Positions 1-64,000 of a stretch of DNA of 64,000 nucleotides are shown here, in pieces. This stretch comes from Candidatus Taylorbacteria bacterium RIFCSPHIGHO2_12_FULL_45_16 (GTDB taxonomy: Bacteria; Patescibacteriota; Minisyncoccia; Phycocordibacterales; PALSA-1337). Both the position numbers and the translations under genes were made by a program. Numbering within the stretch: the stretch's first letter is position 1; the number at the start of each line of letters is the position of its first letter. The stretch lies in assembly GCA_001821055.1 (NCBI GenBank), contig MHRT01000005.1, positions 43,533-107,532 of the forward strand, written 5' to 3'. A model generated the notes under the pieces. The model saw only the letters and a program-made list of their open reading frames with translations. It did not search any database and was not told where the DNA came from.

Positions 1-51
1 TGGTAGCTTCAGTTTATTACGAATCAGGAATTAATCAGTAATTTACTTCAT

Positions 52-954
52 ATGAAAAATCCTACGAATCTTATTTTGTCTGGTCTCATTGTCACGATGT
101 CCTTGTTTATAGCCATTCCAGTGCTTGCCCAAGTTTCCAATGGAGATGATGATACTGGATATGTAACCCCAGCTGATAGTTCAGCCATCTCCCCAATTTC
201 AGGTGGTGATATTTCCAATGGTAATGACGATGTATCATTTACTATGCCAGTTTCAAACAAACAGAATCCTGATTCTGGTCCGGGGACTATCATGAATGGT
301 GATGATGATGGGGTATTTACATCGCCAGTTACTCCACCCGTAACCCCCCCAGTCACTCCGGAAGGTGGCGGTGGATCACCAGGTAGCGGAGGCCCGTCAT
401 CTTCTAGCGGATCGTCTGGTTCAATCTCGCTTATTTCTGTTTCGCCTGTCGTAACTACCTTCTCGACAACAACCTGCCCACTGATTACGAGCTATCTCAA
501 ACTTGGCAATGTCAATGACGCGTTGGAAGTCGCCAAACTCCAGGCTTTCCTAAAAAATGTTGAGAAGCTTAATGTGGATGTGAGTGGTAATTTTGATCAG
601 AAGACCGAAGACGCAGTCAAAACTTTTCAGTTGAAATACCTCCCTTCAATCCTTGGGCCTTGGGATGCCACACGTGCCACTGGTTTCGTATATATTACGA
701 CTTTGAAAAAGCTCAACGAACTGGCTTGCGCTTCTCCGCTCACCTTGAATGCAAATGAACAAGCCATTATTGACGCCTATAAGGCGCGTGGTGATAACAC
801 GGAGCAATCAGTTGAGGCTGTCCAGAATGAAGAGGACACCATTGGTACGCTTGAAGTCGGTGCTATTGATGAAAATGCAGACAATGTTGCCGCAGTCGGT
901 CGGGCGTCAATCCTCTCTCGTTTTTGGACATTCATCAAGAATCTCTTCAGATAA
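52..954 (+). CDS. Secreted protein with N-terminal signal/TM segment, a proline-rich VTPP repeat linker, and a peptidoglycan-binding (PG_binding_1-like) domain
   Basis: Hydrophobic N-terminus. Repeat VTPPVTPPVTP followed by a Gly/Ser linker. Region LKLGNVNDALEVAKLQAFLKN...DAVKTFQ resembles a peptidoglycan-binding domain. Confidence 0.55.
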   Translation: MKNPTNLILSGLIVTMSLFIAIPVLAQVSNGDDDTGYVTPADSSAISPISGGDISNGNDDVSFTMPVSNKQNPDSGPGTIMNGDDDGVFTSPVTPPVTPPVTPEGGGGSPGSGGPSSSSGSSGSISLISVSPVVTTFSTTTCPLITSYLKLGNVNDALEVAKLQAFLKNVEKLNVDVSGNFDQKTEDAVKTFQLKYLPSILGPWDATRATGFVYITTLKKLNELACASPLTLNANEQAIIDAYKARGDNTEQSVEAVQNEEDTIGTLEVGAIDENADNVAAVGRASILSRFWTFIKNLFR

Positions 955-1021
955 TAGTTAATTTTCTCACAAAAAATCACACCAGATGGCGTGATTTTTT
1001 GTTTGGAGACGCCTTTTTTAT

Positions 1022-2179
1022 TCATCGATTATCCAGCCTTTTTGTCCCATGCGCCCGAATTGTTCTTGGTCTGGTTTGATAATGAAACGCGCCGACCAGA
1101 GCTATCATCAAGGCGTTGTCGCCCGAAATATGTTTAGACGGAAGATAAAGGGAAATACCGTATTCAGCGGCAGTCTTTTCAAATTGCGCACGAAGGTATG
1201 AATTGGCACTGACACCTCCGCCGACGATGACGGTCAGCGCGTTTGTTTCTTCTATGGCTTTACGGAGCTTGGTATCAAGTGTGTCCGTTACGGCATCTTC
1301 AAATTCACGGGCAAGCCCCAATTTAAAATCACCGCTTAATTTGCCGGCGTCTCTGATGGCATAAAGCACTGCTGTTTTCAATCCAGAAAAAGAGAAATCA
1401 AAGTTTTGGCTTGAAATCATCGGGCGTGGAAGTTTGACCGAAGATGAGATATTTTTTTTGCGCGCTTCGGTGGCGAGTCGGGAAATATGTGGGCCACCCG
1501 GATAAGGCAGATTGAGTAGACGCGCAACTTTATCAAAAGCTTCGCCGACGGCATCATCTTTGGTTTGACCGACGATGGTGTAGATAAATTGTGGCAGGGC
1601 AGTGACCAGTGAGTCTTGCCTGTCCTCAATCTTGACTAGTTCGGTATGTCCACCACTTATAAGTAAGGCCAAGGCAGGCATCTGTAGAGGTTTCAATCTT
1701 TGCCATTCGCCACCGCTTTTATCTGATCGTAATAGGGATCCCACGATGTGGCCTTCCATGTGATTTATGGGAATAATCGGTGCCTTCCATTTTTTTGAAA
1801 GCATTTCGGCAAAAACAATCCCCGTCCAAAGGGCTGGTTCAAGGCCCGGACCTTCGGTGACGGCTATGATATCTATGGGTATCTTATCGTTTTTGTTGTC
1901 CTCCTGAATCCCTGTTCGGAGCCAGGGACAAGTCTTGGATCCTGAATCTTGAGTCTCCATGCTTTCTTCCAACAATTTTTCCAATAACACTGGCAGATTC
2001 TTCTCGTGCTCGCGTTTTGCTAAAGTTGGAAATACGCCACCATAAGGGCTATGAAGTTCGGCTTGCGAATGGACCAATGATGAAAGAATCCGGCATTCAA
2101 ATACACCACCAACTTCCCGCGTCTCTATGAGCGCGAGTGCTGTATCGTCGCAAGATGTTTCGATGCCTAAAATTATCAT
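1022..2179 (-). CDS. tsaD: tRNA N6-adenosine threonylcarbamoyltransferase TsaD (Kae1/YgjD family), carrying an internal insertion of about 30 aa
   Basis: N-terminus MIILGIETSCDDTALALIE and the metal-binding HMEGH motif. C-terminal region is typical of the Kae1/TsaD family. Confidence 0.9.
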   Translation of the reverse strand: MIILGIETSCDDTALALIETREVGGVFECRILSSLVHSQAELHSPYGGVFPTLAKREHEKNLPVLLEKLLEESMETQDSGSKTCPWLRTGIQEDNKNDKIPIDIIAVTEGPGLEPALWTGIVFAEMLSKKWKAPIIPINHMEGHIVGSLLRSDKSGGEWQRLKPLQMPALALLISGGHTELVKIEDRQDSLVTALPQFIYTIVGQTKDDAVGEAFDKVARLLNLPYPGGPHISRLATEARKKNISSSVKLPRPMISSQNFDFSFSGLKTAVLYAIRDAGKLSGDFKLGLAREFEDAVTDTLDTKLRKAIEETNALTVIVGGGVSANSYLRAQFEKTAAEYGISLYLPSKHISGDNALMIALVGAFHYQTRPRTIRAHGTKRLDNR

Positions 2180-2314
2180 TGTTGTGTCATTTAGGGATTA
2201 TTTTCGTAAGGAGATGATAGTAATAAAGGATTTGATCCTTACAGGACCGGTATAGGCTTCTTGTCGTGCTCACTTCGTCCCGCGTGACATATTCAACCTT
2301 TTTTCAGATCGAGG

Positions 2315-2387
2315 TGCGCGATACAGGATTCGAACCTGTGACCCTCCCCACGTCAAGGGGATGCTCTACCAACTGAGCTAACCGCGC
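2315..2387 (-). tRNA. tRNA-Val (anticodon GAC). The 3' CCA is not encoded.
   Basis: Cloverleaf read from the reverse complement: acceptor GCGCGGT/ATCGCGC, anticodon stem TCCCC/GGGGA with loop TTGACGT, T-loop GGTTCGAATCC. Confidence 0.85.
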
Positions 2388-2480
2388 GAATAAAAGTAAA
2401 ATTCACGAATTACACGAATACTACGAATTCATGGAAACTATAGCAAAAATAGGAGAAAAGTACACTCTTTTGGACCCTAT

Positions 2481-3575
2481 TTACCAGATTACTTTTTCCT
2501 GTTCAAGCGAGACACCTTTTCCTTTGATCAAATGATTCTCGTGCAGACTCATCCTATCCAGATGAACTCCGGATCCATCCCTGGTGATGTGCAATTCGGC
2601 AATATTTCCGACCATGACATCTGGCGAGAAATACTGATCAAACAGAAGGTTGCCGAGTGAATAGAGTACCGGCACGTCTCCGATCCATTCCTGTTCCATG
2701 ATCACATGTGGGTGAGCGCCGATGACAGCGTCAGCCCCGGCGGAGATAAATGCTTGAGTTTGCGACTTCATTTTCGCCGATGGAATCGTGGTATATTCTT
2801 CGCCCCAATGCGGCATGACGATGGTGAAAACATTCGGTCCGGATACACGTTTGATTTCGGCAATCACACGATCTATGCCCAGTTGAAACGAGTGATATCC
2901 GACGAATGCCACTGTAACCCCATTTTTTTCTATTACGGTCGCGATGGGGGATTTGGTGGCGCTAGTTTTTTCTCTGCTCATCTTCGTGGAAGTGCTATTC
3001 CATGGGTTACCGAACCAGAGTATGCCGGCATCTTCCAGCCAGTCTTGGGTTTCCATAAATCCTAGAAAATTTAAATTGTCAACATGATTATTCGCCAAGT
3101 TAACTATAGTAATGCCGGCGTCTTTTAAGGTCAGGCGTGTTCTCGGCGAAAATGTAAAAGTAAGAACATCCGTGATTTTGTCATTCACCAGTGTTTTTGA
3201 TGGATATGAAGTGATTGGTCCCTCCAGATTGACTGCGACGATATTGGCTTTTTTGAATAGTGAGACAATCGATTCGTCGAATAATGAATCATAGCTGTTG
3301 CGTTCGCCAATGGCGCGAATTCCCCGATCAAACATCACATCACCGCCAACCATTATTGTTAGATTATCCGAGACGGAAGATGATTCGATCGTTATCTTTG
3401 CGGAGGGCATCTGCCCGGATGATTCCAACGTGGCAGCTGTTTGTGGGATTGTTTTAACAAGTATTGTTTCTTGGTCCATTATCTCAATGCCTTTTGTAAT
3501 CAAATACATTGATCCCCAACCAAAGGCGACCACTAGGAATGTGGTTAGAATAGTGCTTAAGGGGTTCGATTTCAT
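2481..3575 (-). CDS. CapA/PgsA-family metallophosphoesterase (poly-gamma-glutamate/capsule biosynthesis-like) with an N-terminal TM anchor
   Basis: Motifs GGDVMFDRG, NLEGPIT, NLANNHVDNL, AHPHVIMEQEW and LGNLLFDQ match the CapA metallophosphatase family. Hydrophobic N-terminus. Confidence 0.8.
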   Translation of the reverse strand: MKSNPLSTILTTFLVVAFGWGSMYLITKGIEIMDQETILVKTIPQTAATLESSGQMPSAKITIESSSVSDNLTIMVGGDVMFDRGIRAIGERNSYDSLFDESIVSLFKKANIVAVNLEGPITSYPSKTLVNDKITDVLTFTFSPRTRLTLKDAGITIVNLANNHVDNLNFLGFMETQDWLEDAGILWFGNPWNSTSTKMSREKTSATKSPIATVIEKNGVTVAFVGYHSFQLGIDRVIAEIKRVSGPNVFTIVMPHWGEEYTTIPSAKMKSQTQAFISAGADAVIGAHPHVIMEQEWIGDVPVLYSLGNLLFDQYFSPDVMVGNIAELHITRDGSGVHLDRMSLHENHLIKGKGVSLEQEKVIW

Positions 3576-3683
3576 AGGACCTCAATAAGGAGACAACGAT
3601 GTCTGAGTTTGGTGAGAATCATGGAGTAAGTATAGCACCATATTTTTGGTTCTAGAATCCGATTCGCAGTTTTTTACGAAATT

Positions 3684-3730
3684 GCTGGGAGCTTGGGATG
3701 ATATCCGAATAGCTTTAAGTTTAGCATAAC
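3684..3730. repeat. Copy 1 of a conserved element of about 45 nt (GCKGGGAGYKTGGGAYGATATCCGAATAGCKTTAAG..GCATAAC) in the 3' UTR of a minus-strand gene
   Basis: Near-identical to the copy at 4439-4480. Both lie just downstream of minus-strand stop codons. Confidence 0.6.
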
Positions 3731-3896
3731 TTCAATACATCTCCATAACCGTGACATAGCTTTTCATTACTATTTTCACGGTTATGTTGGCAAAATCGAG
3801 AATAGCTATAATGCTAATCTATATGATGTACTTGTCGCAAAAAGTAGTTAAAAAGTTTATATGTTGAAATTTTGTCTATTATTTTTTTCCATATTA

Positions 3897-4271
3897 TTAT
3901 ATTTGGTTATTTCTTAATCTCTTTTTTTGCCAGCCAATAGCAAGGGGCAAGATAAAAGTCAAAGCGTAATATAAATACACATCCAGTTTATAATATCCGT
4001 CCGCCGGGTTGAACATTTTTACGAGAAAGAAATAATCAAAAACAGCGGCGATCAAAACCCAGACAACGGCCATTTGCACATAATACTTGAAAGAATCAGC
4101 TTGAACTTTTTTAAATAATACCCAGAGCGCCATAACTATTCCGATTGGCATGATAACCCAGCCGAGCAAGTTTTGTGGCACCGCCTTGAAAAGCAGGATG
4201 CCAAGCGCGTAGCCGATAAGCCAGAGCATAAAACCCCAACCCAAGGCATCTCTGTAAAATTGTTTTGTCAT
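3897..4271 (-). CDS. Small integral membrane protein (about 4 TM), function unknown
   Basis: Four hydrophobic segments. No recognisable catalytic motif. Confidence 0.5.
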   Translation of the reverse strand: MTKQFYRDALGWGFMLWLIGYALGILLFKAVPQNLLGWVIMPIGIVMALWVLFKKVQADSFKYYVQMAVVWVLIAAVFDYFFLVKMFNPADGYYKLDVYLYYALTFILPLAIGWQKKRLRNNQI

Positions 4272-4394
4272 AAAATTATTCCTTAGATTTATTTTCTCGA
4301 CCTATTTTATTGTATCACTTTTGCTACCGAATTTCTTTCGAACGCTTCGGTCAAAAACAAAAGCGTGGCTCAATACCTATTCAAAAACCAATAT

Positions 4395-4414
4395 CAGGTG
4401 CTTGCTTTGGCACC
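4395..4414 (-). terminator. Candidate intrinsic terminator (AGGTGC-loop-GCACCT hairpin, T-rich on minus) downstream of the 4501..5013 gene
   Basis: 6 bp GC-rich stem. On the minus strand it is followed by GATATTGGTTTTTG. Confidence 0.35.
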
Positions 4415-4438
4415 TAAAAATCACGATTTAACACAGAT

Positions 4439-4480
4439 GCGGGGAGTGTGGGACGATATCCGAATAGCGTTAAGCATAAC
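4439..4480. repeat. Copy 2 of the conserved 3'-UTR element of about 45 nt
   Basis: GCGGGGAGTGTGGGACGATATCCGAATAGCGTTAAGCATAAC matches 3684-3730 at about 85% identity. Confidence 0.6.
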
Positions 4481-4500
4481 ATCTATTTGATAAATGCTTT

Positions 4501-5013
4501 CTATTTGGTCATTACTGACGTTGAGGAACTTAGAGCTGGCATAGCGGAGGTAAAACTAGATCTGAACTGATTATCGTCAATTTTGACCGTCTGTGTCATC
4601 AGTGAGGCCGTGACAATAGGAACTAGTGCCGAAACTATTATGGCAATTATTGATATCCAAATGGCTCGATTAGATAACGTCCTTGCTTCTCTAGCGTTTT
4701 CTCTTGCAAATTTCAGTTCCAAAAAATCTATAAAGGTAAATTCTGCATCAAAAGTTAGCATATACATATTATCTGGCGAATTTGCTTGGGAATGGTTACC
4801 GTGTATAAAAAGAAATATGGTTTCACCTTTCGTACTATCATTCCAATTGGAATGATCGCATGCATTTTTAAAGTGTCGCATCACAATACTCCTTTCCCAG
4901 TCTTCTAGATTGAGTTTATTGTTATCAAGTATATCTGCAGACTTAAAACCCTTAGGATATTTTAGGGCAAGTTCGATAACTCTAATATAAAGGCTTTTCT
5001 CCGGCTCTTTCAC
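4501..5013 (-). CDS. Hypothetical protein with a soluble N-terminal domain and a single C-terminal TM helix (tail-anchored)
   Basis: Long ORF. C-terminal segment AIWISIIAIIVSALVPIVTASLM. No recognised family. Confidence 0.45.
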   Translation of the reverse strand: MKEPEKSLYIRVIELALKYPKGFKSADILDNNKLNLEDWERSIVMRHFKNACDHSNWNDSTKGETIFLFIHGNHSQANSPDNMYMLTFDAEFTFIDFLELKFARENAREARTLSNRAIWISIIAIIVSALVPIVTASLMTQTVKIDDNQFRSSFTSAMPALSSSTSVMTK

Positions 5014-5133
5014 ATTATTAAGTCTAGCATATGTATAAACAGAAACCCGCGATCATTGCTGACCGCGGGGGAAATCCGTGAGGACATTAAGAGCTTTCGC
5101 TCCGGTCTCTCTGACCGAGTGGATTAACCACCA

Positions 5134-5811
5134 TTACCAAGGATTGGTGTAAGTGAACAGGACGCCGATCTTCCTCCTGTCTCTGTAATCGCTGGACTCA
5201 TAGACCGAGCGCAGGTGCATCTCGAAGTGCGGATTCAACATCCGGAACTTCATCTTCAGCGAGCGACCATTCTTGGTACTCCACGGGGAGCCATAGAAGC
5301 CGCCGAGAACCCTGCTGTCCGGGAGGACAAGATCTGGGAAGAGAATCAGTGCGGTAGGAGTTTTCTGAAACTCCTCAATTGCGGCGCACCCAACCTCGAA
5401 TAGCGCCTCCGCCTGCTTCGATCGGCACTCATCCTCGTTAGGGAAGCGTTTGTGCCAGTCGAGGTTAGCAACCGCTCTCACGAGAAGTCGCTTTTCCGCT
5501 TCCATGACCACGGCGATTTTGTCTTTCGCCGGTTGTTCGTCTTCGCCGAGTAGGAGTTGAGCGTTGGTGCAGATGCAGGTATCCTCCCTGTACATCATTG
5601 CCTTCACAAAATTATCCACTGCGGCGACCGATTGCTCCGCGTTCTGCGTCTCAAAATCTTGTTTCTCCGGACTGAGTCCGCAGATGCAGTTTTTGGGATA
5701 GTACTTCTCGATGAGGCGGAAGCCGCCATCATAGTTGTACTGGAATGTGCCACGAGAATTGAGGCACTTTTTGAGGGCTGTTCCGAGCTCTTGCCATTGT
5801 TCTTTTTTCAT
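5134..5811 (-). CDS. Hypothetical Cys-rich protein. GC appears elevated (not computed). No recognised family.
   Basis: 225 aa ORF with several Cys (CICG, CIC, C...C). GC appears higher than in neighbouring genes. A terminator-like hairpin (CCCGCGATCATTGCTGACCGCGGG, about 5048-5071) follows on the minus strand. Confidence 0.45.
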   Translation of the reverse strand: MKKEQWQELGTALKKCLNSRGTFQYNYDGGFRLIEKYYPKNCICGLSPEKQDFETQNAEQSVAAVDNFVKAMMYREDTCICTNAQLLLGEDEQPAKDKIAVVMEAEKRLLVRAVANLDWHKRFPNEDECRSKQAEALFEVGCAAIEEFQKTPTALILFPDLVLPDSRVLGGFYGSPWSTKNGRSLKMKFRMLNPHFEMHLRSVYESSDYRDRRKIGVLFTYTNPW

Positions 5812-6063
5812 AATCTATCGTTTCTGTGTTTATTGTTTGTTTGGTTAAATCTAGCTCTCAAAAGGCAAAATTCTACCTTTTCGGAGCTAGACTTAGCTGT
5901 TTCAATGACCTTGACCTTCTGGTACAAGTATAGCATAGTTGAGTATATATGTCAATACTTTGGCGATTTCGTCAAATATGTGCTGTGGCATGGCTCTGTT
6001 AAGCCACCTTGTAAACCACGGTCGGTATTCGCCCCCGCGCCTACAGCACTTTCGGAAAGTGAG

Positions 6064-6087
6064 TCGCCTTCGCTACGCTACGGCGTA
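6064..6087 (+). repeat. 24 nt motif TCGCCTTCGCTACGCTACGGCGTA. Direct-repeat copy A, downstream of the GIY-YIG stop.
   Basis: Matches 6379-6403 with one indel and one mismatch. An inverted partial copy abuts the tRNA-Ser 3' end at 6470-6488. Confidence 0.6.
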
Positions 6088-6136
6088 CCGAGGTGCACAG
6101 AATACTTATAGATAAGGGTATGATTAGATCAATCAG

Positions 6137-6370
6137 CTACATCAAGTGTTTCTTGATAAAAGATCTGCCAGAACCAGATTTTAGGTATTTTTCTAATTCA
6201 AATGCTTTGCATTTGTCATTTATTGCAAGATAAAAATCTAGGCCAACCGGTAAACGATCAGCAGTTGCTGGTACATGTCCTTTCTGATGTCTAGAAATTC
6301 TTTCTCTCAGATCAGTAGTGCAACCAATATAATATCCATCTTTACACTTTAAACTATAAATATAATACAT
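6137..6370 (-). CDS. Free-standing GIY-YIG nuclease domain protein
   Basis: MYYIYSLKCKDGYYIGCTTDLRERISRHQKG is a canonical GIY-YIG motif (GIY...YIG, Arg, and E in RER). The start is placed at the internal Met just before the motif. The ORF track extends it to 6424. Confidence 0.7.
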   Translation of the reverse strand: MYYIYSLKCKDGYYIGCTTDLRERISRHQKGHVPATADRLPVGLDFYLAINDKCKAFELEKYLKSGSGRSFIKKHLM

Positions 6371-6378
6371 ATATTTGA

Positions 6379-6403
6379 ATCGCCTTCGCTTACGCTTCGG
6401 CGT
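6379..6403 (+). repeat. 25 nt motif TCGCCTTCGCTTACGCTTCGGCGTA. Direct-repeat copy B, immediately upstream of the GIY-YIG start.
   Basis: See copy A. Together the two copies bracket the GIY-YIG ORF. Confidence 0.6.
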
Positions 6404-6469
6404 ATTAATAGCGGATATTATCACGCCGTAGCTATGCCGTTGATATAATCTCGCCTACGCACTAATCGT

Positions 6470-6488
6470 GCTTCGGCGTAGCGAAGGC
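6470..6488 (-). repeat. Inverted partial copy (CGCCTTCGCTACGCCGAAG on the minus strand) of the same motif, abutting the tRNA-Ser 3' end
   Basis: The reverse complement of 6470-6488 equals the motif core. Confidence 0.55.
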
Positions 6489-6574
6489 GGAGAGGGGGAG
6501 ATTCGAACTCCCGAGGAGCTTGCGCCCCTGCCGCTTTTCGAAAGCGGTGCATTCGACCACTCTGCCACCTCTCC
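6488..6574 (-). tRNA. tRNA-Ser (anticodon CGA), type II with a long variable arm. CCA not encoded.
   Basis: Reverse complement: acceptor GGAGAGG/CCTCTCC, anticodon stem CCGCT/AGCGG with loop TTCGAAA, long variable arm, T-arm GGGAG/CTCCC with loop TTCGAAT. Confidence 0.85.
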
Positions 6575-6700
6575 TTTTAGTAATTAGTTGTTGGTTTTCT
6601 ATTTATCAGTTACCAGTATACTAGTTCACCGGCAACCAGCAACACCTTAGCATTTTTTGCCATTTTTTCAAAAGATGATAGGATACAGAACACGCATCAA

Positions 6701-6772
6701 GGCCCTATCGTCTAACGGCTAGGACAACGGGTTTTCAATCCGTTAATCGGGGTTCGATTCCCCGTAGGGCTA
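6701..6772 (+). tRNA. tRNA-Glu (anticodon TTC)
   Basis: Acceptor GGCCCTA/TAGGGCT, anticodon stem ACGGG/TCCGT with loop TTTTCAA, T-arm GGGG/CCCC with loop TTCGATT. Confidence 0.8.
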
Positions 6773-6802
6773 CAAGGGAAGACCTGCAATCATCCTGTCA
6801 CT

Positions 6803-7360
6803 GTGGTTACAAAAATGAAATACAAGAAATTAATGGCGATTGGGTTTGTCGTATTTGTGTTGTTTGTATCTGGTTCTTACATCATTTATGCTGTGACTGT
6901 CATATCGATTGATGAAAATACTCCTTATCGGGTTGAACGCGTGCTGGATGGGGATACTTTCATGGTAAAAATTGGTTGGCACGATGTTACTATCCGGATG
7001 CTAGGCATTGATACGCCAGAGACTGTTGATCCAAGAAAGCTGGTACAGTGTTATGGAAAAGAGGCATCTGATGAGACCAAGAGTCTTTTGACTGGCCAAA
7101 AAGTCAGGTTGAAACTGAATCCAAACAGAGAAGAGAGGGATAGATACGGACGCTATTTGGCCTATGTGTATATGAATGGCGCAAACAATTTGTTTGTGAA
7201 TGAATTTCTGCTGGAAAATGGTTATGCGCATGAATATACCTATGGTAAGCCGTACATGTATCAGAAAGAGTTTAGGGAGATCGAAAAAACTGCTAAAGAG
7301 GCGGGGAAGGGTTTGTGGGGAGGGTGTGAGATTACAAGCTCTAAACCCGCAAAGCTATGA
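6803..7360 (+). CDS. Thermonuclease (staphylococcal nuclease/SNase homologue), membrane-anchored or secreted
   Basis: N-terminal TM segment. Motifs DGDTF, GIDTPE and RDRYGRYLAYV are typical of SNase. Confidence 0.8.
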   Translation: MVTKMKYKKLMAIGFVVFVLFVSGSYIIYAVTVISIDENTPYRVERVLDGDTFMVKIGWHDVTIRMLGIDTPETVDPRKLVQCYGKEASDETKSLLTGQKVRLKLNPNREERDRYGRYLAYVYMNGANNLFVNEFLLENGYAHEYTYGKPYMYQKEFREIEKTAKEAGKGLWGGCEITSSKPAKL

Positions 7361-7505
7361 TTATCAAAGATTTTGACAAGTGGAACGAACGAAAGAAGGA
7401 GATAGATTTATCAACAACATCTCGCAGGTATTATCACGAACGAGAAATATTGAAACATGTATATTTGTATACTTATGATAGCAAGATTTAGATTGTCGTC
7501 AATAA

Positions 7506-8423
7506 CTACTTCGCGTTGATGTACAAATAAATATCCTCAACCGCCTTCACGGCATCTCCGGCAGCGATATTGTTCTGATGATAAAGCCCGTCAGTGCAAT
7601 CACCGGCCGCCCAAATGCCATCCGAGGCGCGCTGATTTCTGGCGTCGACGATGATGTGATTGAATTTGTCCAGCCTAACTATGTCTTTGGCAAAATCAGT
7701 GTTCGGCATCGAACCGATTTCGGCGAATATTCCTGTAACAGAGATTTCTGTATCTTTGCCGGATTTGGTATCTGTGTAAATTAAAGAAGTTACGAATTGA
7801 CCGCCTTTGACTTCTTTAGGAACGGTGAATTCGAAGGCCTTCATCTTGGGATTGCTCAAAACTTTCTCGACGGTGCCGGGATCGGCCTTGAACTCGCTGC
7901 GGCTCAACAACGTGACGCTTTTGCAGTATGCCAATAGCTGTGCGGCGCTCTCGAAACCGGCATTGCCTCCGCCGACTACGGCGACATCTTGGCCGGAATA
8001 CATCGGGCCATCGCAGGAAGCGCAATAGGTCAGACCTTTGTGTTCGTATGTCTCCGCACCCGGAACAGTCAGCTTGCGCCGGCTGCTGCCGGAAACGATC
8101 AGAACGGTTTTTGCCTCATAGTTTTCTTTGGAGGTTGTGATGGTGAAATTGTCGCCAGTCTTTGTTATATTTGTCGCCAATTCTCCTTCTTTGAAATCAA
8201 TGACGCCTTCGGCATAAGCCTTGGCGTGCTTCTCAAGATTCATGGACAATTCAAGTCCGGAAATGGCGGTAGTGCCTATCCAGTTCTCGACTTTCTCCGA
8301 AACATTGCTCTGGCCGAGCCAATCCTTTGTGATAAAAACGCTTCGCAGGTGCTTCCTAGCGGCATAGACGGCCGCCGCCGCTCCGGCGGGTCCTCCACCG
8401 ATGATCGCGAGGTCGTAGGTCAT
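7506..8423 (-). CDS. trxB: Thioredoxin-disulfide reductase
   Basis: FAD site GGGPAGAAAA, redox CASC motif, NAD(P) site VVGGGNAGFE, C-terminal AAGDC. The promoter TTGAAC-17-TACAAT sits 11 nt upstream of the ATG. Confidence 0.9.
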   Translation of the reverse strand: MTYDLAIIGGGPAGAAAAVYAARKHLRSVFITKDWLGQSNVSEKVENWIGTTAISGLELSMNLEKHAKAYAEGVIDFKEGELATNITKTGDNFTITTSKENYEAKTVLIVSGSSRRKLTVPGAETYEHKGLTYCASCDGPMYSGQDVAVVGGGNAGFESAAQLLAYCKSVTLLSRSEFKADPGTVEKVLSNPKMKAFEFTVPKEVKGGQFVTSLIYTDTKSGKDTEISVTGIFAEIGSMPNTDFAKDIVRLDKFNHIIVDARNQRASDGIWAAGDCTDGLYHQNNIAAGDAVKAVEDIYLYINAK

Positions 8424-8528
8424 AGTGGGGGAATTGTATCATGTATGATTGACACGTTCAAATAAGTTGACTTTCTTTGAATTGCCTGTAATGTATTAGA
8501 TAAACAATGTTATTTTGAAAGGAAAATC

Positions 8529-9560
8529 ATGAACAATGAAATTTCAGATCTTCGCGGATGTCTTTCGCAACTGAAGACTCTTCAAGGTCGAAGGCGGTAT
8601 TCTGAATCCGAAGAGGAGGCTACTCATTCGACGATGTTTGTCACCAAGAAAGAGGATGAATTTCTCGTTGACGAGATCAGGATTCTCTGCTCAAAGGCAT
8701 ATCGTCGGTTGACGGGAAAGACGCAAGTAACATGTCTGCCTCGAAATCCGCATATCCGCAACCGCCTTACCCATACCATGGAGGTTGTCGCATGCAGTGT
8801 GAACGTATCGGAAATGCTTGGCCTCAATACGAATCTAGTTCGAGCGATTGCTCTTGGGCACGATCTCGGACATGCTCCATTCGGTCATCCTGGAGAGGCA
8901 TACTTGGCGGAACGGACTGGAAAACCTTACACTCACGAGATCATGGGCGTGGTGCTCGTCCAACATATAGAACGGAGGTGCAAAGGATTGAACCTAACGC
9001 ATGAAGTATTAGATGGCATGATGCGGCATTCCGGAAAAAATGTTTCAGACAGCATGACTCCTGAAGCTTGGGTTGTCAGGTATGCCGATAAGTTCGCCTA
9101 CATTTTTGCTGATTACAACGACTTTATCAGAATGCAATGGAAAGTCGATTCCGAACTAGTTTCGTTGATGAATGACTTTGGCGAAAGCCAACGACAACGT
9201 GTTCTAAAAGTCATATTGGAGCTGGCTCGTGAATCTGCGGTTGAGGGAAAAGTATCATTCGTCAAGTGTGATGTAGCCCAAAAATTCAATCGTCTGCGAG
9301 AGCTCATGTATCATGAGTACCCGAAGGTCACATTGCAGAATCCACACAGGGCTCTTGATCCGATCTATGACTTCGTGGACAGATTGAAAATTGGGGATCC
9401 ACTTCTTATCATCAGTTTGATGACGGATCAGGATGTGAACTATCTATTGCAGCAGTACGCGCTCAATTTTGATCATATCCGTTCTACAGCAGTGGGGGAA
9501 CTTATTGAAGTTATCAAGGACAAGAAAATCGATTGCTGTGATCCGGATTTGGACTGGTAG
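8529..9560 (+). CDS. HD-domain phosphohydrolase, dGTP triphosphohydrolase-like
   Basis: HTMEV...GHDLGHAPFGH HD motif and a D...D motif further downstream. AGGA sequence 8 nt upstream of the ATG. Confidence 0.7.
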   Translation: MNNEISDLRGCLSQLKTLQGRRRYSESEEEATHSTMFVTKKEDEFLVDEIRILCSKAYRRLTGKTQVTCLPRNPHIRNRLTHTMEVVACSVNVSEMLGLNTNLVRAIALGHDLGHAPFGHPGEAYLAERTGKPYTHEIMGVVLVQHIERRCKGLNLTHEVLDGMMRHSGKNVSDSMTPEAWVVRYADKFAYIFADYNDFIRMQWKVDSELVSLMNDFGESQRQRVLKVILELARESAVEGKVSFVKCDVAQKFNRLRELMYHEYPKVTLQNPHRALDPIYDFVDRLKIGDPLLIISLMTDQDVNYLLQQYALNFDHIRSTAVGELIEVIKDKKIDCCDPDLDW

Positions 9561-9578
9561 GGCAAGGACAAAACAAAA

Positions 9579-9608
9579 GGGGCCGAAGTGATTCGGTCCC
9601 GATTTTTT
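9579..9608. terminator. Bidirectional intrinsic terminator between the convergent HD gene and ftsZ
   Basis: GGCCGAAGTGATTCGGTCC hairpin followed by GATTTTTTTATT. Confidence 0.5.
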
Positions 9609-9630
9609 TATTACAGTTATTTATTCCAAC

Positions 9631-10830
9631 CTACTTTAACCTACTCCTCCTCAAAAACGCCGGTATCGCGCCCCAATCATCATCGTCATCCTTTTTCTCT
9701 TCTTTTTTGGCTTCAATTTTTTCGGCGGGACTGGTGTCACGCTTTACATCCGACATTGAATTGAAAATCTTACCGCGTTCTGGACGATCGCCTTTTTCGG
9801 CGACATTTTTCATTATGGAAGCAATGGTTGGTTCGGCTGAAACAGGCGATGAGGAGCGAGCGCCGGCGGTATTGCTTTCTGGAAAACCTGTGGCAATAAC
9901 CGTGATCTTGATCTCGTTTTTCTTGAGTTTATCGTCGCGAACCGTACCAAAGATGATTTTCGCTTCGGGGTCAATAGACTCGGTGATAACCTTGGCGGCA
10001 TCCTGTATTTCAAACATGGTTAGGTCTTCACCACCAGCAATCGAGAACAAGACGCCCTTGGAACCGGTGATGGAAACATCCAAAAGTGGACTGTTGATGG
10101 CCGCCTTGGCGGCCTCAATCGCGCGGTTTTCACCGGAAGCCGAACCGATGCCCATAAGGGCCGAACCGGCATTTTCCATGACGGTGCGGATGTCAGCGAA
10201 GTCAATATTGATGAGTCCTGGCGTGGTGATAAGATCCGAAATGCCTTCAACGGCTTGGCGCAGTATTTCGTCGCACATGGCGAAGGCGTTTTTGACCGTG
10301 GTCTCTTTGCTGATGGCTGAAAGAAGCCGGTCGTTCGGTATGACGATGATGGCGTCTACCTCTTTGCGCAACTCTTCAAGAGCTGCTTCGGCGATACGTG
10401 ACCGCTGGCGTCCTTCAAAGAAAAATGGCTTGGTAATCACGGCCACGGTCAGACAGCCGAGTTCTTTGGCGACTCGAGCTACCATTGGCGCCGCGCCGCT
10501 GCATGTGCCGCCGCCGAGTCCGCCGGCGACGAAGACCATGTCCGCGCCCTTGACGATTTCTTGGATTTCATCGCGGGTTTCTTCAACCGCGCGTTTGCCG
10601 AGCTCCGGATTCATGCCCGTGCCCAATCCTCGGGTGATGTTTTTGCCGATGTGAACTCGTTTTTTGGCCAAAGAACGATGTAGATCTTGGGAGTCGGTGT
10701 TAATTGCGATAAAATCAACGCCTCGGACTTTACTTATAATCATGTGATTGACGGCGTTACCGCCGGAACCACCGACGCCAAGGACTTTGATGCGAGCGAA
10801 TGCTTCGATGTCGGGAGTGATGTTGGGCAT
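9631..10830 (-). CDS. ftsZ: Cell division GTPase FtsZ
   Basis: GGGTGSG tubulin signature (GLGGGTCSGAAPMVA). N-terminal VLGVGGSGGNAVNHM. Acidic C-terminal tail. Confidence 0.95.
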   Translation of the reverse strand: MPNITPDIEAFARIKVLGVGGSGGNAVNHMIISKVRGVDFIAINTDSQDLHRSLAKKRVHIGKNITRGLGTGMNPELGKRAVEETRDEIQEIVKGADMVFVAGGLGGGTCSGAAPMVARVAKELGCLTVAVITKPFFFEGRQRSRIAEAALEELRKEVDAIIVIPNDRLLSAISKETTVKNAFAMCDEILRQAVEGISDLITTPGLINIDFADIRTVMENAGSALMGIGSASGENRAIEAAKAAINSPLLDVSITGSKGVLFSIAGGEDLTMFEIQDAAKVITESIDPEAKIIFGTVRDDKLKKNEIKITVIATGFPESNTAGARSSSPVSAEPTIASIMKNVAEKGDRPERGKIFNSMSDVKRDTSPAEKIEAKKEEKKDDDDDWGAIPAFLRRSRLK

Positions 10831-10976
10831 GGATATAGTTTACGATGAAAGATTAAAAATGAAAAGTGGCTTGTTGGCCACCGGGTATGTTCAAATGGGA
10901 ATGTTCAGACTAACAGTATCATGATAGCAAGTAATGAAAATGGCGCAAGTGTCAGCTTGATTTCAATATAATTATT

Positions 10977-12158
10977 TTAGGGCAAAAACTGTTTGATTGT
11001 TCGGTTCAGCTTTTTCCAGAGATTTTTGAAAAAATCGGCGGTAATGTCTATTTCAGGACTTTCATCGGTATGGACACCCCAAATGCAAAGACCGTATGCG
11101 ACGGAAATAGGATTGTCTTTGAATGAAGACTTGCCGTCAATGAGACCCATGGAGCCGATGCGCGAAGGCAGCTTCAATGCGGCTTTGGCCAAATCATCAA
11201 TAGAGTTTAACGTGGAGCCGCCGCCGGTGATGATGATGCCCGCCGGCAGAAGGCCGTTTCTCCCCATTTTTTTTAAGTGAGCTTCGATGAGCTCGAAAAT
11301 ATCATACAATCGCGCGCTTATGATTTCTTCCAATTTTTTACGCGGATATGACGCTCCGGTGATGGCGCCTATTTTGATCTGTTCGGCTTCTTCAAGTGGA
11401 ATCTTCAGGCCAAGGGCGATATCATTGGTAATATCTGTTGAACCGATCGGAAACACTTCAAGCGACGCGGGAATATTATTTTCAAACACGGCGATGGAAA
11501 CGGTCTCGGCGCCAATATTCGCGAGGATACAGCCGGCGATTTTTTGCGCTTTGGTCAAAGTGACGAATCCCGCCGCAATCGGCGCAGCCATGATATCTTC
11601 AACCTCAATGCCGGCTTCATTGACCGCGGCGATAAGGTCGGCGACATGATGTTCAAGGCAAGTGATATAGAGAGTCTTTTGCTCTATTTTATTGGCGGTC
11701 ATGCCCAAAGGTGCTCCCAGAGAAGGAAAATTGTCTATTTTATACTGTACCGGTATCTCATAAATGATACGGCGATTGGCTTTGGCACTTTGCGGCAAAT
11801 CTTTTTCGCACTGTTCGCGAAGCTTGACTAAATCAATCTCGGTAATCTCCGCGTCGGCGCGCGAAGTAATGATGGAACTAGTCACGGCGGTGGCGTTCAG
11901 CCCAATGCCACCGACGCCGACAAAGGCCTTTTTTATCTTCACCCCAGCTTTTTCTTCGGCCACGGCGACCGCGCCGCGGATACTATCTGCGACATCACGC
12001 ACATTGGTGACATAACCGTGTCGAACGCCACGGGAGTCAGCTACGCCAACGCCAATGATTTTAGGCAGACCTCGCTCGGTCTTTTCTTTGGTACTGGCAA
12101 TGACCACTTTGACATGATAAGTGCCGATGTCAATTCCGGTGATGATGTTGCGTGACAT
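10977..12158 (-). CDS. ftsA: Cell division protein FtsA (actin-like ATPase)
   Basis: N-terminus IITGIDIGTYHVKVVI. Actin-fold phosphate motifs. Located immediately upstream of ftsZ. Confidence 0.9.
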   Translation of the reverse strand: MSRNIITGIDIGTYHVKVVIASTKEKTERGLPKIIGVGVADSRGVRHGYVTNVRDVADSIRGAVAVAEEKAGVKIKKAFVGVGGIGLNATAVTSSIITSRADAEITEIDLVKLREQCEKDLPQSAKANRRIIYEIPVQYKIDNFPSLGAPLGMTANKIEQKTLYITCLEHHVADLIAAVNEAGIEVEDIMAAPIAAGFVTLTKAQKIAGCILANIGAETVSIAVFENNIPASLEVFPIGSTDITNDIALGLKIPLEEAEQIKIGAITGASYPRKKLEEIISARLYDIFELIEAHLKKMGRNGLLPAGIIITGGGSTLNSIDDLAKAALKLPSRIGSMGLIDGKSSFKDNPISVAYGLCIWGVHTDESPEIDITADFFKNLWKKLNRTIKQFLP

Positions 12159-12239
12159 TGGGGTAAATAACCAATATTCGATCTTTCAATAACTAAAGAA
12201 GCAACTTACGGTTATTGTATCTTGGTTATTGGGACTTAA

Positions 12240-12665
12240 TTAGATCCCAAACTTCTTTCGAATTTTGGTCTCCACATCCTCCATTATAGACCCATGGTCG
12301 TATCCTTTCAAATGGGTACAACCGTGAATAAAGAGAAAAGTCAGAAAATCAGGGTAAGTTCGTTCAAATTTTTTTGCTTCGGCGCGCGTTTCTTTTTCTG
12401 AAATGTAAATTTCTCCTTCAATATTGGAAATAGGGAAGCTCAAAATATCAGTGGCGTATTCTTTGTCACGGTAAATCGTGTTGAGTTTCTTGATCTTGGC
12501 GGAAGTGGTAAAAATCAGATTCAGGGAATAGTTGACACCGAGAGAAGCTTCCTTGATTTGCTTAAAAGGAATTGAGAACAGTCCGGAATCTGTTTCATTG
12601 ATGATGGTGAATGGCATATAATTTGGGATTAAGGATTCAGGGTTCAAGAAAAAACGCATATTCAC
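12240..12665 (-). CDS. ybeY: rRNA maturation endoribonuclease YbeY
   Basis: HGCTHLKGYDH zinc-binding motif (H..H.....H). Confidence 0.85.
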   Translation of the reverse strand: MNMRFFLNPESLIPNYMPFTIINETDSGLFSIPFKQIKEASLGVNYSLNLIFTTSAKIKKLNTIYRDKEYATDILSFPISNIEGEIYISEKETRAEAKKFERTYPDFLTFLFIHGCTHLKGYDHGSIMEDVETKIRKKFGI

Positions 12666-12712
12666 TTGCGTCTTGCGCTTATTCCTGATTCACGAATCTT
12701 GAATCATGTCTC

Positions 12713-12961
12713 TTACTTACGGCCGCCACGTTCTGGCTTGATTTGAGCTTTGCCTTGTTTGACGAGTTCGGCGAGATCGGTCCGGCGTTTTATAAGTTTG
12801 AGGGTGCGTTGTTTGACCTTGTAAGAAGACTGGACGCGCGTGGCAAAACGAAGTTCCCGTTTGCGTTGAATAATACCAGAGCCTTGGACTTTTCGCGTAA
12901 AGCGCCTGATAACGCCCATGGCGTTCTCGTTCGGATTGCGGGTTACTTCTGCGTTTATCAT
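12713..12961 (-). CDS. rpsU: 30S ribosomal protein S21
   Basis: Small basic protein. AEVTRNPNENAMGVIRRFTRK matches the S21 N-terminal pattern. Lies upstream of ybeY. Confidence 0.65.
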   Translation of the reverse strand: MINAEVTRNPNENAMGVIRRFTRKVQGSGIIQRKRELRFATRVQSSYKVKQRTLKLIKRRTDLAELVKQGKAQIKPERGGRK

Positions 12962-13074
12962 AGGTAAGAGATTGTAACATAAGCAGAATAATGAGGCAAG
13001 AAGCTCCTGATGATAGTTTCAACTATCTAAAAGGTTGCATATGAATTCTTTCCAGATTATGCTACTTTATCTCC

Positions 13075-13983
13075 ATGAAACCCAATACCTCATGGGGCGG
13101 AGTTGTCGAATGGTACAACGATCTTTTGGAGCAAGATTCGAACTCATTTCAGAAGAATGTCTTAATGCCCAACTTAATCCGGATAGTTGGGCCAAAAACA
13201 GGCATGAATCTGCTTGATGTCGCTTGTGGTCAGGGATATTTTTCGCGTGCTTTCGCGGCCAATGGGGCGACTGTCATCGGCTGTGACATTTCCCAAGAAT
13301 TGATTGGTAAGGCTCGCGGATTCAAAGATCCAAGAGATGAGGATAAGTCAATGCCGTCAGTTGATTTTTCTAAAAAAGATTTTCAAAAAAGTGGGGCAGG
13401 AAAAGTTGGACCAGTTGTGACCTATAATGTCTCTCCGGCTGACAGACTCTCATTTGCTACCGATTCTTCATTTGACGTGGTGACGATCGTTCTAGCTCTG
13501 CAAAATATTGAAAATCTAGCCGGGACTTTGACCGAATCAGCTCGAGTCCTCAAAAATGGTGGGCGATTGGTTATCGTCGTGAATCATCCCGCATTTCGAA
13601 TTCCGCAAAGATCTGATTGGGGCTGGGATGAAATCAAAAAAAGAAAAGTGGAAATTGCGGGAAAGAAAGAATGGGAAAAGATTGTTGGACCAATTCCCGA
13701 ACAGGTAATGTATCGCCGGCTTGACGGCTATATGTCTGACAGTCGGGTTGAAATAGACATGACGCCGGGAGAAAAAATTACCGCCAAAAAGAAGTTCACG
13801 ATTTCATTCCACCGCCCATTGCAATCATATTTCAAAGCCTTGAGTAAAGCGGGGTTTGCGGTGACACGTCTTGAAGAATGGGTTTCGCACAAAAATAGTC
13901 AAACTGGACCGCGGGCAACCGAAGAAGATCGGATGAGGAAGGAAATCCCGATGTTTTTATGTTTGGAAACCGTGAAATTGTAG
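13075..13983 (+). CDS. Class I SAM-dependent methyltransferase
   Basis: Motif I LLDVACGQGYFS, followed by VIGCDIS and LKNGGRLVIV. Confidence 0.7.
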   Translation: MKPNTSWGGVVEWYNDLLEQDSNSFQKNVLMPNLIRIVGPKTGMNLLDVACGQGYFSRAFAANGATVIGCDISQELIGKARGFKDPRDEDKSMPSVDFSKKDFQKSGAGKVGPVVTYNVSPADRLSFATDSSFDVVTIVLALQNIENLAGTLTESARVLKNGGRLVIVVNHPAFRIPQRSDWGWDEIKKRKVEIAGKKEWEKIVGPIPEQVMYRRLDGYMSDSRVEIDMTPGEKITAKKKFTISFHRPLQSYFKALSKAGFAVTRLEEWVSHKNSQTGPRATEEDRMRKEIPMFLCLETVKL

Positions 13984-14007
13984 ACAATCCAAACCTTATT
14001 TTGTTTT

Positions 14008-15369
14008 TTATTTCGTATCTCTGATTGTCAGTGCAGGATACAGTCCAATCAATGAGACGATGCCTATAATCACGAACAAATATTCGTGTGAAGTGAACAA
14101 AAGTCCAACGCCGGTTATTAACGGAGCAATGAAATAAGCCACCGGCCGAGTGACTCGGAATGAACCGAGTACGGCCGAATCTTTGGCGGACACGGTTTTG
14201 AAGAAATAAGTCTCGATCATGATTTCGGCCGCCGCCGCTCCGACACGGGTCATGAACAGGGCGAAAGCCCAGAACATCAGACTTTTTATATCGATGAAGG
14301 CCAGAGCGATCGTGGCTAGACCCATCACTGCAAAACCAATGGCCATGATTTCCTTTTCTCCATATCTTTTGTCAGCCAATTTGCCCAGCGGATATTGGAT
14401 GAGAGGAAATGGTATAAGCATGATTGTGAGGATGACGGCTATCTCTTCCCATCCAAAGCCGATAGTCTTGTTTAGATAGATGGGGCTGTAGACGACCATC
14501 CAGGCGTAGAAAGTCTGGAGGATGACATTGGCGAAAAATAATTTTACCCAGTTTTTGTCCGAAGAAATATGACGGATGAGATGCCATGGCGAAAGGTGGG
14601 TATAATTTGGATCTTTGAAGCGTGGAAAGTTTTTGTGAATGAGATAGAGCAGTGGAAAAAGCATGGCCAGAGCCGCCACATAGGTATCACGGTAGTTTTC
14701 GGCGCCGTTTATGAGCATACTGCCCAGCAATGGACCGATCAACCATGAAGCATTCAAAGTCGTCGTGTACAATCCACGGACAGACCCAACATTCCGACTA
14801 TCAGTGTAATTTTCAAGGAAGATGTCTAGTCCGAGGCCGATCAAAGCGATGACCGCAGACTGCAGGATAAACACGGTGGCAATAGTTGTTGCCGAAGTTG
14901 AAGTTATCAGAAAATAAAATAGGACTATCTGGACGCAAATCAAACAGACGGTCGTGGCGTAATTTCCGAAACGGCGAATGATAGAGGGTGCGATCAAATA
15001 TCCCAAAATCCCGACGGCTGCACTCAACATGTAAATTATTCCAAGGGTGTTTTCATCGGCGAACAATGACAAGAAGCTGGAGTTTGAGTACATCGGCAAT
15101 ACCATATGCAAGGTATAGATGAAACCGATGACGGCAATAGTATAAATGGCGTGGCTTCGCGTGACTGTATTTGACATATTTTGGATAATTATAACACGGT
15201 TAGCCGTAGCATAACTTTCCGAAATGTGGATTCGGGTACACGGATATTTTCCTGCCGAAAGATTCCTATGCTCGCTACCTTCGCGGCTCCACAATGTATC
15301 TTCACCAACATATCGGAAGGCTATGCTTTCCTTGCGGGAATCATCTATATATGTTAGATTATCGTTCAT
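14008..15369 (-). CDS. MFS-type transporter (about 12 TM)
   Basis: Twelve hydrophobic segments in two halves. Start codon overlaps the rpmE start on the opposite strand. Confidence 0.7.
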
Positions 15370-15628
15370 GAAAAAAGATATTCATCCAACCAATTACCGC
15401 CAGGTCATTTTTGCTGACAATTCTAGTGGAGCAAAGTTTCTGATATCTTCGACCGTCATCACCAAGGAAAACGCTAAGTGGACGGATGGCAATGAGTACC
15501 CGATTTATTATCTGGAGATTTCCAGCGCTTCGCATCCTTTCTATACAAATCAGGAAAAAACTATTGATACTGCCGGCCGTGTGGAGAAATTCAAGACTCG
15601 CCAAGCCAAGGCAAAGGCCAAGAATTAG
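15368..15628 (+). CDS. rpmE: 50S ribosomal protein L31 (type B, no Zn ribbon)
   Basis: MKKDIHP...HPFYTNQEK...GRVEKF with a basic tail. Start at an internal ATG of the longer ORF. Confidence 0.8.
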
Positions 15629-15719
15629 GAATTAAGAATTGTGAATTATGAAGCGGGCACTGTTTCTTCAGTGTGGAGCCAGTTCTTTTGTGTTATTCTT
15701 AATTCACAATTCTTAATTC
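15629..15719 (+). promoter_or_regulatory. Perfect 19 bp inverted repeat (GAATTAAGAATTGTGAATT ... AATTCACAATTCTTAATTC) enclosing a structured loop of about 53 nt, between rpmE and prfA
   Basis: Arms at 15629-15647 and 15701-15719. The loop contains a nested GCACTG/CAGTG hairpin and is followed by a T-rich tract. Confidence 0.45.
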
Positions 15720-15735
15720 TTCTTATTCACTATCC

Positions 15736-16737
15736 ATGAATCTAGATACCTACAAATCAAATCCGAAAACTGCTTTCATAGCCGGTCTCTATGAAAAATT
15801 GATCAGAGAGGAGGCCGAGGTTCGCGGAATGATTGAGTCTGACCCAGCACTCAAAGAAATGGCCGAACATGAACTCTCCTCTATAATCGAGCAGAAAAAG
15901 TCATTGGAAACGGAGATGGCGGCTATTGTCGCGACCGATTTTGTTGAAGAAGAGAAGCCAAAGGAAATGCTTTTAGAAATCCGAGCCGGAGCCGGTGGCG
16001 ATGAAGCGGCACTGTTTGCGGCGGAGCTTATGGATATGTACAAGAGATACGGCGAGAGCAAGGGTTGGACGACAAAAATCATTGATGAGTCAAAAAATGA
16101 TTTAGGTGGCTACAAGGAAGCGTCACTTGAATTCAAAGGTAAAGATGCCTTCGAAACTTTACGCTGGGAAACCGGCGTACATCGTGTCCAGCGCGTACCG
16201 GAGACGGAAAAAATGGGTCGGGTGCATACTTCAACGGTGACGGTGGCCATCATGCCTATCAGGAAGAAGTCCAAGTTTATTATCAACCCAGCCGATCTGG
16301 AAATGGAATTTTCGCGCGCCGGTGGCAAGGGCGGGCAGAACGTCAACAAGGTCGAATCAGCGGTTCGGTTGATCCATAAGCCGACTGGTATAGATGTTCG
16401 TTCGACTGCCGAGCGTTCTCAGGGTGCCAATCGTGAATTGGCTTTACAAATTTTGACCGCAAAGCTGGAAGCGCTCAAAGAAGAAGAGGATTCCAAAAAG
16501 TTCTCGGCCGATCGCAAAGGTCAAATCGGCACAGGCAGTCGTTCGGAAAAGATCAGAACTTACAATTTTCCCCAAGATCGCGTGACCGATCACCGGATAA
16601 AACAGTCCTGGCATAATTTGCCAGCTATTTTGGCGGGGAAATTTGACCAGATTATCAACGCCTTGAAGGAGTTTGAGAAGGCGGGCACCCCCTCCGAAAC
16701 TTTAGTGAAAAAGGACGAAGTTGAGAATGAAGAGTAA
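15736..16737 (+). CDS. prfA: Peptide chain release factor 1
   Basis: GGQ motif ([17 protein letters not shown]). RVQRVPETE (a PxT-type motif) indicates RF1 rather than RF2. Confidence 0.9.
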
Positions 16738-16740
16738 TGG

Positions 16741-16815
16741 TGGTGCCCTCGGTCAGAATCGAACTGACATCTATTCCTTAGGACGGAACTGTTCTATCCA
16801 TTGAACTACGAGGGC
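16741..16815 (-). tRNA. tRNA-Arg (anticodon CCT), with CCA encoded
   Basis: Reverse complement: acceptor GCCCTCG/CGAGGGC, anticodon stem GTTCC/GGAAT with loop GTCCTAA, T-loop GTTCGATTC, terminal ACCA. Confidence 0.8.
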
Positions 16816-16946
16816 GGGATTGGTTAAAAGTGTAAAGTCGTTAGGCCACTACTTCTGCACTTTTAACTTTACACTATTTCATTTACTATCGCCATCAAAA
16901 TTACGGTCGCTTTGCATGGCCCATTATTTTCTGCTAAAGTACTCTC

Positions 16947-17234
16947 ATGACCCCAGAAGAACGTTCTTTATTGGAGCGGACGCACAAGCTCACCGAGGAA
17001 AATAATGAAATACTTCGTTCGATCCGTCGAACCAATCGTTTTTCAATGGCCTTGCGTGTCCTTTATTGGGTCATCATTTTGATCGTCAGCTTTGGCGCGT
17101 ACTATCTCATACAGCCCTATGTCGAAAGCCTGATCGGGGCTTATGGAGATATCCAAGGTAGCTTGAATGGAATTCAAGGTAATATAAATGCTACCCAAAG
17201 CGCCGCCGATTCCTTGAGAAGTTTGTTACAGTAG
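16947..17234 (+). CDS. Hypothetical small membrane protein (one TM)
   Basis: ORF lies between two tRNAs. One hydrophobic helix. Confidence 0.35.
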   Translation: MTPEERSLLERTHKLTEENNEILRSIRRTNRFSMALRVLYWVIILIVSFGAYYLIQPYVESLIGAYGDIQGSLNGIQGNINATQSAADSLRSLLQ

Positions 17235-17269
17235 TTCTTGTTGAGAGTTAAATTAATTGAAATAAATTT

Positions 17270-17342
17270 GCCAAGGTAGCTCAGTTGGTAGAGCAAACGC
17301 CTGAAGAGCGTTGGGTCCCCGGTTCGATCCCGGGCCTTGGCA
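17270..17342 (+). tRNA. tRNA-Phe (anticodon GAA)
   Basis: GCCAAGGTAGCTCAGTTGGTAGAGC..., anticodon stem AACGC/GCGTT with loop CTGAAGA, T-loop GGTTCGATCC. Confidence 0.9.
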
Positions 17343-17466
17343 CCCACGAAACACATGCGAAATCGTACAATTTCACCCACGAAACATGTTCGAATTTTTT
17401 ATAGATAATAATCTACCTGGTATGTAGTCGCCTTTTTCTTTTGTCAAAATCAACTATAATGAGCAT

Positions 17467-19269
17467 ATGGACCGCACTGTTGTCGAACAAATCAAGGAAC
17501 GATTGACGATCGACGAAGTCGTCAGTCAGTATGTCAAACTGGACAAATCAGGCTCTTCCTACAAAGCCAAGTGCCCATTTCACAATGAAAAGTCCCCGTC
17601 ATTTTTTGTCTCGCCGGATAGAGGCGGGTACTACTGCTTCGGTTGTGGTGCCAAGGGGGACATCTTCACTTTTGTAGAGCAATTTGAAGGACTTGATTTT
17701 CGTGGAGCTTTGAAAATTTTAGCCGAGCGGGCCGGTATCCGATTGACCTTTGACAAAAAGGCTGATGGAGAACGAGACAGACTGTTTGAGGTTATGGATA
17801 CCGCGGCGCATTTTTTTGAGATCCAGTTTGGGCAAAATAAAGAAGTTCAGGAATACGTGAAGAAGCGCGGGATTACGGATTCAACTAGGATTGAATTTCG
17901 AATCGGCTGGGCGCCTGAAGGATGGAGTAATCTGCACTTGTATTTTAAGAAAAAAGGTTTCAATGATTCTCTGATTGAGAAAGCTGGATTGATAAAGAAA
18001 AAAGAGATGAGAGATAAGGGTCATGGCCATGGAGAATCTGATAAAGAAAATCTTACCTCTGATTACTATGACCGTTTCCGTGGTCGGGTAATGTTCCCGA
18101 TTATGGATTCCAGCGGTCGTGTCATTGCATTTTCCGGACGCATCCTGCCACGGCTTGATGATGGCAAAGCGGCCAAGTATTTGAATAGCCCGGACACTCC
18201 TTTGTATGACAAATCACTGGTGCTTTATGGGCTTAATAAAGCCAAAAGCGACATTCGCCGATTGAATTACACGATTATGGTCGAGGGTCAGATGGATCTG
18301 GTCATGTCTCATCAGGCGGGCATAAAAAATACAGTTGCGTCTTCCGGCACGGCTTTGACGGACGAATCATTCAGCGAGACGGGGGCAGTTAGTAATCTCA
18401 ATTTGGTACGCAGACTTTCATCAAATATAATTCTCGCGTTTGATTCAGATAAGGCGGGTAGGATGGCGGCTATGCGCGCTGTTGCAGCCACGGCTATATC
18501 CATGGGTATGGCAGTGAAGATTGCCGATATTGAAGGAGGAAAAGATCCGGCGGACATCGTTCTTCTCAATCCGGATGAATGGAAAAAAATTCTTCGCAAT
18601 GCAAAACATGTCATTGAATATGAACTCAACAACGTCTTGAGGGATGTCACTGATCCTCGCAAAGTCGGACGTGCCGTTAAAGAAAGAATTTTTCCATATC
18701 TTATAAGGATGGATAGTGAAATGGATAAGGCTTTTTATATTAAAATGATTGCCGACAAGACCAATGTTTCTGAGCAAGCTGTTTGGGACGATGTGCGAGC
18801 ATTCGGCAAAACATTCAAGCCGGCTGAATCAGATAAAAAAGCTGAAACTGAAAATAAGAAAATAGAGAGTGGGAATCACATGGATTTAATAGAACGCCGA
18901 ATGTTCGGACTCCTTATTCTCATCGAAAAATCATCTCTGCCAACTGCCACAGAGTATCGCAAACAGATCAAAAAAATTGCCGGTGATTCTTATGCCGACC
19001 GGATCGCCCGAATCGAATCTTTAGCTAGTGATATCATTTTTGAGGCCGAAGCATTTTTCAGCGGAGATCAAAAGAATTGGGATCATCATATGAAGGAACT
19101 CATCATCAACTTCGAGGAAGATGTAATAAATCAAGAGCTCATAACGGCTATGAATGAGCTGAAGACGGCGGAAAAGGCCAGGAACGTTGAAAAAGTAGCC
19201 GAATTAGCCCAAAAGTGCCAGGTTCTGTCGATGCGCAAGGCGGAGGTGGGGAAGAAGAAGCGCGGGTAA
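17467..19269 (+). CDS. dnaG: DNA primase
   Basis: CHC2 zinc finger (CPFHNEKSPSFFVSPDRGGYYCFGCG). TOPRIM region (EGQMD, DSDKAG). TATAAT 6 nt upstream of the ATG. Confidence 0.9.
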   Translation: MDRTVVEQIKERLTIDEVVSQYVKLDKSGSSYKAKCPFHNEKSPSFFVSPDRGGYYCFGCGAKGDIFTFVEQFEGLDFRGALKILAERAGIRLTFDKKADGERDRLFEVMDTAAHFFEIQFGQNKEVQEYVKKRGITDSTRIEFRIGWAPEGWSNLHLYFKKKGFNDSLIEKAGLIKKKEMRDKGHGHGESDKENLTSDYYDRFRGRVMFPIMDSSGRVIAFSGRILPRLDDGKAAKYLNSPDTPLYDKSLVLYGLNKAKSDIRRLNYTIMVEGQMDLVMSHQAGIKNTVASSGTALTDESFSETGAVSNLNLVRRLSSNIILAFDSDKAGRMAAMRAVAATAISMGMAVKIADIEGGKDPADIVLLNPDEWKKILRNAKHVIEYELNNVLRDVTDPRKVGRAVKERIFPYLIRMDSEMDKAFYIKMIADKTNVSEQAVWDDVRAFGKTFKPAESDKKAETENKKIESGNHMDLIERRMFGLLILIEKSSLPTATEYRKQIKKIAGDSYADRIARIESLASDIIFEAEAFFSGDQKNWDHHMKELIINFEEDVINQELITAMNELKTAEKARNVEKVAELAQKCQVLSMRKAEVGKKKRG

Positions 19270-19340
19270 AGGCACTTGCATGAATTTATAAAATCCCTTA
19301 CAATCATCAAGTTAATTAATATTTTCTCCACTCTCAACAT

Positions 19341-20627
19341 ATGAGTAAAACCAAGAAGGGGGCCAACAAGAAGGCTCGTAAATCAGCCGGGCGTTCAGTG
19401 AAGCGCGCTTCTTTTCGTATCAAGAACCATTCGTCTAAGGCTTCCAAAGGCCGATCAAAGTCGGCTGGCAATGCCAAATCCAGCGGTAAAGGCGATGGCT
19501 CAAGCAAGCTGGGAAAGAATGGAAAGCCGATGTCAAAGATCGATAAAGCCAAGGATTTTGAAGTCCGCGCCACCAAGCTCATCAACCGTGGTCGTGATCG
19601 CGGCTTTGTGACATATGACGAGATTCTCAAGGAATTCCCTCAGATTGAGAATAACATTATTTTTCTTGACGACCTCTATAGCAAATTCACTTCCGCCAAT
19701 GTTGATGTTCTAGAAGGTGGCGGTTTGCTTGAAATAGAGGATCTGAATCCAAAGAAAGTCGCCACGCACTATTCCCGCACCGGCGCCGATTCGGCATACG
19801 ATTCTATCCAGATGTATTTGAAAGAGATTGGCCAATATCCGCTCATCACCGCATCCGACGAAAAAGATTTGGCAAAGCGTATTCAGGTCGGAGATACCGA
19901 GGCCAAGAATTTGTTGGCTAAAGCCAACTTGCGTCTGGTGGTTTCAATTGCCAAAAAATATGTCGGTCGTAGCCCCGACCTGACTCTTTTGGATCTTATC
20001 CAAGAAGGCAACCTCGGCCTTTTCCGCGCCGTTGATAAGTTTGATTGGACGAAAGGATACAAATTTTCAACCTATGCTACTTGGTGGATTCGCCAAGCCA
20101 TCACTCGGGCTCTGGCTGACCAATCTCGCACCATTCGCGTGCCGGTGCACATGGTGGAGACTATTGCCAAATACAAACAAGTCGTCCGCCGTCTGTCACA
20201 CGATCTCGGCCGAGAGCCGTTGCCAGATGAGATTGCTATGGAGATGGGTCTGGACGTGGAAAAAATATACCAGATTGAAAAAATCGAGCAGGATGTCGTG
20301 TCGCTCGAAAATCCCGTAGGTGACGACGGTGATGACGGCAAATCCACGCTTCAAGATTTCATTCCCGACGACAAGATCCTTTCTCCGGATCAGGAATCTT
20401 CACGCCGCATCCTCCGCGACCAAGTCAATATGATCCTCGGCGACCTCTCCGAAAAGGAACGCAAGATTCTGGAGATGCGTCATGGTTTGATGGATGGCAT
20501 CACCCACACTCTGGAAGAAGTTGGCCGTGAATTCGGCGTGACCCGCGAACGTATCCGTCAGATCGAGGCCAAAGCTCATGAGAAGATCAGGCAGCATGAG
20601 AAGATAGGGCAGTTGAAGAATTATTAG
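19341..20627 (+). CDS. rpoD: Primary RNA polymerase sigma factor (sigma-70 family) with a Lys/Ser-rich basic N-terminal extension
   Basis: Region 2 ([18 protein letters not shown]...[13 protein letters not shown]), region 3 and region 4 ([18 protein letters not shown]). Confidence 0.9.
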
Positions 20628-20647
20628 TCTATTAAATATAAAAAATT

Positions 20648-20674
20648 GGCGCTCCAGTTGTTGGAGCGCCTTTT
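20648..20674 (+). terminator. Intrinsic terminator after rpoD
   Basis: GGCGCTCCAGTTGTTGGAGCGCC hairpin followed by TTTT. Confidence 0.6.
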
Positions 20675-20692
20675 GCGACTGAAGTTGCCGAA

Positions 20693-21427
20693 TCAGGGTA
20701 GAATATCGAACCGTGCCTGAACATATTTGAGCCCGGATACTTCGAGGGAGTCGTGCATCTTTTCGGCCACCAAAGCATTGAAGCGCTCCTGCTGTTCGTG
20801 GCTGATTGGATTGTAAAAACCTGCCAGATTCGTGCTGTTGCTCTCGCAGAACTCATACAGCAGAGACTCAATGACTTTTCCGTCGGTTTGAATCTGTGCT
20901 TGCAGAAAGCGGTCGGTCCGAGAGGGGATCACGTCCGTCTCCAGATTAATGCTGAGGTGACGGACTTTCGGGTTCTGGGTGATGATGCTGAGTGAATGCG
21001 TAGCGTGTTGCTTCGGCTCCACTCTTACCAACGCCAGCCTGTCGTTCTCGGGGTTTCTCGCCAGACTTTTGGCGTCGGCCCGCATAGAATTCAGATAGCC
21101 ATCCATCATGCCAACCAAGGCTTTTCTGCTCATAACCAATTGTTTGTCCGTTGACCACCAGACCGTGTGGACGTACTCCGAGCCATTCGGCAGTTTTTGA
21201 AGCCAAATCAGAGTCGTGTTTGCCCGAACTTCGTATTGGTTAAAGCAATGATTTGCGACTGGAATAAGAAGGACTATGGCTCCGAAGGAGGGAATTGCCA
21301 CACTCAAGTTCTTTTTCCTCGCAAATCCCCATGAGATTGTAGCGCATGTGGCTGCGAGCAAGGCCACCATGGTTAACAAGCCCAATCCGAACCAATAATC
21401 TGAGGGGAAAATGCTAATACTGTTCAT
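20693..21427 (-). CDS. Hypothetical membrane-anchored protein (N-terminal TM, extracytoplasmic domain)
   Basis: N-terminal hydrophobic helix. No recognised family. Confidence 0.45.
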   Translation of the reverse strand: MNSISIFPSDYWFGLGLLTMVALLAATCATISWGFARKKNLSVAIPSFGAIVLLIPVANHCFNQYEVRANTTLIWLQKLPNGSEYVHTVWWSTDKQLVMSRKALVGMMDGYLNSMRADAKSLARNPENDRLALVRVEPKQHATHSLSIITQNPKVRHLSINLETDVIPSRTDRFLQAQIQTDGKVIESLLYEFCESNSTNLAGFYNPISHEQQERFNALVAEKMHDSLEVSGLKYVQARFDILP

Positions 21428-21619
21428 ACCGTTTTCACTTTCTGTTTAGGTTTGTTGTCAAACTGTTCAGTCTTTAAAATATAGTTTATTAACTACATTG
21501 TCAAGTCATCGTATAGGTTCAATAGCTTCGCACCACTTTGGTTAAGTATCATGAATGTCTTACAATCAACACTTTGTACACATTGATTTTTGTTGGGTGA
21601 CTGACATAATGAGGTCAAT

Positions 21620-21862
21620 ATGAATGAAATCATAAATGACCAGCAGCCAAAATCGCCCGAAGTTTCTGTAAAATCAAAACTTGATTTTTTCTTGTGGTAT
21701 AGAAAGAAAGTTCAAATAAATCAAAAAGAAGTCGTTCAACCACGTCTGCTCAGCGCCAAAAGATTGAATAGAAAAATGTCCAGAATTGGTTGCGGCTTAT
21801 TTAAGAAAATAGGCGATAAATATTTAAGTTTGTATTCTCCAGACGGCGGAAACCCCGCATAA
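21620..21862 (+). CDS. Small basic hypothetical ORF (may be spurious)
   Basis: 80 aa ORF. Its 3' end overlaps the terminator hairpin. Confidence 0.2.
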   Translation: MNEIINDQQPKSPEVSVKSKLDFFLWYRKKVQINQKEVVQPRLLSAKRLNRKMSRIGCGLFKKIGDKYLSLYSPDGGNPA

Positions 21863-21875
21863 AGCGGGGTTTCTT
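21852..21875 (+). terminator. Intrinsic terminator (ACCCCGC-ATAA-GCGGGGT followed by a T tract)
   Basis: Perfect 7 bp GC-rich stem, then TTTCTT. Confidence 0.55.
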
Positions 21876-21926
21876 CGGTCGCCGTTAGGCAGTTTGTACC
21901 AGTAGTATAGCATCTCCCCTAAAATA

Positions 21927-24900
21927 ATGCAAGCCCCATTCGACAAATTATACAGTCAATTAAATTCCGCCCAACGTGAAGCCGTTGACGCCATCGAAGG
22001 TCCGGTCATGGTCATAGCCGGCCCGGGAACCGGGAAAACCACTATTCTCACATTGCGCATCGCCAATATCCTCAAACGTACAGACACGCCAGCAAATGGC
22101 ATTTTGGCGATCACCTACACGGACGCCGGGGTCAAAGCCATGCGAGCAAAACTGCAGGGAATAATTGGGGACAGGGCGCACGATGTGCGTATCAGCACGT
22201 TCCATGGGTTTGCGTCTTCTGTCATCGCTGAATACCCGGATCATTTTTTGCACATCAGCGACTTGAAGCAGATGAGCGATATCGAGCAGGAGTCGTTGAT
22301 TCGGACGATCATTTCAGACCAGAAATTTTCGGATATCAGGCCGGCAGGGAAGCCTGATGCATATGTTTCGGGGATCATGCGGAGCATCGATGATGCTAAA
22401 CGTGAGGCCCTGACTCCGGAGATGGTCAGGCAGTTTGCCGGTGAAGAAATTAAACGTATTAAAAATGATGAAGGATCAATTTCTACGCGTGGCGCGACCA
22501 AAGGCCAACTGAAAGCTGAAGCCAAGGAGGCGATCGAGAAATTAGAGCGTACGTTACTTTTTGCTGATGTCTACGAATTGTACGAATCGAAGAAACGCGA
22601 AGCCAAGCAGATGGATTTCAATGACCTTATCATCGAACTCTTGCTTGCTCTACGGCGTGATGAATTATTGCTGCGTTTAATTCAGGAGCGCTACTTATAT
22701 CTGCATATTGATGAACACCAAGACACGAACGACGCGCAGAATTTCATCATTGGTTTGATTGCCGAATTTTTCGACACGCCGAACATCTTCATCGTTGGTG
22801 ATGAGAAACAGGCCATCTATCGTTTCCAGGGCGCATCAGTCGAGAATTTTCTGCTATTGCAAAAGAAATGGCCGGCCATGAAGCTGGTCTCGCTTGATAC
22901 GAATTACCGATCTCATCAGAGCATTCTCGATGCCAGTTTTGGGATGATTGAGAAAAATTACGAAGAAGGCGAGCATACCGATTTGCGAATTAGATTAAAG
23001 TCGGGAATGGAGAAGGAAAGAAATAAAGACGGAAAGACGGAAAAAGATTCTGAAATGCTTGAAATAGTTAGTGGTGAAAATGTTTCATCTATTGAATTAC
23101 ATCTTGTTAAGGAATTGCGTGCATTAATCGAGCGTGAGCCGAAAGCCACGGCTGCCATCATCGTCCGCCGAAACCGCGACCTCGATCGCGTTATCCGTTT
23201 GCTGGAGTCGCATAGCATCCCAGTCTCATCAGAAAGGAGTGTGGACGTTTTCAGCCACCCAGTCGGCAGACTTTTCTTTGATTTGATTGAATATCTTGTT
23301 GATTCATCGAAAGTGGATGCGCTGGCTAGAACGGTGATTGCAGGCATGTGGGGAGTCTCGTTTGAAAAAGGGGTGGAGATAATCCGCGTTTTGCGAAGTG
23401 GACAAGAGGTCGGATCTTGGAGTGAAGAAATCCCGAATCTACTAAAAATTCAACGAAGCATGTTAAATGATGGCGCGGTCGGATTCATTATTCATGCTGC
23501 TGAACAGTCAGGATTCACTGCGCTAATTGCTCAAAATCCTTCTTATATACACGTTTGGCGGGGCATTGTAGCTCTAGCCGAATCATTGACACGTGAAGGA
23601 GAAATCAAAGATCCAGCAGAACTCATCAAAAATATGCTGGCATATCGGACTTCAGCTGAAACCCGCACGGTCAAAGTCTCAGTCGGTGCGCCTGATGTTC
23701 CGATTCGTGCTCTAACTGCGCATGGCAGCAAAGGCCTTGAATTTGATTATGTCTTTGTTCCATACGCCACTGAAGAGGCCTGGATTGGCCGGCCTCGAGG
23801 CGCCTCGTTTATTTTGCCTAAAAAGAGAACGGTTGACAGCGACATTCGCGACATCCGCCGGTTATTTTATGTAGCATTGACTCGTGGTCGCAAGCATGTG
23901 ACTGTTTTGACGGCCAGGGAAGAATCCGACGGAAAGACATTATCGCCACTTAGATTTATTGAGGAATTGGACGAGAAGAGCGTGGTGCATGTGGAGCTAC
24001 CGAGAGTCGGAGTGGAGGAGATATATAAAAAAGCAATGAAAAGCAACATAAGCAACCCGCGAGCTTGCCGAACGAAGCCGGTGTTGCGTGACATCAGAGA
24101 AGAAAAAAATACTAAAACTTTTGAACATAATCCGATTTCTCAAAAGCTCATGGATATCACCAAACACACTTTATTTGAAAAAGGCCTTTCAGTGACGGCA
24201 CTCAATCACTTTCTTGAATGTCCGAACATGTTTCTCTATCAGAGTATTCTAAAATTACCGCAAGCCCCGTCGGTGCCGGCGGAAAAAGGGACTGCCATGC
24301 ACGCGGCTTTTGACGCGGTCTGGAGATCCAAGAAAACTACTGCGAAAGAGATTGAGATTGTTTTGAATGAAAAAATCGGTGAATATTTTGACGGCTCGTT
24401 CCTGCCCATCATGGAAAAGAAATCAGTCAAGAAAGAGTTGCTCAAAGATATTCCCGTAGTCGCCAAAGCTCTTGAATCGCACTTCATTTTGCCAGAAAAT
24501 TCCGCAGTCTTTACAGAATTATGGATTGAAACAGAATTTATCGGCACGTATGAAGGCGTACAAATAAGAATTCCACTTCATGGAAAACTAGACACAATCG
24601 TCGATATGGGAACAATTGTAAATGTTTTTGACTACAAAACCCGCCAAGCCATGTCGGTCAATGCCATCAAAGGGGAGACAAAAACCGATTCCACGGGCAA
24701 CTATTTTCGCCAGCTCATTTTCTATAAAATGATCTTGAGCGCCGATCCGCGCTGGCGATCCAGGCAAATAATTCCGGCGTTGGTATTCATTTCGCCTGAC
24801 GGGAAAGGGAAGTGTCCGACTGTTGCGTTGCCAATAGAGCTGGCTGACATTGAACGGATCAAAAAAGAGATCCAATCGCTTATTGACTTTGTCTGGAATG

Positions 24901-25001
24901 GCGAAATCGCCCGCGCCAAATGCGATAATATGAAATGCGAATGGTGCGGTATGAGATGGTTAGAGAACGGAAGGCGATTGGAGACTAGTCTGAAGAAATA
25001 A
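21927..25001 (+). CDS. UvrD/PcrA-family SF1 helicase fused to a C-terminal PD-(D/E)xK (RecB/AddB-like) nuclease domain with a Cys cluster
   Basis: Walker A GPGTGKTT. UvrD motifs DEHQDTN and TNYRS. C-terminal CPNMF...C..C...CDNMKCEWCG, resembling Cas4/AddB-type Fe-S nuclease domains. Confidence 0.8.
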   Translation: MQAPFDKLYSQLNSAQREAVDAIEGPVMVIAGPGTGKTTILTLRIANILKRTDTPANGILAITYTDAGVKAMRAKLQGIIGDRAHDVRISTFHGFASSVIAEYPDHFLHISDLKQMSDIEQESLIRTIISDQKFSDIRPAGKPDAYVSGIMRSIDDAKREALTPEMVRQFAGEEIKRIKNDEGSISTRGATKGQLKAEAKEAIEKLERTLLFADVYELYESKKREAKQMDFNDLIIELLLALRRDELLLRLIQERYLYLHIDEHQDTNDAQNFIIGLIAEFFDTPNIFIVGDEKQAIYRFQGASVENFLLLQKKWPAMKLVSLDTNYRSHQSILDASFGMIEKNYEEGEHTDLRIRLKSGMEKERNKDGKTEKDSEMLEIVSGENVSSIELHLVKELRALIEREPKATAAIIVRRNRDLDRVIRLLESHSIPVSSERSVDVFSHPVGRLFFDLIEYLVDSSKVDALARTVIAGMWGVSFEKGVEIIRVLRSGQEVGSWSEEIPNLLKIQRSMLNDGAVGFIIHAAEQSGFTALIAQNPSYIHVWRGIVALAESLTREGEIKDPAELIKNMLAYRTSAETRTVKVSVGAPDVPIRALTAHGSKGLEFDYVFVPYATEEAWIGRPRGASFILPKKRTVDSDIRDIRRLFYVALTRGRKHVTVLTAREESDGKTLSPLRFIEELDEKSVVHVELPRVGVEEIYKKAMKSNISNPRACRTKPVLRDIREEKNTKTFEHNPISQKLMDITKHTLFEKGLSVTALNHFLECPNMFLYQSILKLPQAPSVPAEKGTAMHAAFDAVWRSKKTTAKEIEIVLNEKIGEYFDGSFLPIMEKKSVKKELLKDIPVVAKALESHFILPENSAVFTELWIETEFIGTYEGVQIRIPLHGKLDTIVDMGTIVNVFDYKTRQAMSVNAIKGETKTDSTGNYFRQLIFYKMILSADPRWRSRQIIPALVFISPDGKGKCPTVALPIELADIERIKKEIQSLIDFVWNGEIARAKCDNMKCEWCGMRWLENGRRLETSLKK

Positions 25002-25811
25002 TTATTTTATCTCCACCAGTACCGGTTCAACAATCGCCTTGATGGCGGTATCTGGCACCGCGCCACTCATCAGTATTCTCATGCGGTCAGTTGACATGAT
25101 GATGGGCACGCGCAACTGAAGCGCCAAGTCGGCGATTATGACATCAAGGCTCTTCGGTGCTGGTTTTGAAAGTACAAAAATGCTCGTTGGCGTGCCGGAA
25201 ATACCCGCGTTTACGCCACTAAGATATTGCTTGTCGACTTTTTCCTTGAATTGTCCACTTGACAGGCATTCGTTGAAAGCCACCGCCTCCAGACCGGCGA
25301 ATTTGGCGATGTTCGGCAATTCTTTTTGATCAAGACTCTGGCCTTGGTCAGATGGAGTTATTTCGTACAGTTTGTCAACATATTTCCAGAAAGCTTCGTT
25401 GCCGCCGAGCGAAGCGGCGCATTCAAAGGCTTGAGACTCACGGTCGGCGTTTGGGTGAAGAATGCGTCCTTGAGAATCAGGTTCGTCAAGAGGGAAGGCG
25501 CGATAGACCCACGCGACCTTACCGCTAGGACCGTATTCCTCAATGATTTTTTTCATGGTCGGATGGAAAGTTTTGCAGAATGGACAGGAAGGGTCGGAAA
25601 ATTCCACGATCTTTATGGGTGCGTTTGGGTTACCGAGTATGTGGTCAATATTTGTTATCGGAGAGAGAGAAATTTCGGTTTCCGGTTTTTGCTCCACAGA
25701 TTGAGTTGGCGCTTCCGCGGGTTTTTTGACGTATATAATGGCGATAGCGATGATGGCGGCGGCAATGATGATGGCCCCGGGGATGGTTAGATAATGTGGT
25801 TTATTTTCCAT
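25002..25811 (-). CDS. DsbA-like thiol:disulfide oxidoreductase (thioredoxin fold) with an N-terminal TM anchor
   Basis: CPFC active site (DPSCPFCKTFH). N-terminal hydrophobic segment. Confidence 0.7.
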   Translation of the reverse strand: MENKPHYLTIPGAIIIAAAIIAIAIIYVKKPAEAPTQSVEQKPETEISLSPITNIDHILGNPNAPIKIVEFSDPSCPFCKTFHPTMKKIIEEYGPSGKVAWVYRAFPLDEPDSQGRILHPNADRESQAFECAASLGGNEAFWKYVDKLYEITPSDQGQSLDQKELPNIAKFAGLEAVAFNECLSSGQFKEKVDKQYLSGVNAGISGTPTSIFVLSKPAPKSLDVIIADLALQLRVPIIMSTDRMRILMSGAVPDTAIKAIVEPVLVEIK

Positions 25812-25903
25812 TGAGGTTGGTTAAAAAGTAATGCGTTCATTGTAACACGAGAATCCAGCTATTTAACTATTGGATATGATCTAGATGGTTGAATAGTCGG
25901 ATT

Positions 25904-26479
25904 TTAGAATGGTAGGGTGTAAGTCATGGCGTTTGATTCGATCGTCTGCCATTTTGACGTATCCAGTTTGACCTCTTTAGTCCCTCCGAATTCTTTGTAC
26001 TTAAGATGTTTATTTTTGAGAGCATAATCGTACAAATCCCGCGTCAATCGCACATCCTCTATGCAATATTTGATGATTTTATCTACCTCACCACTTCTCC
26101 ACCATTCTATGGCATCCAGCCCATTTCCCAACTTGTTCCTGTTCAAGGTCGCTCCACCGACGCCGTCAAGCTTGAGACGCCGTCCGATCACTTTCTGGAC
26201 ATCACGCATCAGGTCGATGCTCTTTATTTTGCTCAAATCTCCAGGATAGTATTTATTCAGCAGGGGAATGTCGAAGTGGTCGCCATTCCAAGTAACTAGG
26301 GCATCGGCTTGTTCGAAAATCGGCCAGAGTTTGCCGAAGTCAGTCTCCAGATAACTTGAAAATTCATTTGTGTCGGAATCATGGATACAAACCACGGAAA
26401 TGTCCAGATCGGCTGGATCATTGGAGTTTATATCCTGGAACATATTCTTTGTCTCGCAATCAAAAGTAATGACACGCAT
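25904..26479 (-). CDS. RNase H-like fold 3'-5' exonuclease (DEDD/YprB-PolB-exo-like)
   Basis: ITFDCET (Exo I-like) and the downstream WNGDHFDIPLL and YCIEDVRLT motifs. Start placed at the internal Met before FDCET. Confidence 0.55.
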   Translation of the reverse strand: MRVITFDCETKNMFQDINSNDPADLDISVVCIHDSDTNEFSSYLETDFGKLWPIFEQADALVTWNGDHFDIPLLNKYYPGDLSKIKSIDLMRDVQKVIGRRLKLDGVGGATLNRNKLGNGLDAIEWWRSGEVDKIIKYCIEDVRLTRDLYDYALKNKHLKYKEFGGTKEVKLDTSKWQTIESNAMTYTLPF

Positions 26480-26542
26480 GGATATTATATTGATTATGCA
26501 AACAACGCGAATCAATACCAGATTATTTTTCTGATTCGTATA

Positions 26543-27868
26543 TTATCTCCTGATAATTTTGACAACCTCATCCTCGTCACCCTCCACCTCCTCACCACTC
26601 TCCAAGACCCTCATCCTCAACTTTCCATTCTTGACCTCCTCATCGCCAATGCAGATAACTCTTGGAATCCTCCGTTTATCGGCATTCTTGATCTGGTCAC
26701 CAAGTCTTTTGTTCGATAAATCAACCGCAACTCGGATGCCTTTTTCACGGAATGTCTGCGCTAAGTCCAATGCATATGGAGTATTTTGTTCTCCAACTAT
26801 ACACAACGCCAAATCAGCTGATGCAGGAATGCCGCCAAGCTCACCCCGCTTCGGAAGCGTTCCATAAGTCTCCATCAAATCACGGGCGATGACATCACCC
26901 GCGCCAAAACCAACCGCGGGGACTTTTTCGTTGCCGAAAAGCGCCAGCAGGTCGTCATAGCGTCCACCGCCGAATATTGAACGACGATTGGCCGGATTCA
27001 AATCGTAAATTTCAAACACAATGCCGGTGTAATAATCAAAGCCGCGCATCAGAGTCTGATCGAATCTCACATTCGTAATACCGAGATGCTCAAGTCCGGC
27101 AATAATCTCGCGAATTTCTTTGATGCCGACATGTTCATCAGCTGTCTGTGGTAATTGCTTGGTCAACTCCTCAAAGTTTTTTGAATTGAGCAATATCAAA
27201 AATTGCTTGGTCTTGTCGCCAAGAACTTCCGTTGCGGCGGCTTCGAACCACTCTGGCTTGACCTTGTCTTTTTTGTCGATCAGTTTGGAAATTTTTTGTG
27301 CGGCATTTTCATCCAGATTGAAGATGTCCCTTGTCAGGTAGTTCATAAGCTTGCGGTTATTGACCCGAATTTCAAAATCGGCGTCCTTCAATCCATACAT
27401 TCGGGTAATGTCGTACGCGATATTGATAACCTCGATTTCGGCGGTTGTGGATTCTACCCCGAACAAATCGACGTTCAGCTGCCAATGTTCACGGACTCGT
27501 CCTCTCTGTGGCTGTTCGTATCGAAAAAGGTTGGGGATGGAATACCAGCGCAACGGATACAAAAGTTCGCGCTTGCGGGCTGCCACCATTCGTGCCAAGC
27601 TTGGCGTCATCTCCGGACGAAGAGTAACTTCGCGGTCGCCTCGGTCGGTGAATGTGTAGGTCTGTTCATTGACGATCTCTTCGCCGGTCTTCGCTCTATA
27701 GAGTTCGGCCGGTTCCAAGACTGATGCGCCATACTCTTCATACCCATACTTTTCAACTGTATTCCTCCAAATATCAAAAATCTTCTTTTCTACGGCCATA
27801 TCGGCGGGGAAGAAATCTCGGACGCCCTTGTAGGCGTCGGTTGATAGTTTTTTCATTTCGTTTGACAT
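26543..27868 (-). CDS. hisS: Histidine--tRNA ligase
   Basis: Class II aaRS motifs, LRPEMTPSLARMVA and the HisRS-specific WYSIPNLFRYEQPQRGRVREHWQLNVDLFG. TACAAT 8 nt upstream of the ATG. Confidence 0.9.
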   Translation of the reverse strand: MSNEMKKLSTDAYKGVRDFFPADMAVEKKIFDIWRNTVEKYGYEEYGASVLEPAELYRAKTGEEIVNEQTYTFTDRGDREVTLRPEMTPSLARMVAARKRELLYPLRWYSIPNLFRYEQPQRGRVREHWQLNVDLFGVESTTAEIEVINIAYDITRMYGLKDADFEIRVNNRKLMNYLTRDIFNLDENAAQKISKLIDKKDKVKPEWFEAAATEVLGDKTKQFLILLNSKNFEELTKQLPQTADEHVGIKEIREIIAGLEHLGITNVRFDQTLMRGFDYYTGIVFEIYDLNPANRRSIFGGGRYDDLLALFGNEKVPAVGFGAGDVIARDLMETYGTLPKRGELGGIPASADLALCIVGEQNTPYALDLAQTFREKGIRVAVDLSNKRLGDQIKNADKRRIPRVICIGDEEVKNGKLRMRVLESGEEVEGDEDEVVKIIRR

Positions 27869-28054
27869 AGAGGTATTGTAGCAAATTATAGGGGAAGTGT
27901 AATAGGGTTTAAGAGTAGGCGACACAGTATGTGATATATTTGTTGACGCAGAATTTTCTAAAGCCTTGACTTTTGTCTTATTTCAGTATACAATCCTATC
28001 ATATAAACCAATAAGAGCATCTTTCCTTTTTTATGGCTTATTTAAGCCATATCA

Positions 28055-29329
28055 ATGGGAATGCGAATATTTATGAAAGATATTATCCACACAATCTCAT
28101 ATGCCGTCATTGGTATCATAACGCTTATACTTATCTGCGGTAGCGTTGTTTTGAACCCAAATCAAGCACGCGCTGATTACGGCTATTATGGTACTCCGAC
28201 ATACGATTATGATTATTCATACAACCGTCATTCTCAATATAATAACAACGGCCCGTTGCAGGTCTCGTGTTATCCGATGCCACTCTCGGCTCGTACAGGT
28301 GAATCCATTAGCTGGGTCGCTTCCGCTTATGGAGGCAACAATTCCTACTATTACACCTGGACGGGAACAGACAGCTTGTCTGGCTACGGATCTTCTGTAA
28401 GCAAAACTTACTATTCTTCTGGTTACAAAAGCGCCAGCGTGACGGTCACCTCCGGCGGGCAGACAGTTTCCAAAAATTGCGATGGTATAGTCAACGTCTA
28501 TGGTAATTCAAATTATAATTACGATTACAACTATAATTACAATTATTACCCACAAAATTATAATTACTATTCCCCATTGAGTGTCACATGTAGTGTCGGT
28601 AGCACCTATACGAATAGTGGCAATTCAGTAACTTGGAATGCCTATCCCTCCGGTGGTAATGGTTCGTACAGCTATAGCTGGACCGGTACCGATGGTCTCT
28701 ATGGGTCAAGTCAATCAGTCTATCGTACCTATTCGTATCCCGGCACGAAAACCGCTTCCGTCACTGTCTATTCAAATGGCCAGTCTATAACGCAGTACTG
28801 CGGTTCAGTCAATGTCGGTGGCTATGGATATGTTAATTACAACAACAACAACATCAACAGCAATAATAACGGTCTTAGCATTGCCTGTTATTCGGATCCA
28901 ACTACTGTCCGAGTCAATCAGCCTGTCACATGGAGATCTGAAGTGACCGGAGGCATCTCTCCGTACACATATTCATGGACTGGTACAAGTGGTCTTTCAG
29001 GTAGCGATAGTTCGGTCATCAAATATTATGATACAGTCGGTGAAAAGAGTGCGGTCATCACTATCAGGTCAGCTGATGGCAAGACGGCAGCGAGTGCGTG
29101 TTCCACAGCACTGACTGTTCGTAGTGCCTCCGTGGTCACTCCTACGCTGCCGGCAACCCCAGCACAACCTGTAGTTCAACCACCTGTCCAACAGCAAGAT
29201 GAGAACGCTTTGTCAGCCGCTGCTCTCTTCTCTCTGAAAAATGTTCCTTGGGGATGGGTCGCTATTATGATTATTCTGGTTCTCTTTGCAACGGTTGTCT
29301 ATCTTATATTCAATCGTCAAAAGATTTAG
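28055..29329 (+). CDS. Surface protein with three Ig/PKD-like repeats (each with a Cys pair), Asn/Tyr-rich linkers, a Pro/Gln-rich stalk and a C-terminal TM anchor
   Basis: N-terminal TM/signal segment. Three repeats of ...SCYP/TCSV/ACYS...WTGTDGL...C... separated by NYNYDYNYNYNYY tracts. C-terminal hydrophobic helix. Confidence 0.6.
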   Translation: MGMRIFMKDIIHTISYAVIGIITLILICGSVVLNPNQARADYGYYGTPTYDYDYSYNRHSQYNNNGPLQVSCYPMPLSARTGESISWVASAYGGNNSYYYTWTGTDSLSGYGSSVSKTYYSSGYKSASVTVTSGGQTVSKNCDGIVNVYGNSNYNYDYNYNYNYYPQNYNYYSPLSVTCSVGSTYTNSGNSVTWNAYPSGGNGSYSYSWTGTDGLYGSSQSVYRTYSYPGTKTASVTVYSNGQSITQYCGSVNVGGYGYVNYNNNNINSNNNGLSIACYSDPTTVRVNQPVTWRSEVTGGISPYTYSWTGTSGLSGSDSSVIKYYDTVGEKSAVITIRSADGKTAASACSTALTVRSASVVTPTLPATPAQPVVQPPVQQQDENALSAAALFSLKNVPWGWVAIMIILVLFATVVYLIFNRQKI

Positions 29330-29367
29330 AAGTAGTGAGCGAGAAAGCAAGTTGAAAGGAACAAAGG

Positions 29368-29390
29368 CCTTCTATTTCAGAAGGTTTTTG
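29368..29390 (+). terminator. Intrinsic terminator after the PKD-repeat gene
   Basis: CCTTCT-ATTTC-AGAAGG hairpin followed by TTTTTGTTTT. Confidence 0.5.
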
Positions 29391-29487
29391 TTTTGGATGG
29401 CTTGAGGTCCTGAATTATCTGAAATGAGATTATTATATGGCTCAAAATATAGGTTTTTTCAGATATATTTTTATTACACAATACTAC

Positions 29488-29518
29488 TTGACAATATGTA
29501 TACAAATATGATATACTA
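29488..29518 (+). promoter_or_regulatory. Strong sigma-70-like promoter (TTGACA-18-TATACT) driving the small GC-rich cassette
   Basis: Consensus -35 at 29488-29493 and -10 at 29512-29517, about 85 nt upstream of the 29601 ATG. Confidence 0.5.
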
Positions 29519-29600
29519 TAAAAGTAGAAGGTGAGTATGGATTTTGACGGTGAATAGGAACAGAGTCAATCACGATCTCTGACAACCAAAGGAAATTTTT

Positions 29601-29759
29601 ATGAAAAAGTTTGAGTTTGCACTGGCGTGTAAGGCCACGAATCATGGCTTGGCGCGCATCGCGCTCCACATTCTGGCGCTAATAGAGCGCAAGGAAAGCT
29701 GGGTTCGCGCGAAGGCGGGAATTTGCCGGGAACTCCACAAGAGTGTTCGGCTGATGTAG
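29601..29759 (+). CDS. 52 aa hypothetical ORF (first gene of the GC-rich pair). Absent from the ORF track because it is under 60 aa.
   Basis: ATG preceded by AAAGGAAATTTTT. Protein MKKFEFALACKATNHGLARIALHILALIERKESWVRAKAGICRELHKSVRLM. High GC. Lies 30 nt upstream of the next ORF. Confidence 0.3.
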   Translation: MKKFEFALACKATNHGLARIALHILALIERKESWVRAKAGICRELHKSVRLM

Positions 29760-29789
29760 GCAGTCAACAATAATTCCGAAAGGCAGTTT

Positions 29790-30128
29790 ATGGCAACAAC
29801 CACAAAGTTCGTCGGTGACGATTATGAGGCTGCCTACGCAAAAGTACTGGGCGGCACGGTGAATGGGGGACTCGGGGATGGTGGCAGAGATGTCATCGTT
29901 CCAGAGATCGGTGGGGTGCAGGTGAAAGCCTCCTCCGCTGGTGCCAAGGAATTCTTGGCAGTCTCATTGAAGCGGAAGCAGTTCATCCCTCTTTGTGTTG
30001 GCGAGCCCAGCACGAAGGAGGAAGTCCTGGATTCCCTCAAGAAGTTCGGAGCGTGGGTCGGGAAAGAGATTCCCAACCGCGCAAAGCTTCTCGCCGGCAT
30101 CTCGCAAATTCGCTTGACGCTCATGTGA
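29790..30128 (+). CDS. 112 aa hypothetical protein, GC-rich. A possible restriction-endonuclease-like small fold was considered but cannot be supported.
   Basis: ORF with GDGGRDVIVPEIGGVQVK. No confident family assignment. Confidence 0.4.
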   Translation: MATTTKFVGDDYEAAYAKVLGGTVNGGLGDGGRDVIVPEIGGVQVKASSAGAKEFLAVSLKRKQFIPLCVGEPSTKEEVLDSLKKFGAWVGKEIPNRAKLLAGISQIRLTLM

Positions 30129-30293
30129 CTACAACCAGCGCCCGTCTCGAGTGATCGAACGGGCGCACAACATTCGCCAAGAAAGGAGGTACCTGCAAAA
30201 ACCAACTAACATCGCGCCCAGCCGGAAACGGTTGGGCGCTTTCACATCCCAATGGACTTTTCCCGATTGAATTTTAGTGCAAATGTGGACTTC

Positions 30294-32048
30294 CTATTTC
30301 CTCTCCTTGATTTCCTCCTGTAACTTTTTCAATACTTCTTCAACACTCAATTGCCCAACCTGACCCTTATCGCGACTCTCCAATGTGACTTTACCAGCCT
30401 CGATATCTTTTTCACCCAGAATGATCGTGTAGCAGACGCGGTCGTTCTTGGCGTTGCGGATCTTCTTGCCAAATCCATTGTTGGACAGATCAATTTCGGA
30501 GCGGATCATCACTTGACGCAGAGAGTCATGAATCTTTTGGGCGGCTTCGTAGTGATTTTCCAAAACGGGAATGACGCGGACTTGGACAGGTGAGAGCCAG
30601 AGAGGGAAATTGCCGCCATAATGTTCGATGAGGAAGCCGATGAAGCGTTCATGGGTGCCGAGCGGAGCACGGTGAATGCAGAGAGGGGTTTTGAGCGAAC
30701 CATCTTTGTCTGTATATGTCAGGCCAAATCGAGCTGGCACGGCGAAGTCAACCTGGTTTGTAGCTAGGGTGAACTCGCGACCGATGGCCGACCAGACTTG
30801 GACATCAATTTTCGGACCGTAGAAGGCGGCTTCGTTGGCGACTTCAACAAAAGGGATCTTCGAATTAACCAGAACTTTGCGGACCATGTCCTCGGTCTTC
30901 TTCCAGAGTGCTGGCTCATTGACAAATTTCTCGCCGAGACGATTCGGATCATGAGTTGAAAAGCGCATGATGTATTTTTCCACGCCGAAAATCCTGAAGT
31001 ATTTCAGGTAGAGGTCATTGACGGCTCGGAACTCGTCGGCGAACTGTTCTTCGGTGCAATAGATGTGGGCATCGTTCATCTGGAGCGAACGGACGCGCAT
31101 CAAACCGAAAAGTTCACCGGATTTCTCGTGACGATAGTTGGTCCCGTATTCGGCCAAGCGCAAAGGCAGATCGCGATAGCTCTTGGGCCTAGCGGCGTAG
31201 ATCTTGTGATGGTGCGGACAGTTCATGGCTTTCAAATAGTATTTGCCGCCTTCGTATGTCATCGGGGGATACATAGACTCCTCGTAATACGGCAAGTGGC
31301 CGCTCTTCAAATACAGCGCATCTTTGGCGATGTGGGGACTGCGGACGCGGACATAGTTGCCTTTGAATTCGGTCTCTTTGGCCAGCTTTTCTAATTCCTC
31401 GATGAGCACGGCGCCGTTCGGTAGCCAGAGGGGAAGTCCGGGGCCGACATCATCGTCAAATTCAAAAATGTCGAGCTCCTTGCCAAGTCTTCGGTGATCG
31501 CGCTTCTCGGCTTCTTTCATCATGGTTTCGTAGGCGTCCAATTCTTCTTTTGTTGCAAAAGCCAGGCCATAAATGCGGGTCAATTGCGTATTCTTCTCAT
31601 CGCCACGCCAATATGCGCCAGCGAGGCGCGAGAGTTTGAATGAGTCCGAAGGAATCTCCTTGGCCGGATTTTCATTGTGTCCGCCGCGGCAGAGGTCGGT
31701 GAATTTGCCGGCGGTATAGAGGGTGATCTTTTCACCCTTGTCGATGATCTCATCGATGAGTTCGAGTTTGTATGGATTGTCTTTGAATAAGTTGCGAGCC
31801 TCTCTTTCGCTGACTTCCTTGCCTGCCATTTCTTTCCACGAAGGCAGGAGCTTGTGCATCTTCTTCTCGATATCTTTGAGGTTCTTTTCGGTGATCGGAG
31901 TTTTGAATTCAAAGTCGTAATAGAAGCCGTTATCTATGGCCGGCCCGATGGTTGGCTTGGTTTCTGGGAAGAGTTCGAGCACTGCTGCGGCAAGGAGGTG
32001 GGCCAGAGTGTGGCGCATATGCTGGAGTGATTCGGAAGGGGGGTTCAT
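30294..32048 (-). CDS. thrS: Threonine--tRNA ligase (lacking the N-terminal TGS domain)
   Basis: Editing-domain HxxxH (MRHTLAHLLAAAV). Class II catalytic core (HRDLPLRLAEYGTNYRHE, FTLATNQ). C-terminal anticodon-binding domain. Confidence 0.9.
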   Translation of the reverse strand: MNPPSESLQHMRHTLAHLLAAAVLELFPETKPTIGPAIDNGFYYDFEFKTPITEKNLKDIEKKMHKLLPSWKEMAGKEVSEREARNLFKDNPYKLELIDEIIDKGEKITLYTAGKFTDLCRGGHNENPAKEIPSDSFKLSRLAGAYWRGDEKNTQLTRIYGLAFATKEELDAYETMMKEAEKRDHRRLGKELDIFEFDDDVGPGLPLWLPNGAVLIEELEKLAKETEFKGNYVRVRSPHIAKDALYLKSGHLPYYEESMYPPMTYEGGKYYLKAMNCPHHHKIYAARPKSYRDLPLRLAEYGTNYRHEKSGELFGLMRVRSLQMNDAHIYCTEEQFADEFRAVNDLYLKYFRIFGVEKYIMRFSTHDPNRLGEKFVNEPALWKKTEDMVRKVLVNSKIPFVEVANEAAFYGPKIDVQVWSAIGREFTLATNQVDFAVPARFGLTYTDKDGSLKTPLCIHRAPLGTHERFIGFLIEHYGGNFPLWLSPVQVRVIPVLENHYEAAQKIHDSLRQVMIRSEIDLSNNGFGKKIRNAKNDRVCYTIILGEKDIEAGKVTLESRDKGQVGQLSVEEVLKKLQEEIKERK

Positions 32049-32219
32049 GGATAATACTATAGCAACTTTTTGTCAGGCGAGGGAGTGGGTTGACATACTA
32101 TTATTATTATGCTAGTAATTATACGGGTTGTTCTCAACAACTGAAACGATCATATTTCCCCCAAAAACTTAAAGTAAGGGAAGCTTGGTCACAACAAAAA
32201 CAACAAACAACGGTAAGCT

Positions 32220-33377
32220 ATGAGTATAAAACTGCTGAAAGCCGCGATTGACATATTCAAACTCCCGACGACTACAAAAACGGAGGAGATTATCATCCTG
32301 CGGGGTGTGGTTGATCCTGAGTCACTGAAAGAAATCAAGGTCGACAAGTACCAACGTGAGGTTCTGTCGTCGGCAAAAATCAAGGCTTTGATGGTCGCGC
32401 TCGAGTCATCGAAGGTTCCAGACATCGAACTCGGTATGCGTGGCGAACGGTATCAAGTCCGAAAGCCTGACGGCGAGGAAGTTTACTTTCTCCAGGATGA
32501 CGTATTCGTCATTGATGGTCTGCAACGGATAACAGCCGCTCTGAAGCTTCTTCAGGAGAAGTTCGACTGCAAACCTCGCATCGGTGCTGTTGTCCATTTT
32601 TCCACGAGTTTTGACTGGGAGCGAGAGCGTTTTCGTATCCTGAATCAAGAGCGCACAAAACTCGACGTCAATGTGTTTCTGCGTAATTTGCAGACCGATA
32701 GTGAAGCGATTGACATGATTTTTCGTCTCTGCAACGATTCGTCGTTCATCCTTCAAAATCGCGTCAAGTGGTCGCAGAACATGCTCCGTGGGCAGCTTAT
32801 TCCTGCCCTGCTGTTGTGCAAAGTCACTGGTGTGTTGCACTCGAGGTTCGGCCCGGGCCGTACCAGCAGTTGTCACGAACTGGCGTCCGCTCTGGATACG
32901 ACCATGAAGACCGTGGGTCGTACTACCATGCGCGATAACATCAAGACTTTCTTCGAGGTCATCGACGAATGCTTTGGTGTCAAACGGATTGTGATGGTGC
33001 ATGCGGCGTCCTACATGCGCAGTACATTCCTGTTGTCTTTGGCCGATATCTTCACCAATCATACCGACTTCTGGCGCGGGACTCGACTTTTCGTCGAACA
33101 AAAGTTGCGGTGCAAGATCGCCAAGTTCCCAATCAATGATCCGGAAATCGAAAGGTTGTCGGGTGCAGGAGGTCAGGCGCGTGCGATCATGTACGAGATC
33201 ATGCTCAAGGCGATCAACAGCGGCAAGCGTAAGAAGCGGTTGAAGGGGGTTGATGGTCTGAACCCTGCAAAAGATACCAGCGACAGTGGTGACGACGGTG
33301 TTACCATTCCAGAAGCCCCGGCTCCAACCACAAATGAGAGTTCTGGTCGGAAAACCTTGGCTCGTATGGGCCTGTAA
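32220..33377 (+). CDS. ParB/Srx-fold DGQHR/DUF262-like domain protein (DndB-like), with a basic low-complexity tail
   Basis: KYQREV...FVIDGLQRITAALKLL resembles the F/YQR...IDGQ(H/Q)R(L/I)T motif of the DndB and DUF262 (GmrSD N-domain) families. GC-rich. Precedes a 91 aa ORF and a terminator. Confidence 0.5.
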   Translation: MSIKLLKAAIDIFKLPTTTKTEEIIILRGVVDPESLKEIKVDKYQREVLSSAKIKALMVALESSKVPDIELGMRGERYQVRKPDGEEVYFLQDDVFVIDGLQRITAALKLLQEKFDCKPRIGAVVHFSTSFDWERERFRILNQERTKLDVNVFLRNLQTDSEAIDMIFRLCNDSSFILQNRVKWSQNMLRGQLIPALLLCKVTGVLHSRFGPGRTSSCHELASALDTTMKTVGRTTMRDNIKTFFEVIDECFGVKRIVMVHAASYMRSTFLLSLADIFTNHTDFWRGTRLFVEQKLRCKIAKFPINDPEIERLSGAGGQARAIMYEIMLKAINSGKRKKRLKGVDGLNPAKDTSDSGDDGVTIPEAPAPTTNESSGRKTLARMGL

Positions 33378-33389
33378 TAAGGAGGAAAT

Positions 33390-33665
33390 ATGAGTCAAAA
33401 ACTTACGATTGAAGAGTTCACTCTTCTTGCGGTAGATAAACTACCCAAGGGTGATAAACAGATGATTCATACCGTTTACTCTGGCTTCAACGAAGCTTTC
33501 CGGGAGTATTTTCCTGGCAAGGATCCTGTTGCTGAAGTTAACCAACTGGCCAAAGAAGGGAAAATCAGTTTCCGACTGTGTCGGGGTGGGGCGATCATCG
33601 CCAAGCCCGGGGTAATCGAATCAGTACCGAAATCAAAGGACACCTTACAGAAGATGGGCGTTTAA
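33390..33665 (+). CDS. 91 aa hypothetical protein, co-transcribed partner of the DGQHR-like gene
   Basis: Starts 13 nt after the upstream stop, preceded by AGGAGG. A terminator follows directly. Confidence 0.4.
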   Translation: MSQKLTIEEFTLLAVDKLPKGDKQMIHTVYSGFNEAFREYFPGKDPVAEVNQLAKEGKISFRLCRGGAIIAKPGVIESVPKSKDTLQKMGV

Positions 33666-33688
33666 GTGCATAGCCTGTCACAATCAAC

Positions 33689-33724
33689 AGCCACCCTCGC
33701 GCGAGCGTCGGTGGCTTTTTATTT
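33689..33724 (+). terminator. Intrinsic terminator closing the two-gene GC-rich islet
   Basis: GCCACCCTCGCGCGAGCGTCGGTGGC hairpin followed by TTTTTATTTT. Confidence 0.6.
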
Positions 33725-33750
33725 TCCCACTTTCCCCTTATACTTATCCC

Positions 33751-34842
33751 ATGACCACCACCCTCATCATCCTCGTCACTATCGCCATTTTGGCCAACGT
33801 TTTCATTGTCGTATTTTTCATGCGAAAGCGGACTACGGAGCAGGCTCCAAAGGATGATACAGGTCTCAAGCTTCTCCTTGAACAGATGAACGAAGTCTCG
33901 CGGACTGTTGATCGTAAAGTTGGTGATCTGACCAAGACGGTGGATAATAAAATGAACGAGTCGTCTAAGAGTGTGAATGATGCACTGCGTCACCAATTCG
34001 GCGAGTCTCAAAAGTTAATTAAAGATATAACAAATGAGATTGTCCAGGTAAAGGAGATTGGCAAACAGAGTCTTTCGGTTACTGATCAATTGCGTGAATT
34101 GCAGGACATCCTCAAGAATCCGAAACATCGTGGGATTCTCGGTGAATATTATCTGGAAACATTGCTCAAGAATGTTCTGGCACCGGGGCAGTATCAGATG
34201 CAATACGCTTTCAAGAATGGAGAGATCGTGGATGCGGCCGTGTTTGTCAAGGATAAAGTCATTCCGATTGATTCGAAGTTCTCATTGGAAAATTACAACA
34301 AGCTGGTTGAAGAAAAGAATCCAGCTGAAAAAGATAAGCTGGAAAAGGCTTTTGTGAATGATCTCAAGAGGCGTATTGAAGAAACCGCCAAATATATTCG
34401 GCCGGCCGAAAAGACCATGGATTTCGCTTTCATGTTCATTCCGCATGAGGCCATCTATTACGACCTTTTGGTCAACAAGATCGGGGCGCTCGCCGATGAA
34501 ACTGACAACCTGATCCAGCGCGCGGCTAGCAAGTACAAGGTCATCATCGTCTCACCAACGTCGTTTCTGGCTTATTTACAGACCGTTTTACAGGGTTTGA
34601 AGGCTATGCAGATAGAGGAGACTGCCAAGGATATCGTCAAGCATGTCGGCCAGCTGGGTAATCATCTCAAAAAATATGAGGAGTATCACACCAAGTTGGG
34701 CGTCTCACTTTCGACGGTCGTCAATCATTACAATACATCTGGCAAAGAATTGAAGAAGGTGGACAAAGATGTTTTGCGGATCACTGGGGAGACTCCAGGG
34801 ATAGAGGCGGCGATGATCGAAAAGCCGGAGGGGGAGGAGTGA
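33751..34842 (+). CDS. rmuC: DNA recombination protein RmuC
   Basis: N-terminal TM helix, a long coiled-coil region, and the conserved RmuC C-terminal domain (FAFMFIPHEAIYYDL...VIIVSPTSFLAYLQTV). TATACT 6 nt upstream of the ATG. Confidence 0.8.
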   Translation: MTTTLIILVTIAILANVFIVVFFMRKRTTEQAPKDDTGLKLLLEQMNEVSRTVDRKVGDLTKTVDNKMNESSKSVNDALRHQFGESQKLIKDITNEIVQVKEIGKQSLSVTDQLRELQDILKNPKHRGILGEYYLETLLKNVLAPGQYQMQYAFKNGEIVDAAVFVKDKVIPIDSKFSLENYNKLVEEKNPAEKDKLEKAFVNDLKRRIEETAKYIRPAEKTMDFAFMFIPHEAIYYDLLVNKIGALADETDNLIQRAASKYKVIIVSPTSFLAYLQTVLQGLKAMQIEETAKDIVKHVGQLGNHLKKYEEYHTKLGVSLSTVVNHYNTSGKELKKVDKDVLRITGETPGIEAAMIEKPEGEE

Positions 34843-34846
34843 TATA

Positions 34847-34874
34847 TTGCGCAAGACGCCATTTCGTGTATAAT
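34847..34874 (+). promoter_or_regulatory. Promoter-like TTGCGC-16-TATAAT, 9 nt upstream of the rplU ATG
   Basis: -35 at 34847-34852, -10 at 34869-34874, ATG at 34884. No Shine-Dalgarno sequence. Confidence 0.4.
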
Positions 34875-34883
34875 GTCCTGACT

Positions 34884-35201
34884 ATGCAATTCGCCGTCAT
34901 CGCAACCGGAGGCAAGCAATACACCGTTTCTAGGGGTGACGTTATCGCCATTGAGAAGCTTTCGGGCACCCACAAAGAGGGTGATAAGGTGACTTTTGAC
35001 AAGGTTCTCCTCATCGACGATGGCAAGGACACGACTATCGGCGCTCCATATATCCCAAAAGCCTCGGTCGCTGGCACTATCACCGAGATCGGCCGCGCTC
35101 CGAAGATCACAGTCGTTCACTACAAGCAGAAGTCCCGCTACTACAAGAAAAATGGACATCGCCAGCCGTTCTTCAAGGTCAAGATTGATAGTCTAAAATA
35201 A
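34884..35201 (+). CDS. rplU: 50S ribosomal protein L21
   Basis: MQFAVIATGGKQY...KVLLI...HYKQKSRYYKKNGHRQPFFKVKI. Start at an internal ATG of the longer ORF. Confidence 0.85.
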   Translation: MQFAVIATGGKQYTVSRGDVIAIEKLSGTHKEGDKVTFDKVLLIDDGKDTTIGAPYIPKASVAGTITEIGRAPKITVVHYKQKSRYYKKNGHRQPFFKVKIDSLK

Positions 35202-35332
35202 GAGATTAGTAACTAGTAATTAGAGGTTAGAAAAGCACTGGAAGAGCGTTTTTTGTTTGTAGATCGTTCTTGGGATTTGGAACCCCTTGGTCCACCTTGA
35301 TGCTTGGAGACCGTATTAAATTTTGTGATCAT

Positions 35333-36025
35333 TCACGCCCTGTTCTTTAGGGCATTTTTTATCGTCTCACCATCCACATATTCCAACTCCGCGCCGGTAG
35401 ACAGACCTCTCCCTAGCATAGAAATGGAAAGTGACAACTTTTCCGTCACTTTTTGTAAAGCTTCTTTTACTATCGTTCCGGTGTGCTCGCCATCAGGAGT
35501 AGCATTCAATGAGAGGATGATTTCCTTGAACTGAGTGGAATTTGTGTCTCCGCCCTTCTTACTCGAATTTTTTTCTGAAACTTCCTCAAGCAGCTGTTTC
35601 AAACGAATCCTCTTATCTGGTTCTTTGTCTAAAACAGGCACTGTCCCGCCAAGAATAAAATACAGACCCTTGTATGCGCCGCTTTTCTCGACTGTTTCAA
35701 AGTCAGAATCACGAGCAATGACCATTAGGGTTGATTGATCACGCGATGGGTCAGAGCAGATCGAGCAAAGATTTAAGATTTTGGATTTAAGATTTTGGTT
35801 CGACTGTTTTGCGCCAGATAGTCTCGCCCCATTTTTACCGATAAAAAACCGGTGACACTGATCGCATTCACTGCTCGTTTTTTTCACTTCTTCAACAAGC
35901 TGGGTGAACTCCTTTATGAAAGAAGGGGATTTGTTCAACAAATAATAGACAAAGCGCTTGGCCTGCCGCGGACCTATGCCCGGGAATTTGGCGAAAAGTT
36001 CTTCGAGGCGGTGGAAGTTGTCCAT
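35333..36025 (-). CDS. recR: Recombination protein RecR (with an internal insertion)
   Basis: N-terminal HhH (FPGIGPRQAKRFVYYLL). C4 zinc finger (C..C...C..C). Toprim region. Confidence 0.85.
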   Translation of the reverse strand: MDNFHRLEELFAKFPGIGPRQAKRFVYYLLNKSPSFIKEFTQLVEEVKKTSSECDQCHRFFIGKNGARLSGAKQSNQNLKSKILNLCSICSDPSRDQSTLMVIARDSDFETVEKSGAYKGLYFILGGTVPVLDKEPDKRIRLKQLLEEVSEKNSSKKGGDTNSTQFKEIILSLNATPDGEHTGTIVKEALQKVTEKLSLSISMLGRGLSTGAELEYVDGETIKNALKNRA

Positions 36026-36127
36026 TTAGCAATTTTAACTTTTAATTGATAAAAAAACCACCGAGTCTGACTCGGTGAAAATTGAAGAAGTGGAAATACT
36101 ACAGAAAATTAAAGTTAATAGCAAATC

Positions 36128-37507
36128 CTACACCTTCTCAAACCCGCCGAAATCCGCCTTATCCATACTCAAGAATGTCGTTTTCTTGCTGTCGAAGAAG
36201 AGCTTGGCGATGCCGGTCGGACCATTGCGATGCTTTTCTATGAGAATCTCGGTCTCTTCTTTGCGGCCACCAGCATCGACGTCAGATTCACGGTGAATGA
36301 ACATGACTACATCGGCATCTTGTTCTATGGAACCCGAATCGCGCAAATCAGAGAGGCGGGGTTTACCGCCGCGTTGTTCGACGGCGCGGGAAAGTTGGGA
36401 AAGCGCCAGCACGGGAATCTCCAATTCTCGCGCCAAATTCTTTAGCGATCGTGAAATTTCGGTGACCTGTTGGACTAGATTATCCGAGCCACGCGCTTGT
36501 GTCGGCACCATCAATTGCAAGTAATCAACGATGATCAGACCAAGACCTTTTTCGTTTTTGAGACGACGGGCTACGGCACGCATCTTCAAAATATTGTTGC
36601 CGGCCTGATCGTCAATGAATATTGGCGCGTCCGACAATCGTCCGATGGCGTCGCCGATGGCCTTGAAGTCTCCTTCTACAGATAGGTTATGGCCGGTGCG
36701 AATCTTCCATGAATCAACTTGCGACTCGGCCGAGAGCATACGATCGACAAGCTGTTGGGAGCTCATTTCCAGAGAGAAAATCGCCACGGGAATCTTGTGA
36801 TTGACGGCGGTCTTGCGGGCGATGTCAAGCGCCAAGGATGTTTTACCCATGGAAGGGCGGGCGGCCAAGATTATCAAATCGGATTTTTGCAGGCCGGCGA
36901 GCTTGATATCAAGCTCGGGAAATCCTGTCGGTACGCCGCGAAGTTCGCCCTTGGTTTTGTGCAGGTGATCAAGGCGTTCCCACGCTTCGGAAAGTGTATC
37001 TTTGAGAGCCACAAACTTGTGTGAACCGGTTTTGTTGGTGACAGCGTAGAGGGACTTTTCCGCTTTTTCTAAAATGTCATGGAGCTCTGATTCCTCGTCA
37101 TAGCCAAGACCGGTAATCTCCTCGGCGGCACGGAGCAATTCACGCATGATATGTTTTTTCTGCACGATCTCGCCATAATGTTCCGCGTTGGTTGATGAGG
37201 GAACCGAATTGATGATTTCGGTCAAGTACGATAGGCCGCCGCTCTGCTCCAGTAAACCTTTTTCTTTGAGGCGCGCCGATACAGAAAGCATGTCAATCGG
37301 TGTTCCTTTGGTATGAAGTTCAAAGAGAGTCCCCCAGATGGCTTTGTGTTGATTTGAGTAGAATGATTTCTCGCTGACGATATCAACGATATCATATATG
37401 ACTTCGCCGCGTATCATGATTGACCCGAGCAGGGCTTTCTCAGCCTCAATATTCTGCGGCGGTATTTTCAATTCTTTGGTCTTGAAATAGGGCGAAGTGG
37501 TGCTCAT
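36128..37507 (-). CDS. dnaB: Replicative DNA helicase
   Basis: Walker A GARPSMGKTSLAL. DnaB motifs (IIVDYLQLM, SQLSR). TACAAT 6 nt upstream of the ATG. Confidence 0.9.
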   Translation of the reverse strand: MSTTSPYFKTKELKIPPQNIEAEKALLGSIMIRGEVIYDIVDIVSEKSFYSNQHKAIWGTLFELHTKGTPIDMLSVSARLKEKGLLEQSGGLSYLTEIINSVPSSTNAEHYGEIVQKKHIMRELLRAAEEITGLGYDEESELHDILEKAEKSLYAVTNKTGSHKFVALKDTLSEAWERLDHLHKTKGELRGVPTGFPELDIKLAGLQKSDLIILAARPSMGKTSLALDIARKTAVNHKIPVAIFSLEMSSQQLVDRMLSAESQVDSWKIRTGHNLSVEGDFKAIGDAIGRLSDAPIFIDDQAGNNILKMRAVARRLKNEKGLGLIIVDYLQLMVPTQARGSDNLVQQVTEISRSLKNLARELEIPVLALSQLSRAVEQRGGKPRLSDLRDSGSIEQDADVVMFIHRESDVDAGGRKEETEILIEKHRNGPTGIAKLFFDSKKTTFLSMDKADFGGFEKV

Positions 37508-37622
37508 GTGAAGATTGTAACATGGGTGATAGAATGGAAAAATATTATCAATTTAAAAAAGAGGGGAAAAGATGTGGAGAAATATATTAGCAGACTCCAC
37601 TTATTGTCAACTATATTAAGAT

Positions 37623-37645
37623 GACCCCGCGCACAGCGCGGGGTC
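37623..37645 (-). terminator. Candidate terminator hairpin (GACCCCGCGC-ACAG-CGCGGGGTC) downstream of the 37670..39604 gene
   Basis: Perfect 10 bp GC-rich stem. Confidence 0.4.
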
Positions 37646-37669
37646 GTTGAGTTTTCTATCGGTGGTCTT

Positions 37670-39604
37670 TTACCACCCGACAGGAGGTCGCCATTTGAAC
37701 CGATAGAATCGTTTCGAAGGATCCGTAATGACTACTGGGACCCATGTCAGCCGGTTGTTTCCGACTGCGATGTTTTCTTGGGTTGTGGTCCAAGTCGACA
37801 TATCTGTCGTTGCCAAAAGATCATAAGATGTTCCTGGAATCCCGCGCACACCTATCCAGTTTGTGCTTCCCAATTGCCCCGGTGGGGCGGTGTTCGGGGG
37901 TGCTGACAAAAAACTTTCGTCAACGGAATAACTTGTGGAAGGGCAGGAGCCGTATGGCCCAATCGCCGAAGGATAAACTTCTGGCCCAGATACTGGCCAC
38001 CAGTAAGCATTGGTATTGCCAGTGACTCTTTCGACGAAGAATGACTCTCCGCAAGCGAAGGTCGGCATGTCTGGAGCCCAAACATAGTTTGTCACATACC
38101 CAGTTCCTCCATCACCAATTGGAGGTATGTCACCAGCGTTGGTTGAGATGTTCACGCTATTGGTAGCGGTATAGGTGACCCACCCGCTGCTGTATTTGTG
38201 GATTTTGTCACCGATTCTGGCTGGAAACCCGGCTCCTGAACTTGACTTTGAAAACGGGAAAGACAGGATATTGTGACCGGAAGGACAATAAACAGTCAGT
38301 CCTCCAGCCAGCACTTGACCAGAGAATGTTACCTGGATGGCGTTGGCAGATGGATTGTAGAACAACCCCCCTTCCCCAGGGAGGAGAGCAATTGATTCAT
38401 CTGTCCAAGAAGTCCCGTCGAAGGAGTTGGTCACCCAAACCCCGTCGCCGTTGTCATACTTGGCAATATAGGTACTGGTGGCCGCGCCCTTGAAAATTGA
38501 GCCGACTCTTGGATCCCAAGGATCCAGTTGGTTGGCAACGAGACGCACCCCTTGGGCTGGTATGGTACATGTGTACCAACCAAATGTCGCGGAATAATCG
38601 TTGTTATCGATCCTCCTCACTCTGAAGAACAGATTGGTCCGACCATCAGGGTTGAAGTTTATTGTCTGAACGCCAATAGATGTTCCCGAGAAATTGTTGC
38701 CTTCAGTCTCCCAATTTCCGGTATCCAGACTTGTTCGTGATTCCAAAACCCCGCTGATTCCGTTACTGATACCAATGACCATAAGTTCGACGGATCCTTG
38801 GAAAGTCGCTCCAATGCCTCGAGGCAAATCTGCGTTCGGGACAAGGGTGATGTTCCTCATCTGCGTTCCGACAGTTTGCCTGTAGAAGGCGTCGGTGGCA
38901 GACCATCCAGAACTTCCGTTGTTGTGTATTGTCCACGATACTTTCGTGGCATTGGATCTCATCATCCCTCCTGGAGCGTTACTCCCGAATTGATAGAATG
39001 TGAATGCTACCCAGTTCGTCTCTGGGGCTACAGCCAAGGGCTGATAGAATATTGTCAGTTTTGACCCCTCAACGAGGTTATTGGTGCCTGACAACAGGCT
39101 GTCCATGTTCTTGAATGTTCTTGTCCCGTCTGGGTTTTCAGACATTCCGTGCCATGGACCGGCATTTGGTAGAAAGTTTCCCGCCGCCCAACTAATCGGG
39201 GGGATAGGATTGTCATCTCCAACGATTGTTCTGTTTTTGTCACCCGTTTTCCAGGTAAACAATTTGAGTCCTTGACCTTTGAGTTCAGTACCGATAGGAC
39301 CAATACCAAACCGTATTCCACCAGTTGGCGGAGAAAAACTGATTGCTGGGCTGTCTAGGAAGAAGAAGTTCGGCGGGAGAGGTCCAATGACCGGTGGCGG
39401 GGACATTCCCCACGGTGAGAAGTCAAGGGTATTGGTCTTCCCATCCCTGTTGGTCACTACGGTTGGTGGTACCACCGGTGGCATGTTGGACTTGACTATG
39501 TAGTATACTCCCACAAAGTTCGTCACTCCACTCGCTGTCTGCGGGGAAAAGGTACCCATCCAGACAATCACGGATGTCACCAATATTGCTATAGTTCTGT
39601 TCAT
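37670..39604 (-). CDS. Large secreted hypothetical protein (signal peptide, rich in Gly/Pro/Trp/Asn)
   Basis: N-terminal signal-like MNRTIAILVTSVIVWMGTFSPQTASG. 644 aa. No recognised catalytic motif. Confidence 0.5.
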   Translation of the reverse strand: MNRTIAILVTSVIVWMGTFSPQTASGVTNFVGVYYIVKSNMPPVVPPTVVTNRDGKTNTLDFSPWGMSPPPVIGPLPPNFFFLDSPAISFSPPTGGIRFGIGPIGTELKGQGLKLFTWKTGDKNRTIVGDDNPIPPISWAAGNFLPNAGPWHGMSENPDGTRTFKNMDSLLSGTNNLVEGSKLTIFYQPLAVAPETNWVAFTFYQFGSNAPGGMMRSNATKVSWTIHNNGSSGWSATDAFYRQTVGTQMRNITLVPNADLPRGIGATFQGSVELMVIGISNGISGVLESRTSLDTGNWETEGNNFSGTSIGVQTINFNPDGRTNLFFRVRRIDNNDYSATFGWYTCTIPAQGVRLVANQLDPWDPRVGSIFKGAATSTYIAKYDNGDGVWVTNSFDGTSWTDESIALLPGEGGLFYNPSANAIQVTFSGQVLAGGLTVYCPSGHNILSFPFSKSSSGAGFPARIGDKIHKYSSGWVTYTATNSVNISTNAGDIPPIGDGGTGYVTNYVWAPDMPTFACGESFFVERVTGNTNAYWWPVSGPEVYPSAIGPYGSCPSTSYSVDESFLSAPPNTAPPGQLGSTNWIGVRGIPGTSYDLLATTDMSTWTTTQENIAVGNNRLTWVPVVITDPSKRFYRFKWRPPVGW

Positions 39605-40379
39605 ACTTGTCTTGCCTGTTTCTGTTGACCTTCTGGTCTTCTTTGTTTTTTATCCCTATGATCATTGTCTTCACTGCCTGGGATATTCTGCAGTGATAAG
39701 ACTGGTTTGGACCCAATCTTTGACAAATAACATTATGATCCTGTCGGGTCATAATCTGAATAACACCCTAACAACAAGTAATAATAATGTCAACATTTGA
39801 CATTATTATTTGTTTATGCTAGCATATGGAACAGTTTAGTCACCCAAGCAAAACGTTTGGGCGTGAAATTTAGTTTTGGTTACAAAGTTATGAGAAATAT
39901 GACATCAGCACATCAAGGTCATCGCGGACATTGGGTCAGGCGCCGCCACTCGTCCCAAAGGGAGAGGACGAATCCAAAGGTTATCCTCTTCATTGTGGGG
40001 TGCATCATCGTCGCGGCCCTGATCTACCAGCTTGCTCAAGCGGTTGAGCAGCTCAAGATCATGAATGAGTTGAGTTCGGGTGGAGGCTCAATTCGTTTCT
40101 AATTGGGACCCAACAACTCCACCAGCCGTCACTCGCGCCTCCATTGTGGGGCGCGTTTTTATTGGACCTAGGTCTCAACTTCAGCAAAACTTTATCGCTT
40201 CTTCAGCGTTTCTTTATCGCTCTTTGATATGGTGTGTCCATTATTAGTAATTATATAACAATATGAATACACACAAAGTCTCATTTAGAAGGATTGCCTA
40301 TCCGCCAAAGATTCGTTCAGTTGCAAAATTTCATTACAAACGCATATCAAAGCACGCATTGAAAGCATATATACCTCGT

Positions 40380-40841
40380 ATGGTTCGATCAGCCGGATTT
40401 ACGCTTATTGAGATTCTAGTCGTCATCGGTATCATCGCCATACTTGCTGCCGTAGTCTTGGTCGCGGTCAATCCGTCTCGCCAATTCAAGCTTGCTCGTG
40501 ATTCGCAAAGAACCAGTAATGTCAATGCCATCTTAAATGCCATACATCAAAATATATCAGAGCACAAAGGAAGTTTCGTCTGCAATGGCGTCGTCAGGGC
40601 AATACCCTCAGTCGCCACTCTCATGGAAAGCAGCGATACGCCCGATGATCCGAAAGATGTCGCGTCATGCCTAGTGCCTGATTATCTTTCCGCGCTTCCG
40701 TTTGATCCTTCCATTGTCGGTGCCCATTTTGTCAGCATCACGGATTACAACACGGGTTATGAGTTCTTCCGTGATGACAATGGGCGTATTACAGCAAGTT
40801 CGACTGGTGAATTAATTCCGACCATATCGGTGACGAGGTGA
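40380..40841 (+). CDS. Type IV pilin-like protein (prepilin-type N-terminal cleavage/methylation domain)
   Basis: RSAGFTLIEILVVIGIIAILAAVVLVAV is a class III signal peptide (G|FTLIE). Start placed at the internal ATG. Confidence 0.7.
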   Translation: MVRSAGFTLIEILVVIGIIAILAAVVLVAVNPSRQFKLARDSQRTSNVNAILNAIHQNISEHKGSFVCNGVVRAIPSVATLMESSDTPDDPKDVASCLVPDYLSALPFDPSIVGAHFVSITDYNTGYEFFRDDNGRITASSTGELIPTISVTR

Positions 40842-40865
40842 TTGAGTCATGGTACGATGTAGAAG

Positions 40866-41897
40866 ATGCATATCAAACATCACTTCTTGCTTCTTGTATG
40901 TGGATGTCTCGCGCTTGTCGGCATATCCGCTTTGATGGTCCAGCAGACTGATCCCGGACCTGAATCGGAGATATTGACGCCGGCGACCGTGGCTGGTGTG
41001 GATGTTCCACAAGTTGATGCGGCATTTATCGATGGTTTGATCGAGACCGTGCCCAAAATGCCGGCAAAGATTGCAAGTGACGACATCGCCGGATTGACGG
41101 CCAGAGCCTACCTTGTAGGAAATATAAAAACGGGAAAAATTTATCTAGAAAAAAATAGCTCGCGCGTATTGCCGGTCGCTTCAATGTCAAAGCTCGTCAC
41201 AGCGTTTGTGGCGACAGATATGATGAGTTCAACGACGGTGATCGCCATATCGACGAGTACATTGGTGGTACCGCCGGATTCTAGCAATCTCACGTTGAAT
41301 GAGCGCTTTACTTTGCAGGAAATACTCCAACCACTTTTGTTGAGCTCGTCTAACATCGCCGCGGAAGCGATCGCAACCGCCACAGACCGCGTGACATTCA
41401 TGGAGATGATGAGTAGTTATGCCTGGGAAGTCGGCATGCCGCAAAGTTTCTTTGCTGATCCTTCTGGTGTCAGTCCAAACAATACAGCTTCGGCACGGGA
41501 TTTATTCGGACTATCAAAATATCTTGTCATGTATCGGTCTGATATTTTGAGAATAACGCGTACGGCCGTTGCTTCGATTTCTACCACCACCGAACATGGT
41601 GGCCACACATTCACTAGCACACACCCATTCGTCAATGATCCACGATTTATCGGTGGCAAAACGGGTCGTACCGAAGAAGCCGGTGAAACCATGATGACGA
41701 TACTTAACATCGGCAATGAACCAATAGTATTCATAATCTTGGGATCAAGATACGGTGCGCGTGAAAGCGATACGCGGATTTTAATTAAAGAATTTGAAAA
41801 GCACCTCTATTCCGCGAGCCAGCTTCTGATGAGCGTTTTTGTTTCTTCCGGATTTTTGACTGAAATACAATCGACACCAGTTGCTTTGGCCGGGTAG
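40866..41897 (+). CDS. D-alanyl-D-alanine carboxypeptidase (S11, PBP5-like)
   Basis: SxxK (SMSK), SxN (SSSN) and KTG (GGKTGRT) motifs. N-terminal TM/signal segment. The 3' end overlaps a convergent gene by about 90 nt, so the true stop may be earlier. Confidence 0.75.
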   Translation: MHIKHHFLLLVCGCLALVGISALMVQQTDPGPESEILTPATVAGVDVPQVDAAFIDGLIETVPKMPAKIASDDIAGLTARAYLVGNIKTGKIYLEKNSSRVLPVASMSKLVTAFVATDMMSSTTVIAISTSTLVVPPDSSNLTLNERFTLQEILQPLLLSSSNIAAEAIATATDRVTFMEMMSSYAWEVGMPQSFFADPSGVSPNNTASARDLFGLSKYLVMYRSDILRITRTAVASISTTTEHGGHTFTSTHPFVNDPRFIGGKTGRTEEAGETMMTILNIGNEPIVFIILGSRYGARESDTRILIKEFEKHLYSASQLLMSVFVSSGFLTEIQSTPVALAG

Positions 41898-42562
41898 TCG
41901 TTCCCTCCAGGAAAAAGCGCGTCGCCGACAAAGACGATATCGTCGGGGGTCATGTGTAGGAATTCTTCCAGTTTGCGAATACCATAAGCTTTATTGACCC
42001 CTTTTTTGGTGATGTCAATGGATGTGCTTCCGCCGACGCGCACGTCAAATTCCGGTATCTTGGGCTGTAAAAATGAGACAATATTTTCCCGTTTTTTTCT
42101 CGTAGGATCCCAGGCGACTTTTTCTGCAATGGGCGCTTGCTGACCTAACGCGGAAAAGGTGATTTGTGAGCCGCGGTCCTCAATGATTGTTCCGTAGACT
42201 CTGGTCGGTTGGATATAGTCGGCTTGTTTGAGAGCCGAGTTGAGTGATGTCATGATTTTTTCTTTTTCTTTTGGCGAGAGGTGTTCGGCGTATTGTTCAT
42301 TCCATGTTCCGCGCCATGTGTACAGACGAGTGCCGGATGTGGGCACGAGAAACAAATTGCTGAAGTTGTTCTCCCCGACGGGAAACGCGTTCAATATCTG
42401 CGTTTGAAATTGCGGATAGCCTCCACCTGAAATGATGGCGACTTTCTTGATGGCGATAAGTTTCTGTAGAAGTTTGCCGATTTCAGGATCAAGCGGACAC
42501 TTGCTTCTTCCCAGAGTGCCGTCAAGGTCAAAGATTATTAGTTTTTTGGAATATGCTACCAT
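41807..42562 (-). CDS. HAD-IIB family sugar-phosphate phosphatase (Cof / mannosyl-3-phosphoglycerate phosphatase-like)
   Basis: Motif I IIFDLDGTL. HAD-IIB cap and C-terminal GD motif. Confidence 0.65.
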   Translation of the reverse strand: MVAYSKKLIIFDLDGTLGRSKCPLDPEIGKLLQKLIAIKKVAIISGGGYPQFQTQILNAFPVGENNFSNLFLVPTSGTRLYTWRGTWNEQYAEHLSPKEKEKIMTSLNSALKQADYIQPTRVYGTIIEDRGSQITFSALGQQAPIAEKVAWDPTRKKRENIVSFLQPKIPEFDVRVGGSTSIDITKKGVNKAYGIRKLEEFLHMTPDDIVFVGDALFPGGNDYPAKATGVDCISVKNPEETKTLIRSWLAE

Positions 42563-42580
42563 TGCAGATAAGTCTTTATG

Positions 42581-44467
42581 CTAAATCTTAAGCATGGCCA
42601 ATAATTCAACAAGCTTGATGGTAGCGACGCCAACCACGCTGTCGGCGCCTCCATAATAAATGTATACGACGCCTCCTCGCACAACCAGACCACACGGAAA
42701 AACCACATTTTGGATACTGCCGAGACGTTCATAGTCTTCTTCTGGTTCAAAAAAGGGGATTGCCGTGCGCGCCAAAACTATCGTCGGATCCTCAAAATCA
42801 AGAAGTATGGCTCCGACGCGATATATTGCGCTCCACGAGACGCCATGATACAGCATAAGCCAGCCCTTTGGGGTTCTTACCGGCGGTGTCGAGATACCAA
42901 CCTTGAGGCCATCCCACATGCCCTTGCGTGGTGATAACATTTCTATACAGCGCGTGATTTTTTCTCGTGAGAAGTCCAACGAAGCGATAAAATCCGCGCA
43001 AATACTTTCGTGTACCCTATGGAAGACAAGATATTTTTCGTTGACGGCCTCGGGGAGAATGGTGGCGTCTTTATTGTCCACATCCATGGGCGTGATAATC
43101 TCTGGCGCTCTCCAAGCGCTCCATTTTTTCTTGAGGAATTCATCGCTACCGATGGAGGTTACCGCTACGCGTGGCACTATACCGTCATACGCGGTATATG
43201 TCATGAAAATACGTCTATCAATGAGTATGACGCGTGGATCTTCACAGCCGCGAAGCTCAAACTCAAGACGAGGCCGGTAGATTGGTTTGTTTGATCGTTC
43301 GTCTATGCTAAATCCGTCGCTTGATGACGCGTATCCAATACTCGAAATATTGTCATCTGATACCGCACGATATAAAATGTGAGTTTTATTTCCTAAATCT
43401 ATGGCGGCGGGATTGAATGTGCCTCTAGCTTCCCAAAGGACACCAGCTCTAGGGGCGATGATTGGATTGCCTTTAAAGCGGCGCAGTGGAGACTGATTAT
43501 TCATATTGATATTGAGGCCATTCAATAAAGAATCAAGTGGGATGGTTGCGACGGCGCCATAGGAATCCGCGGCACCATAATAAATTTCAAGGTGTTCACC
43601 ACGGATGAGCGCGCCTGAAGGGAATATTGTGTGTGGCACCTGTCCGACATGTTCATAATACGCTTCGGGCACCATGAAAGGGCCTTTCGTACTCCCGATG
43701 ATTTTTTTTGGATCTTGCGCGTCAAGTAATAGCGTTTCAATGCCGAAAACATGGTCTGGCCGGTCATATCGTTGTATATGAGAATAGACAAAGAGCCATC
43801 CTTTATCTGTCTTTACTGGCACGGCACCCAATTCAATATGATCATCAAGGCGTCTGCGGATATTCAGTTTGTGCTCGTCAAGATTTTTGTACCATTCATT
43901 CCAATAATCGGCCGACCAGATATCTTCCGGCTTATTGAATTCAATGAAGCAAATGTCGGAAGGTTTGCGGTCGGTATTTACGGTGACGAGTGCGGCAAGC
44001 TTGCCATTTATTTTTTCCGGGAAAAGAGCCATAGCTTTGGCGTTGAACGGCGTGACCAAGTGTTTCTCCGTGATAGTCTTCAAGTCCTCACTCAGAGCAA
44101 CGGCAACTTTTATGTTGTCAACTGAAAACGGATATCCACCAAGTCCGGTATAGAAAATGTAATAGGTCTTGCCGATTTTGGTTACGCGCGGATCTTCACA
44201 GCCGTAACGATCAAAATCCGCGTCGGGAGAAATCAAGATTGAGCGATTTTCATAGTGGACGCCGTCTTTTGAATCGGCTCGCGCGATGACGGACATGCGT
44301 ATGTGCGGCTCTTTGAGAAGTTCCGGGTCCGACATGGCCCGATATACAAGCGTAGTTTTGCGTCCTTGAATAATCGGACAAGGATTGAAAGCGGCCGCCG
44401 ATTCCCATGAATGTTCTCGGAGCGGAGAGAGTATCGGATTATGTAGGAAGCGGGTGACTGTAAACAT
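42581..44467 (-). CDS. Tandem-domain GH130 (DUF377) glycoside phosphorylase/hydrolase-like protein
   Basis: Two repeats of the GH130 signature (NPILSP...ESAAAFNPCPI...LVYRA and NPIIAPRAGVLWEARGTFNPAAI...ILYRA). GCEDPRV motifs in both halves. Confidence 0.75.
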   Translation of the reverse strand: MFTVTRFLHNPILSPLREHSWESAAAFNPCPIIQGRKTTLVYRAMSDPELLKEPHIRMSVIARADSKDGVHYENRSILISPDADFDRYGCEDPRVTKIGKTYYIFYTGLGGYPFSVDNIKVAVALSEDLKTITEKHLVTPFNAKAMALFPEKINGKLAALVTVNTDRKPSDICFIEFNKPEDIWSADYWNEWYKNLDEHKLNIRRRLDDHIELGAVPVKTDKGWLFVYSHIQRYDRPDHVFGIETLLLDAQDPKKIIGSTKGPFMVPEAYYEHVGQVPHTIFPSGALIRGEHLEIYYGAADSYGAVATIPLDSLLNGLNINMNNQSPLRRFKGNPIIAPRAGVLWEARGTFNPAAIDLGNKTHILYRAVSDDNISSIGYASSSDGFSIDERSNKPIYRPRLEFELRGCEDPRVILIDRRIFMTYTAYDGIVPRVAVTSIGSDEFLKKKWSAWRAPEIITPMDVDNKDATILPEAVNEKYLVFHRVHESICADFIASLDFSREKITRCIEMLSPRKGMWDGLKVGISTPPVRTPKGWLMLYHGVSWSAIYRVGAILLDFEDPTIVLARTAIPFFEPEEDYERLGSIQNVVFPCGLVVRGGVVYIYYGGADSVVGVATIKLVELLAMLKI

Positions 44468-44479
44468 CGAAATAGTATA

Positions 44480-45634
44480 TCACACGACATTTTCTTGACC
44501 GGTATGTTTGCCGTATGTCACCAACCAATCCAACAAAACATCAAGTGGAGTTTGTGCTATGCAGACATGCCTATCGCCACCGCCGTAATAGACGAGCAAT
44601 TGGCCGTCGCGTACGATGGCGCCAGATGCATAAACAATGCCCGGTTTGCCATCGTTCTCATAGCACATGTCCGGAGTCAGTATCGGTTCCGGCGCGCGAT
44701 ACAAGATTCGCGTCGGGTCGTTGGCATCCAAGATCATCGCGCCAAGTTTGTATTTGTGAAATTCTTTTCTATCCACTGCGTGATACAAAAGCAACCAACC
44801 TCGGTTGGTTTTTATCGGCGGTGGACCGGCACCACGCAAGATATTATCCCAAAATCCTTCACGGCCGGGTTGAGGCCCTTGCGGACGGGAGCTCTTGATG
44901 TGAGGAAATGTCTCATCCAAATCGTCCACGTATTCAATCATTATTTTCGGAACAATACCATGCAATATGGCGTATTTACCATTGACTTTTTCTGGAAAAA
45001 GTACCCAGTTTTTGTGGACTTCGTCGGGAGGCGATATGAGTCTAGGCTTCTTCCAATTCCACCGCTCTTTTTTCAAATCTTTGACGGCGATTGAGGTAAG
45101 TCCGATGCGTACCGAACCCCAGCCTTGGAAAGCGGTATAAGTCATGTAAACGCGACTGCCGATTTTCACGGCACGAGGATCTTCGTGGCCACCCCAGCCG
45201 CCGCCGGATGTGTATATGGCGGGATTGTATTGAGCGGGACCTGAAGATTTTTTTTCAGAGGGATTTTTTTCTTCAACATGTGGCTGATATACTGGGAAAG
45301 GCGAACGCCTATCAAAGTTCATGCCGTCTATGCTTGAGGCGTGTCCGATATTAGAAAGTCCGTTGTTTCCGATTGCCCGATACAGCAGATGAACGCGTCC
45401 CTCATCGTCTTCTATCGCCGTCGGATTGAATGTGCCGTTGGTTTCCCATTCTTGATGTGGTCGCGGTGACATTATGGGATTCGCGTGGTGGCGTTTTATC
45501 TTATGACTAACAGGAGCGTCGCCTTCCTCCCGTTTTTTTCTTAACAAAATAAGATAACAGACAATTCCGATGACGATTACTATCGCAAGAGACAGTGCGG
45601 TGACAAATATGATGTGGTCAGTTGTAATGTTCAT
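44480..45634 (-). CDS. GH130 (DUF377) beta-mannoside phosphorylase-like protein with an N-terminal TM anchor
   Basis: TM helix followed by NPIMSP...GTFNPTAI...LLYRA, and HEDPRAV. Confidence 0.75.
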   Translation of the reverse strand: MNITTDHIIFVTALSLAIVIVIGIVCYLILLRKKREEGDAPVSHKIKRHHANPIMSPRPHQEWETNGTFNPTAIEDDEGRVHLLYRAIGNNGLSNIGHASSIDGMNFDRRSPFPVYQPHVEEKNPSEKKSSGPAQYNPAIYTSGGGWGGHEDPRAVKIGSRVYMTYTAFQGWGSVRIGLTSIAVKDLKKERWNWKKPRLISPPDEVHKNWVLFPEKVNGKYAILHGIVPKIMIEYVDDLDETFPHIKSSRPQGPQPGREGFWDNILRGAGPPPIKTNRGWLLLYHAVDRKEFHKYKLGAMILDANDPTRILYRAPEPILTPDMCYENDGKPGIVYASGAIVRDGQLLVYYGGGDRHVCIAQTPLDVLLDWLVTYGKHTGQENVV

Positions 45635-45666
45635 TGGTGTTCTGCGTAAAAATATTTAAGACAAAT

Positions 45667-46020
45667 TTAAGTGATTCTACCGTACTTGTCTTCCAGTCTT
45701 ATTATGTCTTTCTCGTCAAATTCTCCGAATGACAGTTCGAGGATGATCAACTCCATCACGCCACCCATAAGACGATGGTTTATTCCTTTTGGCACAAATT
45801 GATCCACTCCGGCTTTGAGCGATACGTGATCATTGTCAACGATGGCGGTGCCGTCGCCTGAGATAACATGCCAGAACTCATCGCGATTACGATGATACTG
45901 CAAACTCAATTCTTCGTGGGGTTTGATACTCAAGATTTTCACCATTGACGGTCTGTCGTTGGAAACCCAAAGTTCCTCTCCCCATGGTCGCTCTTCGCGA
46001 TATGGTTTAGGGGTTTGCAT
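45667..46020 (-). CDS. Cupin-domain protein (mannose-6-phosphate isomerase type II C-terminal domain-like)
   Basis: Cupin motifs (HEELSLQYHRNRDEFWHVISG...VPKGINHR). Confidence 0.6.
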   Translation of the reverse strand: MQTPKPYREERPWGEELWVSNDRPSMVKILSIKPHEELSLQYHRNRDEFWHVISGDGTAIVDNDHVSLKAGVDQFVPKGINHRLMGGVMELIILELSFGEFDEKDIIRLEDKYGRIT

Positions 46021-46418
46021 GGCTTTATGTACACCTCATTATACTACAAATATGGGCCTTTAAATTGGTGTTTTATATGTGTATAACTTTTGCGGCTTAT
46101 TTTAAGCATTTTTTGATATAATGGGCACATGGAAACAGTGGTTCTAATAATTATAGTTTTTGCGATTCTTTTTTACAGTTCTCGTCCGAAATCAGATAAA
46201 AAAGAAGTCGGTAAAGGCGATAGAAATAAGGAGGTGAAACGATAAGATGAAGTTCGTATCTAATTTCTTGGCTCCGCGTTGCGAATGAAATATCTACCTA
46301 CTTTAAGACCACAAAGGAGTACCATTACATCTCAAATCTAAAGGATGGTATCTACGAACTTACTCGGCCGACAAGCGAGCAGTTAACAAGGGTTTAAGAG
46401 ATGTTGGCATCTGTCCAT

Positions 46419-46448
46419 TTGACATCCTATACCCCCTAGGGGTATCAT
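46419..46448 (+). promoter_or_regulatory. csoR-cop promoter (TTGACA-18-TATCAT) overlapping a near-perfect palindrome, ATACCCCCTAGGGGTAT (46429-46445), taken to be the CsoR operator
   Basis: Core CCCCTAGGGG is a perfect palindrome flanked by ATAC/GTAT. It resembles known GC-rich CsoR operators. ATG at 46455, 6 nt after the -10. Confidence 0.6.
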
Positions 46449-46454
46449 GTAGGC

Positions 46455-46721
46455 ATGAGACAATATATCAAAACAAAAGCTATTCGCCGATTAAAAATTG
46501 TTGAGGGACAAATTAGGGGACTTCAAAATATGGTTGAAGATGAGAAGTACTGTATCGATATTATTACCCAGGCATCTGCTATTAAAGAAGCCCTTACAGG
46601 AATTGAGAACTTGGTCCTTGAAAACCATCTTTCTACCCACGTAGTTCACCAGATGAAGCATGGAAGTGAAAAGAAAGCTGTTGATGAGATCCTTAAGGTT
46701 TATAAGCTAAAGCGTAAATAA
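46455..46721 (+). CDS. csoR: CsoR/RcnR-family copper-sensing transcriptional repressor
   Basis: RLKRIEGQIRGLQNMVEDEKYCIDIITQ...H...H pattern of the CsoR (DUF156) family. Confidence 0.8.
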   Translation: MRQYIKTKAIRRLKIVEGQIRGLQNMVEDEKYCIDIITQASAIKEALTGIENLVLENHLSTHVVHQMKHGSEKKAVDEILKVYKLKRK

Positions 46722-46724
46722 AAT

Positions 46725-49052
46725 ATGAATCATCCTACCAAAACCTACAGGGTAAAAGGAATGCACTGCGCTTCGTGCGCTGGTATAATTGAAAAAACTT
46801 TCAAGAAAACCGAGGGAGTCCACTCTGCTGAAGTAAACTATGGGACCGAAAAAGCAAAAGTAGCTTTTGATGAATCGAAAACAAGCGCACAGGAGCTTTC
46901 AAAAAAAATAGAACCATTGGGCTACTCCCTAGCCCTGAACCAGGAGACTTCACATGAACATGGTGGCCATTCAGCAGAGGAGATGGGTATGTCTGCAGAC
47001 GAGCATGCGACTCACCTCGGAATCGGTCAATCAAAGAAAGAGAAGCTTGCTGAAGTCGCTGATATGAAGACAAAGGTACTCTCTGCCATTCCTTTGGCAA
47101 TTTTCGCAGCACTAGTCATGGGATGGGACATTCTGGCTCAATATGGAGTTGTGGGAGAAATGAGTTATACGATCAAAGAATTTATTCACCATCTTTTGCC
47201 TATACTGGCGGCATACATACTCTTTGTTGTTGGAAAACCCTATCTCATGGGCTTCTACCGCTTTCTCCGCTATGGCAAGGCTAATATGGATACCCTCATA
47301 GGTATCGGAACTACTGCAGCATTTTTATACAGCTTTGCCGTTACCGCTTTTGAGGAAGCGCTTCGACCTTTTATAAATGTTGATTACCAATACTACGACG
47401 TTACCATCGTGGTGATCACCTTTATAGCACTCGGCAAATATCTTGAAGCGCGATCGAAAATAAAGACCGGAGATGCTATTGAAAAGCTTCTTAATCTCCA
47501 GGCTAAAACAGCACTTGTTGTTCGAGATGGAAAAGAAGTAGAAATTTCAGTGAATGAAGTAAAACATGGAGATCTCATTATTGTTAAGCCAGGAGCAAAG
47601 ATTCCAGTAGATGGAATTATTACCGAAGGATCCTCATTTATCGATGAGTCTATGATTACCGGAGAGCCGATGCCTGCACAAAAAAAGATCGGAGACAGTG
47701 TTGTGTCCGGAACAATCAACACTAGTGGCTCGTTTACATTTAAGGCAACCAAGGTCGGTTCAGAGACTCTTCTCGCTCAGATTATAAAAATGGTTGAGGA
47801 TGCCCAGGGTAGTAAAGCGCCAATTCAAGCACTGGCAGACAAGATTTCATCTATCTTCGTGCCTATCGTTCTGGTGATTGCATTTCTAACACTCGGAGCA
47901 TGGCTTATTATTGGGTCCCAGTATCTAGGCTTCTCTCAAGCGCTTTCATTTGGCCTCGTTTCTTTTGTAGGTATTCTCGTTATTGCTTGTCCATGCGCTC
48001 TCGGCCTCGCTACTCCAACAGCGATCATAGTAGGAGTTGGTAAGGGAGCCAAGGAAGGCATTCTCATCAAAGATGCAGCAACACTTGAAAAGCTTCATAA
48101 GGTAAATACGGTTGTGGTTGATAAGACGGGGACCATTACTAAAGGCAAGCCAACACTTGTAGATATTCAAAACCTTTCTGATTTAAAAGATGATGAACTT
48201 GTATCAGTACTTGCTTCGCTTGAGAAAAAATCAGAACATCCAATCGCACACGCAATTGTAAGCTACGCTAAGGAAAAGAATATCTCGGTATCAGAAGTGT
48301 CTAATTTTGAAGGTATTCAAGGTAAGGGTCTCAAGGGAACAATTAAGGGTGCTGAATATTTTGTTGGTAACGCAAAGCTTGTAAGTGATCTCGGACTTTC
48401 TTTTGATGTAGCCAAGCTCAATGAGTCTACTTCTCAGGGTAAAACGCCAGTCATTCTCGCTAGTAAAGAAAAGGTTCTTGGTTTTGTAATGGTGGCAGAT
48501 GAAATAAAAGCTGAATCAATAGAAGCGGTGAGAGATCTTCACGCACTGGGAATCAAAGTGATCATGCTCACCGGCGATGATGAAAAAGCGGCAAAATATA
48601 TCGCATCACTTGTCGGCATCGATGATGTGGTTGCTCATGTGCTGCCACAGGATAAGCTTGAAAAGATAAAAGAATTACAGTTACAAAGAAAGATCGTGGC
48701 TATGGCAGGAGATGGTGTGAACGACGCTCCTGCACTTGCACAAGCTGATGTGGGTATTGCCATGGGGACCGGAACTGATGTGGCGATTGAATCAGCAGGT
48801 ATTACGCTTCTTGGTGGAGATATTTCAAAGCTCGTCAAGGCAATCAAGCTATCGAAAATTACCATGCGTGGAATCAAGCAAAATCTTTTCTGGGCATTTA
48901 TTTACAACATATTCGGCATACCTCTTGCAGCTGGAGTTTTCTATCCTATTTCTGGATGGTTACTTAATCCTGTATTTGCTGGTTTTGCCATGGCCATGTC
49001 GTCGGTGTCAGTCGTATCGAACTCGCTTCGCATCAAAGGTAAAAAACTATAA
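46725..49052 (+). CDS. copA: Copper-translocating P1B-type ATPase
   Basis: N-terminal HMA GMHCASCAG. TM CPC motif (CPCALGLATP). DKTGTIT phosphorylation site. GDGVNDAPAL motif. Confidence 0.9.
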   Translation: MNHPTKTYRVKGMHCASCAGIIEKTFKKTEGVHSAEVNYGTEKAKVAFDESKTSAQELSKKIEPLGYSLALNQETSHEHGGHSAEEMGMSADEHATHLGIGQSKKEKLAEVADMKTKVLSAIPLAIFAALVMGWDILAQYGVVGEMSYTIKEFIHHLLPILAAYILFVVGKPYLMGFYRFLRYGKANMDTLIGIGTTAAFLYSFAVTAFEEALRPFINVDYQYYDVTIVVITFIALGKYLEARSKIKTGDAIEKLLNLQAKTALVVRDGKEVEISVNEVKHGDLIIVKPGAKIPVDGIITEGSSFIDESMITGEPMPAQKKIGDSVVSGTINTSGSFTFKATKVGSETLLAQIIKMVEDAQGSKAPIQALADKISSIFVPIVLVIAFLTLGAWLIIGSQYLGFSQALSFGLVSFVGILVIACPCALGLATPTAIIVGVGKGAKEGILIKDAATLEKLHKVNTVVVDKTGTITKGKPTLVDIQNLSDLKDDELVSVLASLEKKSEHPIAHAIVSYAKEKNISVSEVSNFEGIQGKGLKGTIKGAEYFVGNAKLVSDLGLSFDVAKLNESTSQGKTPVILASKEKVLGFVMVADEIKAESIEAVRDLHALGIKVIMLTGDDEKAAKYIASLVGIDDVVAHVLPQDKLEKIKELQLQRKIVAMAGDGVNDAPALAQADVGIAMGTGTDVAIESAGITLLGGDISKLVKAIKLSKITMRGIKQNLFWAFIYNIFGIPLAAGVFYPISGWLLNPVFAGFAMAMSSVSVVSNSLRIKGKKL

Positions 49053-49069
49053 TCAACAAGACCAACAAT

Positions 49070-50104
49070 ATGAATCCACAAACTCTTAAAACATATACAT
49101 TCCACGTCCACGGCATGCACTGCAACGCCTGCGTCCTTATGATCGAAAGCGAGCTAGGTGATCTACCGAATATTACTCATGTTAAATCAAGCCTCAAGAA
49201 TCACTCGGCAGAGGTCACCGGAGACTTTGGCGATAAGACCCTGGAGCAGATCGCGGAAGAGCTTACTATTCCGCTGAAGTCACACGGTTACACTGTTTCA
49301 GTTGAAAAACAGCAGCACAATGCCACATGGGGAGACTTCAAGATCGCTGTCCCGATAGCGCTCGGCTTCGCAGTACTCTTTGTAGTACTACAGAAAATGG
49401 GGATCGTGAATCTCGTCAGTGCCGGTAATGTCACCTACGGCACAGCGTTCGTCATTGGCATCATTGCCTCGCTCTCAACGTGCATGGCAGTTGTCGGTGG
49501 ACTGGTCCTTTCCATGTCTGCCACCTTCGCCAAAGAAGGGGATAAGGTACGGCCTCAACTCATGTTCCATGGCGGCCGAATAGTCTCATTCTTTATTCTT
49601 GGAGGCGTTATCGGGACGATCGGTGCCGCATTCACGCTCAACACTTCTGCAACGTTTATCTTGAGCCTGATTATCGGTATCGTCATGCTCATTCTCGGTA
49701 TCAATCTTCTTGACACCTTCCATTGGGCCAAGAAGCTTCAGCCATCAATGCCGAAGTTCATCGCCAAGCATGCTCACGGTGTCTCAAAATTCAATCACAC
49801 ACTTACGCCGATCCTTGTCGGTGTCGCCACTTTTTTCTTGCCGTGCGGATTCACTCAATCAATGCAACTCTATACGTTAACCACAGGAAGTTTCCTTCAA
49901 GGCGGACTCACCATGCTTGCATTTGCACTTGGCACACTACCGGTTCTTGCTCTGATTAGCTTCAGCTCATTCAGCATCCAAAAGAGCTCAAAGGCAGGGA
50001 TCTTCTTCAAGACGGCCGGACTGATCGTCATCATGTTTGCGCTGTTTAATCTTGTCAATAGCTTGGTGGTGATCGGTGTCATACCGCCGCTGTTCAACTT
50101 CTAG
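49070..50104 (+). CDS. HMA (heavy-metal-associated) domain fused to a multi-TM domain (DsbD_2/CcdA-like, Cys within a TM segment)
   Basis: GMHCNACV HMA motif. About six hydrophobic helices. FFLPCGFTQ. Confidence 0.55.
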   Translation: MNPQTLKTYTFHVHGMHCNACVLMIESELGDLPNITHVKSSLKNHSAEVTGDFGDKTLEQIAEELTIPLKSHGYTVSVEKQQHNATWGDFKIAVPIALGFAVLFVVLQKMGIVNLVSAGNVTYGTAFVIGIIASLSTCMAVVGGLVLSMSATFAKEGDKVRPQLMFHGGRIVSFFILGGVIGTIGAAFTLNTSATFILSLIIGIVMLILGINLLDTFHWAKKLQPSMPKFIAKHAHGVSKFNHTLTPILVGVATFFLPCGFTQSMQLYTLTTGSFLQGGLTMLAFALGTLPVLALISFSSFSIQKSSKAGIFFKTAGLIVIMFALFNLVNSLVVIGVIPPLFNF

Positions 50105-50130
50105 TATACTGTTAATCACGTCCTGTAATT

Positions 50131-50520
50131 ATGAAAGCAACTATTATTTCAATTGTCGTGGCAGTGATCCTCATCGGAGGGGCTTTTGTGCTGGCCCGGG
50201 GCGGAGACAATGATGCTTCGACTGTTCCGACAAATAACGTCACGATCGTTGATGGAAAACAGATTATAGAAATCAATGCCAAAGGCGGCTATCAGCCAAG
50301 AAAAAGTATTGCCAAGGCAGGTATCCCTACAATTATTCGATTCAACACAAAGGGAACTTTTGATTGTTCATCCTCAGTTCGTATTCCGAGCTTGAATATA
50401 AGTAAGCTGCTGCCTCAATCAGGAGCAACTGATATAGACATTGGTAGCGGTCAGCTCGGCACGCTCCAGGGATCATGCGGGATGGGGATGTATCCGTTCG
50501 AGGTGGAGTTTCAGAGTTAG
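50131..50520 (+). CDS. Membrane-anchored cupredoxin-like domain protein (putative copper-binding partner encoded directly downstream of the cop ATPase operon)
   Basis: N-terminal TM. Beta-rich domain with FDCSSS...GSCGMGMYPFE. Tight operon spacing. Confidence 0.4.
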   Translation: MKATIISIVVAVILIGGAFVLARGGDNDASTVPTNNVTIVDGKQIIEINAKGGYQPRKSIAKAGIPTIIRFNTKGTFDCSSSVRIPSLNISKLLPQSGATDIDIGSGQLGTLQGSCGMGMYPFEVEFQS

Positions 50521-50535
50521 TTCATCAGGGCCGAT

Positions 50536-51027
50536 TTACATCTTCCGGCTGTCGTAAGCCCAGTGCAGAACAGCCTGTCTTTGGGCGGGACGGCAGGTCA
50601 GGTCTTTCGGCCGACAATTCTTCTTGATCTGTGATATATGACGGCTGATGGCTTTCCACCGCTTGATCTGGAGCTCATCTTCGCCTGGCAAGCGTCTACC
50701 CATATGGTAGCGGCAATACCACTGGAACCAACCGCGAGGGTCGTGCTTCTCATTGATCCAGCCTTTTTCCTGCCACACCTTGAGTGGCTGACTGGCATGC
50801 TTATGAAAAAAGTTGAGCGTGTCATCGTGATGTTCGGGCGACAGCTTGGCGCGAGTGAACCAGCTTTTCGGAAACTCTTTCCTGCAGTCGGTCATGTACT
50901 TGCCGCCAAATACGCCAAGTGCGAGCATTTCCCTGGGGGTGAGTTCCGGTTTGAAACTCGGGTCAAAGTTTCGTCCTACCGGCTCGGTGAGGTCGTACTT
51001 GTAACCCCTTTGAAATTTGTCGTTCAC
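50536..51027 (-). CDS. Conserved hypothetical protein, rich in Trp/His/Cys/Arg. GC appears high for this region. Family not recognised.
   Basis: 163 aa ORF. Several clustered Cys/His residues (CRYH, CRP). Confidence 0.4.
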   Translation of the reverse strand: MNDKFQRGYKYDLTEPVGRNFDPSFKPELTPREMLALGVFGGKYMTDCRKEFPKSWFTRAKLSPEHHDDTLNFFHKHASQPLKVWQEKGWINEKHDPRGWFQWYCRYHMGRRLPGEDELQIKRWKAISRHISQIKKNCRPKDLTCRPAQRQAVLHWAYDSRKM

Positions 51028-51066
51028 TGTTATGGTCTTTTTTGTTATGGGTGTTTGTATGGGTGT

Positions 51067-51567
51067 TTAATTGAGAATCCAAATAGTGTAGTTCAAATAT
51101 GCGGCGAAACTTACCCAAAGGATATATGGCGCAAGAAGCCAAGCGGCTGGTTTGGAAATTTTATAAAAGGCAACCATCGTGGCGAAGATGGCAAGCCAGA
51201 GGAATACAATCTCCACGAGCGCACCACCCGGGCTGTGCAAGCCGAAGAAGATAATCGACCAAAGTGTATTCAAAACCAGTTGGCCGAGGAATATACCAAG
51301 AGCGATTTTGACATCTCTGCGATCTAGTCCCTTTTTCCAGACCAGGAATGCGGCGATACCCATAAGCACAAAGAGTGTCGTCCAGACCGGACCAAATATC
51401 CACGCTGGAGGATTGATGGCCGGCTTCACGATCCCTGCGTACCAGCCAGCGATCGAGGGTGTGGTAAACACTGAACCGATGATGCCAGCGAGCTCGGAGA
51501 CTACGATGGCGATGATGAGTTTGAGGGTGTTACTGATTTTCATGACCTTGGGTTCAAGTTTGAACAT
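51067..51567 (-). CDS. tspO: TspO/MBR family tryptophan-rich sensory protein
   Basis: Five TM segments with the conserved WYAGI..P...PP.WIFGPVWT, NTLW and LNYTIW motifs. Confidence 0.8.
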   Translation of the reverse strand: MFKLEPKVMKISNTLKLIIAIVVSELAGIIGSVFTTPSIAGWYAGIVKPAINPPAWIFGPVWTTLFVLMGIAAFLVWKKGLDRRDVKIALGIFLGQLVLNTLWSIIFFGLHSPGGALVEIVFLWLAIFATMVAFYKISKPAAWLLAPYILWVSFAAYLNYTIWILN

Positions 51568-51769
51568 GAACTAGCAATTGCTTTGCCAAGCCCGTCGCTA
51601 GCTCCTAGTATAATTATTTTTTTCACAACTAAATTATACCAAAGTTCGGAATTATTTTCTTGCTCCATATACTGGACGAGTTCTGAGCCATTTAAAAATA
51701 TAAAACCGCCCCGCAAGATGACACTTGCGACAGGCGGTTATTGCTTAACCTCGACTTAGGGTCAAAAAA

Positions 51770-52354
51770 ATGGTAAATTCATATTACATGGAACGTTCTG
51801 ATGAACAATTAATTTCCGAGTATCTTGATGGCGATGAAAAGGCGCTAGGTACACTTGTCGAACGGCATCTAACTAATGCCTACAATTTTGCATTGAAACT
51901 CGTGAATGATAGTCAGGCCGCAAATGACATAACTCAAGAGGCATTCGTTAAAGCGTGGAAAAATATCCGAGGATTTAAGCAAGAAAGCACTTTTCAGACG
52001 TGGCTTTTTGCAATCACCAGAAATGTCGCAATCGACTGGCTTAGACGAAGAAAAGAAGTTGTCTTTTCTGCTTTTGAAAATGAACGAGGAGAAAATATGT
52101 TCACTGAAACTCTTGCAGACCAGAGCTTGTTGTCGGATGAACTGTTAGCAAGAGCAGAAGATGTTCGGTTTGTAGAAATACTTTTGGAAGAACTTGATCC
52201 TCTCTACCGCGATGTATTGAAACTTCGATATTCAAGCAATATGACATTTGAGGAGATTGGTGAACTTCTTAAGAGGCCACTTCACACAATTAAAAGCCAG
52301 TATAGAAGGGCGCTCATTGCATTACGCCGATCTCTTGAAGTAAGGCCGATTTAA
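51770..52354 (+). CDS. ECF-subfamily RNA polymerase sigma factor (sigma-70 regions 2 and 4)
   Basis: Region 2 (AYNFALKLVNDSQAANDITQEAFVKAWKNI...FQTWLFAITRNVAIDWLRRR). Region 4 HTH (TFEEIGELLKRPLHTIKSQ). Confidence 0.8.
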   Translation: MVNSYYMERSDEQLISEYLDGDEKALGTLVERHLTNAYNFALKLVNDSQAANDITQEAFVKAWKNIRGFKQESTFQTWLFAITRNVAIDWLRRRKEVVFSAFENERGENMFTETLADQSLLSDELLARAEDVRFVEILLEELDPLYRDVLKLRYSSNMTFEEIGELLKRPLHTIKSQYRRALIALRRSLEVRPI

Positions 52355-52381
52355 ATAGAATCTCCTCTCTTTTCTAACAGG

Positions 52382-52789
52382 ATGCACCAAAATGCATCCT
52401 GTTTCCGTCTAACTAATATGGAGAAAATACGGCCACCACAGGACTTAAAACGGAATATCCTTTTGGGAATTGCCAAGGAGGAGTTTCGACGCGCAAAAGT
52501 TTACTTCACTGTAGCTGCAACAGTATTACCAGTGTCCTTAGTCGCAATGTTTTTGTCCGGCCGGTATCTCTTGAATAGTTTTTATGAATCAGGATTTTAT
52601 GATTATCTTTCACTACTATTTTCTGGAGATAGCATAGTTTTGTCTTACTGGGAGGAGCTCATGTACTCCCTAGTGGAAACAATGCCGATCGTAGGTACAA
52701 TTGTATTCCTGATTGCCTCCAGCTTCTTTATTTGGTCTGGGGCTAATACCCTTACGAATCTGCGCCGCTTTGCTTTAACAGCTAATTAA
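52382..52789 (+). CDS. Putative membrane anti-sigma factor (3 TM), encoded directly downstream of the ECF sigma gene
   Basis: Gene position and TM topology only. Confidence 0.35.
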   Translation: MHQNASCFRLTNMEKIRPPQDLKRNILLGIAKEEFRRAKVYFTVAATVLPVSLVAMFLSGRYLLNSFYESGFYDYLSLLFSGDSIVLSYWEELMYSLVETMPIVGTIVFLIASSFFIWSGANTLTNLRRFALTAN

Positions 52790-52795
52790 TCACAT

Positions 52796-53281
52796 ATGGA
52801 TTTTAGAGACATACACAAATCACAGAAAGTAAGAGGCATCCTGATAGGACTGGGAGTTGTCGTCCTTGTCCTGGTTATTTTTCAAACCGGACAGGTTCTC
52901 GGGTATCACAAAGCTAAGTTTGGTGCGCGATTTGGCGACAATTTCGAGAAAAACTTTGTCGGTCCTCGTGGAGGTAATTTTGTTGGGAGACTTCCTAGTC
53001 CAGGTATGCCAGGCGGACATGGGGCTGTCGGAGAGATTGTCAGTATCGCTCTTCCGCAAGTTGTTGTAGCCGGTCCTGATAATTTGGAGAAAACTGTGCT
53101 TGTCGGTACATCAACAAGGGTCCGTGAGTTTCAAGATGAAATCAACGTGGGTCAGTTAAAAGTTGGTGACTTTGTTGTGGTTCTTGGAAATCCAAATGAA
53201 GAAGGCCAAGTTGATGCCAAACTAATACGTCTCATGCCACCGCCTCCTGACAGAGTGATGAATAATCAGCCAATGCGATAG
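52796..53281 (+). CDS. Hypothetical secreted or membrane-anchored protein
   Basis: N-terminal TM segment and a Gly-rich region. No recognised family. Confidence 0.35.
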   Translation: MDFRDIHKSQKVRGILIGLGVVVLVLVIFQTGQVLGYHKAKFGARFGDNFEKNFVGPRGGNFVGRLPSPGMPGGHGAVGEIVSIALPQVVVAGPDNLEKTVLVGTSTRVREFQDEINVGQLKVGDFVVVLGNPNEEGQVDAKLIRLMPPPPDRVMNNQPMR

Positions 53282-53283
53282 TT

Positions 53284-55008
53284 ATGAAAATACCTATTCA
53301 AAAAATAAATACATGGACCAAAGCTCATAAAATCATGAGTGTGGTCATTCTCCTTGCCCTCATTGGTATGGGCTATGGAATGGTACGCGCTTTTGGTAGC
53401 GACAGTGGCGAAACTCGCTATGTCCTTGCTACAGTAGAGCGCGGAAATATTGTGGCCTCAGTAACCGGTTCAGGCCAAGTGTCCTCATCCGACCAGGTTG
53501 ATCTTAAGACAAAAGCTTCAGGTGACTTGACAACTCTAAATATGAAAACTGGACAAGAAGTAGCAGAAGGAGCAGTGGTAGCCAATGTGAATGCTCGCGA
53601 CGCATTACAAAATGTTCGTGATATGCAAACCGATTTGACGAGTGCCAAGATTTCATTGGAGAAGGCAAAAATTTCCACTATCGATACAAAAAAGGAAGCT
53701 GAAGAAACACTAGAAAAAGCCTATCAAAATGGATATGGCACATTAACCGACACCTTTACAGACTACAGCAATGTAATAGATGAAATTAGGAACATATATT
53801 ACGAAAAAGACCACTCTCCTTATTTTACAGATGACAACCTTCGATTTGAAATTAGTTATAATGCTATAACTGAAAAATATGAGGTTGGAGCAAAAATTGA
53901 CAAGATAGCGCACGATTACGATGCTCTTTTTATTGAATATAAAAAGATAAACAGCACTTCTAGCAGAGAAGAGATTGAGAGATTAGTAAATAGCAGTTAC
54001 ATTTTTTCTAAAAAATTTAGTGATGTACTGAAGGAATTTCAAGCTCTGTATAGTTATTTAGAGGTGCGATTCGATACGCAGACAGATCAATTTAAAGAAG
54101 ATAGATCATCTGTCAATGGGTATATTGCTACAGTAAACGAAAAAACTACTGAGCTCCTTTCTTTTCAAGAAGATGTTAAGAATGCAAAATCTGATGTAGA
54201 AGAAGCCAACCGCACATATAGCGAAATAAGTGGTTCCAGTGAGCCTCTCGATGTTCAGACTGCACAACTTACTGTTACTCAAAAACAAAATGCATATCAG
54301 AAAGCACTGAATGAACTCTCCGACTATACTGTGAAGACACCATTTGCAGGCTTAATTGCATCTGTAAGTGCAAAGAAGGGTGATTCGGTTAGTTCCGGCA
54401 CGACTATCGCAACATTAATTACCAAAAAGAAAATAGCAGAGATATCACTCAATGAAATTGATGTTGCAAAAATTAAGGCTGGACAGAAAGCAACCCTTGC
54501 CTTCGATGCATTTGAAGACCTAACTATTATGGGAGAGGTGGCTGAGATCGATCTCGTAGGTACTGTGAGCCAAGGAGTGGTTAACTATACAGTGAAAATT
54601 ACCTTCGATACTGATGACAGCAAAGTAAAACCTGGCATGACGGTAAATGCAAGCATCGTTACCGACATGAAGCAAAATGCGCTTATGGTGCCAACAAGTG
54701 CGGTAAAATCGCAGGGTGGTATAAGCTATGTTGAAGTCGCTGATCAGAACATTCCGCATAATCAGGTTAGTCAAGCGGCAGGTGTTCTTCTTGCAACTCC
54801 TCCTCGCAGGGTAGAAGTCACTACTGGTTTTACAAATGATGAATCTATCGAAATTGTTTCCGGCCTTGAGGAAGGACAGCAGTATGTAGCTCGCACTATA
54901 ACAACTGGTACTACAAGTACGCAGGCGACTCAAAGCGCGCCGAGTCTCTTTGGAGGAGGTGCAACAGGTCGACCTACCGGCGGTGGTACGAGAACATTCA
55001 CCAGATAA
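53284..55008 (+). CDS. Efflux transporter periplasmic adaptor (HlyD/MacA-type membrane fusion protein) with a long coiled-coil
   Basis: N-terminal TM. Lipoyl/beta-barrel motifs (GSGQVSS...DLKTKASGDLTTL; VKTPFAGLIASVSAKKGDSVSSGTTIATL). Long helical hairpin. Confidence 0.7.
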   Translation: MKIPIQKINTWTKAHKIMSVVILLALIGMGYGMVRAFGSDSGETRYVLATVERGNIVASVTGSGQVSSSDQVDLKTKASGDLTTLNMKTGQEVAEGAVVANVNARDALQNVRDMQTDLTSAKISLEKAKISTIDTKKEAEETLEKAYQNGYGTLTDTFTDYSNVIDEIRNIYYEKDHSPYFTDDNLRFEISYNAITEKYEVGAKIDKIAHDYDALFIEYKKINSTSSREEIERLVNSSYIFSKKFSDVLKEFQALYSYLEVRFDTQTDQFKEDRSSVNGYIATVNEKTTELLSFQEDVKNAKSDVEEANRTYSEISGSSEPLDVQTAQLTVTQKQNAYQKALNELSDYTVKTPFAGLIASVSAKKGDSVSSGTTIATLITKKKIAEISLNEIDVAKIKAGQKATLAFDAFEDLTIMGEVAEIDLVGTVSQGVVNYTVKITFDTDDSKVKPGMTVNASIVTDMKQNALMVPTSAVKSQGGISYVEVADQNIPHNQVSQAAGVLLATPPRRVEVTTGFTNDESIEIVSGLEEGQQYVARTITTGTTSTQATQSAPSLFGGGATGRPTGGGTRTFTR

Positions 55009-55011
55009 ATT

Positions 55012-55722
55012 ATGATCGATGTTAAAAATATCACAAAAATCTATAAGACCGGCGACATCGAATTTCAGGCATTGAGAGGAGTATCTTTTACAATCAAAGA
55101 TGGAGAATTTGTAGCCATCATGGGTCCTTCTGGATCAGGAAAATCTACACTTATGCATATTCTCGGCTGCCTCGATACTCCGACTGCTGGCACTTACTTT
55201 CTTGACGGAAAAGATGTCTCAACATTATCAGATGATGAACTTGCAGATGTTCGCAGGGAAAAAATTGGCTTCGTCTTTCAATCATTTAACCTCTTACCTC
55301 GTACTACAGTGCTGCGCAATACGATGCTTCCTTTGATGTATTCAGGTATTGATGAGGAAGAAAGAAAAAAGAAAGCTGTGAAAGCTCTTACAGCCACCGG
55401 CATGACAGATTCACACTATCATCACCTATCCAATCAGCTTTCGGGAGGACAGATTCAGCGCGTGGCAATCTCACGAGCGCTTGTAAACGACCCGTCACTC
55501 ATTCTTGCCGATGAGCCTACAGGAAACTTGGATACCAAGACAGGAGATATCGTACTTGGCACATTTCAAAAGCTCAATGAAGAACTCGGTCGAACCATCA
55601 TCCTTATTACACATGAGCCGGACGTGGCGGAACACGCTGACCGAATCATCTATATTCGTGACGGACAGATCGTTGAGGACGGCAGAGCCCATTCTAAAAG
55701 AAAAGCCAGACACCACGCATGA
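55012..55722 (+). CDS. ABC transporter ATP-binding protein (MacB/LolD-type)
   Basis: Walker A GPSGSGKST, signature LSGGQIQRVAISRAL, Walker B ILADEPTGNLD. Confidence 0.9.
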   Translation: MIDVKNITKIYKTGDIEFQALRGVSFTIKDGEFVAIMGPSGSGKSTLMHILGCLDTPTAGTYFLDGKDVSTLSDDELADVRREKIGFVFQSFNLLPRTTVLRNTMLPLMYSGIDEEERKKKAVKALTATGMTDSHYHHLSNQLSGGQIQRVAISRALVNDPSLILADEPTGNLDTKTGDIVLGTFQKLNEELGRTIILITHEPDVAEHADRIIYIRDGQIVEDGRAHSKRKARHHA

Positions 55723-56942
55723 AAACATCCGATATTATCCACGAAACATATACTGCACTCCTCTCAAATAAGGTGAGGACCGGTCTTACTATGCTCGGTA
55801 TCATTATCGGTATTGGATCGGTTATCGCTATGGTTGCGATCGGTCAGGGTGCTCAAGGAACAATCCAATCAAACATCCAGTCTCTGGGAGCTAATCTTAT
55901 TCAAGTAACACCTGGATCGCAGGGTGGTCCAGGGTCGCAAGTAAGTCAGGGTCGAGGAACTGCACGGACGCTTACATACGATGATGCTCAAGCTGTAGCA
56001 GGAGAACTTTCCTTAATTCAGGCAGTTTCTGCTGAACTTTCAAGTAGATATCAAGTAGTCGGCAAAGGAACAAATACAAATACAACAGTCATGGGAGCAA
56101 CTCCTGCATATCCAAGCGTGAGGAATGTTTCCATAGCGGAAGGATCATTCATTTCCAATCAAAATCTGAGAAGTCTCTCGAAGGTGGCAGTGCTTGGTCC
56201 CACTGCTCGTGACGATCTTTTTGGAAAAGGTGCTTCAGCTATTGGTCAGACAATACGTATCAACGGAATCCAATTTAAAGTCATTGGTGTGACAGTGGCG
56301 AAAGGTGGATCAGGATTTCAAAATCAAGACGATATGATTTTTATTCCACTTACGAGCGCTCAAAAATTTCTTGCTGGTGCTAACTATGTGTCGACTATCG
56401 CAGCACAAGCAGTAAGTTCGGATGCAATGTCGCAAGCGCAAACAGATATAACCTACTTGTTGCTTGACCGACACAAAATCTCCGATCCTGCGTCTGCTGA
56501 TTTCAGTATTCTCAATCAAAACGATATTGTTGCAACGGCTTCGAGTGTAACACAAACATTCACCATACTCTTGGCAGCTGTTGCAGGAATTTCTCTTGTG
56601 GTTGGTGGTATTGGTATAATGAATATGATGCTTACCACAGTCACCGAGCGCACGAGGGAAATCGGTCTTCGTAAGGCTATCGGGGCAAAAAGAGCCGATA
56701 TCAACAGACAGTTCTTAGTAGAAGCAATCGTTATTACCCTAGTTGGCGGCCTCATAGGGGTTGCGCTTGGTGCGGCGGTGTCTTGGGGCCTGACAGCGTT
56801 TGGAATTATTCAGACAAAAGTCTCGATAGGTTCCATATTTCTTGCCTTCGGAGTGTCGGCGGCAATCGGTATCGTGTTCGGGTACTATCCGGCACGTCGA
56901 GCAGGTGCCCTCAATCCGATCGAGGCATTGAGGTATGAGTAA
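55719..56942 (+). CDS. ABC transporter permease (FtsX/MacB-type, four TM with a large periplasmic loop)
   Basis: N-terminal TM, a large loop, and three C-terminal TM segments with the conserved ...IGIMNMMLTTVTERTREIGLRKAIGA motif. Confidence 0.85.
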   Translation: MKTSDIIHETYTALLSNKVRTGLTMLGIIIGIGSVIAMVAIGQGAQGTIQSNIQSLGANLIQVTPGSQGGPGSQVSQGRGTARTLTYDDAQAVAGELSLIQAVSAELSSRYQVVGKGTNTNTTVMGATPAYPSVRNVSIAEGSFISNQNLRSLSKVAVLGPTARDDLFGKGASAIGQTIRINGIQFKVIGVTVAKGGSGFQNQDDMIFIPLTSAQKFLAGANYVSTIAAQAVSSDAMSQAQTDITYLLLDRHKISDPASADFSILNQNDIVATASSVTQTFTILLAAVAGISLVVGGIGIMNMMLTTVTERTREIGLRKAIGAKRADINRQFLVEAIVITLVGGLIGVALGAAVSWGLTAFGIIQTKVSIGSIFLAFGVSAAIGIVFGYYPARRAGALNPIEALRYE

Positions 56943-57148
56943 TTAATATCAATTGTTAATAAAAAAGTATGAGTAAAAATATAATTATCGGTGCGATTGT
57001 GGGAGTTCTGGTTATTGGAGGTGGGTCGTTTTATGCAGGAACAAAGTTTGTTGGAGCTAACTAAGCTGTTCGCCCACCTATGTTAATCCTAACAAAAGAA
57101 AACCGCGGACACTTGGTTTTCGTGTCTACTTTATAGGGTACAGATCAG

Positions 57149-57221
57149 CTCCGCGGGTAGGATTCGAACCTACGACCAATCCCTTAACAGGGGACCGCTC
57201 TACCAGCTGAGCTACCGCGGA
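57149..57221 (-). tRNA. tRNA-Asn (anticodon GTT)
   Basis: Reverse complement: acceptor TCCGCGG/CCGCGGA, D-arm AGCTCAGCTGGTAGAGC, anticodon stem GTCCC/GGGAT with loop CTGTTAA, T-loop GGTTCGAATCC. Confidence 0.85.
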
Positions 57222-57338
57222 ATGATTTCAAGCTTTTGTTTATGACTTGAATATGCAAAATGTACCATATCCCACTTCGTAAATCAAAACGCGTTCGGGA
57301 TTATTTCCCTGGAAGAAGAAAGCTGGTATACTGATCGC

Positions 57339-57716
57339 ATGAATACACATATCAAAACAACCAATATCGCATTGACGGACGCTATTTCAGATTATGTGAA
57401 CAAGCGTCTTTTGAAAATCGAAAAGCTTACGAATGGCGACTCTTCGGCACAGTGTGATGTTGAACTTGCCCGCACCACGACGCACCACAACAAAGGTGAA
57501 GTATTTCGCGCCGAGATACATCTAGTGGGCGCCGCTGGACTCAATATTTATACCAGCATTGAAAGAGAGGACTTATACACCGCGATTGACGAGGTCCGTG
57601 ATGCCGTAATCCGTGAATTTACCGGCAATCGTAAAAAGAAAATGTCTCGCATTCGTCGCGGCGGGGCGCGTATCAAAGAGATGGTGAAAGGTATGTGGCC
57701 GTGGCGTAGAAATTAA
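57339..57716 (+). CDS. hpf: Ribosome hibernation promoting factor (RaiA/YfiA family)
   Basis: MNTHIKTTNIALTDAISDYVNKRLLKIEK...FRAEIHL pattern of ribosome-associated inhibitor A. TATACT 6 nt upstream of the ATG. Confidence 0.8.
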   Translation: MNTHIKTTNIALTDAISDYVNKRLLKIEKLTNGDSSAQCDVELARTTTHHNKGEVFRAEIHLVGAAGLNIYTSIEREDLYTAIDEVRDAVIREFTGNRKKKMSRIRRGGARIKEMVKGMWPWRRN

Positions 57717-57938
57717 TATATTAAAAAACACAAACAATGAACAATAAAAATTCTTTTTTTAGTTTGGCGGAGATGAAACAGCCGATCAATCAGTGGCTGT
57801 GCATCGCTTTTATTAGTGTGTTTTGTTTTTGGACGCTTCTATATTATTTTGTGCAAAAGGCAGAAGCCATTGGCGAGAATTTCGCCAATAATCGGTCGGA
57901 ATTGATCGGCAAATATTGACCGCGGACAATATTGCCGC

Positions 57939-58853
57939 TTATGATTTTTGGTTTTTGTATCCATTCACGAAATCACCATAGTTCATTTCCTTGGATCCTT
58001 CGGGAATGACTTTTTCCACCAATAATTTTCCGTCTTTGAATGAGGCGACGGATATTTTTACCCTCAGTTTTTTTCCGGCCCGTGCAATGAAAAAATAACT
58101 TCCGGGCCATTCATGATAGGCTTGTATTTTTCTAAAATTCAGATAGGCGTCTTTTGTGAAATCAATCAGGCCGTCTTCTTTGGTTATCTTTCTGGTGTAT
58201 GAAGCTAGGGAGTGATCCTGTTCTTTTTCTTCAATTTTTCCGGAAACCCAATCCGACAGTATTGAAGCGAGCAACTTGGCGCCTTCACGGGCCATCAACT
58301 CCTCAAATTCCTCGTAAATTGGCCACTTAGAAACTGTGATTTCTTTTTGGGTGACAATTGGTCCTTGATCCATTTTTTCATTTATCCTCATGATGGTGAT
58401 CCCGGTATTCTTGGCATCGTCAAGCATAGCCGATTGCAACGGGGAAGCGCCGCGATATTTTGGCAGTAATGACGGGTGGATATTCAATGTTTTGCCCGAC
58501 GGGAGGTTGATCAGTGGTTCAGGAAGTATTTTTCCATAGGAAGCCACGATGAATAAGTCAAAAAAATCGGCGCTGGCGTTTTCGGATTTATTTAGCCGGT
58601 CAAAATATTTGTTTTTCAAATCCCCGACAAAATCATCGTCGATTTTGGCTGGGTCGTAAACTTTGATATTTTTTGTCAGCGCCCATGTCTTCACGACATT
58701 GGCTTTCGGGATTAATTTTCTACCTTGTGGTTTATCCGGCGTTGTGATTATAAGAGTCGGAATAATACTAAGTCTTTCCAACTCGTCAAGTACAATCACG
58801 GAAAAGCGCGATGAACCAAAGAAAGCGAAGTTAATATGCTGATAGTTTTTCAA
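57939..58853 (-). CDS. fmt: Methionyl-tRNA formyltransferase
   Basis: N-terminal FFGS. LNIHPSLLPKYRGASPL formyltransferase motif. C-terminal domain present. Confidence 0.9.
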   Translation of the reverse strand: MKNYQHINFAFFGSSRFSVIVLDELERLSIIPTLIITTPDKPQGRKLIPKANVVKTWALTKNIKVYDPAKIDDDFVGDLKNKYFDRLNKSENASADFFDLFIVASYGKILPEPLINLPSGKTLNIHPSLLPKYRGASPLQSAMLDDAKNTGITIMRINEKMDQGPIVTQKEITVSKWPIYEEFEELMAREGAKLLASILSDWVSGKIEEKEQDHSLASYTRKITKEDGLIDFTKDAYLNFRKIQAYHEWPGSYFFIARAGKKLRVKISVASFKDGKLLVEKVIPEGSKEMNYGDFVNGYKNQKS

Positions 58854-59383
58854 TTCTTTTCTTGTAGTTTTTTAATTTCTTCCTCGCTCATTTCCCAGAC
58901 ATGGTCGGCCTTGTCTGTGAATAGGATACCATCCAGATGGTCGGTTTCGTGCTGGAATATTTGAGCCAAGATGCCACTGGCGCCGCGCTCGATCTTCCGG
59001 CCTTTTTCATCATAGGCACTGATCATAATGCGAGTGGAGCGTTTGACTTTCCCATAAAGCCATCGAACCGACAGACAACCCTCTTCCATTTCCTTCCTAT
59101 CTTTTGAAAGTTTGAGAATTTCAGGATTGATGAAAACCAGATTTGTGTTTTCTCCTTTGTATGTCTTGTCCGCCTGCTTGAGTAGACTGCCGGAGATGAC
59201 GAATATACGGAGTGACACGCCGATTTGCGGGGCGGCGATAGCGATACCGTCCTTTTGTTTCGCCATGGCTTTGGCCATTTCAGAGATAATGGATTGGATT
59301 TTGGGTGAACTAATCTCTGAAACAGGCACAGTTCTGGCTTTTTGGCGCAGGATGGGGCTGTCACGCTGGATAATGTCTTTCAT
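58850..59383 (-). CDS. def: Peptide deformylase
   Basis: Motifs GIAIAAPQIG, EGCLSV and HETDHLDG. Confidence 0.9.
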   Translation of the reverse strand: MKDIIQRDSPILRQKARTVPVSEISSPKIQSIISEMAKAMAKQKDGIAIAAPQIGVSLRIFVISGSLLKQADKTYKGENTNLVFINPEILKLSKDRKEMEEGCLSVRWLYGKVKRSTRIMISAYDEKGRKIERGASGILAQIFQHETDHLDGILFTDKADHVWEMSEEEIKKLQEKN

Positions 59384-59425
59384 GAGGAAACTGTAACATG
59401 GAAAGTGTCATTGGTAAATTGTCCG

Positions 59426-61363
59426 TCACAACAAACTCTCTGGATTGACTTTGACCTTTACATTCGGCGGTAGACTACGCAGTTTTTCCATGAGATTGGA
59501 GTTTGGCCAGCCGCCTTCGGGAAGTTTGATAAGTCCATGGATGATTGAATTGCCGCGGACTGTGGCAGTAAAGGCTGGAAAGATGTCTATCTCTTGAGGC
59601 TCCAGAAGCGCTTGCACATCCGCCATATGGCGAGCGATGCAGTCTTTTTTTCCTTCTATGGTTATCTTTATCAGTGTGAAAAAAGGAGGATATGAAAATT
59701 GTTTGCGTTCTTCGAGGATGGATCGGTAAAAATCACTCAAATTACCTTTGAGACCGTACTCAAAAATCTTTTCTTCGGCTTTTCTCGTTTGTATCAAGAT
59801 GGAGCGGTTGGCCACATTGCGCAAGCGGGTGATGACATACATGATTTTTTCTTGGATCCGAAAATCCGGTAGCGCGAACAATGAGTCAAGTGACGCGATG
59901 GCGACATAGTCGACTTTTTCGGTAAGATGGACAAGGGTCATTTCTGTGCCGAGCAATATGCTCCCCGGTTTAGCTCGGAATTTTTCCATGACCAATCCTA
60001 TTTGCGCGCTTGTTTTCGTGGTATCGGTGTCTATTTTGAATATGTCGATATTTGGAAATTCGGATTGAATTTCTTCACGCACACGGTCTATACCAATGCC
60101 CAACGGCGTCAATCTCCAGCTATCGCAGTTTTTGCATTTTTCGTTCGCGTCACTTCGCTCGCCACAAATGTGGCACATGAAGAAATTCTTGCCTGAATCT
60201 TTTGATGTATGCAGAACCACCGGCGTTGAACATTTTGTGCACAGAACTATTGTTTCACAATCGCTGCAGACCGTGATTGGCGAAAGACCGCGGCGCGTGG
60301 TAAGGATGAACAAGTGGGCGCTTGATTCTTGGTTTATGACGATGAGATCTTTTAGTTCCGGCGAAAGGATATGGAAGGGGACGGGAGAAGGGAGATTCTG
60401 TTGGTCGATCTTTTTTCGCTTCATATTGACTAAAATATCTTTTGCGTTTGATACGGATCTCCATTTGAATGGCGAGCCTTGGGCTACCTCATGCGTATCT
60501 ATACGATAAAGTGTCTCGACGCGCAACAGGCTATCGGCTCGGTATACCGTCTGTTTTTGCCTTCGGGCGATAGTTTCTAGCGCTTGACGGATATCCAAAT
60601 ATGGTTGTTTTTGTCCAATCCAACCGCGAGAGTTTTCGCGTTCTATGATGATCGTATCTATATCGGCGCGCGGTAATATGGAAAATGAACCGGTCGCGAC
60701 AATGACAACCGGATGATTGATTTCAGAGATGTTGTTCCAAGTATTTATCACTTGTTTCTTCGTATGTTTACCGTGTAGAGTGAATATATAACCTTCAATT
60801 CCTTTGGTTAATGCCGTGAATATAGTTTCCACGTCTTCAATAGTCGGAGCGTATATAGCCACGGATCTCTTGCGAGCGAATTCTTGGCGGATGAGGCTAC
60901 GCCATGATCCGAACCTGTCTTCGTCGTCGCCTTGTATGGCGTAGGTTTCATCAATCGCCGGCGTGTTTTTCGTTTCATTAAAAAATTGGTTTTGTCTTAC
61001 GGGGACAACAATCTTATGCGCATTCTCCATAAGTTCGTCCGATATTAACGTGTCCATGACGGAGCCGATGCTGGTGGCGTAATATTCGGCCAGAACTTTG
61101 CAGGTTTCCATGAAAGAGACGGGAAAGAACGCTGTGGCCTTTATTCTCCCTAGTTTTTTAAGTTGGAATGTTGAGTCTTTAATCTCGCTTTTCATGTCGA
61201 TCGCCGAGCGGATATTGACGACAATGGCGTGAATATTTTTTAAGCGAAGTGGAACGGAAACGATTGCGCCTATTGGCACTTCCGAAGAGGTGAAATAGGA
61301 GAGCTCCCCGGCGACTTTCAAGCGAGTTAGGGGAATGACGGTGATGATGCTGAGCGGTTTCAT
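59426..61363 (-). CDS. priA: Primosomal protein N' (PriA helicase)
   Basis: Helicase core plus a Cys-rich zinc-binding insert (C..C...C..C...C..C...C..C). Conserved priA-def-fmt order. Confidence 0.85.
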   Translation of the reverse strand: MKPLSIITVIPLTRLKVAGELSYFTSSEVPIGAIVSVPLRLKNIHAIVVNIRSAIDMKSEIKDSTFQLKKLGRIKATAFFPVSFMETCKVLAEYYATSIGSVMDTLISDELMENAHKIVVPVRQNQFFNETKNTPAIDETYAIQGDDEDRFGSWRSLIRQEFARKRSVAIYAPTIEDVETIFTALTKGIEGYIFTLHGKHTKKQVINTWNNISEINHPVVIVATGSFSILPRADIDTIIIERENSRGWIGQKQPYLDIRQALETIARRQKQTVYRADSLLRVETLYRIDTHEVAQGSPFKWRSVSNAKDILVNMKRKKIDQQNLPSPVPFHILSPELKDLIVINQESSAHLFILTTRRGLSPITVCSDCETIVLCTKCSTPVVLHTSKDSGKNFFMCHICGERSDANEKCKNCDSWRLTPLGIGIDRVREEIQSEFPNIDIFKIDTDTTKTSAQIGLVMEKFRAKPGSILLGTEMTLVHLTEKVDYVAIASLDSLFALPDFRIQEKIMYVITRLRNVANRSILIQTRKAEEKIFEYGLKGNLSDFYRSILEERKQFSYPPFFTLIKITIEGKKDCIARHMADVQALLEPQEIDIFPAFTATVRGNSIIHGLIKLPEGGWPNSNLMEKLRSLPPNVKVKVNPESLL

Positions 61364-61433
61364 TGGTCTATTTATACTCTTTATTGACCTATTTGTTAAA
61401 TCCTCCCAAAAACATTACAATAACTGTCTATAT

Positions 61434-62804
61434 ATGGATACCAAAGAATTATTCATCATCCAAGGCCTTGCGGGCAAGAGGACGCTTCAGGGCACGGTCA
61501 CGATCAATGGCGCTAAAAACTCGGCATTGAAGGCCATGGCGGCTGCCATTCTTTTTGATGGACCCGTGATACTAGAAAATGTCCCTGAGATGAGCGATAT
61601 TGAGACGCTGGCGAATATTATCAGGAAATTAGGCGGAAGAGTTGAGGTAAAGAAGAGTGAAAGAGGAGGGCGGGCACTGATTGTAGACGCTACTGGAATT
61701 GTCTCGACGGATATTGATGTTGGTCTGGCAAAAAATATGCGGGGTTCGGTGGTCTTGACGGGGCCTCTGCTGGGGCGTTACAAAAACGTCAAATTTCCCA
61801 CCCCTGGTGGATGTGTTATTGGGGCGCGGCCGATAAATCTTTTTATTTCGGGATACGAAAAAATGGGGGCAAAGGTTAATGGGCGCGATTGTGTCTATGA
61901 TATCTCGGCCGATAAGGGTATTAAAGGGACAGGAATTACCTTTGAGAAAATTTCAGTCGGCGCTACGGAAACCTTGATGATGGCGGCGGTCTTGGCCAAA
62001 GGAAAAACAGTTCTGAATAACTGTGCTCGTGAACCCGAGATCGTCAATGTGGCTGAGTGGTTGAACGAGTGTGGAGCGAGCATTTCAGGAGCCGGAACAT
62101 CGACTATCATCATTCAAGGGACGGATGACAAACTGCTTTCGGCGAAGAAATCATTCATCACGATTCCCGATCGCATCACGACCGGAAGCTACATTATTTT
62201 GGGGGCGCTATGTGCCAAAAAATTGACTATTGAAAATTGCAGACCCGATCACTTGGAAGCGACCACGAAACTACTCATTGAATCGGGGGTGAAGATGAAA
62301 ATAGGGGAAGATTTTATCACGGTCTATGGTGGAGGAGACGACGAAACGGATGGCACAACCAAAAATTCCGCTTATAAATTGATATCAAATATTCGTACCC
62401 AAGAGTACCCGGGATTTCCTACCGATCTCCAGTCGCCGATGGTTGTTTTTCTGACACAATGTGCTGGTGAAAGCGTTGTTTTTGAAAATATTTTTGAGGG
62501 ACGGTTCAAATATGTAGATGAGCTTATAAAATTGGGTGCTGACATTACGATTGCAGATCCGCGCGAGATTTTGATAAAAGGCCCGACGCTATTTCACTGT
62601 CTACCAGACGACGAAGAGTTGACAGTGCATGACATCCGCGCCGGTTTTGCCGTGGTGCTCGCCGCTCTTCTTGGAGAAGGAAAGTCTAGAGTGACTAACA
62701 TCTATCTCATTGATAGGGGGTATGAAAAACTTGATGAGGTGTTGAGGAGTTTAGGGGCGAAGATAAAAAGAGTACAGGGTTCGACATCCGGACCAAATCA
62801 TTGA
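61434..62804 (+). CDS. murA: UDP-N-acetylglucosamine 1-carboxyvinyltransferase
   Basis: LQGTVTINGAKNSALKAMAAAIL, the active-site loop, and the EPT fold are conserved. Start placed at the internal ATG. Confidence 0.9.
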   Translation: MDTKELFIIQGLAGKRTLQGTVTINGAKNSALKAMAAAILFDGPVILENVPEMSDIETLANIIRKLGGRVEVKKSERGGRALIVDATGIVSTDIDVGLAKNMRGSVVLTGPLLGRYKNVKFPTPGGCVIGARPINLFISGYEKMGAKVNGRDCVYDISADKGIKGTGITFEKISVGATETLMMAAVLAKGKTVLNNCAREPEIVNVAEWLNECGASISGAGTSTIIIQGTDDKLLSAKKSFITIPDRITTGSYIILGALCAKKLTIENCRPDHLEATTKLLIESGVKMKIGEDFITVYGGGDDETDGTTKNSAYKLISNIRTQEYPGFPTDLQSPMVVFLTQCAGESVVFENIFEGRFKYVDELIKLGADITIADPREILIKGPTLFHCLPDDEELTVHDIRAGFAVVLAALLGEGKSRVTNIYLIDRGYEKLDEVLRSLGAKIKRVQGSTSGPNH

Positions 62805-62836
62805 ATCACTCCATAGGTATGCTATAGTCTTTACTC

Positions 62837-63850
62837 ATGGGTATTTTCTTTCCAAAACTTGGAATTGATCTTGGCACGGCCAATACATTGGTTTTTTTGC
62901 CAGGTAAAGGAATTGTTCTCAATGAACCATCAGTTGTAGCTGTTTCGGAAGTAGATAAAAAAGTCCTAGCCGTGGGCAATGAAGCCAAAGAAATGCTCGG
63001 TCGCACGCCTGATACTATTATCGCCTATCGGCCAATGCGGGACGGCGTGATCGCCGATTATCGCGTGACCGAAGCTATGTTGCGATACTTTATTGACAAA
63101 GCTCTTGGCCGATTTGCTCTCTTCAAGCCCGATGTGATGGTCTCGGTTCCTGCCGGTATCACTTCTACTGAGAGACGCGCCGTCATTGAAGCAGCTCTGC
63201 GTGCCGGCGCCAAGAACGCGTATGTGGTCAAAGAACCCATTCTTGCGGCTATCGGCGCTGGCATTCCTATCCAAGAACCGCGCGGGCACATGATCGCCGA
63301 TATCGGTGGAGGCACGACCGATGTGGCCGTCATCTCTTTAGGTGGTATAGTGTCTTCGACGTCGGTAAAATGTGCGGGAGACAAGATCGACGCGGCGATC
63401 ACGGATTATGTGAAAAAAACTTTTAATTTGGCTATTGGGGACCATATGGCGGAAATCATCAAAATCACCATTGGCTCGGCGATTCCTCTCGATCAAGAAC
63501 TCTCTATGCAAGTGAAAGGACGAGATTTTATTTCCGGTTTGCCGCGTTCAACTGAAATCAAGACCAATGAGATCGTCAAAGCCATCGCCGCCCCACTTCG
63601 CGATATGATCAAAGCAATCAAGGATGTACTACAAGAAACTCCTCCGGAATTGGCTTCAGATATTATTGACCAAGGAATCATCATGACTGGCGGATCATCC
63701 ATGTTACGGAATCTTCCGGAGTTGGTATTCCGTCGCACTGGTGTAAAAGCCCAAATGGCTGACGAACCTCTGTTGTGTGTGGCGAACGGGACCGGTATAG
63801 CCCTGGAACATTTGGATGTTTACAAGAAGGCGATGCTAAGTAAGAGATGA
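62837..63850 (+). CDS. mreB: Rod shape-determining protein MreB
   Basis: LGIDLGTANTLV. Actin-fold phosphate and adenosine motifs. Confidence 0.9.
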   Translation: MGIFFPKLGIDLGTANTLVFLPGKGIVLNEPSVVAVSEVDKKVLAVGNEAKEMLGRTPDTIIAYRPMRDGVIADYRVTEAMLRYFIDKALGRFALFKPDVMVSVPAGITSTERRAVIEAALRAGAKNAYVVKEPILAAIGAGIPIQEPRGHMIADIGGGTTDVAVISLGGIVSSTSVKCAGDKIDAAITDYVKKTFNLAIGDHMAEIIKITIGSAIPLDQELSMQVKGRDFISGLPRSTEIKTNEIVKAIAAPLRDMIKAIKDVLQETPPELASDIIDQGIIMTGGSSMLRNLPELVFRRTGVKAQMADEPLLCVANGTGIALEHLDVYKKAMLSKR

Positions 63851-63909
63851 AGTCAAATTTCTAGTTGCACAGTTATTTGGTGAGTCGTAATCGTCCGTAA
63901 TAAATTATA

Positions 63910-64000
63910 TGCCAGAAACACTATCTCATCATGCCTATCTTCTCGTCGGCTCTCACTCCACACATGCCGACCTGCTTTCAATTCTTGAAAAAACTCACAA
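63910..64000 (+). CDS. Partial CDS (5' end only), possibly DNA polymerase III delta' subunit
   Basis: MPETLSHHAYLLVGSH resembles the HAYLFxG N-terminus of HolB. Only 30 aa are visible. Confidence 0.25.

What the first reader, a model, noticed from the sequence alone, without database searches (positions are those of the whole stretch)
4272..6574. tRNA-Ser-adjacent islet: a free-standing GIY-YIG nuclease gene bracketed by 24-25 nt direct repeats, with a third inverted copy at the tRNA 3' flank and two unknown proteins
The motif TCGCCTTCGCT(T)ACGCT(A/T)CGGCGTA occurs at 6064-6087 and at 6379-6403, immediately downstream and upstream of a 77 aa GIY-YIG ORF (canonical GIYxxxxxDGYYIG...R...E motif). 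The element-like unit is about 340 bp. The motif core recurs in inverted orientation at 6470-6488, directly abutting the 3' end of tRNA-Ser(CGA). Free-standing GIY-YIG genes are classic selfish or homing elements. Repeat-bracketing next to a tRNA suggests site-specific insertion or duplication of the target. The islet also contains a 225 aa Cys-rich protein (5134-5811) with its own terminator hairpin that appears GC-rich, a 170 aa tail-anchored protein (4501-5013), and a palindromic hairpin (TCTAGCTC..AAAAGG / CCTTTT..GAGCTAGA, about 5853-5893) upstream of the 225 aa gene. None has an assignable function. They could be cargo of the mobile unit, for example a small defense or toxin pair.
Basis: seen in the sequence. 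Interest (0 to 1): 0.6.

Follow-up and report, generated by a model that had tools for sequence, protein, structure and literature searches.

The report
tRNA-linked structured leader plus mini GIY-YIG nuclease
The three repeats are real: they are the paired arms and a spare copy of a conserved folded GC-rich element that joins the 3' end of a serine tRNA gene to a tiny nuclease gene, a roughly 0.4-kb cassette found at tRNA ends in many ultra-small bacteria and some Bacteroidota, missing from this site in the closest relative, and not found described in the literature or RNA libraries I could search.

Summary
The motif lies at 6064-6087 and 6380-6404 (+), and its 14-nt core lies inverted at 6476-6489, overlapping the last 4 nt of tRNA-Ser(CGA). 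These are not target-site duplications. The inverted copy and the upstream copy are the two strands of a 10-14 bp stem. That stem closes a conserved structured element between the tRNA 3' end (…CCGCC) and the ATG of a 77-aa Slx1/YhbQ-type GIY-YIG gene. Of 80 related GIY-YIG loci, 66 have a same-strand tRNA within 400 nt upstream (56 Ser, 8 Trp). Base pairing in the element covaries, wobble pairs favour the tRNA/mRNA strand, and no Rfam family matches. A model built without the window finds the window copy (E about 1e-7). The closest syntenic relative has the same tRNA-Ser(CGA) with neither element nor nuclease. Window 3583-6485 is replaced there, and homology stops exactly at the tRNA 3' end. 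About 9 of 66 loci repeat the tRNA 3' end after the nuclease gene. The best reading is a small selfish, gain-and-loss nuclease cassette riding on tRNA 3' ends. The mechanism is inferred. The 225-aa and 170-aa genes are separate modules of the same variable region, not cargo.

The parts
6486..6574 (-). tRNA-Ser(CGA). Its 3' end ...CUCUCCGCC runs straight into the element, with U in place of A76.
   Evidence: ARAGORN. Rfam tRNA, 56.9 bits. 86.7% identical to the tRNA-Ser(CGA) of the syntenic relative L089.
6378..6493 (-). Structured GC-rich element between the tRNA 3' end and the GIY-YIG start codon. This is an expanded variant of the compact ~65-nt family consensus.
   Evidence: Covariance model R1 was built from 25 other loci and hits here full-length at 40.8 bits, E=1.3e-7. 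The minimum-free-energy fold is -50 kcal/mol, z = -4.62.
6476..6489 (-). 5' arm of the closing stem (CGCCUUCGCUACGC). It includes tRNA nucleotides 72-75.
   Evidence: (I5).
6381..6395 (-). 3' arm of the closing stem (GCGUAAGCGAAGGCG). It ends 10 nt before the ATG and contains the SD-like GAAGG.
   Evidence: It corresponds to family consensus GCGAAGGCGG.
6411..6427 (-). 'Hairpin C', GGCG-U-GAU-AAU-AUC-CGC, preceded by CUACG. This is the most conserved core of the family.
   Evidence: A pattern scan finds this hairpin within 400 nt upstream of the gene in 64 of 80 loci, and hardly anywhere else in 537 kb. Its pairs covary.
6137..6370 (-). 77-aa minimal GIY-YIG nuclease gene of the Slx1/YhbQ/UPF0213 type.
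   Evidence: PF01541, E=1.9e-10. The best solved relatives are 1zg2 and 1ywl, both UPF0213. It is 56-77% identical to 80 genes in other genomes. GC3 is 22%.
6044..6099 (-). Partial second copy of the element downstream of the nuclease gene.
   Evidence: Weak model hit at 15.4 bits, E=0.0013 within 901 nt. Downstream element copies also occur in L056, L061, L066, L082 and L020.
5034..6035 (-). Self-contained 1-kb expression module. It comprises a repeat/promoter block (5917-6035, including the motif GGGGCGAATACCGACCGTGGTTTA at 6012-6035 and TTGACA-17-TATACT at 5955..5927), a leader hairpin at 5846-5895, the 225-aa ORF at 5134-5811, and a terminator at 5046-5069.
   Evidence: 80.5% DNA identity to L085 1150-2146 in otherwise unrelated surroundings.
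4501..5013 (-). 170-aa protein: an N-terminal winged-helix domain plus one C-terminal transmembrane helix.
3583..6485 (.). Variable region with no homology to the syntenic relative. It is bounded by the tRNA-Ser 3' end on one side and the start of the PGA_cap gene on the other. It also holds the 124-aa membrane protein at 3897-4271.
   Evidence: blastn of the window against L089. ORFs of L089.

Best explanation
The repeats belong to a compact cassette of about 0.35-0.45 kb. It consists of the tRNA 3' end (…CCGCC, with A76 replaced), a GC-rich structured leader and a 77-aa Slx1/YhbQ-type GIY-YIG nuclease gene. Shown: The cassette is a conserved unit in Patescibacteria and some Bacteroidota. It sits directly behind tRNA-Ser (any anticodon) or tRNA-Trp genes. 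Its leader has covarying helices with strand-specific G.U pairs, which points to an RNA read in the tRNA/nuclease direction. The cassette is present or absent at orthologous sites, and it is sometimes flanked by direct repeats of the tRNA 3' end and of the element. Inferred: The cassette is a selfish nuclease-gene element. It is transcribed by read-through from the tRNA promoter. The leader marks the tRNA/mRNA boundary and keeps nuclease translation low, because its 3' strand is the SD-like GAAGG and the start codon follows within about 10-20 nt. It can switch between a form paired to the tRNA 3' end and a rod-like form. The nuclease promotes breaks or recombination at tRNA 3' ends or at the folded element. 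A cassette copy that carries its own tRNA 3' end is then copied or recombined in, displacing the old 3' end downstream. In this window, the inverted copy and copy 2 form the closing stem, and copy 1 is the leftover partial element on the far side of the gene.
For: Linkage: 66 of 80 GIY-YIG loci have a same-strand tRNA within 400 nt upstream (56 Ser, 8 Trp, 1 UCA-reading, 1 Asp), and 9 of the remaining 14 lie at contig ends. By my estimate, chance linkage is about 0.1% per locus. Junction: 58 of 69 linked tRNAs read …CCGCC|TTCG. By contrast, 15 of 19 unlinked tRNA-Ser/Trp genes in the same loci have unrelated trailers, often with CCA or CA. Structure: Fold I has 89.8% of cells paired, against about 40% when the partners are slid, and 8 pairs change on both sides. 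Fold II has 95.2% paired, a covariation score of 0.368 against 0.177 in shuffles, and 24 G.U against 4 C.A. Independent recognition: model R1 finds the window copy at E=1.3e-7, and nearly all other hits lie just upstream of GIY-YIG genes. Gain and loss: L089 has the same tRNA-Val, PGA_cap, tRNA-Ser(CGA), tRNA-Glu, SNase and TrxB synteny, but its tRNA is followed by AACACGAG…, then HIT, methyltransferase and MBL genes, and it gives no model hit. L066, a more distant genome, has a cassette at the same tRNA-Glu/tRNA-Ser(CGA) pair. Insertion scars: partial tRNA 3' ends (10-21 nt) or whole elements are repeated after the gene in L066, L071, L061, L082, L078, L021, L062, L052 and L056, some retaining …GCCA. 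The protein tree does not sort by tRNA type. Many hits lie at contig ends. The nuclease gene has GC3 of 22% in a 46% GC window.
Against: No cleavage, transcription or mobility was measured. The window itself has no recognisable tRNA 3'-end remnant after the gene. The whole 2.9-kb region differs from L089, so a single clean insertion of the cassette cannot be delimited here. The UPF0213/Slx1 family is usually regarded as repair or structure-specific nucleases inherited vertically (PMC1564403). The proteins are well conserved (56-77% identity), which also fits a host function. The window has one copy and we cannot see the rest of the genome. The 77-aa tree is weakly resolved. Two competing folds both covary, so the active structure is unsettled.
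Confidence: 0.6

Rival explanations
1. Host operon, not a selfish element. The GIY-YIG protein is a housekeeping nuclease, in repair or RNA metabolism, that is deliberately co-expressed with tRNA-Ser/Trp. The element is an ordinary processing or regulatory leader. Differences between genomes reflect loss and rearrangement.
For: The gene shows strong sequence conservation and an intact catalytic motif set. Sense-strand RNA covariation supports a functional leader. The linkage persists across two phyla. A published Slx1-like/TrmH fusion hints at RNA metabolism (PMC1564403).
Against: The cassette is absent from the closest syntenic relative at the same tRNA. It is attached to any of four Ser isoacceptors or to Trp with no phylogenetic sorting. 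tRNA 3' ends and elements are duplicated after the gene. Solo elements and pseudo-tRNA debris occur. The gene's base composition is foreign. Assemblies break at the cassette.
Confidence: 0.22
2. A ~340-bp unit inserted site-specifically next to the tRNA, duplicating a 24-nt target that now brackets it, and the 225-aa and 170-aa proteins are its cargo (for example a defence or toxin pair).
For: Direct copies do bracket the gene. The islet is variable. A relative with an 82%-identical 225-aa gene also has a GIY-YIG gene nearby. One 170-aa homolog directly follows a cassette.
Against: Copy 2 pairs with the inverted copy as a conserved stem that is present in dozens of loci with different flanks. 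The empty site in L089 contains no copy of the motif. None of the 80 GIY-YIG loci has a 225-aa or 170-aa homolog. There is no PADLOC, Pfam, PHROG or NCBIfam match. The 225-aa module has its own promoter and terminator and its own boundaries at 5034-6035.
Confidence: 0.05
3. DNA-level element, a REP/RAYT-like logic. The GC-rich palindromes act as folded single-stranded or cruciform DNA, and this is the substrate of the structure-specific Slx1-like nuclease. The pairing is selected in DNA rather than in RNA.
For: Slx1-family enzymes cut branched DNA (PMC1564403). Hairpin modules occur on both sides of the gene and in tandem. Four segments covary together like a repeated palindrome. The 77-aa protein has no DNA-binding domain of its own.
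Against: In the best-supported fold, G.U outnumbers C.A by 24 to 4 on the sense strand, which is the expected signature of an RNA. The element always has one orientation relative to the tRNA and the gene. In 537 kb of loci the hairpins are not dispersed away from the cassette.
Confidence: 0.13

Closest known systems
Free-standing homing endonuclease genes in phage tRNA clusters (T4 SegB, a GIY-YIG enzyme; T5 F-Tfl enzymes)
   Same: A nuclease gene without an intron, lodged beside conserved tRNA genes and behaving as an optional, gain-and-loss insert. SegB is discussed in PMC13096335. The rest is from my own knowledge.
   Different: Seg-type enzymes are about 200-250 aa and have DNA-binding domains, whereas this protein is a bare 77-aa catalytic domain of the Slx1/UPF0213 branch. 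This cassette is cellular, not phage: tblastn found no phage hit. It also has a conserved structured leader fused to the tRNA 3' end.
Prokaryotic Slx1-like / UPF0213 (YhbQ, BH0048, EF2693) stand-alone GIY-YIG proteins
   Same: The best sequence matches among solved structures are 1zg2 (E=2.5e-5) and 1ywl. The protein is a minimal single domain with no Asn after the catalytic Glu, as described for this branch (PMC1564403).
   Different: That family is described as vertically inherited repair-type nucleases. No tRNA linkage or associated RNA element is reported in the paper read.
tRNA-gene-targeting integrative islands
   Same: The insert begins exactly at a tRNA 3' end, the tRNA stays intact, and in related loci the displaced tRNA 3' end is repeated on the far side.
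   Different: There is no integrase or recombinase. The unit is about 0.4 kb rather than kilobases. The repeats include a structured element.
Nuclease genes paired with a conserved structured RNA in mobile elements (IscB/HEARO and TnpB omega RNAs)
   Same: A small nuclease gene is always accompanied by an adjacent, covarying structured non-coding element.
   Different: The nuclease fold differs (GIY-YIG, not RuvC/HNH). The RNA lies upstream and is fused to a tRNA. There is no evidence of a guide segment, and no Rfam match.
REP elements with their RAYT transposase
   Same: GC-rich palindromic modules flank a small nuclease-type gene.
   Different: RAYTs are HUH tyrosine transposases and REPs are dispersed genome-wide. 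Here the hairpins stay at the cassette, and the wobble pattern points to RNA.
Functional tRNA 3' trailers and tRNA-mRNA co-transcripts (for example 3'ETS-leuZ and the tufB operon in E. coli; from my own knowledge)
   Same: Sequence immediately after a tRNA is used as a functional RNA or as the 5' part of an mRNA.
   Different: Those are host regulatory arrangements in single lineages, not a portable tRNA-end + leader + nuclease unit.

Membership tests
GIY-YIG nuclease superfamily (PF01541) | Profile match above the curated cutoff, with the YxY…YxG…R…E motif order | tested here: met
   E=1.9e-10, 41.3 bits against a cutoff of 22.6, covering profile positions 1-72 of 78. The sequence reads YIYSL…YYIGCT…RERISRH…FELEKY.
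Slx1 / UPF0213 (YhbQ) branch | Closest to UPF0213 proteins; stand-alone minimal domain; no conserved Asn C-terminal to the catalytic Glu | tested here: met
   The top PDB sequence hits are 1zg2_A (E=2.5e-5) and 1ywl_A. The protein is 77 aa and has no Asn after the conserved Glu in FELEKY (sequence). The criterion is taken from PMC1564403.
Classical GIY-YIG homing endonucleases (I-TevI / Seg type) | N-terminal GIY-YIG domain plus a linker and C-terminal DNA-binding modules (NUMOD, HTH or zinc finger), about 200-270 aa | tested here: not met
   Only 77 aa and no other Pfam domain. The PHROG homing-endonuclease matches are weak and partial (E=1.3e-4 and 0.086).
Classical GIY-YIG homing endonucleases (I-TevI / Seg type) | Site-specific cleavage of the cognate empty allele, and homing | not testable with these tools
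   This needs enzyme assays or crosses. The only evidence here is an empty orthologous site.
tRNA-targeting integrative island | A tyrosine or serine recombinase encoded in the island | tested here: not met
   The four main ORFs (3897-6424) were scanned and none gave a recombinase match in Pfam, NCBIfam or PHROGs. The remaining ORFs in the interval are short or overlap these genes and were not scanned.
tRNA-targeting integrative island | A direct repeat of the tRNA 3' end at the distal boundary | tested here: not met
   In the window, the alignment of the tRNA to the region downstream of the gene is not better than shuffles (239 of 1000 at or above the observed score). The feature is met in about 9 of 66 related loci.
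Any curated RNA family (Rfam 15) | A covariance-model match to the element | tested here: not met
   The window 3500-7500 at E<=5 gives only the tRNAs plus a sub-threshold sX4 hit that spans the tRNA. Sixteen loci at gathering score give only tRNA, tmRNA and RNase P. A compact element at E<=10 gives only chance-level miRNA-type hits.
New tRNA-linked element family (model R1, defined here) | Starts at …CCGCC of a tRNA, contains hairpin C and the GCGAAGGCG strand, and is followed by a GIY-YIG start codon | tested here: met
   The window region 6378-6493 (-) matches R1 full-length at 40.8 bits, E=1.3e-7, and the window was not in the training set. Hairpin C is at 6411-6427. The ATG is at 6370.
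REP/RAYT system | An HUH (Y1) transposase gene flanked by dispersed REP palindromes | tested here: not met
   The nuclease is GIY-YIG. The motif is confined to the cassette in 64 kb of window and 537 kb of loci.
Known anti-phage defence or toxin-antitoxin pair (225-aa and 170-aa proteins) | A match to a defence or TA family, and conserved adjacency of the two genes | tested here: not met
   PADLOC, Pfam, NCBIfam and PHROGs give no significant hit. The two families are never adjacent in the other contexts fetched.

The most novel reading that the evidence does not exclude
The cassette is a new class of minimal mobile element. A 77-aa GIY-YIG domain has no DNA-binding domain of its own, so it takes its target specificity from the adjacent structured nucleic acid. 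One strand of that structure (GAAGGCGG) is complementary to the …CCGCC(UUC) end shared by tRNA-Ser and tRNA-Trp genes. On this reading it is a structure- or RNA-assisted nuclease that homes to tRNA 3' ends, and the two covarying folds act as the switch between a tRNA-paired state and a free state.
Probability: 0.12. Interest if true: 0.9.

Novelty: new variant of a known kind. Interest (0 to 1): 0.68.

Why it matters
If this holds, a very common but under-annotated small gene of CPR/Patescibacteria belongs to a portable unit that uses tRNA genes both as landing site and probably as promoter. The public records for this contig do not even call it as a gene. The unit carries a previously uncatalogued RNA structure with strong covariation and two alternative folds. 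That would add a new RNA motif to the catalogue. It would explain frequent assembly breaks and the odd GC-rich 'peptide tails' found next to GIY-YIG genes in these genomes. It would also give the enigmatic bacterial Slx1/YhbQ family a concrete, testable biological context. Because the cassette also occurs in cultured Chitinophagaceae (Niastella, Flavihumibacter), the questions can be addressed by experiment.

Tried and rejected
1. A degenerate pseudo-tRNA downstream of the nuclease gene (the CACUUUCCGAAAGUG hairpin). The alignment to tRNA-Ser is no better than shuffles, and neither ARAGORN nor Rfam calls a tRNA there.
2. A phage origin or vector. tblastn against 50,697 phage records found nothing. 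The 11 IMG/VR hits to the hairpin-C pattern lie inside an unrelated phage coding sequence, with no tRNA or GIY-YIG nearby.
4. An antisense-strand RNA. This was suggested by the excess of C.A over G.U in my first pairing scheme. It was dropped when the RNAalifold scheme turned those positions into covarying pairs, giving G.U 24 against C.A 4 on the sense strand.
5. The closing stem as a simple intrinsic terminator. No T-run follows it and the scan does not call one.
6. afdb50 fold search: the library was unavailable.
7. Literature. Searches for GIY-YIG combined with tRNA-Ser, 'downstream of tRNA', CPR, Patescibacteria, YhbQ and 'structured RNA' found no description of this arrangement.


Full report
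**What is in the window.** The window comes from a Rifle groundwater Parcubacteria genome (GCA_001821115.1, contig MHRZ01000001.1, named Candidatus Taylorbacteria by NCBI).
- Copy 1 is at 6064-6087.
- Copy 2 is at 6380-6404, one base to the right of the stated position.
- The 14-nt core lies inverted at 6476-6489.
- No other copy exists in 64 kb, and essentially none is expected by chance.

The inverted core overlaps the last four bases of tRNA-Ser(CGA), 6486-6574 on the minus strand. Between copies 1 and 2 lies a 77-aa ORF (6137-6370, minus strand). It matches the GIY-YIG domain above Pfam's cutoff and is the only such gene in the window. Public gene calls for this contig skip it.

**What the repeats are.** Read on the minus strand, which is the strand of both the tRNA and the nuclease gene, the inverted copy and copy 2 are complementary. 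They form a 10-14 bp stem. Its 5' strand starts inside the tRNA's 3' end (CGCCUUCGCUACGC), and its 3' strand (GCGUAAGCGAAGGCG) ends 10 nt before the ATG. The 127-nt interval folds at -50 kcal/mol, z = -4.6. The two copies are therefore the two arms of one structure, not two ends of an insert.

**The same layout elsewhere.** A scan of one genome per species for relatives of the 77-aa protein returned 519 hits, and the 80 best (56-77% identity) were kept.
- They are mostly Patescibacteria, plus several Bacteroidota. Two are cultured isolates: Niastella yeongjuensis and Flavihumibacter solisilvae.
- In 66 of the 80, a tRNA gene lies on the same strand within 400 nt upstream: 56 tRNA-Ser (anticodons UGA, GCU, GGA and CGA), 8 tRNA-Trp, one UCA-reading tRNA and one tRNA-Asp.
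- Nine of the other 14 lie at a contig end, so their upstream sequence is missing.
- In the linked loci the sequence runs …CCGCC|UUCG, then a hairpin of variable sequence, then CUUCG or CUACG.
- Next comes a near-invariant hairpin, GGCG(U)GAC-RMA-GUCCGCC ('hairpin C'), then a linker, then GCGAAGGCGG, and after about 10-20 nt the ATG.
- Hairpin C occurs within 400 nt upstream of the gene in 64 of 80 loci, and almost nowhere else in 537 kb.
- In the same loci, 15 of 19 tRNA-Ser/Trp genes not followed by a GIY-YIG gene have unrelated trailers, often …GCCA or …GCA. The element is therefore tied to the nuclease gene and is not a general tRNA-Ser trailer.
- Four of the 19 unlinked tRNAs carry an element-like trailer with no adjacent gene; the model also finds a gene-less copy after a degenerate tRNA fragment in L007 and repeated copies downstream of the nuclease gene in L061 and L066.

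**Is it a structure?** I aligned 25 compact elements (A1 and A4).

| Scheme | Pairing | Cells paired | Covariation | G.U vs C.A |
|---|---|---|---|---|
| Fold I (mine) | Stem with the tRNA 3' end, a local hairpin, hairpin C | 89.8% (about 40% when partners are slid) | score 0.186; eight pairs change on both sides | 16 vs 40 |
| Fold II (RNAalifold, independent) | A rod; the two strands of the local hairpin pair with the linker and the 3' end; RWA/GAA internal loop; hairpin C at the tip | 95.2% | score 0.368, against 0.177 in shuffles | 24 vs 4 |

- Positions that look like C.A mismatches in Fold I are covarying pairs in Fold II. One example is the first loop base (C/U), which covaries with G/A in GCGAA(G/A)GCG.
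- The one-sided wobble pattern in Fold II is what an RNA made in the tRNA/nuclease direction would show.
- Both folds carry covariation that the other does not explain, so the element may switch between them. I could not resolve this point.
- In the window, the 3' arm carries both partner segments in series, which gives the single long stem.
- No Rfam 15 family matches the element, either in the window at permissive thresholds, in 16 loci, or in a compact copy.
- A covariance model built only from other loci finds the window's element full-length at 40.8 bits, E about 1e-7.
- The model also gives a weak hit on the region around copy 1 (6044-6099). Copy 1 is therefore a partial second element downstream of the gene, as also seen in L056, L061, L066, L082 and L020.

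**Is it an insertion?** A metagenome contig, L089, shares synteny with the window: tRNA-Val, PGA_cap, tRNA-Ser(CGA), tRNA-Glu, SNase and TrxB. Protein identities are 63-80%.
- In L089 the tRNA-Ser ends …CUCUCCGCC and is followed by AACACGAG… and then by HIT, methyltransferase and metallo-beta-lactamase-fold genes.
- L089 has no element, no GIY-YIG gene and no model hit.
- DNA homology between the two stops exactly at window 6486 and resumes at 3582.
- A more distant genome, L066, has a cassette at the same tRNA-Glu/tRNA-Ser(CGA) pair.
- In about 9 of 66 loci, the last 10-21 nt of the tRNA are repeated a few to about 130 nt after the nuclease stop codon. Sometimes the whole element follows. In L021 and L062 the repeat still carries …GCCA.
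- This pattern is expected if a unit carrying its own tRNA 3' end recombined into the tRNA gene and pushed the old end downstream.
- The protein tree does not group by tRNA type (77 aa gives weak resolution).
- Many hits sit at contig ends.
- The window's nuclease gene has GC3 of 22% in a 46% GC window.
- The window itself shows no tRNA remnant after the gene. Because the whole 2.9 kb differs from L089, the cassette's own right-hand boundary cannot be fixed here.

**What kind of nuclease.** The closest solved relatives by sequence are the UPF0213 proteins BH0048 (1zg2) and EF2693 (1ywl). This is the bacterial Slx1-like branch, described as the minimal GIY-YIG form lacking the C-terminal Asn and thought to act in repair (PMC1564403). 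The protein is not an I-TevI/Seg-type homing enzyme, because it has no DNA-binding module. How a 77-aa domain would find a target is the main mechanistic gap. The adjacent structure is the obvious candidate helper, but that is inference.

**Most likely mechanism.**
- Shown: the anatomy, the tRNA linkage, the covariation, the presence/absence at an orthologous site, and the tRNA-end repeats.
- Inferred: read-through transcription from the tRNA promoter, the leader marking the tRNA/mRNA boundary, the leader sequestering the SD-like GAAGG close to the start codon, and nuclease-stimulated recombination at tRNA 3' ends.
- The restrained translation would resemble what is known for phage homing endonuclease genes (from my own knowledge).
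- I put 0.6 on the selfish-cassette reading, about 0.2 on a host operon, and about 0.13 on a DNA-level hairpin substrate.

**The other genes of the islet.** None of the 80 GIY-YIG loci carries a relative of the 225-aa or the 170-aa protein.

The 225-aa family:
- It is rare: 7 proteins among 5.8 billion, and 24 clusters among 1.84 billion.
- It has no Pfam domain.
- The confident model (pLDDT 85) has no significant structural neighbour.
- Window 5034-6035 is 80.5% identical in DNA to L085, although the surroundings are unrelated. This segment comprises the promoter block, the leader hairpin, the ORF and the terminator.
- The first ~120 nt of the module recur three times in L085, ahead of three different genes.
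- All four family members examined keep a long leader hairpin of different sequence.
- L085 and L086 also have a different GIY-YIG gene (46% identity) with a GC-rich hairpin module just upstream. Such cassettes therefore recur at the edge of this variable region.

The 170-aa protein:
- It is a winged-helix domain with a C-terminal membrane helix.
- Its few homologs sit directly after a tRNA-Ser in two of three other contexts, once with a GIY-YIG cassette in between.
- I read this as conserved or recurrent tRNA-Ser-proximal placement, not as evidence that it is cargo.

**Novelty.** Free-standing nuclease genes beside tRNA genes and tRNA-targeted islands are known kinds. A portable unit made of a tRNA 3' end, a covarying bistable leader and a bare Slx1-type GIY-YIG domain is not in Rfam, and I did not find it in the searchable literature. 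Subscription-only papers could not be searched. I therefore rate it a new variant of a known kind. There is a minority possibility of about 0.12 that the structure supplies target recognition, which would make it a new class of element.

Noticed in passing
window 5034-6035; L085 1150-2146, 356-379 and 3690-3807: The 225-aa gene sits in a self-contained 1-kb module that is 80.5% identical in DNA to a contig with otherwise unrelated neighbours. The module's ~120-nt promoter block (GGGGCGAATAMCGACCGTGGTTTA … TTGACA-17-TATACT) occurs three times in that contig, ahead of three different genes. In L086, two of the copies flank a 205-aa PsbP-like gene as 38-nt direct repeats.
   Followed up: partly
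window 5846-5895; L085, L083 and L087 leaders: Every 225-aa family gene examined has a long, near-perfect hairpin in its 5' leader, about 35-50 nt before the start codon. The sequence differs in each (window z = -5.65). The structure is kept while the sequence drifts.
   Followed up: partly
[not shown]
   Followed up: partly
L089 5145-5849 (between tRNA-Glu and tRNA-Ser): The syntenic relative has a 234-aa ORF inserted between the two tRNA genes, giving a spacer of 819 nt against 126 nt in the window. Only a weak HTH match was found. The stretch LLIGAALYWGEGTK looks LAGLIDADG-like to me, but I did not test this.
   Followed up: no
window about 8443-9646: This segment, which holds an HD-domain gene, has no counterpart in the syntenic relative L089. 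It is a second indel between the two genomes.
   Followed up: no
window 6137-6370: The GIY-YIG ORF is not called as a gene in the public records of this contig (NCBI and JGI gene lists). This small family may be widely under-annotated.
   Followed up: no
L007 3462-3660: Between two tRNA-Ser genes lies a degenerate tRNA 3' half, followed by one and a half tandem copies of the element with no nuclease gene. This looks like debris of repeated cassette activity.
   Followed up: partly
alignment A4, columns 13-28 and 59-72: Four segments of the element covary together, so two mutually exclusive folds are both supported. One pairs with the tRNA 3' end and the other is a rod with an RWA/GAA internal loop. 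The purpose of the apparent switch is unknown.
   Followed up: partly
window 3897-6370: The islet is compositionally mosaic. GC3 is 22% for GIY-YIG, 67% for the 225-aa gene, 33% for the 170-aa gene and 48% for the 124-aa gene, against 43-60% in flanking core genes.
   Followed up: yes
L085 3024-3428: The relative's variable region also encodes a PemK/MazF-like toxin domain protein (E=1.2e-4, just under Pfam's cutoff).
   Followed up: no

Follow-up and report, generated by a model that had tools for sequence, protein, structure and literature searches.

Predicted leaderless gene starts and missing Shine-Dalgarno sites in a groundwater Candidatus Taylorbacteria genome

Introduction

In the genomes assigned to "group C", those of Actinobacteria (Mycobacterium tuberculosis, M. 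smegmatis, Streptomyces, Corynebacterium) and of Deinococcus deserti, first genes have a Pribnow box 6-8 nt ahead of the start codon and 25-50% of the transcription units are leaderless, either by prediction or by measurement (PMC6028130). The DNA analyzed here, a 64,000-nt stretch that we call the window, comes from a groundwater "Candidatus Taylorbacteria" (Parcubacteria/Patescibacteria) and shares with group C the Pribnow box 6-8 nt from the first-gene start codon and a start codon at +1, the latter being predicted here from the sequence. In contrast to group C, whose remaining genes carry Shine-Dalgarno (SD) sites and whose genomes are mostly high-GC, our sequence has SD sites at or below chance, a GC content of 46% and mainly extended -10 (TGn) promoters. 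As judged from sequence, the gene starts have a leaderless architecture like that of GeneMarkS-2 "group C", in a lineage that is new for it and with the usual SD complement missing. A literature search found no report of a leaderless gene-start layout for Patescibacteria.

The archaeal "group D" (Haloferax volcanii, Sulfolobus solfataricus) likewise places a promoter at a fixed distance from the first-cistron start, leaderless initiation being the main mode there, and in haloarchaea the SD is weak or dispensable for other genes. However, the archaeal TATA/BRE lies ~26 nt upstream and is read by TBP/TFB, whereas the element described here is a putative sigma-70 -10 box at 6-7 nt. The non-leaderless starts of the window, which are A-rich, G-poor and SD-depleted, resemble the A-rich Kozak-like contexts of the Bacteroidetes "group B", but the mRNAs of Bacteroidetes are mostly leadered and the motif is also found at internal genes, whereas here a large class of predicted leaderless genes is added. 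The consensus TGnTAnAnT with a weak -35 is similar to the extended -10 (TGnTATAAT) of Firmicutes sigma-70/SigA promoters, although those normally drive leadered, SD-bearing mRNAs. Within the same broad lineage as our genome, Tsurumaki et al. (2022) found the anti-SD motif to be undetected in about half of the Parcubacteria (PMC9297842). Anti-SD loss in that subgroup would provide a ribosome-side explanation for the SD-less mRNAs seen here; unlike the present work, that study covered rRNA and ribosomal proteins, not mRNA starts, and leaderless mRNAs are unmentioned in it.

Results

Spacing is given throughout as the number of nucleotides between the hexamer and the start codon. Of 64 longest-ORF starts, 13 have the pattern TANNNT at spacing 6 and 5 have it at spacing 7, with 0.9-1.5 expected per position, and its profile was flat at 996 internal ATG codons that served as a control. 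In the start-corrected set it was found at spacing 6 in 13 of 57 genes (binomial P = 5e-10) and at spacings 5-9 in 21 of 57, and the peak at spacings 6-7 stood ~10-fold above background. The null hypothesis that the original prediction had itself put forward is that AT-rich intergenic DNA yields such hexamers by chance. TANNNT is in fact ~1.7-fold commoner there (0.023 per position, compared with 0.014 window-wide), and ~6 of the 57 genes are expected to have it at spacings 5-9. The sharpness of the single-position peak (P ~5e-10), the co-occurrence of TGn (P ~1e-12) and the C at -1, together with conservation in orthologues and recurrence outside the window, leave this explanation with next to no probability, and the positional profile refutes it. 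In the window, a start-codon scan of the kind that had been proposed for the whole genome, for -10 versus SD enrichment, came out as foreseen, with a -10 peak at 6-7 nt above the AT-rich background and no SD enrichment.

The hexamer occurs at spacings 5-9 in 18-19 of the 41 operon-leading genes (44-46%, or ~40% once chance matches are removed) and in 3 of the 16 internal operon genes, being nearly absent where internal genes are tightly packed. The class is a large one; the earlier description of leaderless initiation as dominant at operon-leading genes was nevertheless slightly strong, as more than half of these genes do not carry the pattern, many of them presumably having short leaders without an SD. 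The start codon is ATG in 20 of the 21 hexamer-bearing genes. Chance alone would place TANNNT at 5-9 in ~11% of non-leaderless genes, and about 16-17 of the 21 would be real cases after chance subtraction. The presence of chance matches among the 21 makes individual weak cases uncertain, for example an MFS gene (TATCTT, 5 nt), recR (TAAAAT) and ftsZ (TAAACT), all three of which lack TGn. The part of the genome examined was ~83 kb, and in the 19 kb outside the window the pattern was found in 6 of 17 genes. Both this share and that of the operon-leading genes in the window fall within the 25-50% of units that are leaderless in group C, and the Pribnow box is at the ~6-8 nt from first-gene starts that characterize that group.

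A different reading of the motif is that it is a non-SD ribosome-binding or translation-enhancer element of the "group B" kind, located in a normal 5′ UTR of transcripts that start further upstream. A lineage without SD might need another mRNA signal, protein S1 can bind AT-rich elements close to start codons, and the motif lies at a distance at which ribosome-binding sites are also found (PMC6028130). However, group B motifs precede all genes, first and internal alike, whereas the motif described here precedes 18 of 41 leading genes and is rare at internal ones (3 of 16), and a second promoter is not apparent upstream of most of the genes that carry it.

The composition of the motif argues for a promoter, and by its sequence the hexamer has the properties of a sigma-70 -10 box. 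Of the 21 hexamer copies, 14 are preceded by an extended -10 TG (6% expected, P = 1e-12), and in relatives the TG accompanies 46% of motif copies compared with 9% of control hexamers. The anchored matrix has T/A/A/T at -10 positions 1, 2, 4 and 6 and, ~17 nt upstream, a TTG-like -35 (T17/T17/T12-G10 of 27). Of the 13 spacing-6 genes, 9 have C and 11 have a pyrimidine directly before the start codon (-1), whereas 4 of 36 others have C there. A Y-R-Y start element fixes the transcription start 7 bp past the -10 box (PMC12641261), so that with a C before the ATG transcription would be expected to begin on the A. The TGn, the -35 and the C(-1)A(+1)T(+2) start element back the earlier suggestion that promoter spacing places +1 on or near this A. 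The motif TGnTAnnnT is also found ahead of 5 of 6 tRNA genes, at a variable distance of 16-43 nt. The window encodes the housekeeping sigma-70, RpoD (19341..20627, plus strand), in which regions 1.1-4 are present and the segments for -10 recognition, extended -10 (VPVHMVET) and -35 are all conserved. The His/Glu residues of sigma region 3.0, which have a role in extended -10 promoters, are conserved in this RpoD. Together with TGn and the -35-like TTG ~17 nt upstream, a sigma factor with region 3.0 completes what is looked for in a sigma-70 extended -10 promoter. A sigma-specific TGn with a -35 at 17 nt, the occurrence of the motif at variable distances ahead of tRNA genes and the Y-R-Y centred 7 nt downstream of it all speak against a translational element, which we regard as highly improbable.

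All ten genes named in the original prediction do have a -10-like hexamer, and seven of the ten spacings were right, the exceptions being hisS (6 rather than 8), thrS (7 rather than 8) and trxB (9 rather than 11). On the plus strand, dnaG (17452..17469, ATG 17467) has TATAAT (17455-17460) at 6 nt, the rmuC-like gene (33736..33753, ATG 33751) has TATACT at 6 nt, with a -10 at 6-8 nt in 9 orthologues, and hpf (57324..57341, ATG 57339) has TGgTATACT at 6 nt. Two further plus-strand genes have the -35 boxes previously assigned to them: csoR (46419..46457, ATG 46455), with TTGACA, 18 nt, TATCAT (46443-46448) and 6 nt, and rplU (34847..34886, ATG 34884), with TTGCGC, 16 nt, TATAAT (34869-34874) and 9 nt, the rplU transcript probably having a 3-nt leader (ACU). 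On the minus strand, hisS (27866..27883, with ATG 27868 and not the upstream GTG 27925 as its start) has TGcTACAAT at 6 nt and an orthologue at L001 with the same layout, thrS (32046..32064, ATG 32048) has TGcTATAGT at 7 nt, dnaB (37505..37522, ATG 37507) has TGtTACAAT at 6 nt and priA (61361..61379, ATG 61363) has TATAAA at 7 nt with TTAACA as a -35 17 nt upstream. For trxB (8421..8441, ATG 8423, minus strand), TGaTACAAT lies at 9 nt with the -35 TTGAAC 17 nt upstream, the box and spacer that had been predicted, and the NCBI start is identical.

The remaining candidates on the minus strand are ftsZ (10828..10845, ATG 10830; TAAACT, 6 nt; NCBI start identical), an 82-aa ORF (12959..12979, ATG 12961; TGtTACAAT, 9 nt), recR (36023..36040, ATG 36025; TAAAAT, 6 nt), a gene for a GH130/beta-1,2-mannobiose phosphorylase-like protein (44465..44482, ATG 44467; TGaTATACT, 6 nt), def (59381..59398, ATG 59383; TGtTACAGT, 6 nt) and a 170-aa gene (5011..5029, GTG 5013; TGcTAGACT, 7 nt), which is the sole non-ATG leaderless candidate. 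Those on the plus strand are a methyltransferase gene (13060..13077, ATG 13075; TGcTACTTT, 6 nt), a 95-aa ORF (16932..16949, ATG 16947; TGcTAAAGT, 6 nt), a 343-aa gene (40850..40868, ATG 40866; TGgTACGAT, 7 nt) with a putative internal promoter, the upstream gene ending 24 nt before, a 188-aa gene (51771..51790, ATG 51788; TGgTAAATT, 8 nt) and mreB (62820..62839, ATG 62837; TGcTATAGT, 8 nt). At spacings of 8-9, as in trxB, rplU and mreB, the leaders are probably 0-4 nt and not strictly zero.

The assignment of these genes depends on their start codons, and it could be argued that the promoters are real but that the annotation misplaces the starts or transcription begins imprecisely, so that ordinary short leaders are translated from a downstream codon. 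Spacings of 8-9 nt do occur, and taking the longest ORF gave the wrong start for rplU, hisS and several dnaB orthologues. In these cases, however, the corrected start was the ATG downstream of the -10 box, and it is this box that marks the correct codon. Profile HMM alignments begin at residues 1-3 for dnaG (profile residue 2 at position 3), hpf (profile residue 1 at position 1), def, mreB and trxB, N-termini are conserved across orthologues, downstream ATG codons have no SD or other signal before them, and the NCBI/JGI annotations arrive independently at the same start codons. We consider wrong or imprecise starts very unlikely as a general explanation; for the starts at 51788 and 12961, the -10 box was the sole basis of the choice. 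The -10/start layout is conserved despite spacer turnover in deeply diverged Parcubacteria orthologues of dnaB, rplU, rmuC-like, recR, hisS, thrS, mreB and priA, with a -10 at 6-9 nt kept in ~20 dnaB orthologues and both the 9-nt spacing and "gACT ATG" recurring in several orthologues of rplU.

SD sequences are as rare as had been claimed, with cores at or below chance. SD 4-mers at -17..-7 (3-14 nt from the 4-mer to the start codon) were found in 6 of 57 genes, compared with ~12% by chance, and no SD positional peak was found. Window-wide counts show no excess over composition (observed/expected: GGAGG 91/94, AGGAG 113/112, AGGAGG 28/26), and GGAG has 0 matches in the 20 nt upstream of 105 clade starts. 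The original prediction held that clear SDs are mostly on internal operon genes, citing an AGGAGG upstream of the 33390 ORF and an AGGA upstream of the HD gene (8529). Both sites exist, but both are compatible with chance, and the HD gene leads its operon. The AGGAGG (33372..33392, plus strand, 4-5 nt ahead of ATG 33390) is the only strong SD-like site that the window has at a gene start. The SD sites that group C has on internal and leadered genes are thus missing here. No 16S rRNA gene was found within the window or in 84 other loci. Ahead of non-leaderless starts the sequence is rich in A (50-58% at -6..-3) and poor in G, with SD cores depleted, and stop and start codons of internal operon genes often overlap or nearly abut; these two features point to SD-independent initiation and to reinitiation coupling.

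Discussion

The motif positions, their statistics and conservation, and the absence of SD are demonstrated here, and the leaderless reading of the gene starts is supported by each sequence-level test able to refute it. Where transcription starts and how the ribosome initiates we infer as follows. The housekeeping RNA polymerase holoenzyme would read promoters of the form TTGnnn, ~17 nt, TGnTAnAnT, whose -10 box, at ~40-45% of transcription units, would end 6-7 nt, sometimes 8-9 nt, before the ATG. Since initiation 7 nt past the -10 box prefers the element C(-1)A(+1)T(+2), the first transcribed base would be the A of the ATG, and the resulting mRNA would either be leaderless or carry a 5′ leader of ~4 nt or less. 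The ribosome with initiator tRNA may then recognize the 5′-terminal AUG directly, with no involvement of SD pairing, whereas leadered first genes and internal operon genes may depend on SD-independent initiation on unstructured RNA and on termination-reinitiation coupling. In our judgment this explanation as a whole, namely a sigma-70 promoter abutting the ATG, SD-independent initiation and a leaderless share of ~40-45%, is very probably correct.

If so, SD-expecting gene callers mis-set starts in these genomes, and a -10/ATG rule would improve the annotation of thousands of metagenome-assembled CPR genomes. The same layout offers a concrete promoter and start design (TTGnnn, 17 nt, TGnTAnAnT, 5 nt, C, ATG) for the emerging genetic tools of Patescibacteria. 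It would also be an mRNA-side counterpart to the anti-SD loss and reduced ribosomes reported in Parcubacteria, and it would bring a deep-branching lineage of low-GC bacteria into the debate over ancestral leaderless initiation.

A broader proposal, which we make tentatively and hold to be somewhat less than an even bet, is that a large part of the Parcubacteria/Paceibacteria gave up SD/anti-SD pairing, with first cistrons leaderless and the others started through A-rich unstructured regions or termination-reinitiation, and that this co-evolved with the reported loss of the 16S anti-SD tail, the loss of uL1 and the shortening of bS1. If true, these bacteria would be the clearest bacterial counterpart of the haloarchaeal logic of initiation. 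Across the clade TANNNT peaks at spacing 6 (42 compared with ~9 expected) and an SD peak is absent, whereas non-CPR loci have an SD peak only. The leaderless component appears to extend into the Saccharibacteria, where a peak at spacing 7 (22 compared with ~5) is found alongside SD use.

Position of the -10 box and of the start codon

An extended -10, sigma-70-type promoter lies at a fixed distance of 6-7 nt from the ATG of ~40-45% of the transcription units in this DNA. This layout is conserved, and it goes with an absence of Shine-Dalgarno sequences. The analysis covered ~83 kb of the Taylorbacteria genome and ~20 kb per relative, with gene models that were built here except in the annotated flanks and with gene identities taken from NCBIfam and Pfam scans. 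NCBI and UniRef names of the encoded proteins point to Candidatus Taylorbacteria and hence to Parcubacteria/Patescibacteria. Credible protein genes in the window (GC content ~46%) number ~57, and its sole Rfam matches are six tRNA genes. Longest-ORF models at 29484-30205 (-), 12717-13022, 16820-17005 and 39612-40102 were discarded as probably spurious.

The original prediction had placed a -10-like hexamer shortly before the start codons of ten genes, and all ten hexamers were found in the sequence. The spacing, that is, the number of nucleotides between hexamer and start codon, was as predicted for dnaG (17467-19269, +; 6 nt), rplU (34884-35201, +; 9 nt), csoR (46455-46721, +; 6 nt), hpf (57339-57716, +; 6 nt), dnaB (36128-37507, -; 6 nt), an RmuC-like gene with a weak family match (33751-34842, +; 6 nt) and priA (59426-61363, -; 7 nt), and had to be corrected for hisS (26543-27868, -; 6 nt, not 8), thrS (30294-32048, -; 7 nt, not 8) and trxB (7506-8423, -; 9 nt, not 11). 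Also present are the predicted -35 boxes of rplU (TTGCGC, 16-nt spacer), csoR (TTGACA, 18 nt) and trxB (TTGAAC, 17 nt).

Scanned against background, the hexamers before starts in the window peak at spacing 6-7, above the AT-rich expectation. When the first start codon of each non-overlapping ORF of 60 aa or more was used without curation (n=64), TANNNT stood at spacing 6 in 13 ORFs and at spacing 7 in 5, while the remaining spacings from 0 to 54 had 0-4 ORFs each; the expected background per position is 0.9 window-wide and 1.5 for intergenic DNA, and the profile at 996 internal ATGs, used as a control, was flat. With curated starts, spacing 6 was found in 13/57 genes (binomial P = 5e-10) and spacing 5-9 in 21/57. 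Allowing for chance matches, about 16-17 of these 21 leaderless candidates are real. Read in the other direction, TGNTANNNT occurs at 145 sites on both strands and is followed at 5-9 nt by an ATG in 27 cases (~12 expected), 15 of which begin an ORF of 80 aa or more, mostly at gene starts. A scan with a generic -35/-10 consensus (45 sites, 28 expected) recovered csoR and hisS and was dropped in favor of spacing profiles, being too unspecific because the -35 boxes are weak in most of these promoters.

The hexamer follows operon position. Among genes that are divergent from the upstream neighbor or separated from it by 40 nt or more, taken here as operon-leading, 18/41 have it (19/41 if the TATAAA of priA is counted), compared with only 3/16 closely following genes. 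Many other leading genes have the same promoter motif further upstream, for example those for a DsbA-like protein (27 nt) and a 124-aa protein (37 nt), frr (31 nt) and greA (40 nt), and would, from this placement, be transcribed with short leaders devoid of a Shine-Dalgarno sequence. In the window, internal genes frequently overlap the stop codon of the preceding gene or begin close behind it (gaps of -4, 2, 3 and 6 nt).

Several observations indicate that the start codons used are correct. Profile HMM alignments begin at the first residues of the proteins (profile residue to protein position: dnaG 2 to 3, hpf 1 to 1, def (58850-59383, -) 2 to 2, mreB (62837-63850, +) 2 to 3, trxB 3 to 1, csoR 6 to 8), and the NCBI and JGI gene calls match the starts used here for trxB, ftsZ (9631-10830, -), a 170-aa gene, hpf, def, priA and mreB. 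Where the longest-ORF start was wrong, correction moved it to the ATG behind the -10 box, as in rplU (true start 34884, N-terminus MQFAVIATGGKQ) and hisS (true start 27868, -). The start codon is ATG in 20/21 leaderless candidates, as expected if it is itself the main ribosome signal. The only GTG candidate is the 170-aa gene (start region 5011-5029, -), where 'ATGTGA' spans the start: an ATG two bases upstream of the GTG is followed at once by a stop, and this start-stop pair overlaps the GTG.

The hexamer as a promoter element

The context of the hexamer indicates that it is a promoter element rather than a translation signal. TGn stands directly before it in 14/21 leaderless candidates, vs ~6% expected (P = 1e-12); this is the extended -10 motif, recognised by sigma region 3.0. 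An alignment anchored on the hexamer (n=27) reads T26 A26 (T/C/A) A21 (A/C/G) T26, with T and G at the two TG positions in 20/27 and a T-T-(T/G) block 17-18 nt upstream, which is the expected place of the -35 box. The window's rpoD (19341-20627, +) is canonical, with regions 1.1, 1.2, 2, 3 and 4, and its segments for -10, extended -10 and -35 recognition are nearly identical to the corresponding segments of E. coli sigma-70.

At spacing-6 genes the A of the ATG is the seventh base after the -10 box, and the base before it is C in 9/13 and a pyrimidine in 11/13, vs C in 4/36 other genes. C-A-T has the form Y(-1)R(+1)Y(+2), a start element that in E. coli, when centered 7 bp past the -10 box, sets the point of transcription initiation 93% of the time (PMC12641261).

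An independent look at the organism's promoter consensus is offered by the tRNA genes, five of six of which (2313-2387, -; 6486-6574, -; 6701-6773, +; 17269-17346, +; 57148-57221, -) have TGnTAnnnT or TATACT 16-43 nt before the mature 5′ end. The motif, at variable distance, therefore also serves untranslated genes, whereas the fixed distance of 6-7 nt is confined to protein genes.

Rarity of Shine-Dalgarno sequences

The predicted rarity of Shine-Dalgarno sequences was borne out. GGAG, GAGG or AGGA at 3-14 nt from the start codon was seen in 6/57 window genes, about the chance level of ~12%. Window-wide counts of the longer cores are 91 for GGAGG, 113 for AGGAG and 28 for AGGAGG, vs 94, 112 and 26 expected from composition, and only one of these sites, before the ORF at 33390, falls at a gene start. 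The two examples given for Shine-Dalgarno use at internal genes, AGGAGG before the 33390 ORF and AGGA before the HD gene (8529), were rejected as evidence, since the first is at chance frequency and the HD gene leads its operon. A -10-like TGtTATTTT 12 nt from the HD gene's ATG would put the AGGA at or before the transcript's 5′ end.

Non-leaderless ATG starts, 105 in all from the window plus 13 related loci, had GGAG 0 times in the upstream 20 nt, and GAGG and AGGA were at 0.43-fold and 0.67-fold of background; A makes up 50-58% at -6 to -3 and G 5-10% from -7 to -1. According to published work, roughly half of Parcubacteria have no detected anti-Shine-Dalgarno motif, and bS1 is shortened in the candidate phyla radiation (CPR) (PMC9297842). 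A 16S rRNA 3′ end, the site of that motif, was found neither in the window nor in the fetched loci; the mRNAs free of Shine-Dalgarno sequences in this genome may be tied to loss of the anti-Shine-Dalgarno.

Conservation in adjoining DNA and in relatives

The ~19 kb that adjoin both window ends on the same contig served as an out-of-sample set, in which 6/17 annotated genes had TANNNT at 6-8 nt: PrsW (TATAAT, 6), PBP2 (TGcTACTAT, 6), a second mreB-like gene (TGaTACTCT, 6), an aspS-like gene (TAAACT, 6), pheS (TGcTAAAGT, 7) and a class II aminoacyl-tRNA synthetase (TATTAT, 8).

A genome-collection scan with DnaB yielded 80 loci. In dnaB orthologues of ~20 Patescibacteria, down to ~48% protein identity, the -10 box is kept 6-9 nt before the ATG, mostly with TGn, despite variation in the spacer sequence; in three of them it shows that the true start is an ATG further downstream. 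Among the closest rplU orthologues, several have the box exactly 9 nt from the start, and most of these share a conserved 'gACT ATG', which suggests a 3-nt leader. The box stands at 6-8 nt in nine orthologues of the RmuC-like gene and is also kept, in close or more distant relatives, at hisS, thrS, recR (35333-36025, -), a GH130 mannobiose-phosphorylase-like gene (42581-44467, -), mreB, priA and a 343-aa gene.

Pooled profiles took in every in-frame ATG within the first 40 codons, and some of the relatives' taxon labels are unreliable. Parcubacteria-like loci L004-L017 had TANNNT 42 times at spacing 6, vs ~9 background (P ~1e-15), and no Shine-Dalgarno peak; loci L018-L031 had a TANNNT peak of 22 vs ~8 and a modest Shine-Dalgarno peak; those labelled Saccharibacteria/Saccharimonadales had 22 at spacing 7 vs ~5 and a clear Shine-Dalgarno peak; and non-CPR loci had a Shine-Dalgarno peak and no TANNNT peak. 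Within L001-L017, TGn precedes 46% of spacing-6/7 hexamers vs 9% of hexamers further upstream, and G stands at -1 in only 2/81. In four Saccharibacteria loci (L032, L034, L038, L039) dnaB comes after another gene and is preceded by a GGCGGAGGAGAAGAAG-type Shine-Dalgarno; together with the pooled -10 peak at 7 nt, leaderless and Shine-Dalgarno-led starts seem to coexist there.

Proposed mode of initiation

From established promoter biology, transcription would begin at the ATG's own A or, where the spacing is 8-9, some 2-4 nt before it. By analogy with leaderless translation in other bacteria, the 5′-terminal AUG would be bound directly by the ribosome with initiator tRNA, and other cistrons would depend on A-rich starts without RNA structure and on termination-reinitiation. 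The architecture is that of GeneMarkS-2 group C, reported mainly for Actinobacteria and Deinococcus-Thermus, in which a Pribnow box precedes the starts of first genes by 6-8 nt and 25-50% of transcripts are leaderless (PMC6028130). Our genome shares the box position and, as predicted from sequence, the leaderless share. Group C, however, has Shine-Dalgarno sequences on its remaining genes, and in lacking them this genome resembles Shine-Dalgarno-independent lineages such as Bacteroidetes or haloarchaea. A literature search that covered few of the subscription journals gave no description of leaderless mRNAs or of mRNA-level Shine-Dalgarno usage for Patescibacteria. The arrangement is of practical use for start-codon annotation and for the design of genetic tools in CPR bacteria.

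Additional promoters and small ORFs

Besides the leaderless promoter of dnaB, another one close to consensus (TTGACA, 18 nt, TATATT; 37581-37610, -) lies ~70 nt upstream of the ATG and could reflect dual promoters or a terminator/promoter region common with the upstream 644-aa gene. Among the best full promoters in the window is one in 29488-30290 (+) (TTGACA, 18 nt, TGaTATACT; 11/12 matches). It is followed by a GC-rich stretch of ~800 nt, lacking any Rfam match, with plus-strand ORFs such as 29790-30128 (112 aa) and AAGGA/AAAGG before their ATGs; the stretch may be of foreign or mobile origin and carry leadered genes. At 39797-40155 (+), a promoter (TTGACA, 17 nt, TGcTAGCAT) precedes a leader of ~50 nt without a Shine-Dalgarno sequence and a 71-aa ORF (MRNMTSAHQGH...), apparently a small membrane protein, which ends at a strong terminator (40134-40155); a TTG-started 101-aa ORF in this region had zero family matches.

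At 3572-3637 (-), TGcTATACT stands 6 nt before an ATG (3622) that opens a 16-codon ORF, MILTKLRHRCLLIEVL, whose TGA stop overlaps (ATGA) the ATG of a PGA_cap-domain gene (2481-3575). The arrangement suggests that a leaderless upstream mini-ORF is coupled to that gene by termination-reinitiation; for the PGA_cap-domain gene, NCBI and JGI call other, shorter starts. Within 46114-46245 (+), a perfect TGaTATAAT, again 6 nt from an ATG, leads a 38-aa ORF, METVVLIIIVFAILFYSSRPKSDKKEVGKGDRNKEVKR, in the 434-nt gap between a cupin gene and csoR. With one hydrophobic helix and a basic tail, its product is a candidate small membrane protein, leaderless and not annotated, and a perfect AAGGAGGTGA lies near the 3′ end of this ORF, 9 nt upstream of a 13-codon ORF.

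Follow-up and report, generated by a model that had tools for sequence, protein, structure and literature searches.

In a Candidatus Taylorbacteria genome, two small, GC-rich open reading frames lie behind a strong promoter at the 3' edge of thrS, which raises the question of what they encode and whether the two belong together. CPR/Patescibacteria have tiny genomes in which about half of the genes lack an assigned function, and their repertoire of defence systems and mobile elements is poorly known. In a stretch of 64,000 nucleotides (hereafter the window), an initial annotation had marked the two ORFs, orf52 and orf112, as an accessory module with its own promoter and a likeness to toxin-antitoxin systems, and had proposed the thrS locus as an insertion hotspot. 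Below, related loci are given by L numbers, and the protein families found there are called A (orf112), C (orf52), B, D and E.

A conserved promoter precedes both ORFs

thrS (30294-32048) lies on the minus strand, convergent with orf52 and orf112. The coordinates and peptides of both ORFs (52 and 112 aa), as well as the gap of 30 nt between them, agreed with those first reported (Table 1). The AT-rich spacer upstream of orf52 had been put at about 270 nt and measurement bore this out. Within it, TTGACA (29488-29493) and TATACT (29512-29517) are separated by 18 nt, with a TGn preceding the −10 element, and match the consensus at 11 of 12 positions exactly where a promoter had been placed. Sites reaching this score are rare in the 64 kb (5 observed against 1.4 expected from shuffles), and the TG extension occurs in two of the five. 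A homologous cassette is preceded by the same promoter in all Taylorbacteria-clade relatives examined, indicating that it is not a chance match. Nine conserved promoter copies were counted in seven distinct cassette types, with copies kept in L005, L007 (twice), L010/L012, L013 (twice), L014 and L105. Promoter-like sites on the minus strand overlapping the cassette are weak, none being stronger than 9/12. The leader possesses no significant structure (fold z-score of +0.68) and no Rfam match, and its start (GGTGAGT) is partly conserved among relatives. The conserved promoter, the single one for both ORFs, would most likely give one bicistronic mRNA with orf52 followed by orf112, and transcription may end at GC-rich hairpins shared with thrS.

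Table 1. Features of the thrS-edge cassette (positions are those of the window).
Feature	Coordinates	Strand	Description
Whole inserted cassette, 964 nt	29330..30293	+	From stop of PKD-domain membrane protein gene to stop of thrS
AT-rich spacer, 271 nt	PKD-protein stop 29329 to orf52 ATG 29601		GC about 0.30
Terminator hairpin and T-run of the upstream PKD-protein gene, in AT-rich spacer	29367..29395	+	ggccttctatttcagaaggtttttgtttt; stem flagged by terminator scan
Sigma-70 promoter, near-consensus, extended −10	29488..29517	+	TTGACA-N18-TGaTATACT, 11/12 plus TG
5' leader	29518..29600	+	SD-like AAAGGA at 29588-29593
orf52, family C, 52 aa	29601..29759	+	Orthologues, kept start/SD, third-position substitutions
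orf112, family A, 112 aa	29790..30128	+	Predicted single-domain, PD-(D/E)xK-like nuclease, Mrr-type D...QxK motif
GC-rich hairpin 1	30138..30166	+	GCGCCCGT...ACGGGCGC; no T-run; this genome only
Relic of lost gene E 3' end	30179..30213	+	Seen when the window is aligned with L005, L105 and L013 DNA
Terminator hairpin 2	30214..30239	.	GCGCCCAGCCGgaaaCGGTTGGGCGC then TTTC; inverted repeat I10 and fold

Both ORFs are genes of native composition

Substitutions between the ORFs and their orthologues concentrate at third codon positions (positions 1/2/3: 23/11/60 for orf112 and 18/14/36 for orf52). By codon position, orf52 has a GC of 0.57/0.40/0.68 and orf112 one of 0.59/0.43/0.66, similar to thrS (0.56/0.34/0.62), and the pattern GC1 > GC2 < GC3 appears only in the ORF frame. 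The initial annotation had named a lack of homologues and of coding signatures as what would speak against the two ORFs. Homologues and an excess of third-position substitutions were found for both, and the overall observation of two real genes is confirmed. A strong promoter ahead of a GC-rich transcript that ends in strong hairpins would also suit the gene of a stable, structured non-coding RNA carrying ORFs by chance, an explanation that is effectively refuted. In addition to the unstructured leader, an Rfam scan over 27900-32300 gave one weak chance match only (Phe_leader on the upstream terminator, E = 0.54, far under the gathering score), and ARAGORN detected neither tRNA nor tmRNA in the cassette; a non-coding RNA or riboswitch was rejected on these results. 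Start codon, stop codon and SD of both ORFs are preserved in several lineages, and orf112 has a confidently predicted fold (see below).

Two other candidates were examined and discarded. An antisense ORF of 123 aa (29834-30205, minus strand) has a GC by codon position of 0.46/0.61/0.62, which identifies it as a shadow of orf112. Also, orf52 and orf112 are in frame with one TAG between them, as in stop-codon read-through or a pseudogene. The shared frame is a coincidence, since the corresponding L005 genes do not have it (8001-7805 = 196 nt).

The GC-richness of the two genes, formerly judged by eye, held when it was computed: orf52 (0.547) and orf112 (0.560) both exceed the maximum of 45 larger ORFs of the window (mean 0.465, sd 0.033, maximum 0.528). 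As a signature of foreign origin, however, it fails. The GC3 values of the cassette ORFs (0.655 and 0.679) are like those of L21 (0.642), thrS (0.622) and the gene behind the other consensus promoter (0.673), all three native and probably highly expressed, and the GC content of A genes follows that of the host, from 0.365 in a host of 0.372 up to 0.56 here. Horizontal transfer deduced from GC was ruled out by this tracking and by the GC3 of L21, thrS and p225. The high GC of the cassette stems from a native codon bias and from Gly/Ala content.

orf112 is predicted to be a miniature PD-(D/E)xK nuclease

In an alignment of 50 family A sequences (28-55% identical to orf112), D34 is invariant, conservation reaches at least 90% for D30, G32, Q44, K46, G71, P73 and G87, and the column of E13 has Glu as its consensus; E72 within G71-E-P73 and W89 complete the key residues. 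The catalytic motif reads D34-x9-Q44-V-K46 and is thus of the PD-QxK type. An AF2 model based on the 50 sequences (pLDDT 90.9, pTM 0.80) displays the predicted α-β-β-β-α-β core of the PD-(D/E)xK superfamily. It consists of a helix (5-20), a β-element of two residues (23-24, scored as strand 23-25 in the first model), two strands (35-37 and 41-46), a helix (49-62) and a strand (68-70), followed by two helices and a strand. E13 on α1, D34 at the start of β2 and QxK on β3 reproduce the active-site layout of the superfamily. A PD-QxK motif with QxK on β3 of the αβββαβ core defines the Mrr-like subgroup, to which NhoI and other small enzymes that stand alone also belong (PMC11347163, PMC12707154).

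We propose that orf112 may be the functional core of the cassette, a single-domain, metal-dependent endonuclease with a Mrr-like PD-QxK active site formed by E13, D34 and Q44-x-K46. It would probably work as a homo-oligomer, like other nucleases of such size. Its annotation can be upgraded from "hypothetical protein" to that of an accessory-cassette gene probably encoding a PD-QxK nuclease. orf112 shares its motif with the EcoKMrr catalytic domain, the MspJI C-terminal domain and BisI/NhoI, but none of the 50 family A members matches Pfam Mrr_cat (PF04471) or any other PD-(D/E)xK model of Pfam or NCBIfam at E < 0.1. At 112 aa, orf112 is shorter than all characterised members of the subgroup. 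It comprises the catalytic core only, with neither an N-terminal reading domain (wH, SRA) nor any other domain for DNA recognition or modification reading, and it possesses the extra conserved motifs GEPG and FGAWVG. Searches of Pfam, NCBIfam, PADLOC and PHROG with A gave no match. The best PDB profile match, over the D...QVKSS stretch, was the PD-(D/E)xK homing endonuclease I-Ssp6803I (PDB 2ost) with E = 0.66, which is not significant, and nothing fell below this value. I-Ssp6803I resides in a tRNA group I intron, whereas the A gene is free-standing and has a promoter of its own.

The cassette occupies a variable site beside thrS

Among relatives with ThrS 70-76% identical, the site is empty in L025, L027 and L031, where the PKD-protein and thrS genes are 0-55 nt apart; in L025 their stop codons are separated by 3 nt. 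All recovered loci with 81-86% ThrS identity are filled, with inserts of 759-3081 nt and with gene sets that comprise A alone, A-B, C-A, A-B plus C, A-B plus C-D-E, and C-D-E without A (L105). In 80 loci whose ThrS is 56-76% identical, A is absent from the neighbourhood of thrS. Across the relatives with ThrS 81-86% identical, A is 62-75% identical, which points to an ancient insertion that has been inherited vertically since then. The first suggestion of an accessory module with its own strong promoter at the thrS edge is supported, with the small number of family A clusters (64) and the differing contexts of A elsewhere (see below) also favouring an accessory nature. The proposed hotspot gains from the differing gene content and from variability at both flanks of thrS: in L014, 42 nt separate thrS from rmuC and the islet is missing. 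In the window, this second flank carries a weak DUF262/GmrSD_N-like gene.

The site is comparable to defence or variable-gene hotspots in being fixed (between the gene of the PKD-domain surface protein and thrS), empty in some relatives and filled with other sets of small genes in others. It differs from defence hotspots in being PADLOC-negative, in having no integrase or transposase associated with the Taylorbacteria cassette and in having one promoter common to all variants. A 21-nt repeat (81%) at the ends of the insert was considered as the terminal inverted repeats of a mobile element and rejected; it is absent from all relatives and was judged a chance occurrence.

Empty sites and a cassette with its own promoter would also be left by a selfish, free-standing homing-type endonuclease, which cuts a conserved sequence in cassette-free genomes and is copied with its cassette by repair after DNA uptake. 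The same can be said of insertions beside or within conserved genes, which for A include the thrS 3' end, an antisense position between rplB and rpsS of the S10 operon (L021) and a position beside an xerC-like gene and rpsO (L015/L016); in L022, A lies between a UDG gene and dnaK. We regard a homing origin as quite improbable. A has been under long-term purifying selection with vertical descent, whereas fixed homing genes usually decay, and the insert is devoid of flanking repeats or target-site signatures apart from the window-specific repeat described above. Housekeeping neighbours are the norm in a genome of about 1 Mb, and the match to I-Ssp6803I lacks statistical significance.

The same selection, and a synteny that is stable across the clade with 81-86% ThrS identity, might instead indicate a domesticated housekeeping nuclease, namely a highly expressed, structure-specific repair or recombination enzyme like Hjc, RecU or YraN. 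The size of 112-160 aa with a PD-(D/E)xK core resembles Hjc-type resolvases, and I-Ssp6803I is structurally closest to Hjc (PMC3384342). The strong promoter and a codon bias like that of native highly expressed genes are in line with this role, as are the neighbouring rmuC, recR, dnaB and UvrD/PDDEXK helicase-nuclease genes and the xerC-like gene of L015/L016. We nevertheless find it doubtful. From a core Patescibacterial gene we would expect far more clusters than the 64 found among 1.84 billion representatives, A is not beside thrS in the 80 more distant loci, empty sites are clear, and L105 has the site filled without A. The matches of A include none to a structure or model of Hjc, RecU or YraN.

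orf52 and orf112 are separable

orf52 encodes a very basic protein (pI 10.3, net charge of about +7) with a hydrophobic N-terminal half and a basic C-terminal half. With regard to a type I toxin, a small membrane peptide accompanied by an antisense RNA, its maximal Kyte-Doolittle value over 19 residues is 1.0, below the TM range, compared with 1.6-2.0 in L005/L007, and the minus-strand promoter-like sites over the cassette are weak (see above). L005, L007, L013 and L105 have orthologues that are 51-54 aa long and 40-58% identical, with ORF, start codon and SD preserved. A search with the 52-aa query alone recovered only itself, and a four-sequence family C profile gained one further lineage. 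No Pfam, PHROG or PADLOC match was obtained for orf52, and C has no recognisable DNA-binding domain.

We then compared the distribution of the two genes, the initial annotation having suggested a check for pairing elsewhere. The pairing is not kept. A is found without C in L010/L012, L014, L015, L016, L021 and L022, and L105 has C but no A; where C follows A-B, in L007 and L013, it has its own promoter. The usual partner of A is gene B, which overlaps it by 14-17 nt and co-occurs with it in at least four distant lineages, and which is absent from the window and from L005. orf52 and orf112 are therefore separable and do not form an obligate toxin-antitoxin pair. As in type II toxin-antitoxin operons, there are two small co-directional genes 30 nt apart with one promoter and a shared terminator, and a patchily distributed cassette between convergent genes. 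Unlike in such operons, inheritance does not keep the two genes paired, and neither matches a toxin or antitoxin family. C would rather be an optional accessory that shares the promoter, perhaps a regulator or adaptor, than an obligate partner.

A broader version of the toxin explanation does not require orf52 as a fixed partner. A would be a nuclease toxin (a DNase or tRNase, CdiA-CT-like) and B its antitoxin or immunity protein, with the upstream-encoded C as the neutralising factor in the window. The overlap and recurrence of A and B, the sporadic distribution with empty sites, the small and basic nature of both B and C, and a palindrome, possibly an operator, in three of the nine promoter spacers all fit this explanation. 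So does P0062, a distant family member of 733 aa that has the A domain at its extreme C-terminus, as in polymorphic toxins; no other such fusion was found. Still, we consider it unlikely, though a contender. In L014, A is the sole gene of the insert and has an intact catalytic motif (the contig is 6 kb, so a partner elsewhere is possible), the window and L005 have A but no B, and L105 has C but no A. No match of A, B or C to toxin-antitoxin, immunity or PADLOC models was obtained, the best being a sub-threshold ParD hit of one B sequence (E = 0.05), and P0062 has no same-strand downstream gene and hence no immunity-like gene there. A shows no sequence similarity to the PD-(D/E)xK toxins of CdiA-CT/CdiI systems (EC869, 4g6u; Bp1026b, 4g6v; YPIII, 4zqu) and is a free-standing cytoplasmic protein that lacks a delivery domain. 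Polymorphic toxins have the toxin domain at the C-terminus of a large delivery protein, with an immunity gene downstream, and the window protein does not have this layout. In separate searches, D, E and B gave no Pfam, PADLOC or PDB match, and D, the alternative downstream gene, was rejected as a homologue of A (hhalign probability 0.1%).

A candidate stand-alone nuclease of ultra-small bacteria

Family A comprises about 64 clusters at 50% identity among 1.84 billion representatives, and all members from named genomes belong to Patescibacteria. It is an undescribed family, so far seen only in ultra-small CPR/Patescibacteria. No relatives were detected in the viral and plasmid collections IMG/VR, INPHARED and PLSDB; a phage or plasmid origin was rejected on this result, and the absence is neutral with regard to a defence role.

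Our tentative preference is for an ancient accessory cassette in which A acts as a stand-alone, defence-type PD-QxK nuclease in a variable-gene hotspot. A keeps its catalytic residues in genomes without B and C, which implies that it cannot harm the nucleic acids of its own host. It may then act selectively, most likely on foreign or modified DNA, in the manner of type IV (Mrr-, BisI- and NhoI-like) enzymes. Several observations count against a defence nuclease: 1) A has no profile link to a described nuclease family and no PADLOC defence model; 2) in contrast to Mrr or MspJI, it carries no domain for DNA recognition; 3) the constitutive promoter is very strong and the codon usage is that of high expression, both uncommon among nucleases; and 4) the recurrent overlapping B and the C-terminal fusion of 733 aa fit toxin and immunity better. 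A bolder version appears rather improbable to us. In it, the locus would be a Patescibacteria-specific plug-in with a fixed promoter, C and interchangeable effectors (A with or without B, or D-E), representing a new compact class of defence or addiction system, and the A gene would invade conserved operons (S10, rplB/rpsS), possibly by homing after DNA uptake.

At present, the result stands as a solid annotation upgrade and not as a mechanistic discovery. What is new is a family of predicted miniature restriction-fold nucleases outside the Pfam, NCBIfam, PADLOC and PHROG models, its recurrent partner gene B, and a small variable-gene hotspot that has a shared promoter and flanks an essential gene. 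Should A prove to cut in a sequence-, structure- or modification-specific manner, few stand-alone nucleases of this kind would be as small, and it might serve as a useful reagent. Should the cassette function in defence or addiction, it would add a CPR-specific system to a list drawn almost wholly from cultivated bacteria.

Putative transcript ends and a relic of a lost gene

The region 3' of orf112 is strongly folded (z = −5.4). Hairpin 1 is missing from the L005 alignment. At the position of hairpin 2, a hairpin of different sequence is found in each of L005, L105, L013 and L007, and a terminator-like site on the minus strand overlaps it, and hairpin 2 is probably shared with the convergent thrS. 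Directly upstream of it, AAGAAAGGAGGTACCTGCAAAAACCAACTAACATC aligns with AACGAAAGGAGGTCATTGCAAAGACTAGCTAACATC, followed by a hairpin at the same position. The stretch AAAGGAGG at 30181 had been considered a relic of the ribosome-binding site of B and was rejected; the alignment reveals it to be the 3' end of a lost gene E. Family E is a 76-aa CxxC...CxxC protein, whose gene comes after C-D in L105 and L013.

Reality and composition of the two genes

Every element described in the initial annotation, namely the promoter, the AT-rich spacer, orf52, orf112 and their convergence with thrS, was found in place (see table). The orf112 product is identical to a protein annotated as hypothetical in Candidatus Taylorbacteria bacterium RIFCSPHIGHO2_02_FULL (GCA_001821115.1, contig MHRZ01000001), and many assemblies of aquifer metagenomes also contain the cassette locus. 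We found nine homologues of orf112 (61-76% identity) and, in four further lineages, orthologues of orf52 of 51-54 aa. Both ORFs display a GC1 > GC2 < GC3 pattern in frame (orf52, 0.57/0.40/0.68; orf112, 0.59/0.43/0.66; thrS, 0.56/0.34/0.62). Codon-aligned differences from L005, which among relatives sharing this gene order is the nearest, are in excess at third positions (23/11/60 at positions 1/2/3 for orf112 and 18/14/36 for orf52). Orf52 and orf112 are real genes, and the alternative that they are non-coding artefacts is barely credible. No Rfam family, tRNA or tmRNA was found at the cassette, and an antisense 123-aa ORF was rejected as a shadow ORF by its GC at codon positions. The two genes share one reading frame, separated by one TAG and 30 nt (29601-30128). 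A read-through product or split gene was rejected, as the L005 counterparts are out of frame, and the common frame is a coincidence.

GC contents of orf52 (0.547) and orf112 (0.560) exceed those of the window's 45 larger ORFs (mean 0.465 ± 0.033, maximum 0.528), which had been taken to mark an orphan or foreign cassette. That interpretation is not supported: GC3 of the two genes (0.679 for orf52, 0.655 for orf112) is at the level of ribosomal protein L21 (0.642), thrS (0.622) and a 225-aa ORF (0.673), and GC of family A, to which orf112 belongs, tracks host GC, from 0.365 in a 0.372 host up to 0.56 in the window genome. Gly and Ala make up 26 of the 112 residues. High cassette GC is no mark of recent transfer.

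Coordinates and gene arrangements (P, promoter; T, terminator; A-E, gene families; A is orf112, C is orf52)
Feature	Locus	Coordinates	Remarks
Promoter TTGACA-N18-TATACT, TG extension	window	29488-29517	11/12 consensus positions
AT-rich spacer	window		271 nt, ~30% GC
Promoter-spacer palindrome TGTATACA	window	29497-29504	perfect, 8 nt, between -35 and -10
orf52 (C)	window	29601-29759	convergent with thrS
orf112 (A)	window	29790-30128	convergent with thrS
Extra GC-rich hairpin	window	30138-30166	no T-run, directly 3' of orf112 stop
Relic of E	window	30179-30213	aligns with last 35 nt of E
thrS	window	30294-32048	
Islet	window	32220-33665	385-aa protein and 91-aa ORF
Second TG-extended promoter and ORF	window	5134-5955 (minus)	TTGACA-17-TATACT, first base 5955
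225-aa ORF	window	5134-5811 (minus)	
C, then D and overlapping E	L105	5197-5917	same chromosomal site
C, then D and overlapping E	L013	4957-5683	same chromosomal site
Promoter and leader copies	L007	3837-3925; 4642-4730	~90 nt, nearly identical
P0062	L017	3005-5206	733 aa
A-B pair, opposite strand	L021 (and L020)	3828-4803	
A of this pair, antisense	L021		between rplB and rpsS, S10 ribosomal-protein operon
A	L015, L016		beside xerC-like gene and rpsO
A	L022		between uracil-DNA glycosylase gene and dnaK
P-C-A-(relic of E)-T	window, L005		
P-A-B-T	L009-L012		
P-A-T	L014		
P-A-B-T, duplicated promoter and leader, C	L007		
P-A-B, then P-C-D-E	L013		
P-C-D-E	L105		without A

Promoter and leader

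Promoter sites with 11/12 matches number five in the 64-kb window against 1.4 expected, and only two of the five carry the TG extension. The strong cassette promoter is conserved, as TTGACA-N18-TGnTATA(C/A)T, in all recovered loci with ThrS 81-86% identical. The 5' leader of the transcript is unstructured (fold z = +0.68). Palindromes at offsets similar to that of the window lie within the promoters of L007 (TAGGTACCTA) and L014 (ATAGCTAT), giving three of nine promoters against ~7% expected per promoter. On this weak evidence, the palindrome may be an operator.

In L007 the promoter is duplicated together with the start of its leader, and one copy lies 5' of A-B and the other 5' of C; being nearly identical, they would co-regulate both units, and the duplication could be a substrate for rearrangements among relatives. 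The only other TG-extended consensus promoter of the window precedes the 225-aa ORF, whose GC3 is the highest among the larger ORFs. This ORF, lacking a Pfam match, may encode another highly expressed protein.

An old insertion with variable content

Each recovered locus whose ThrS is 81-86% identical carries a cassette, variable in gene content, between the PKD-protein gene and thrS. At L025 (ThrS 76% identical) the site is empty, with the PKD-protein stop 3 nt from the thrS stop; it is also empty at L027 and L031 (70-71%). All three of A, B and C are missing, within 3.5 kb, from 80 thrS loci of 56-76% identity. Identity of A among relatives (62-75%) is like that of the PKD protein (59-75%) and below that of ThrS (81-86%), fitting one ancient insertion and long vertical residence. 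The cassette was inserted long ago where the ends of two convergent genes meet. The empty sites, the shuffled content and the variability of the other thrS flank support the proposal that the thrS locus is variable and holds an accessory cassette. C and A are separable across relatives, and the suggested small-then-large toxin-antitoxin pair is not supported.

C (orf52) is very basic (pI 10.3), and the hydrophobicity of its N-terminal half lies in the transmembrane range for some orthologues only; where present, C is always the first gene 3' of a promoter. B (77-97 aa, very basic, C-terminal motif ...REAIVQ..A...P.LI.PYL.RIKR) starts before A ends, with an overlap of 14-17 nt across the A stop codon. 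As B also accompanies A in distant Patescibacteria (L015, L021, L022), A-B is the widespread pair. D (169 aa) and E (a 76-aa CxxC...CxxC protein) gave no Pfam, PADLOC or PDB match, and homology of D to A was rejected by hhalign. B and D-E were lost in the window lineage. By alignment, the stretch at 30179-30213 is a relic of the 3' end of E, followed by a terminator hairpin at the same position; the window cassette therefore arose from a larger array in which genes were replaced or lost. The extra hairpin is missing from L005.

A predicted nuclease family

When 1.84 billion representative proteins were searched exhaustively with a profile, family A comprised 64 clusters at 50% identity, most of them free-standing proteins of 107-162 aa; all members from named genomes are Patescibacteria. 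No member turned up in IMG/VR, phage or plasmid collections. Orf112 and 50 family members have no match in Pfam, PHROGs, PADLOC or NCBIfam. In an alignment of 50 diverse members, D34 never varies, conservation reaches 90% or more at D30, G32, Q44, K46, G71, P73 and G87, and Glu is the consensus residue at E13 (orf112 numbering). In the AlphaFold model from this alignment (pLDDT 90.9, topology α-β-β-β-α-β-α-β-α), helix 1 bears E13, D34 marks the start of strand 2 and strand 3 contains Q44-V-K46, a predicted arrangement matching the catalytic residues of PD-(D/E)xK nucleases. The Q-x-K variant is the hallmark of the Mrr-like "PD-QxK" subgroup; small, stand-alone BisI/NhoI-family enzymes belong to it (PMC11347163, PMC12707154). 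The best profile-to-PDB match, I-Ssp6803I over D-x12-QVKSS, is weak (E = 0.66). From motif, model and profile match together, A probably works like a PD-QxK nuclease, as a new family of the superfamily and not a member of Mrr_cat.

A with an intact motif persists without B or C (L014, window), which suggests that it does not attack host nucleic acids. Our preferred reading, held at somewhat less than even confidence, is that A would be an active, oligomeric, metal-dependent endonuclease that spares the host's own nucleic acids and most likely targets foreign or modified DNA, discriminating as type IV enzymes do. A toxin-immunity module, in which B (perhaps C) neutralises A, is a rather unlikely alternative: A-B pairing stands on one side of it and the persistence of A alone on the other. 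A also forms the extreme C-terminus of P0062, after a coiled-coil and a Gly/Ala-rich hydrophobic region; this architecture resembles polymorphic toxins, and no same-strand gene lies downstream. It is unlikely that A is a housekeeping structure-specific nuclease. That A is a selfish homing-type gene is quite improbable.

Other contexts

The thrS-rmuC stretch, which holds the islet in the window, is variable: L014 has nothing there (gap of 42 nt), L010 carries a 56% homologue, and the genes of L005 and L007 are different ones. The match of the 385-aa islet protein is GmrSD_N/DUF262/ParB-like, weak and below threshold (E = 6e-4). Away from thrS, family A is found in unrelated surroundings (see table). 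Around the A-B pair of L021 and L020, the S10 operon is otherwise canonical, and this is a very unusual place of insertion.
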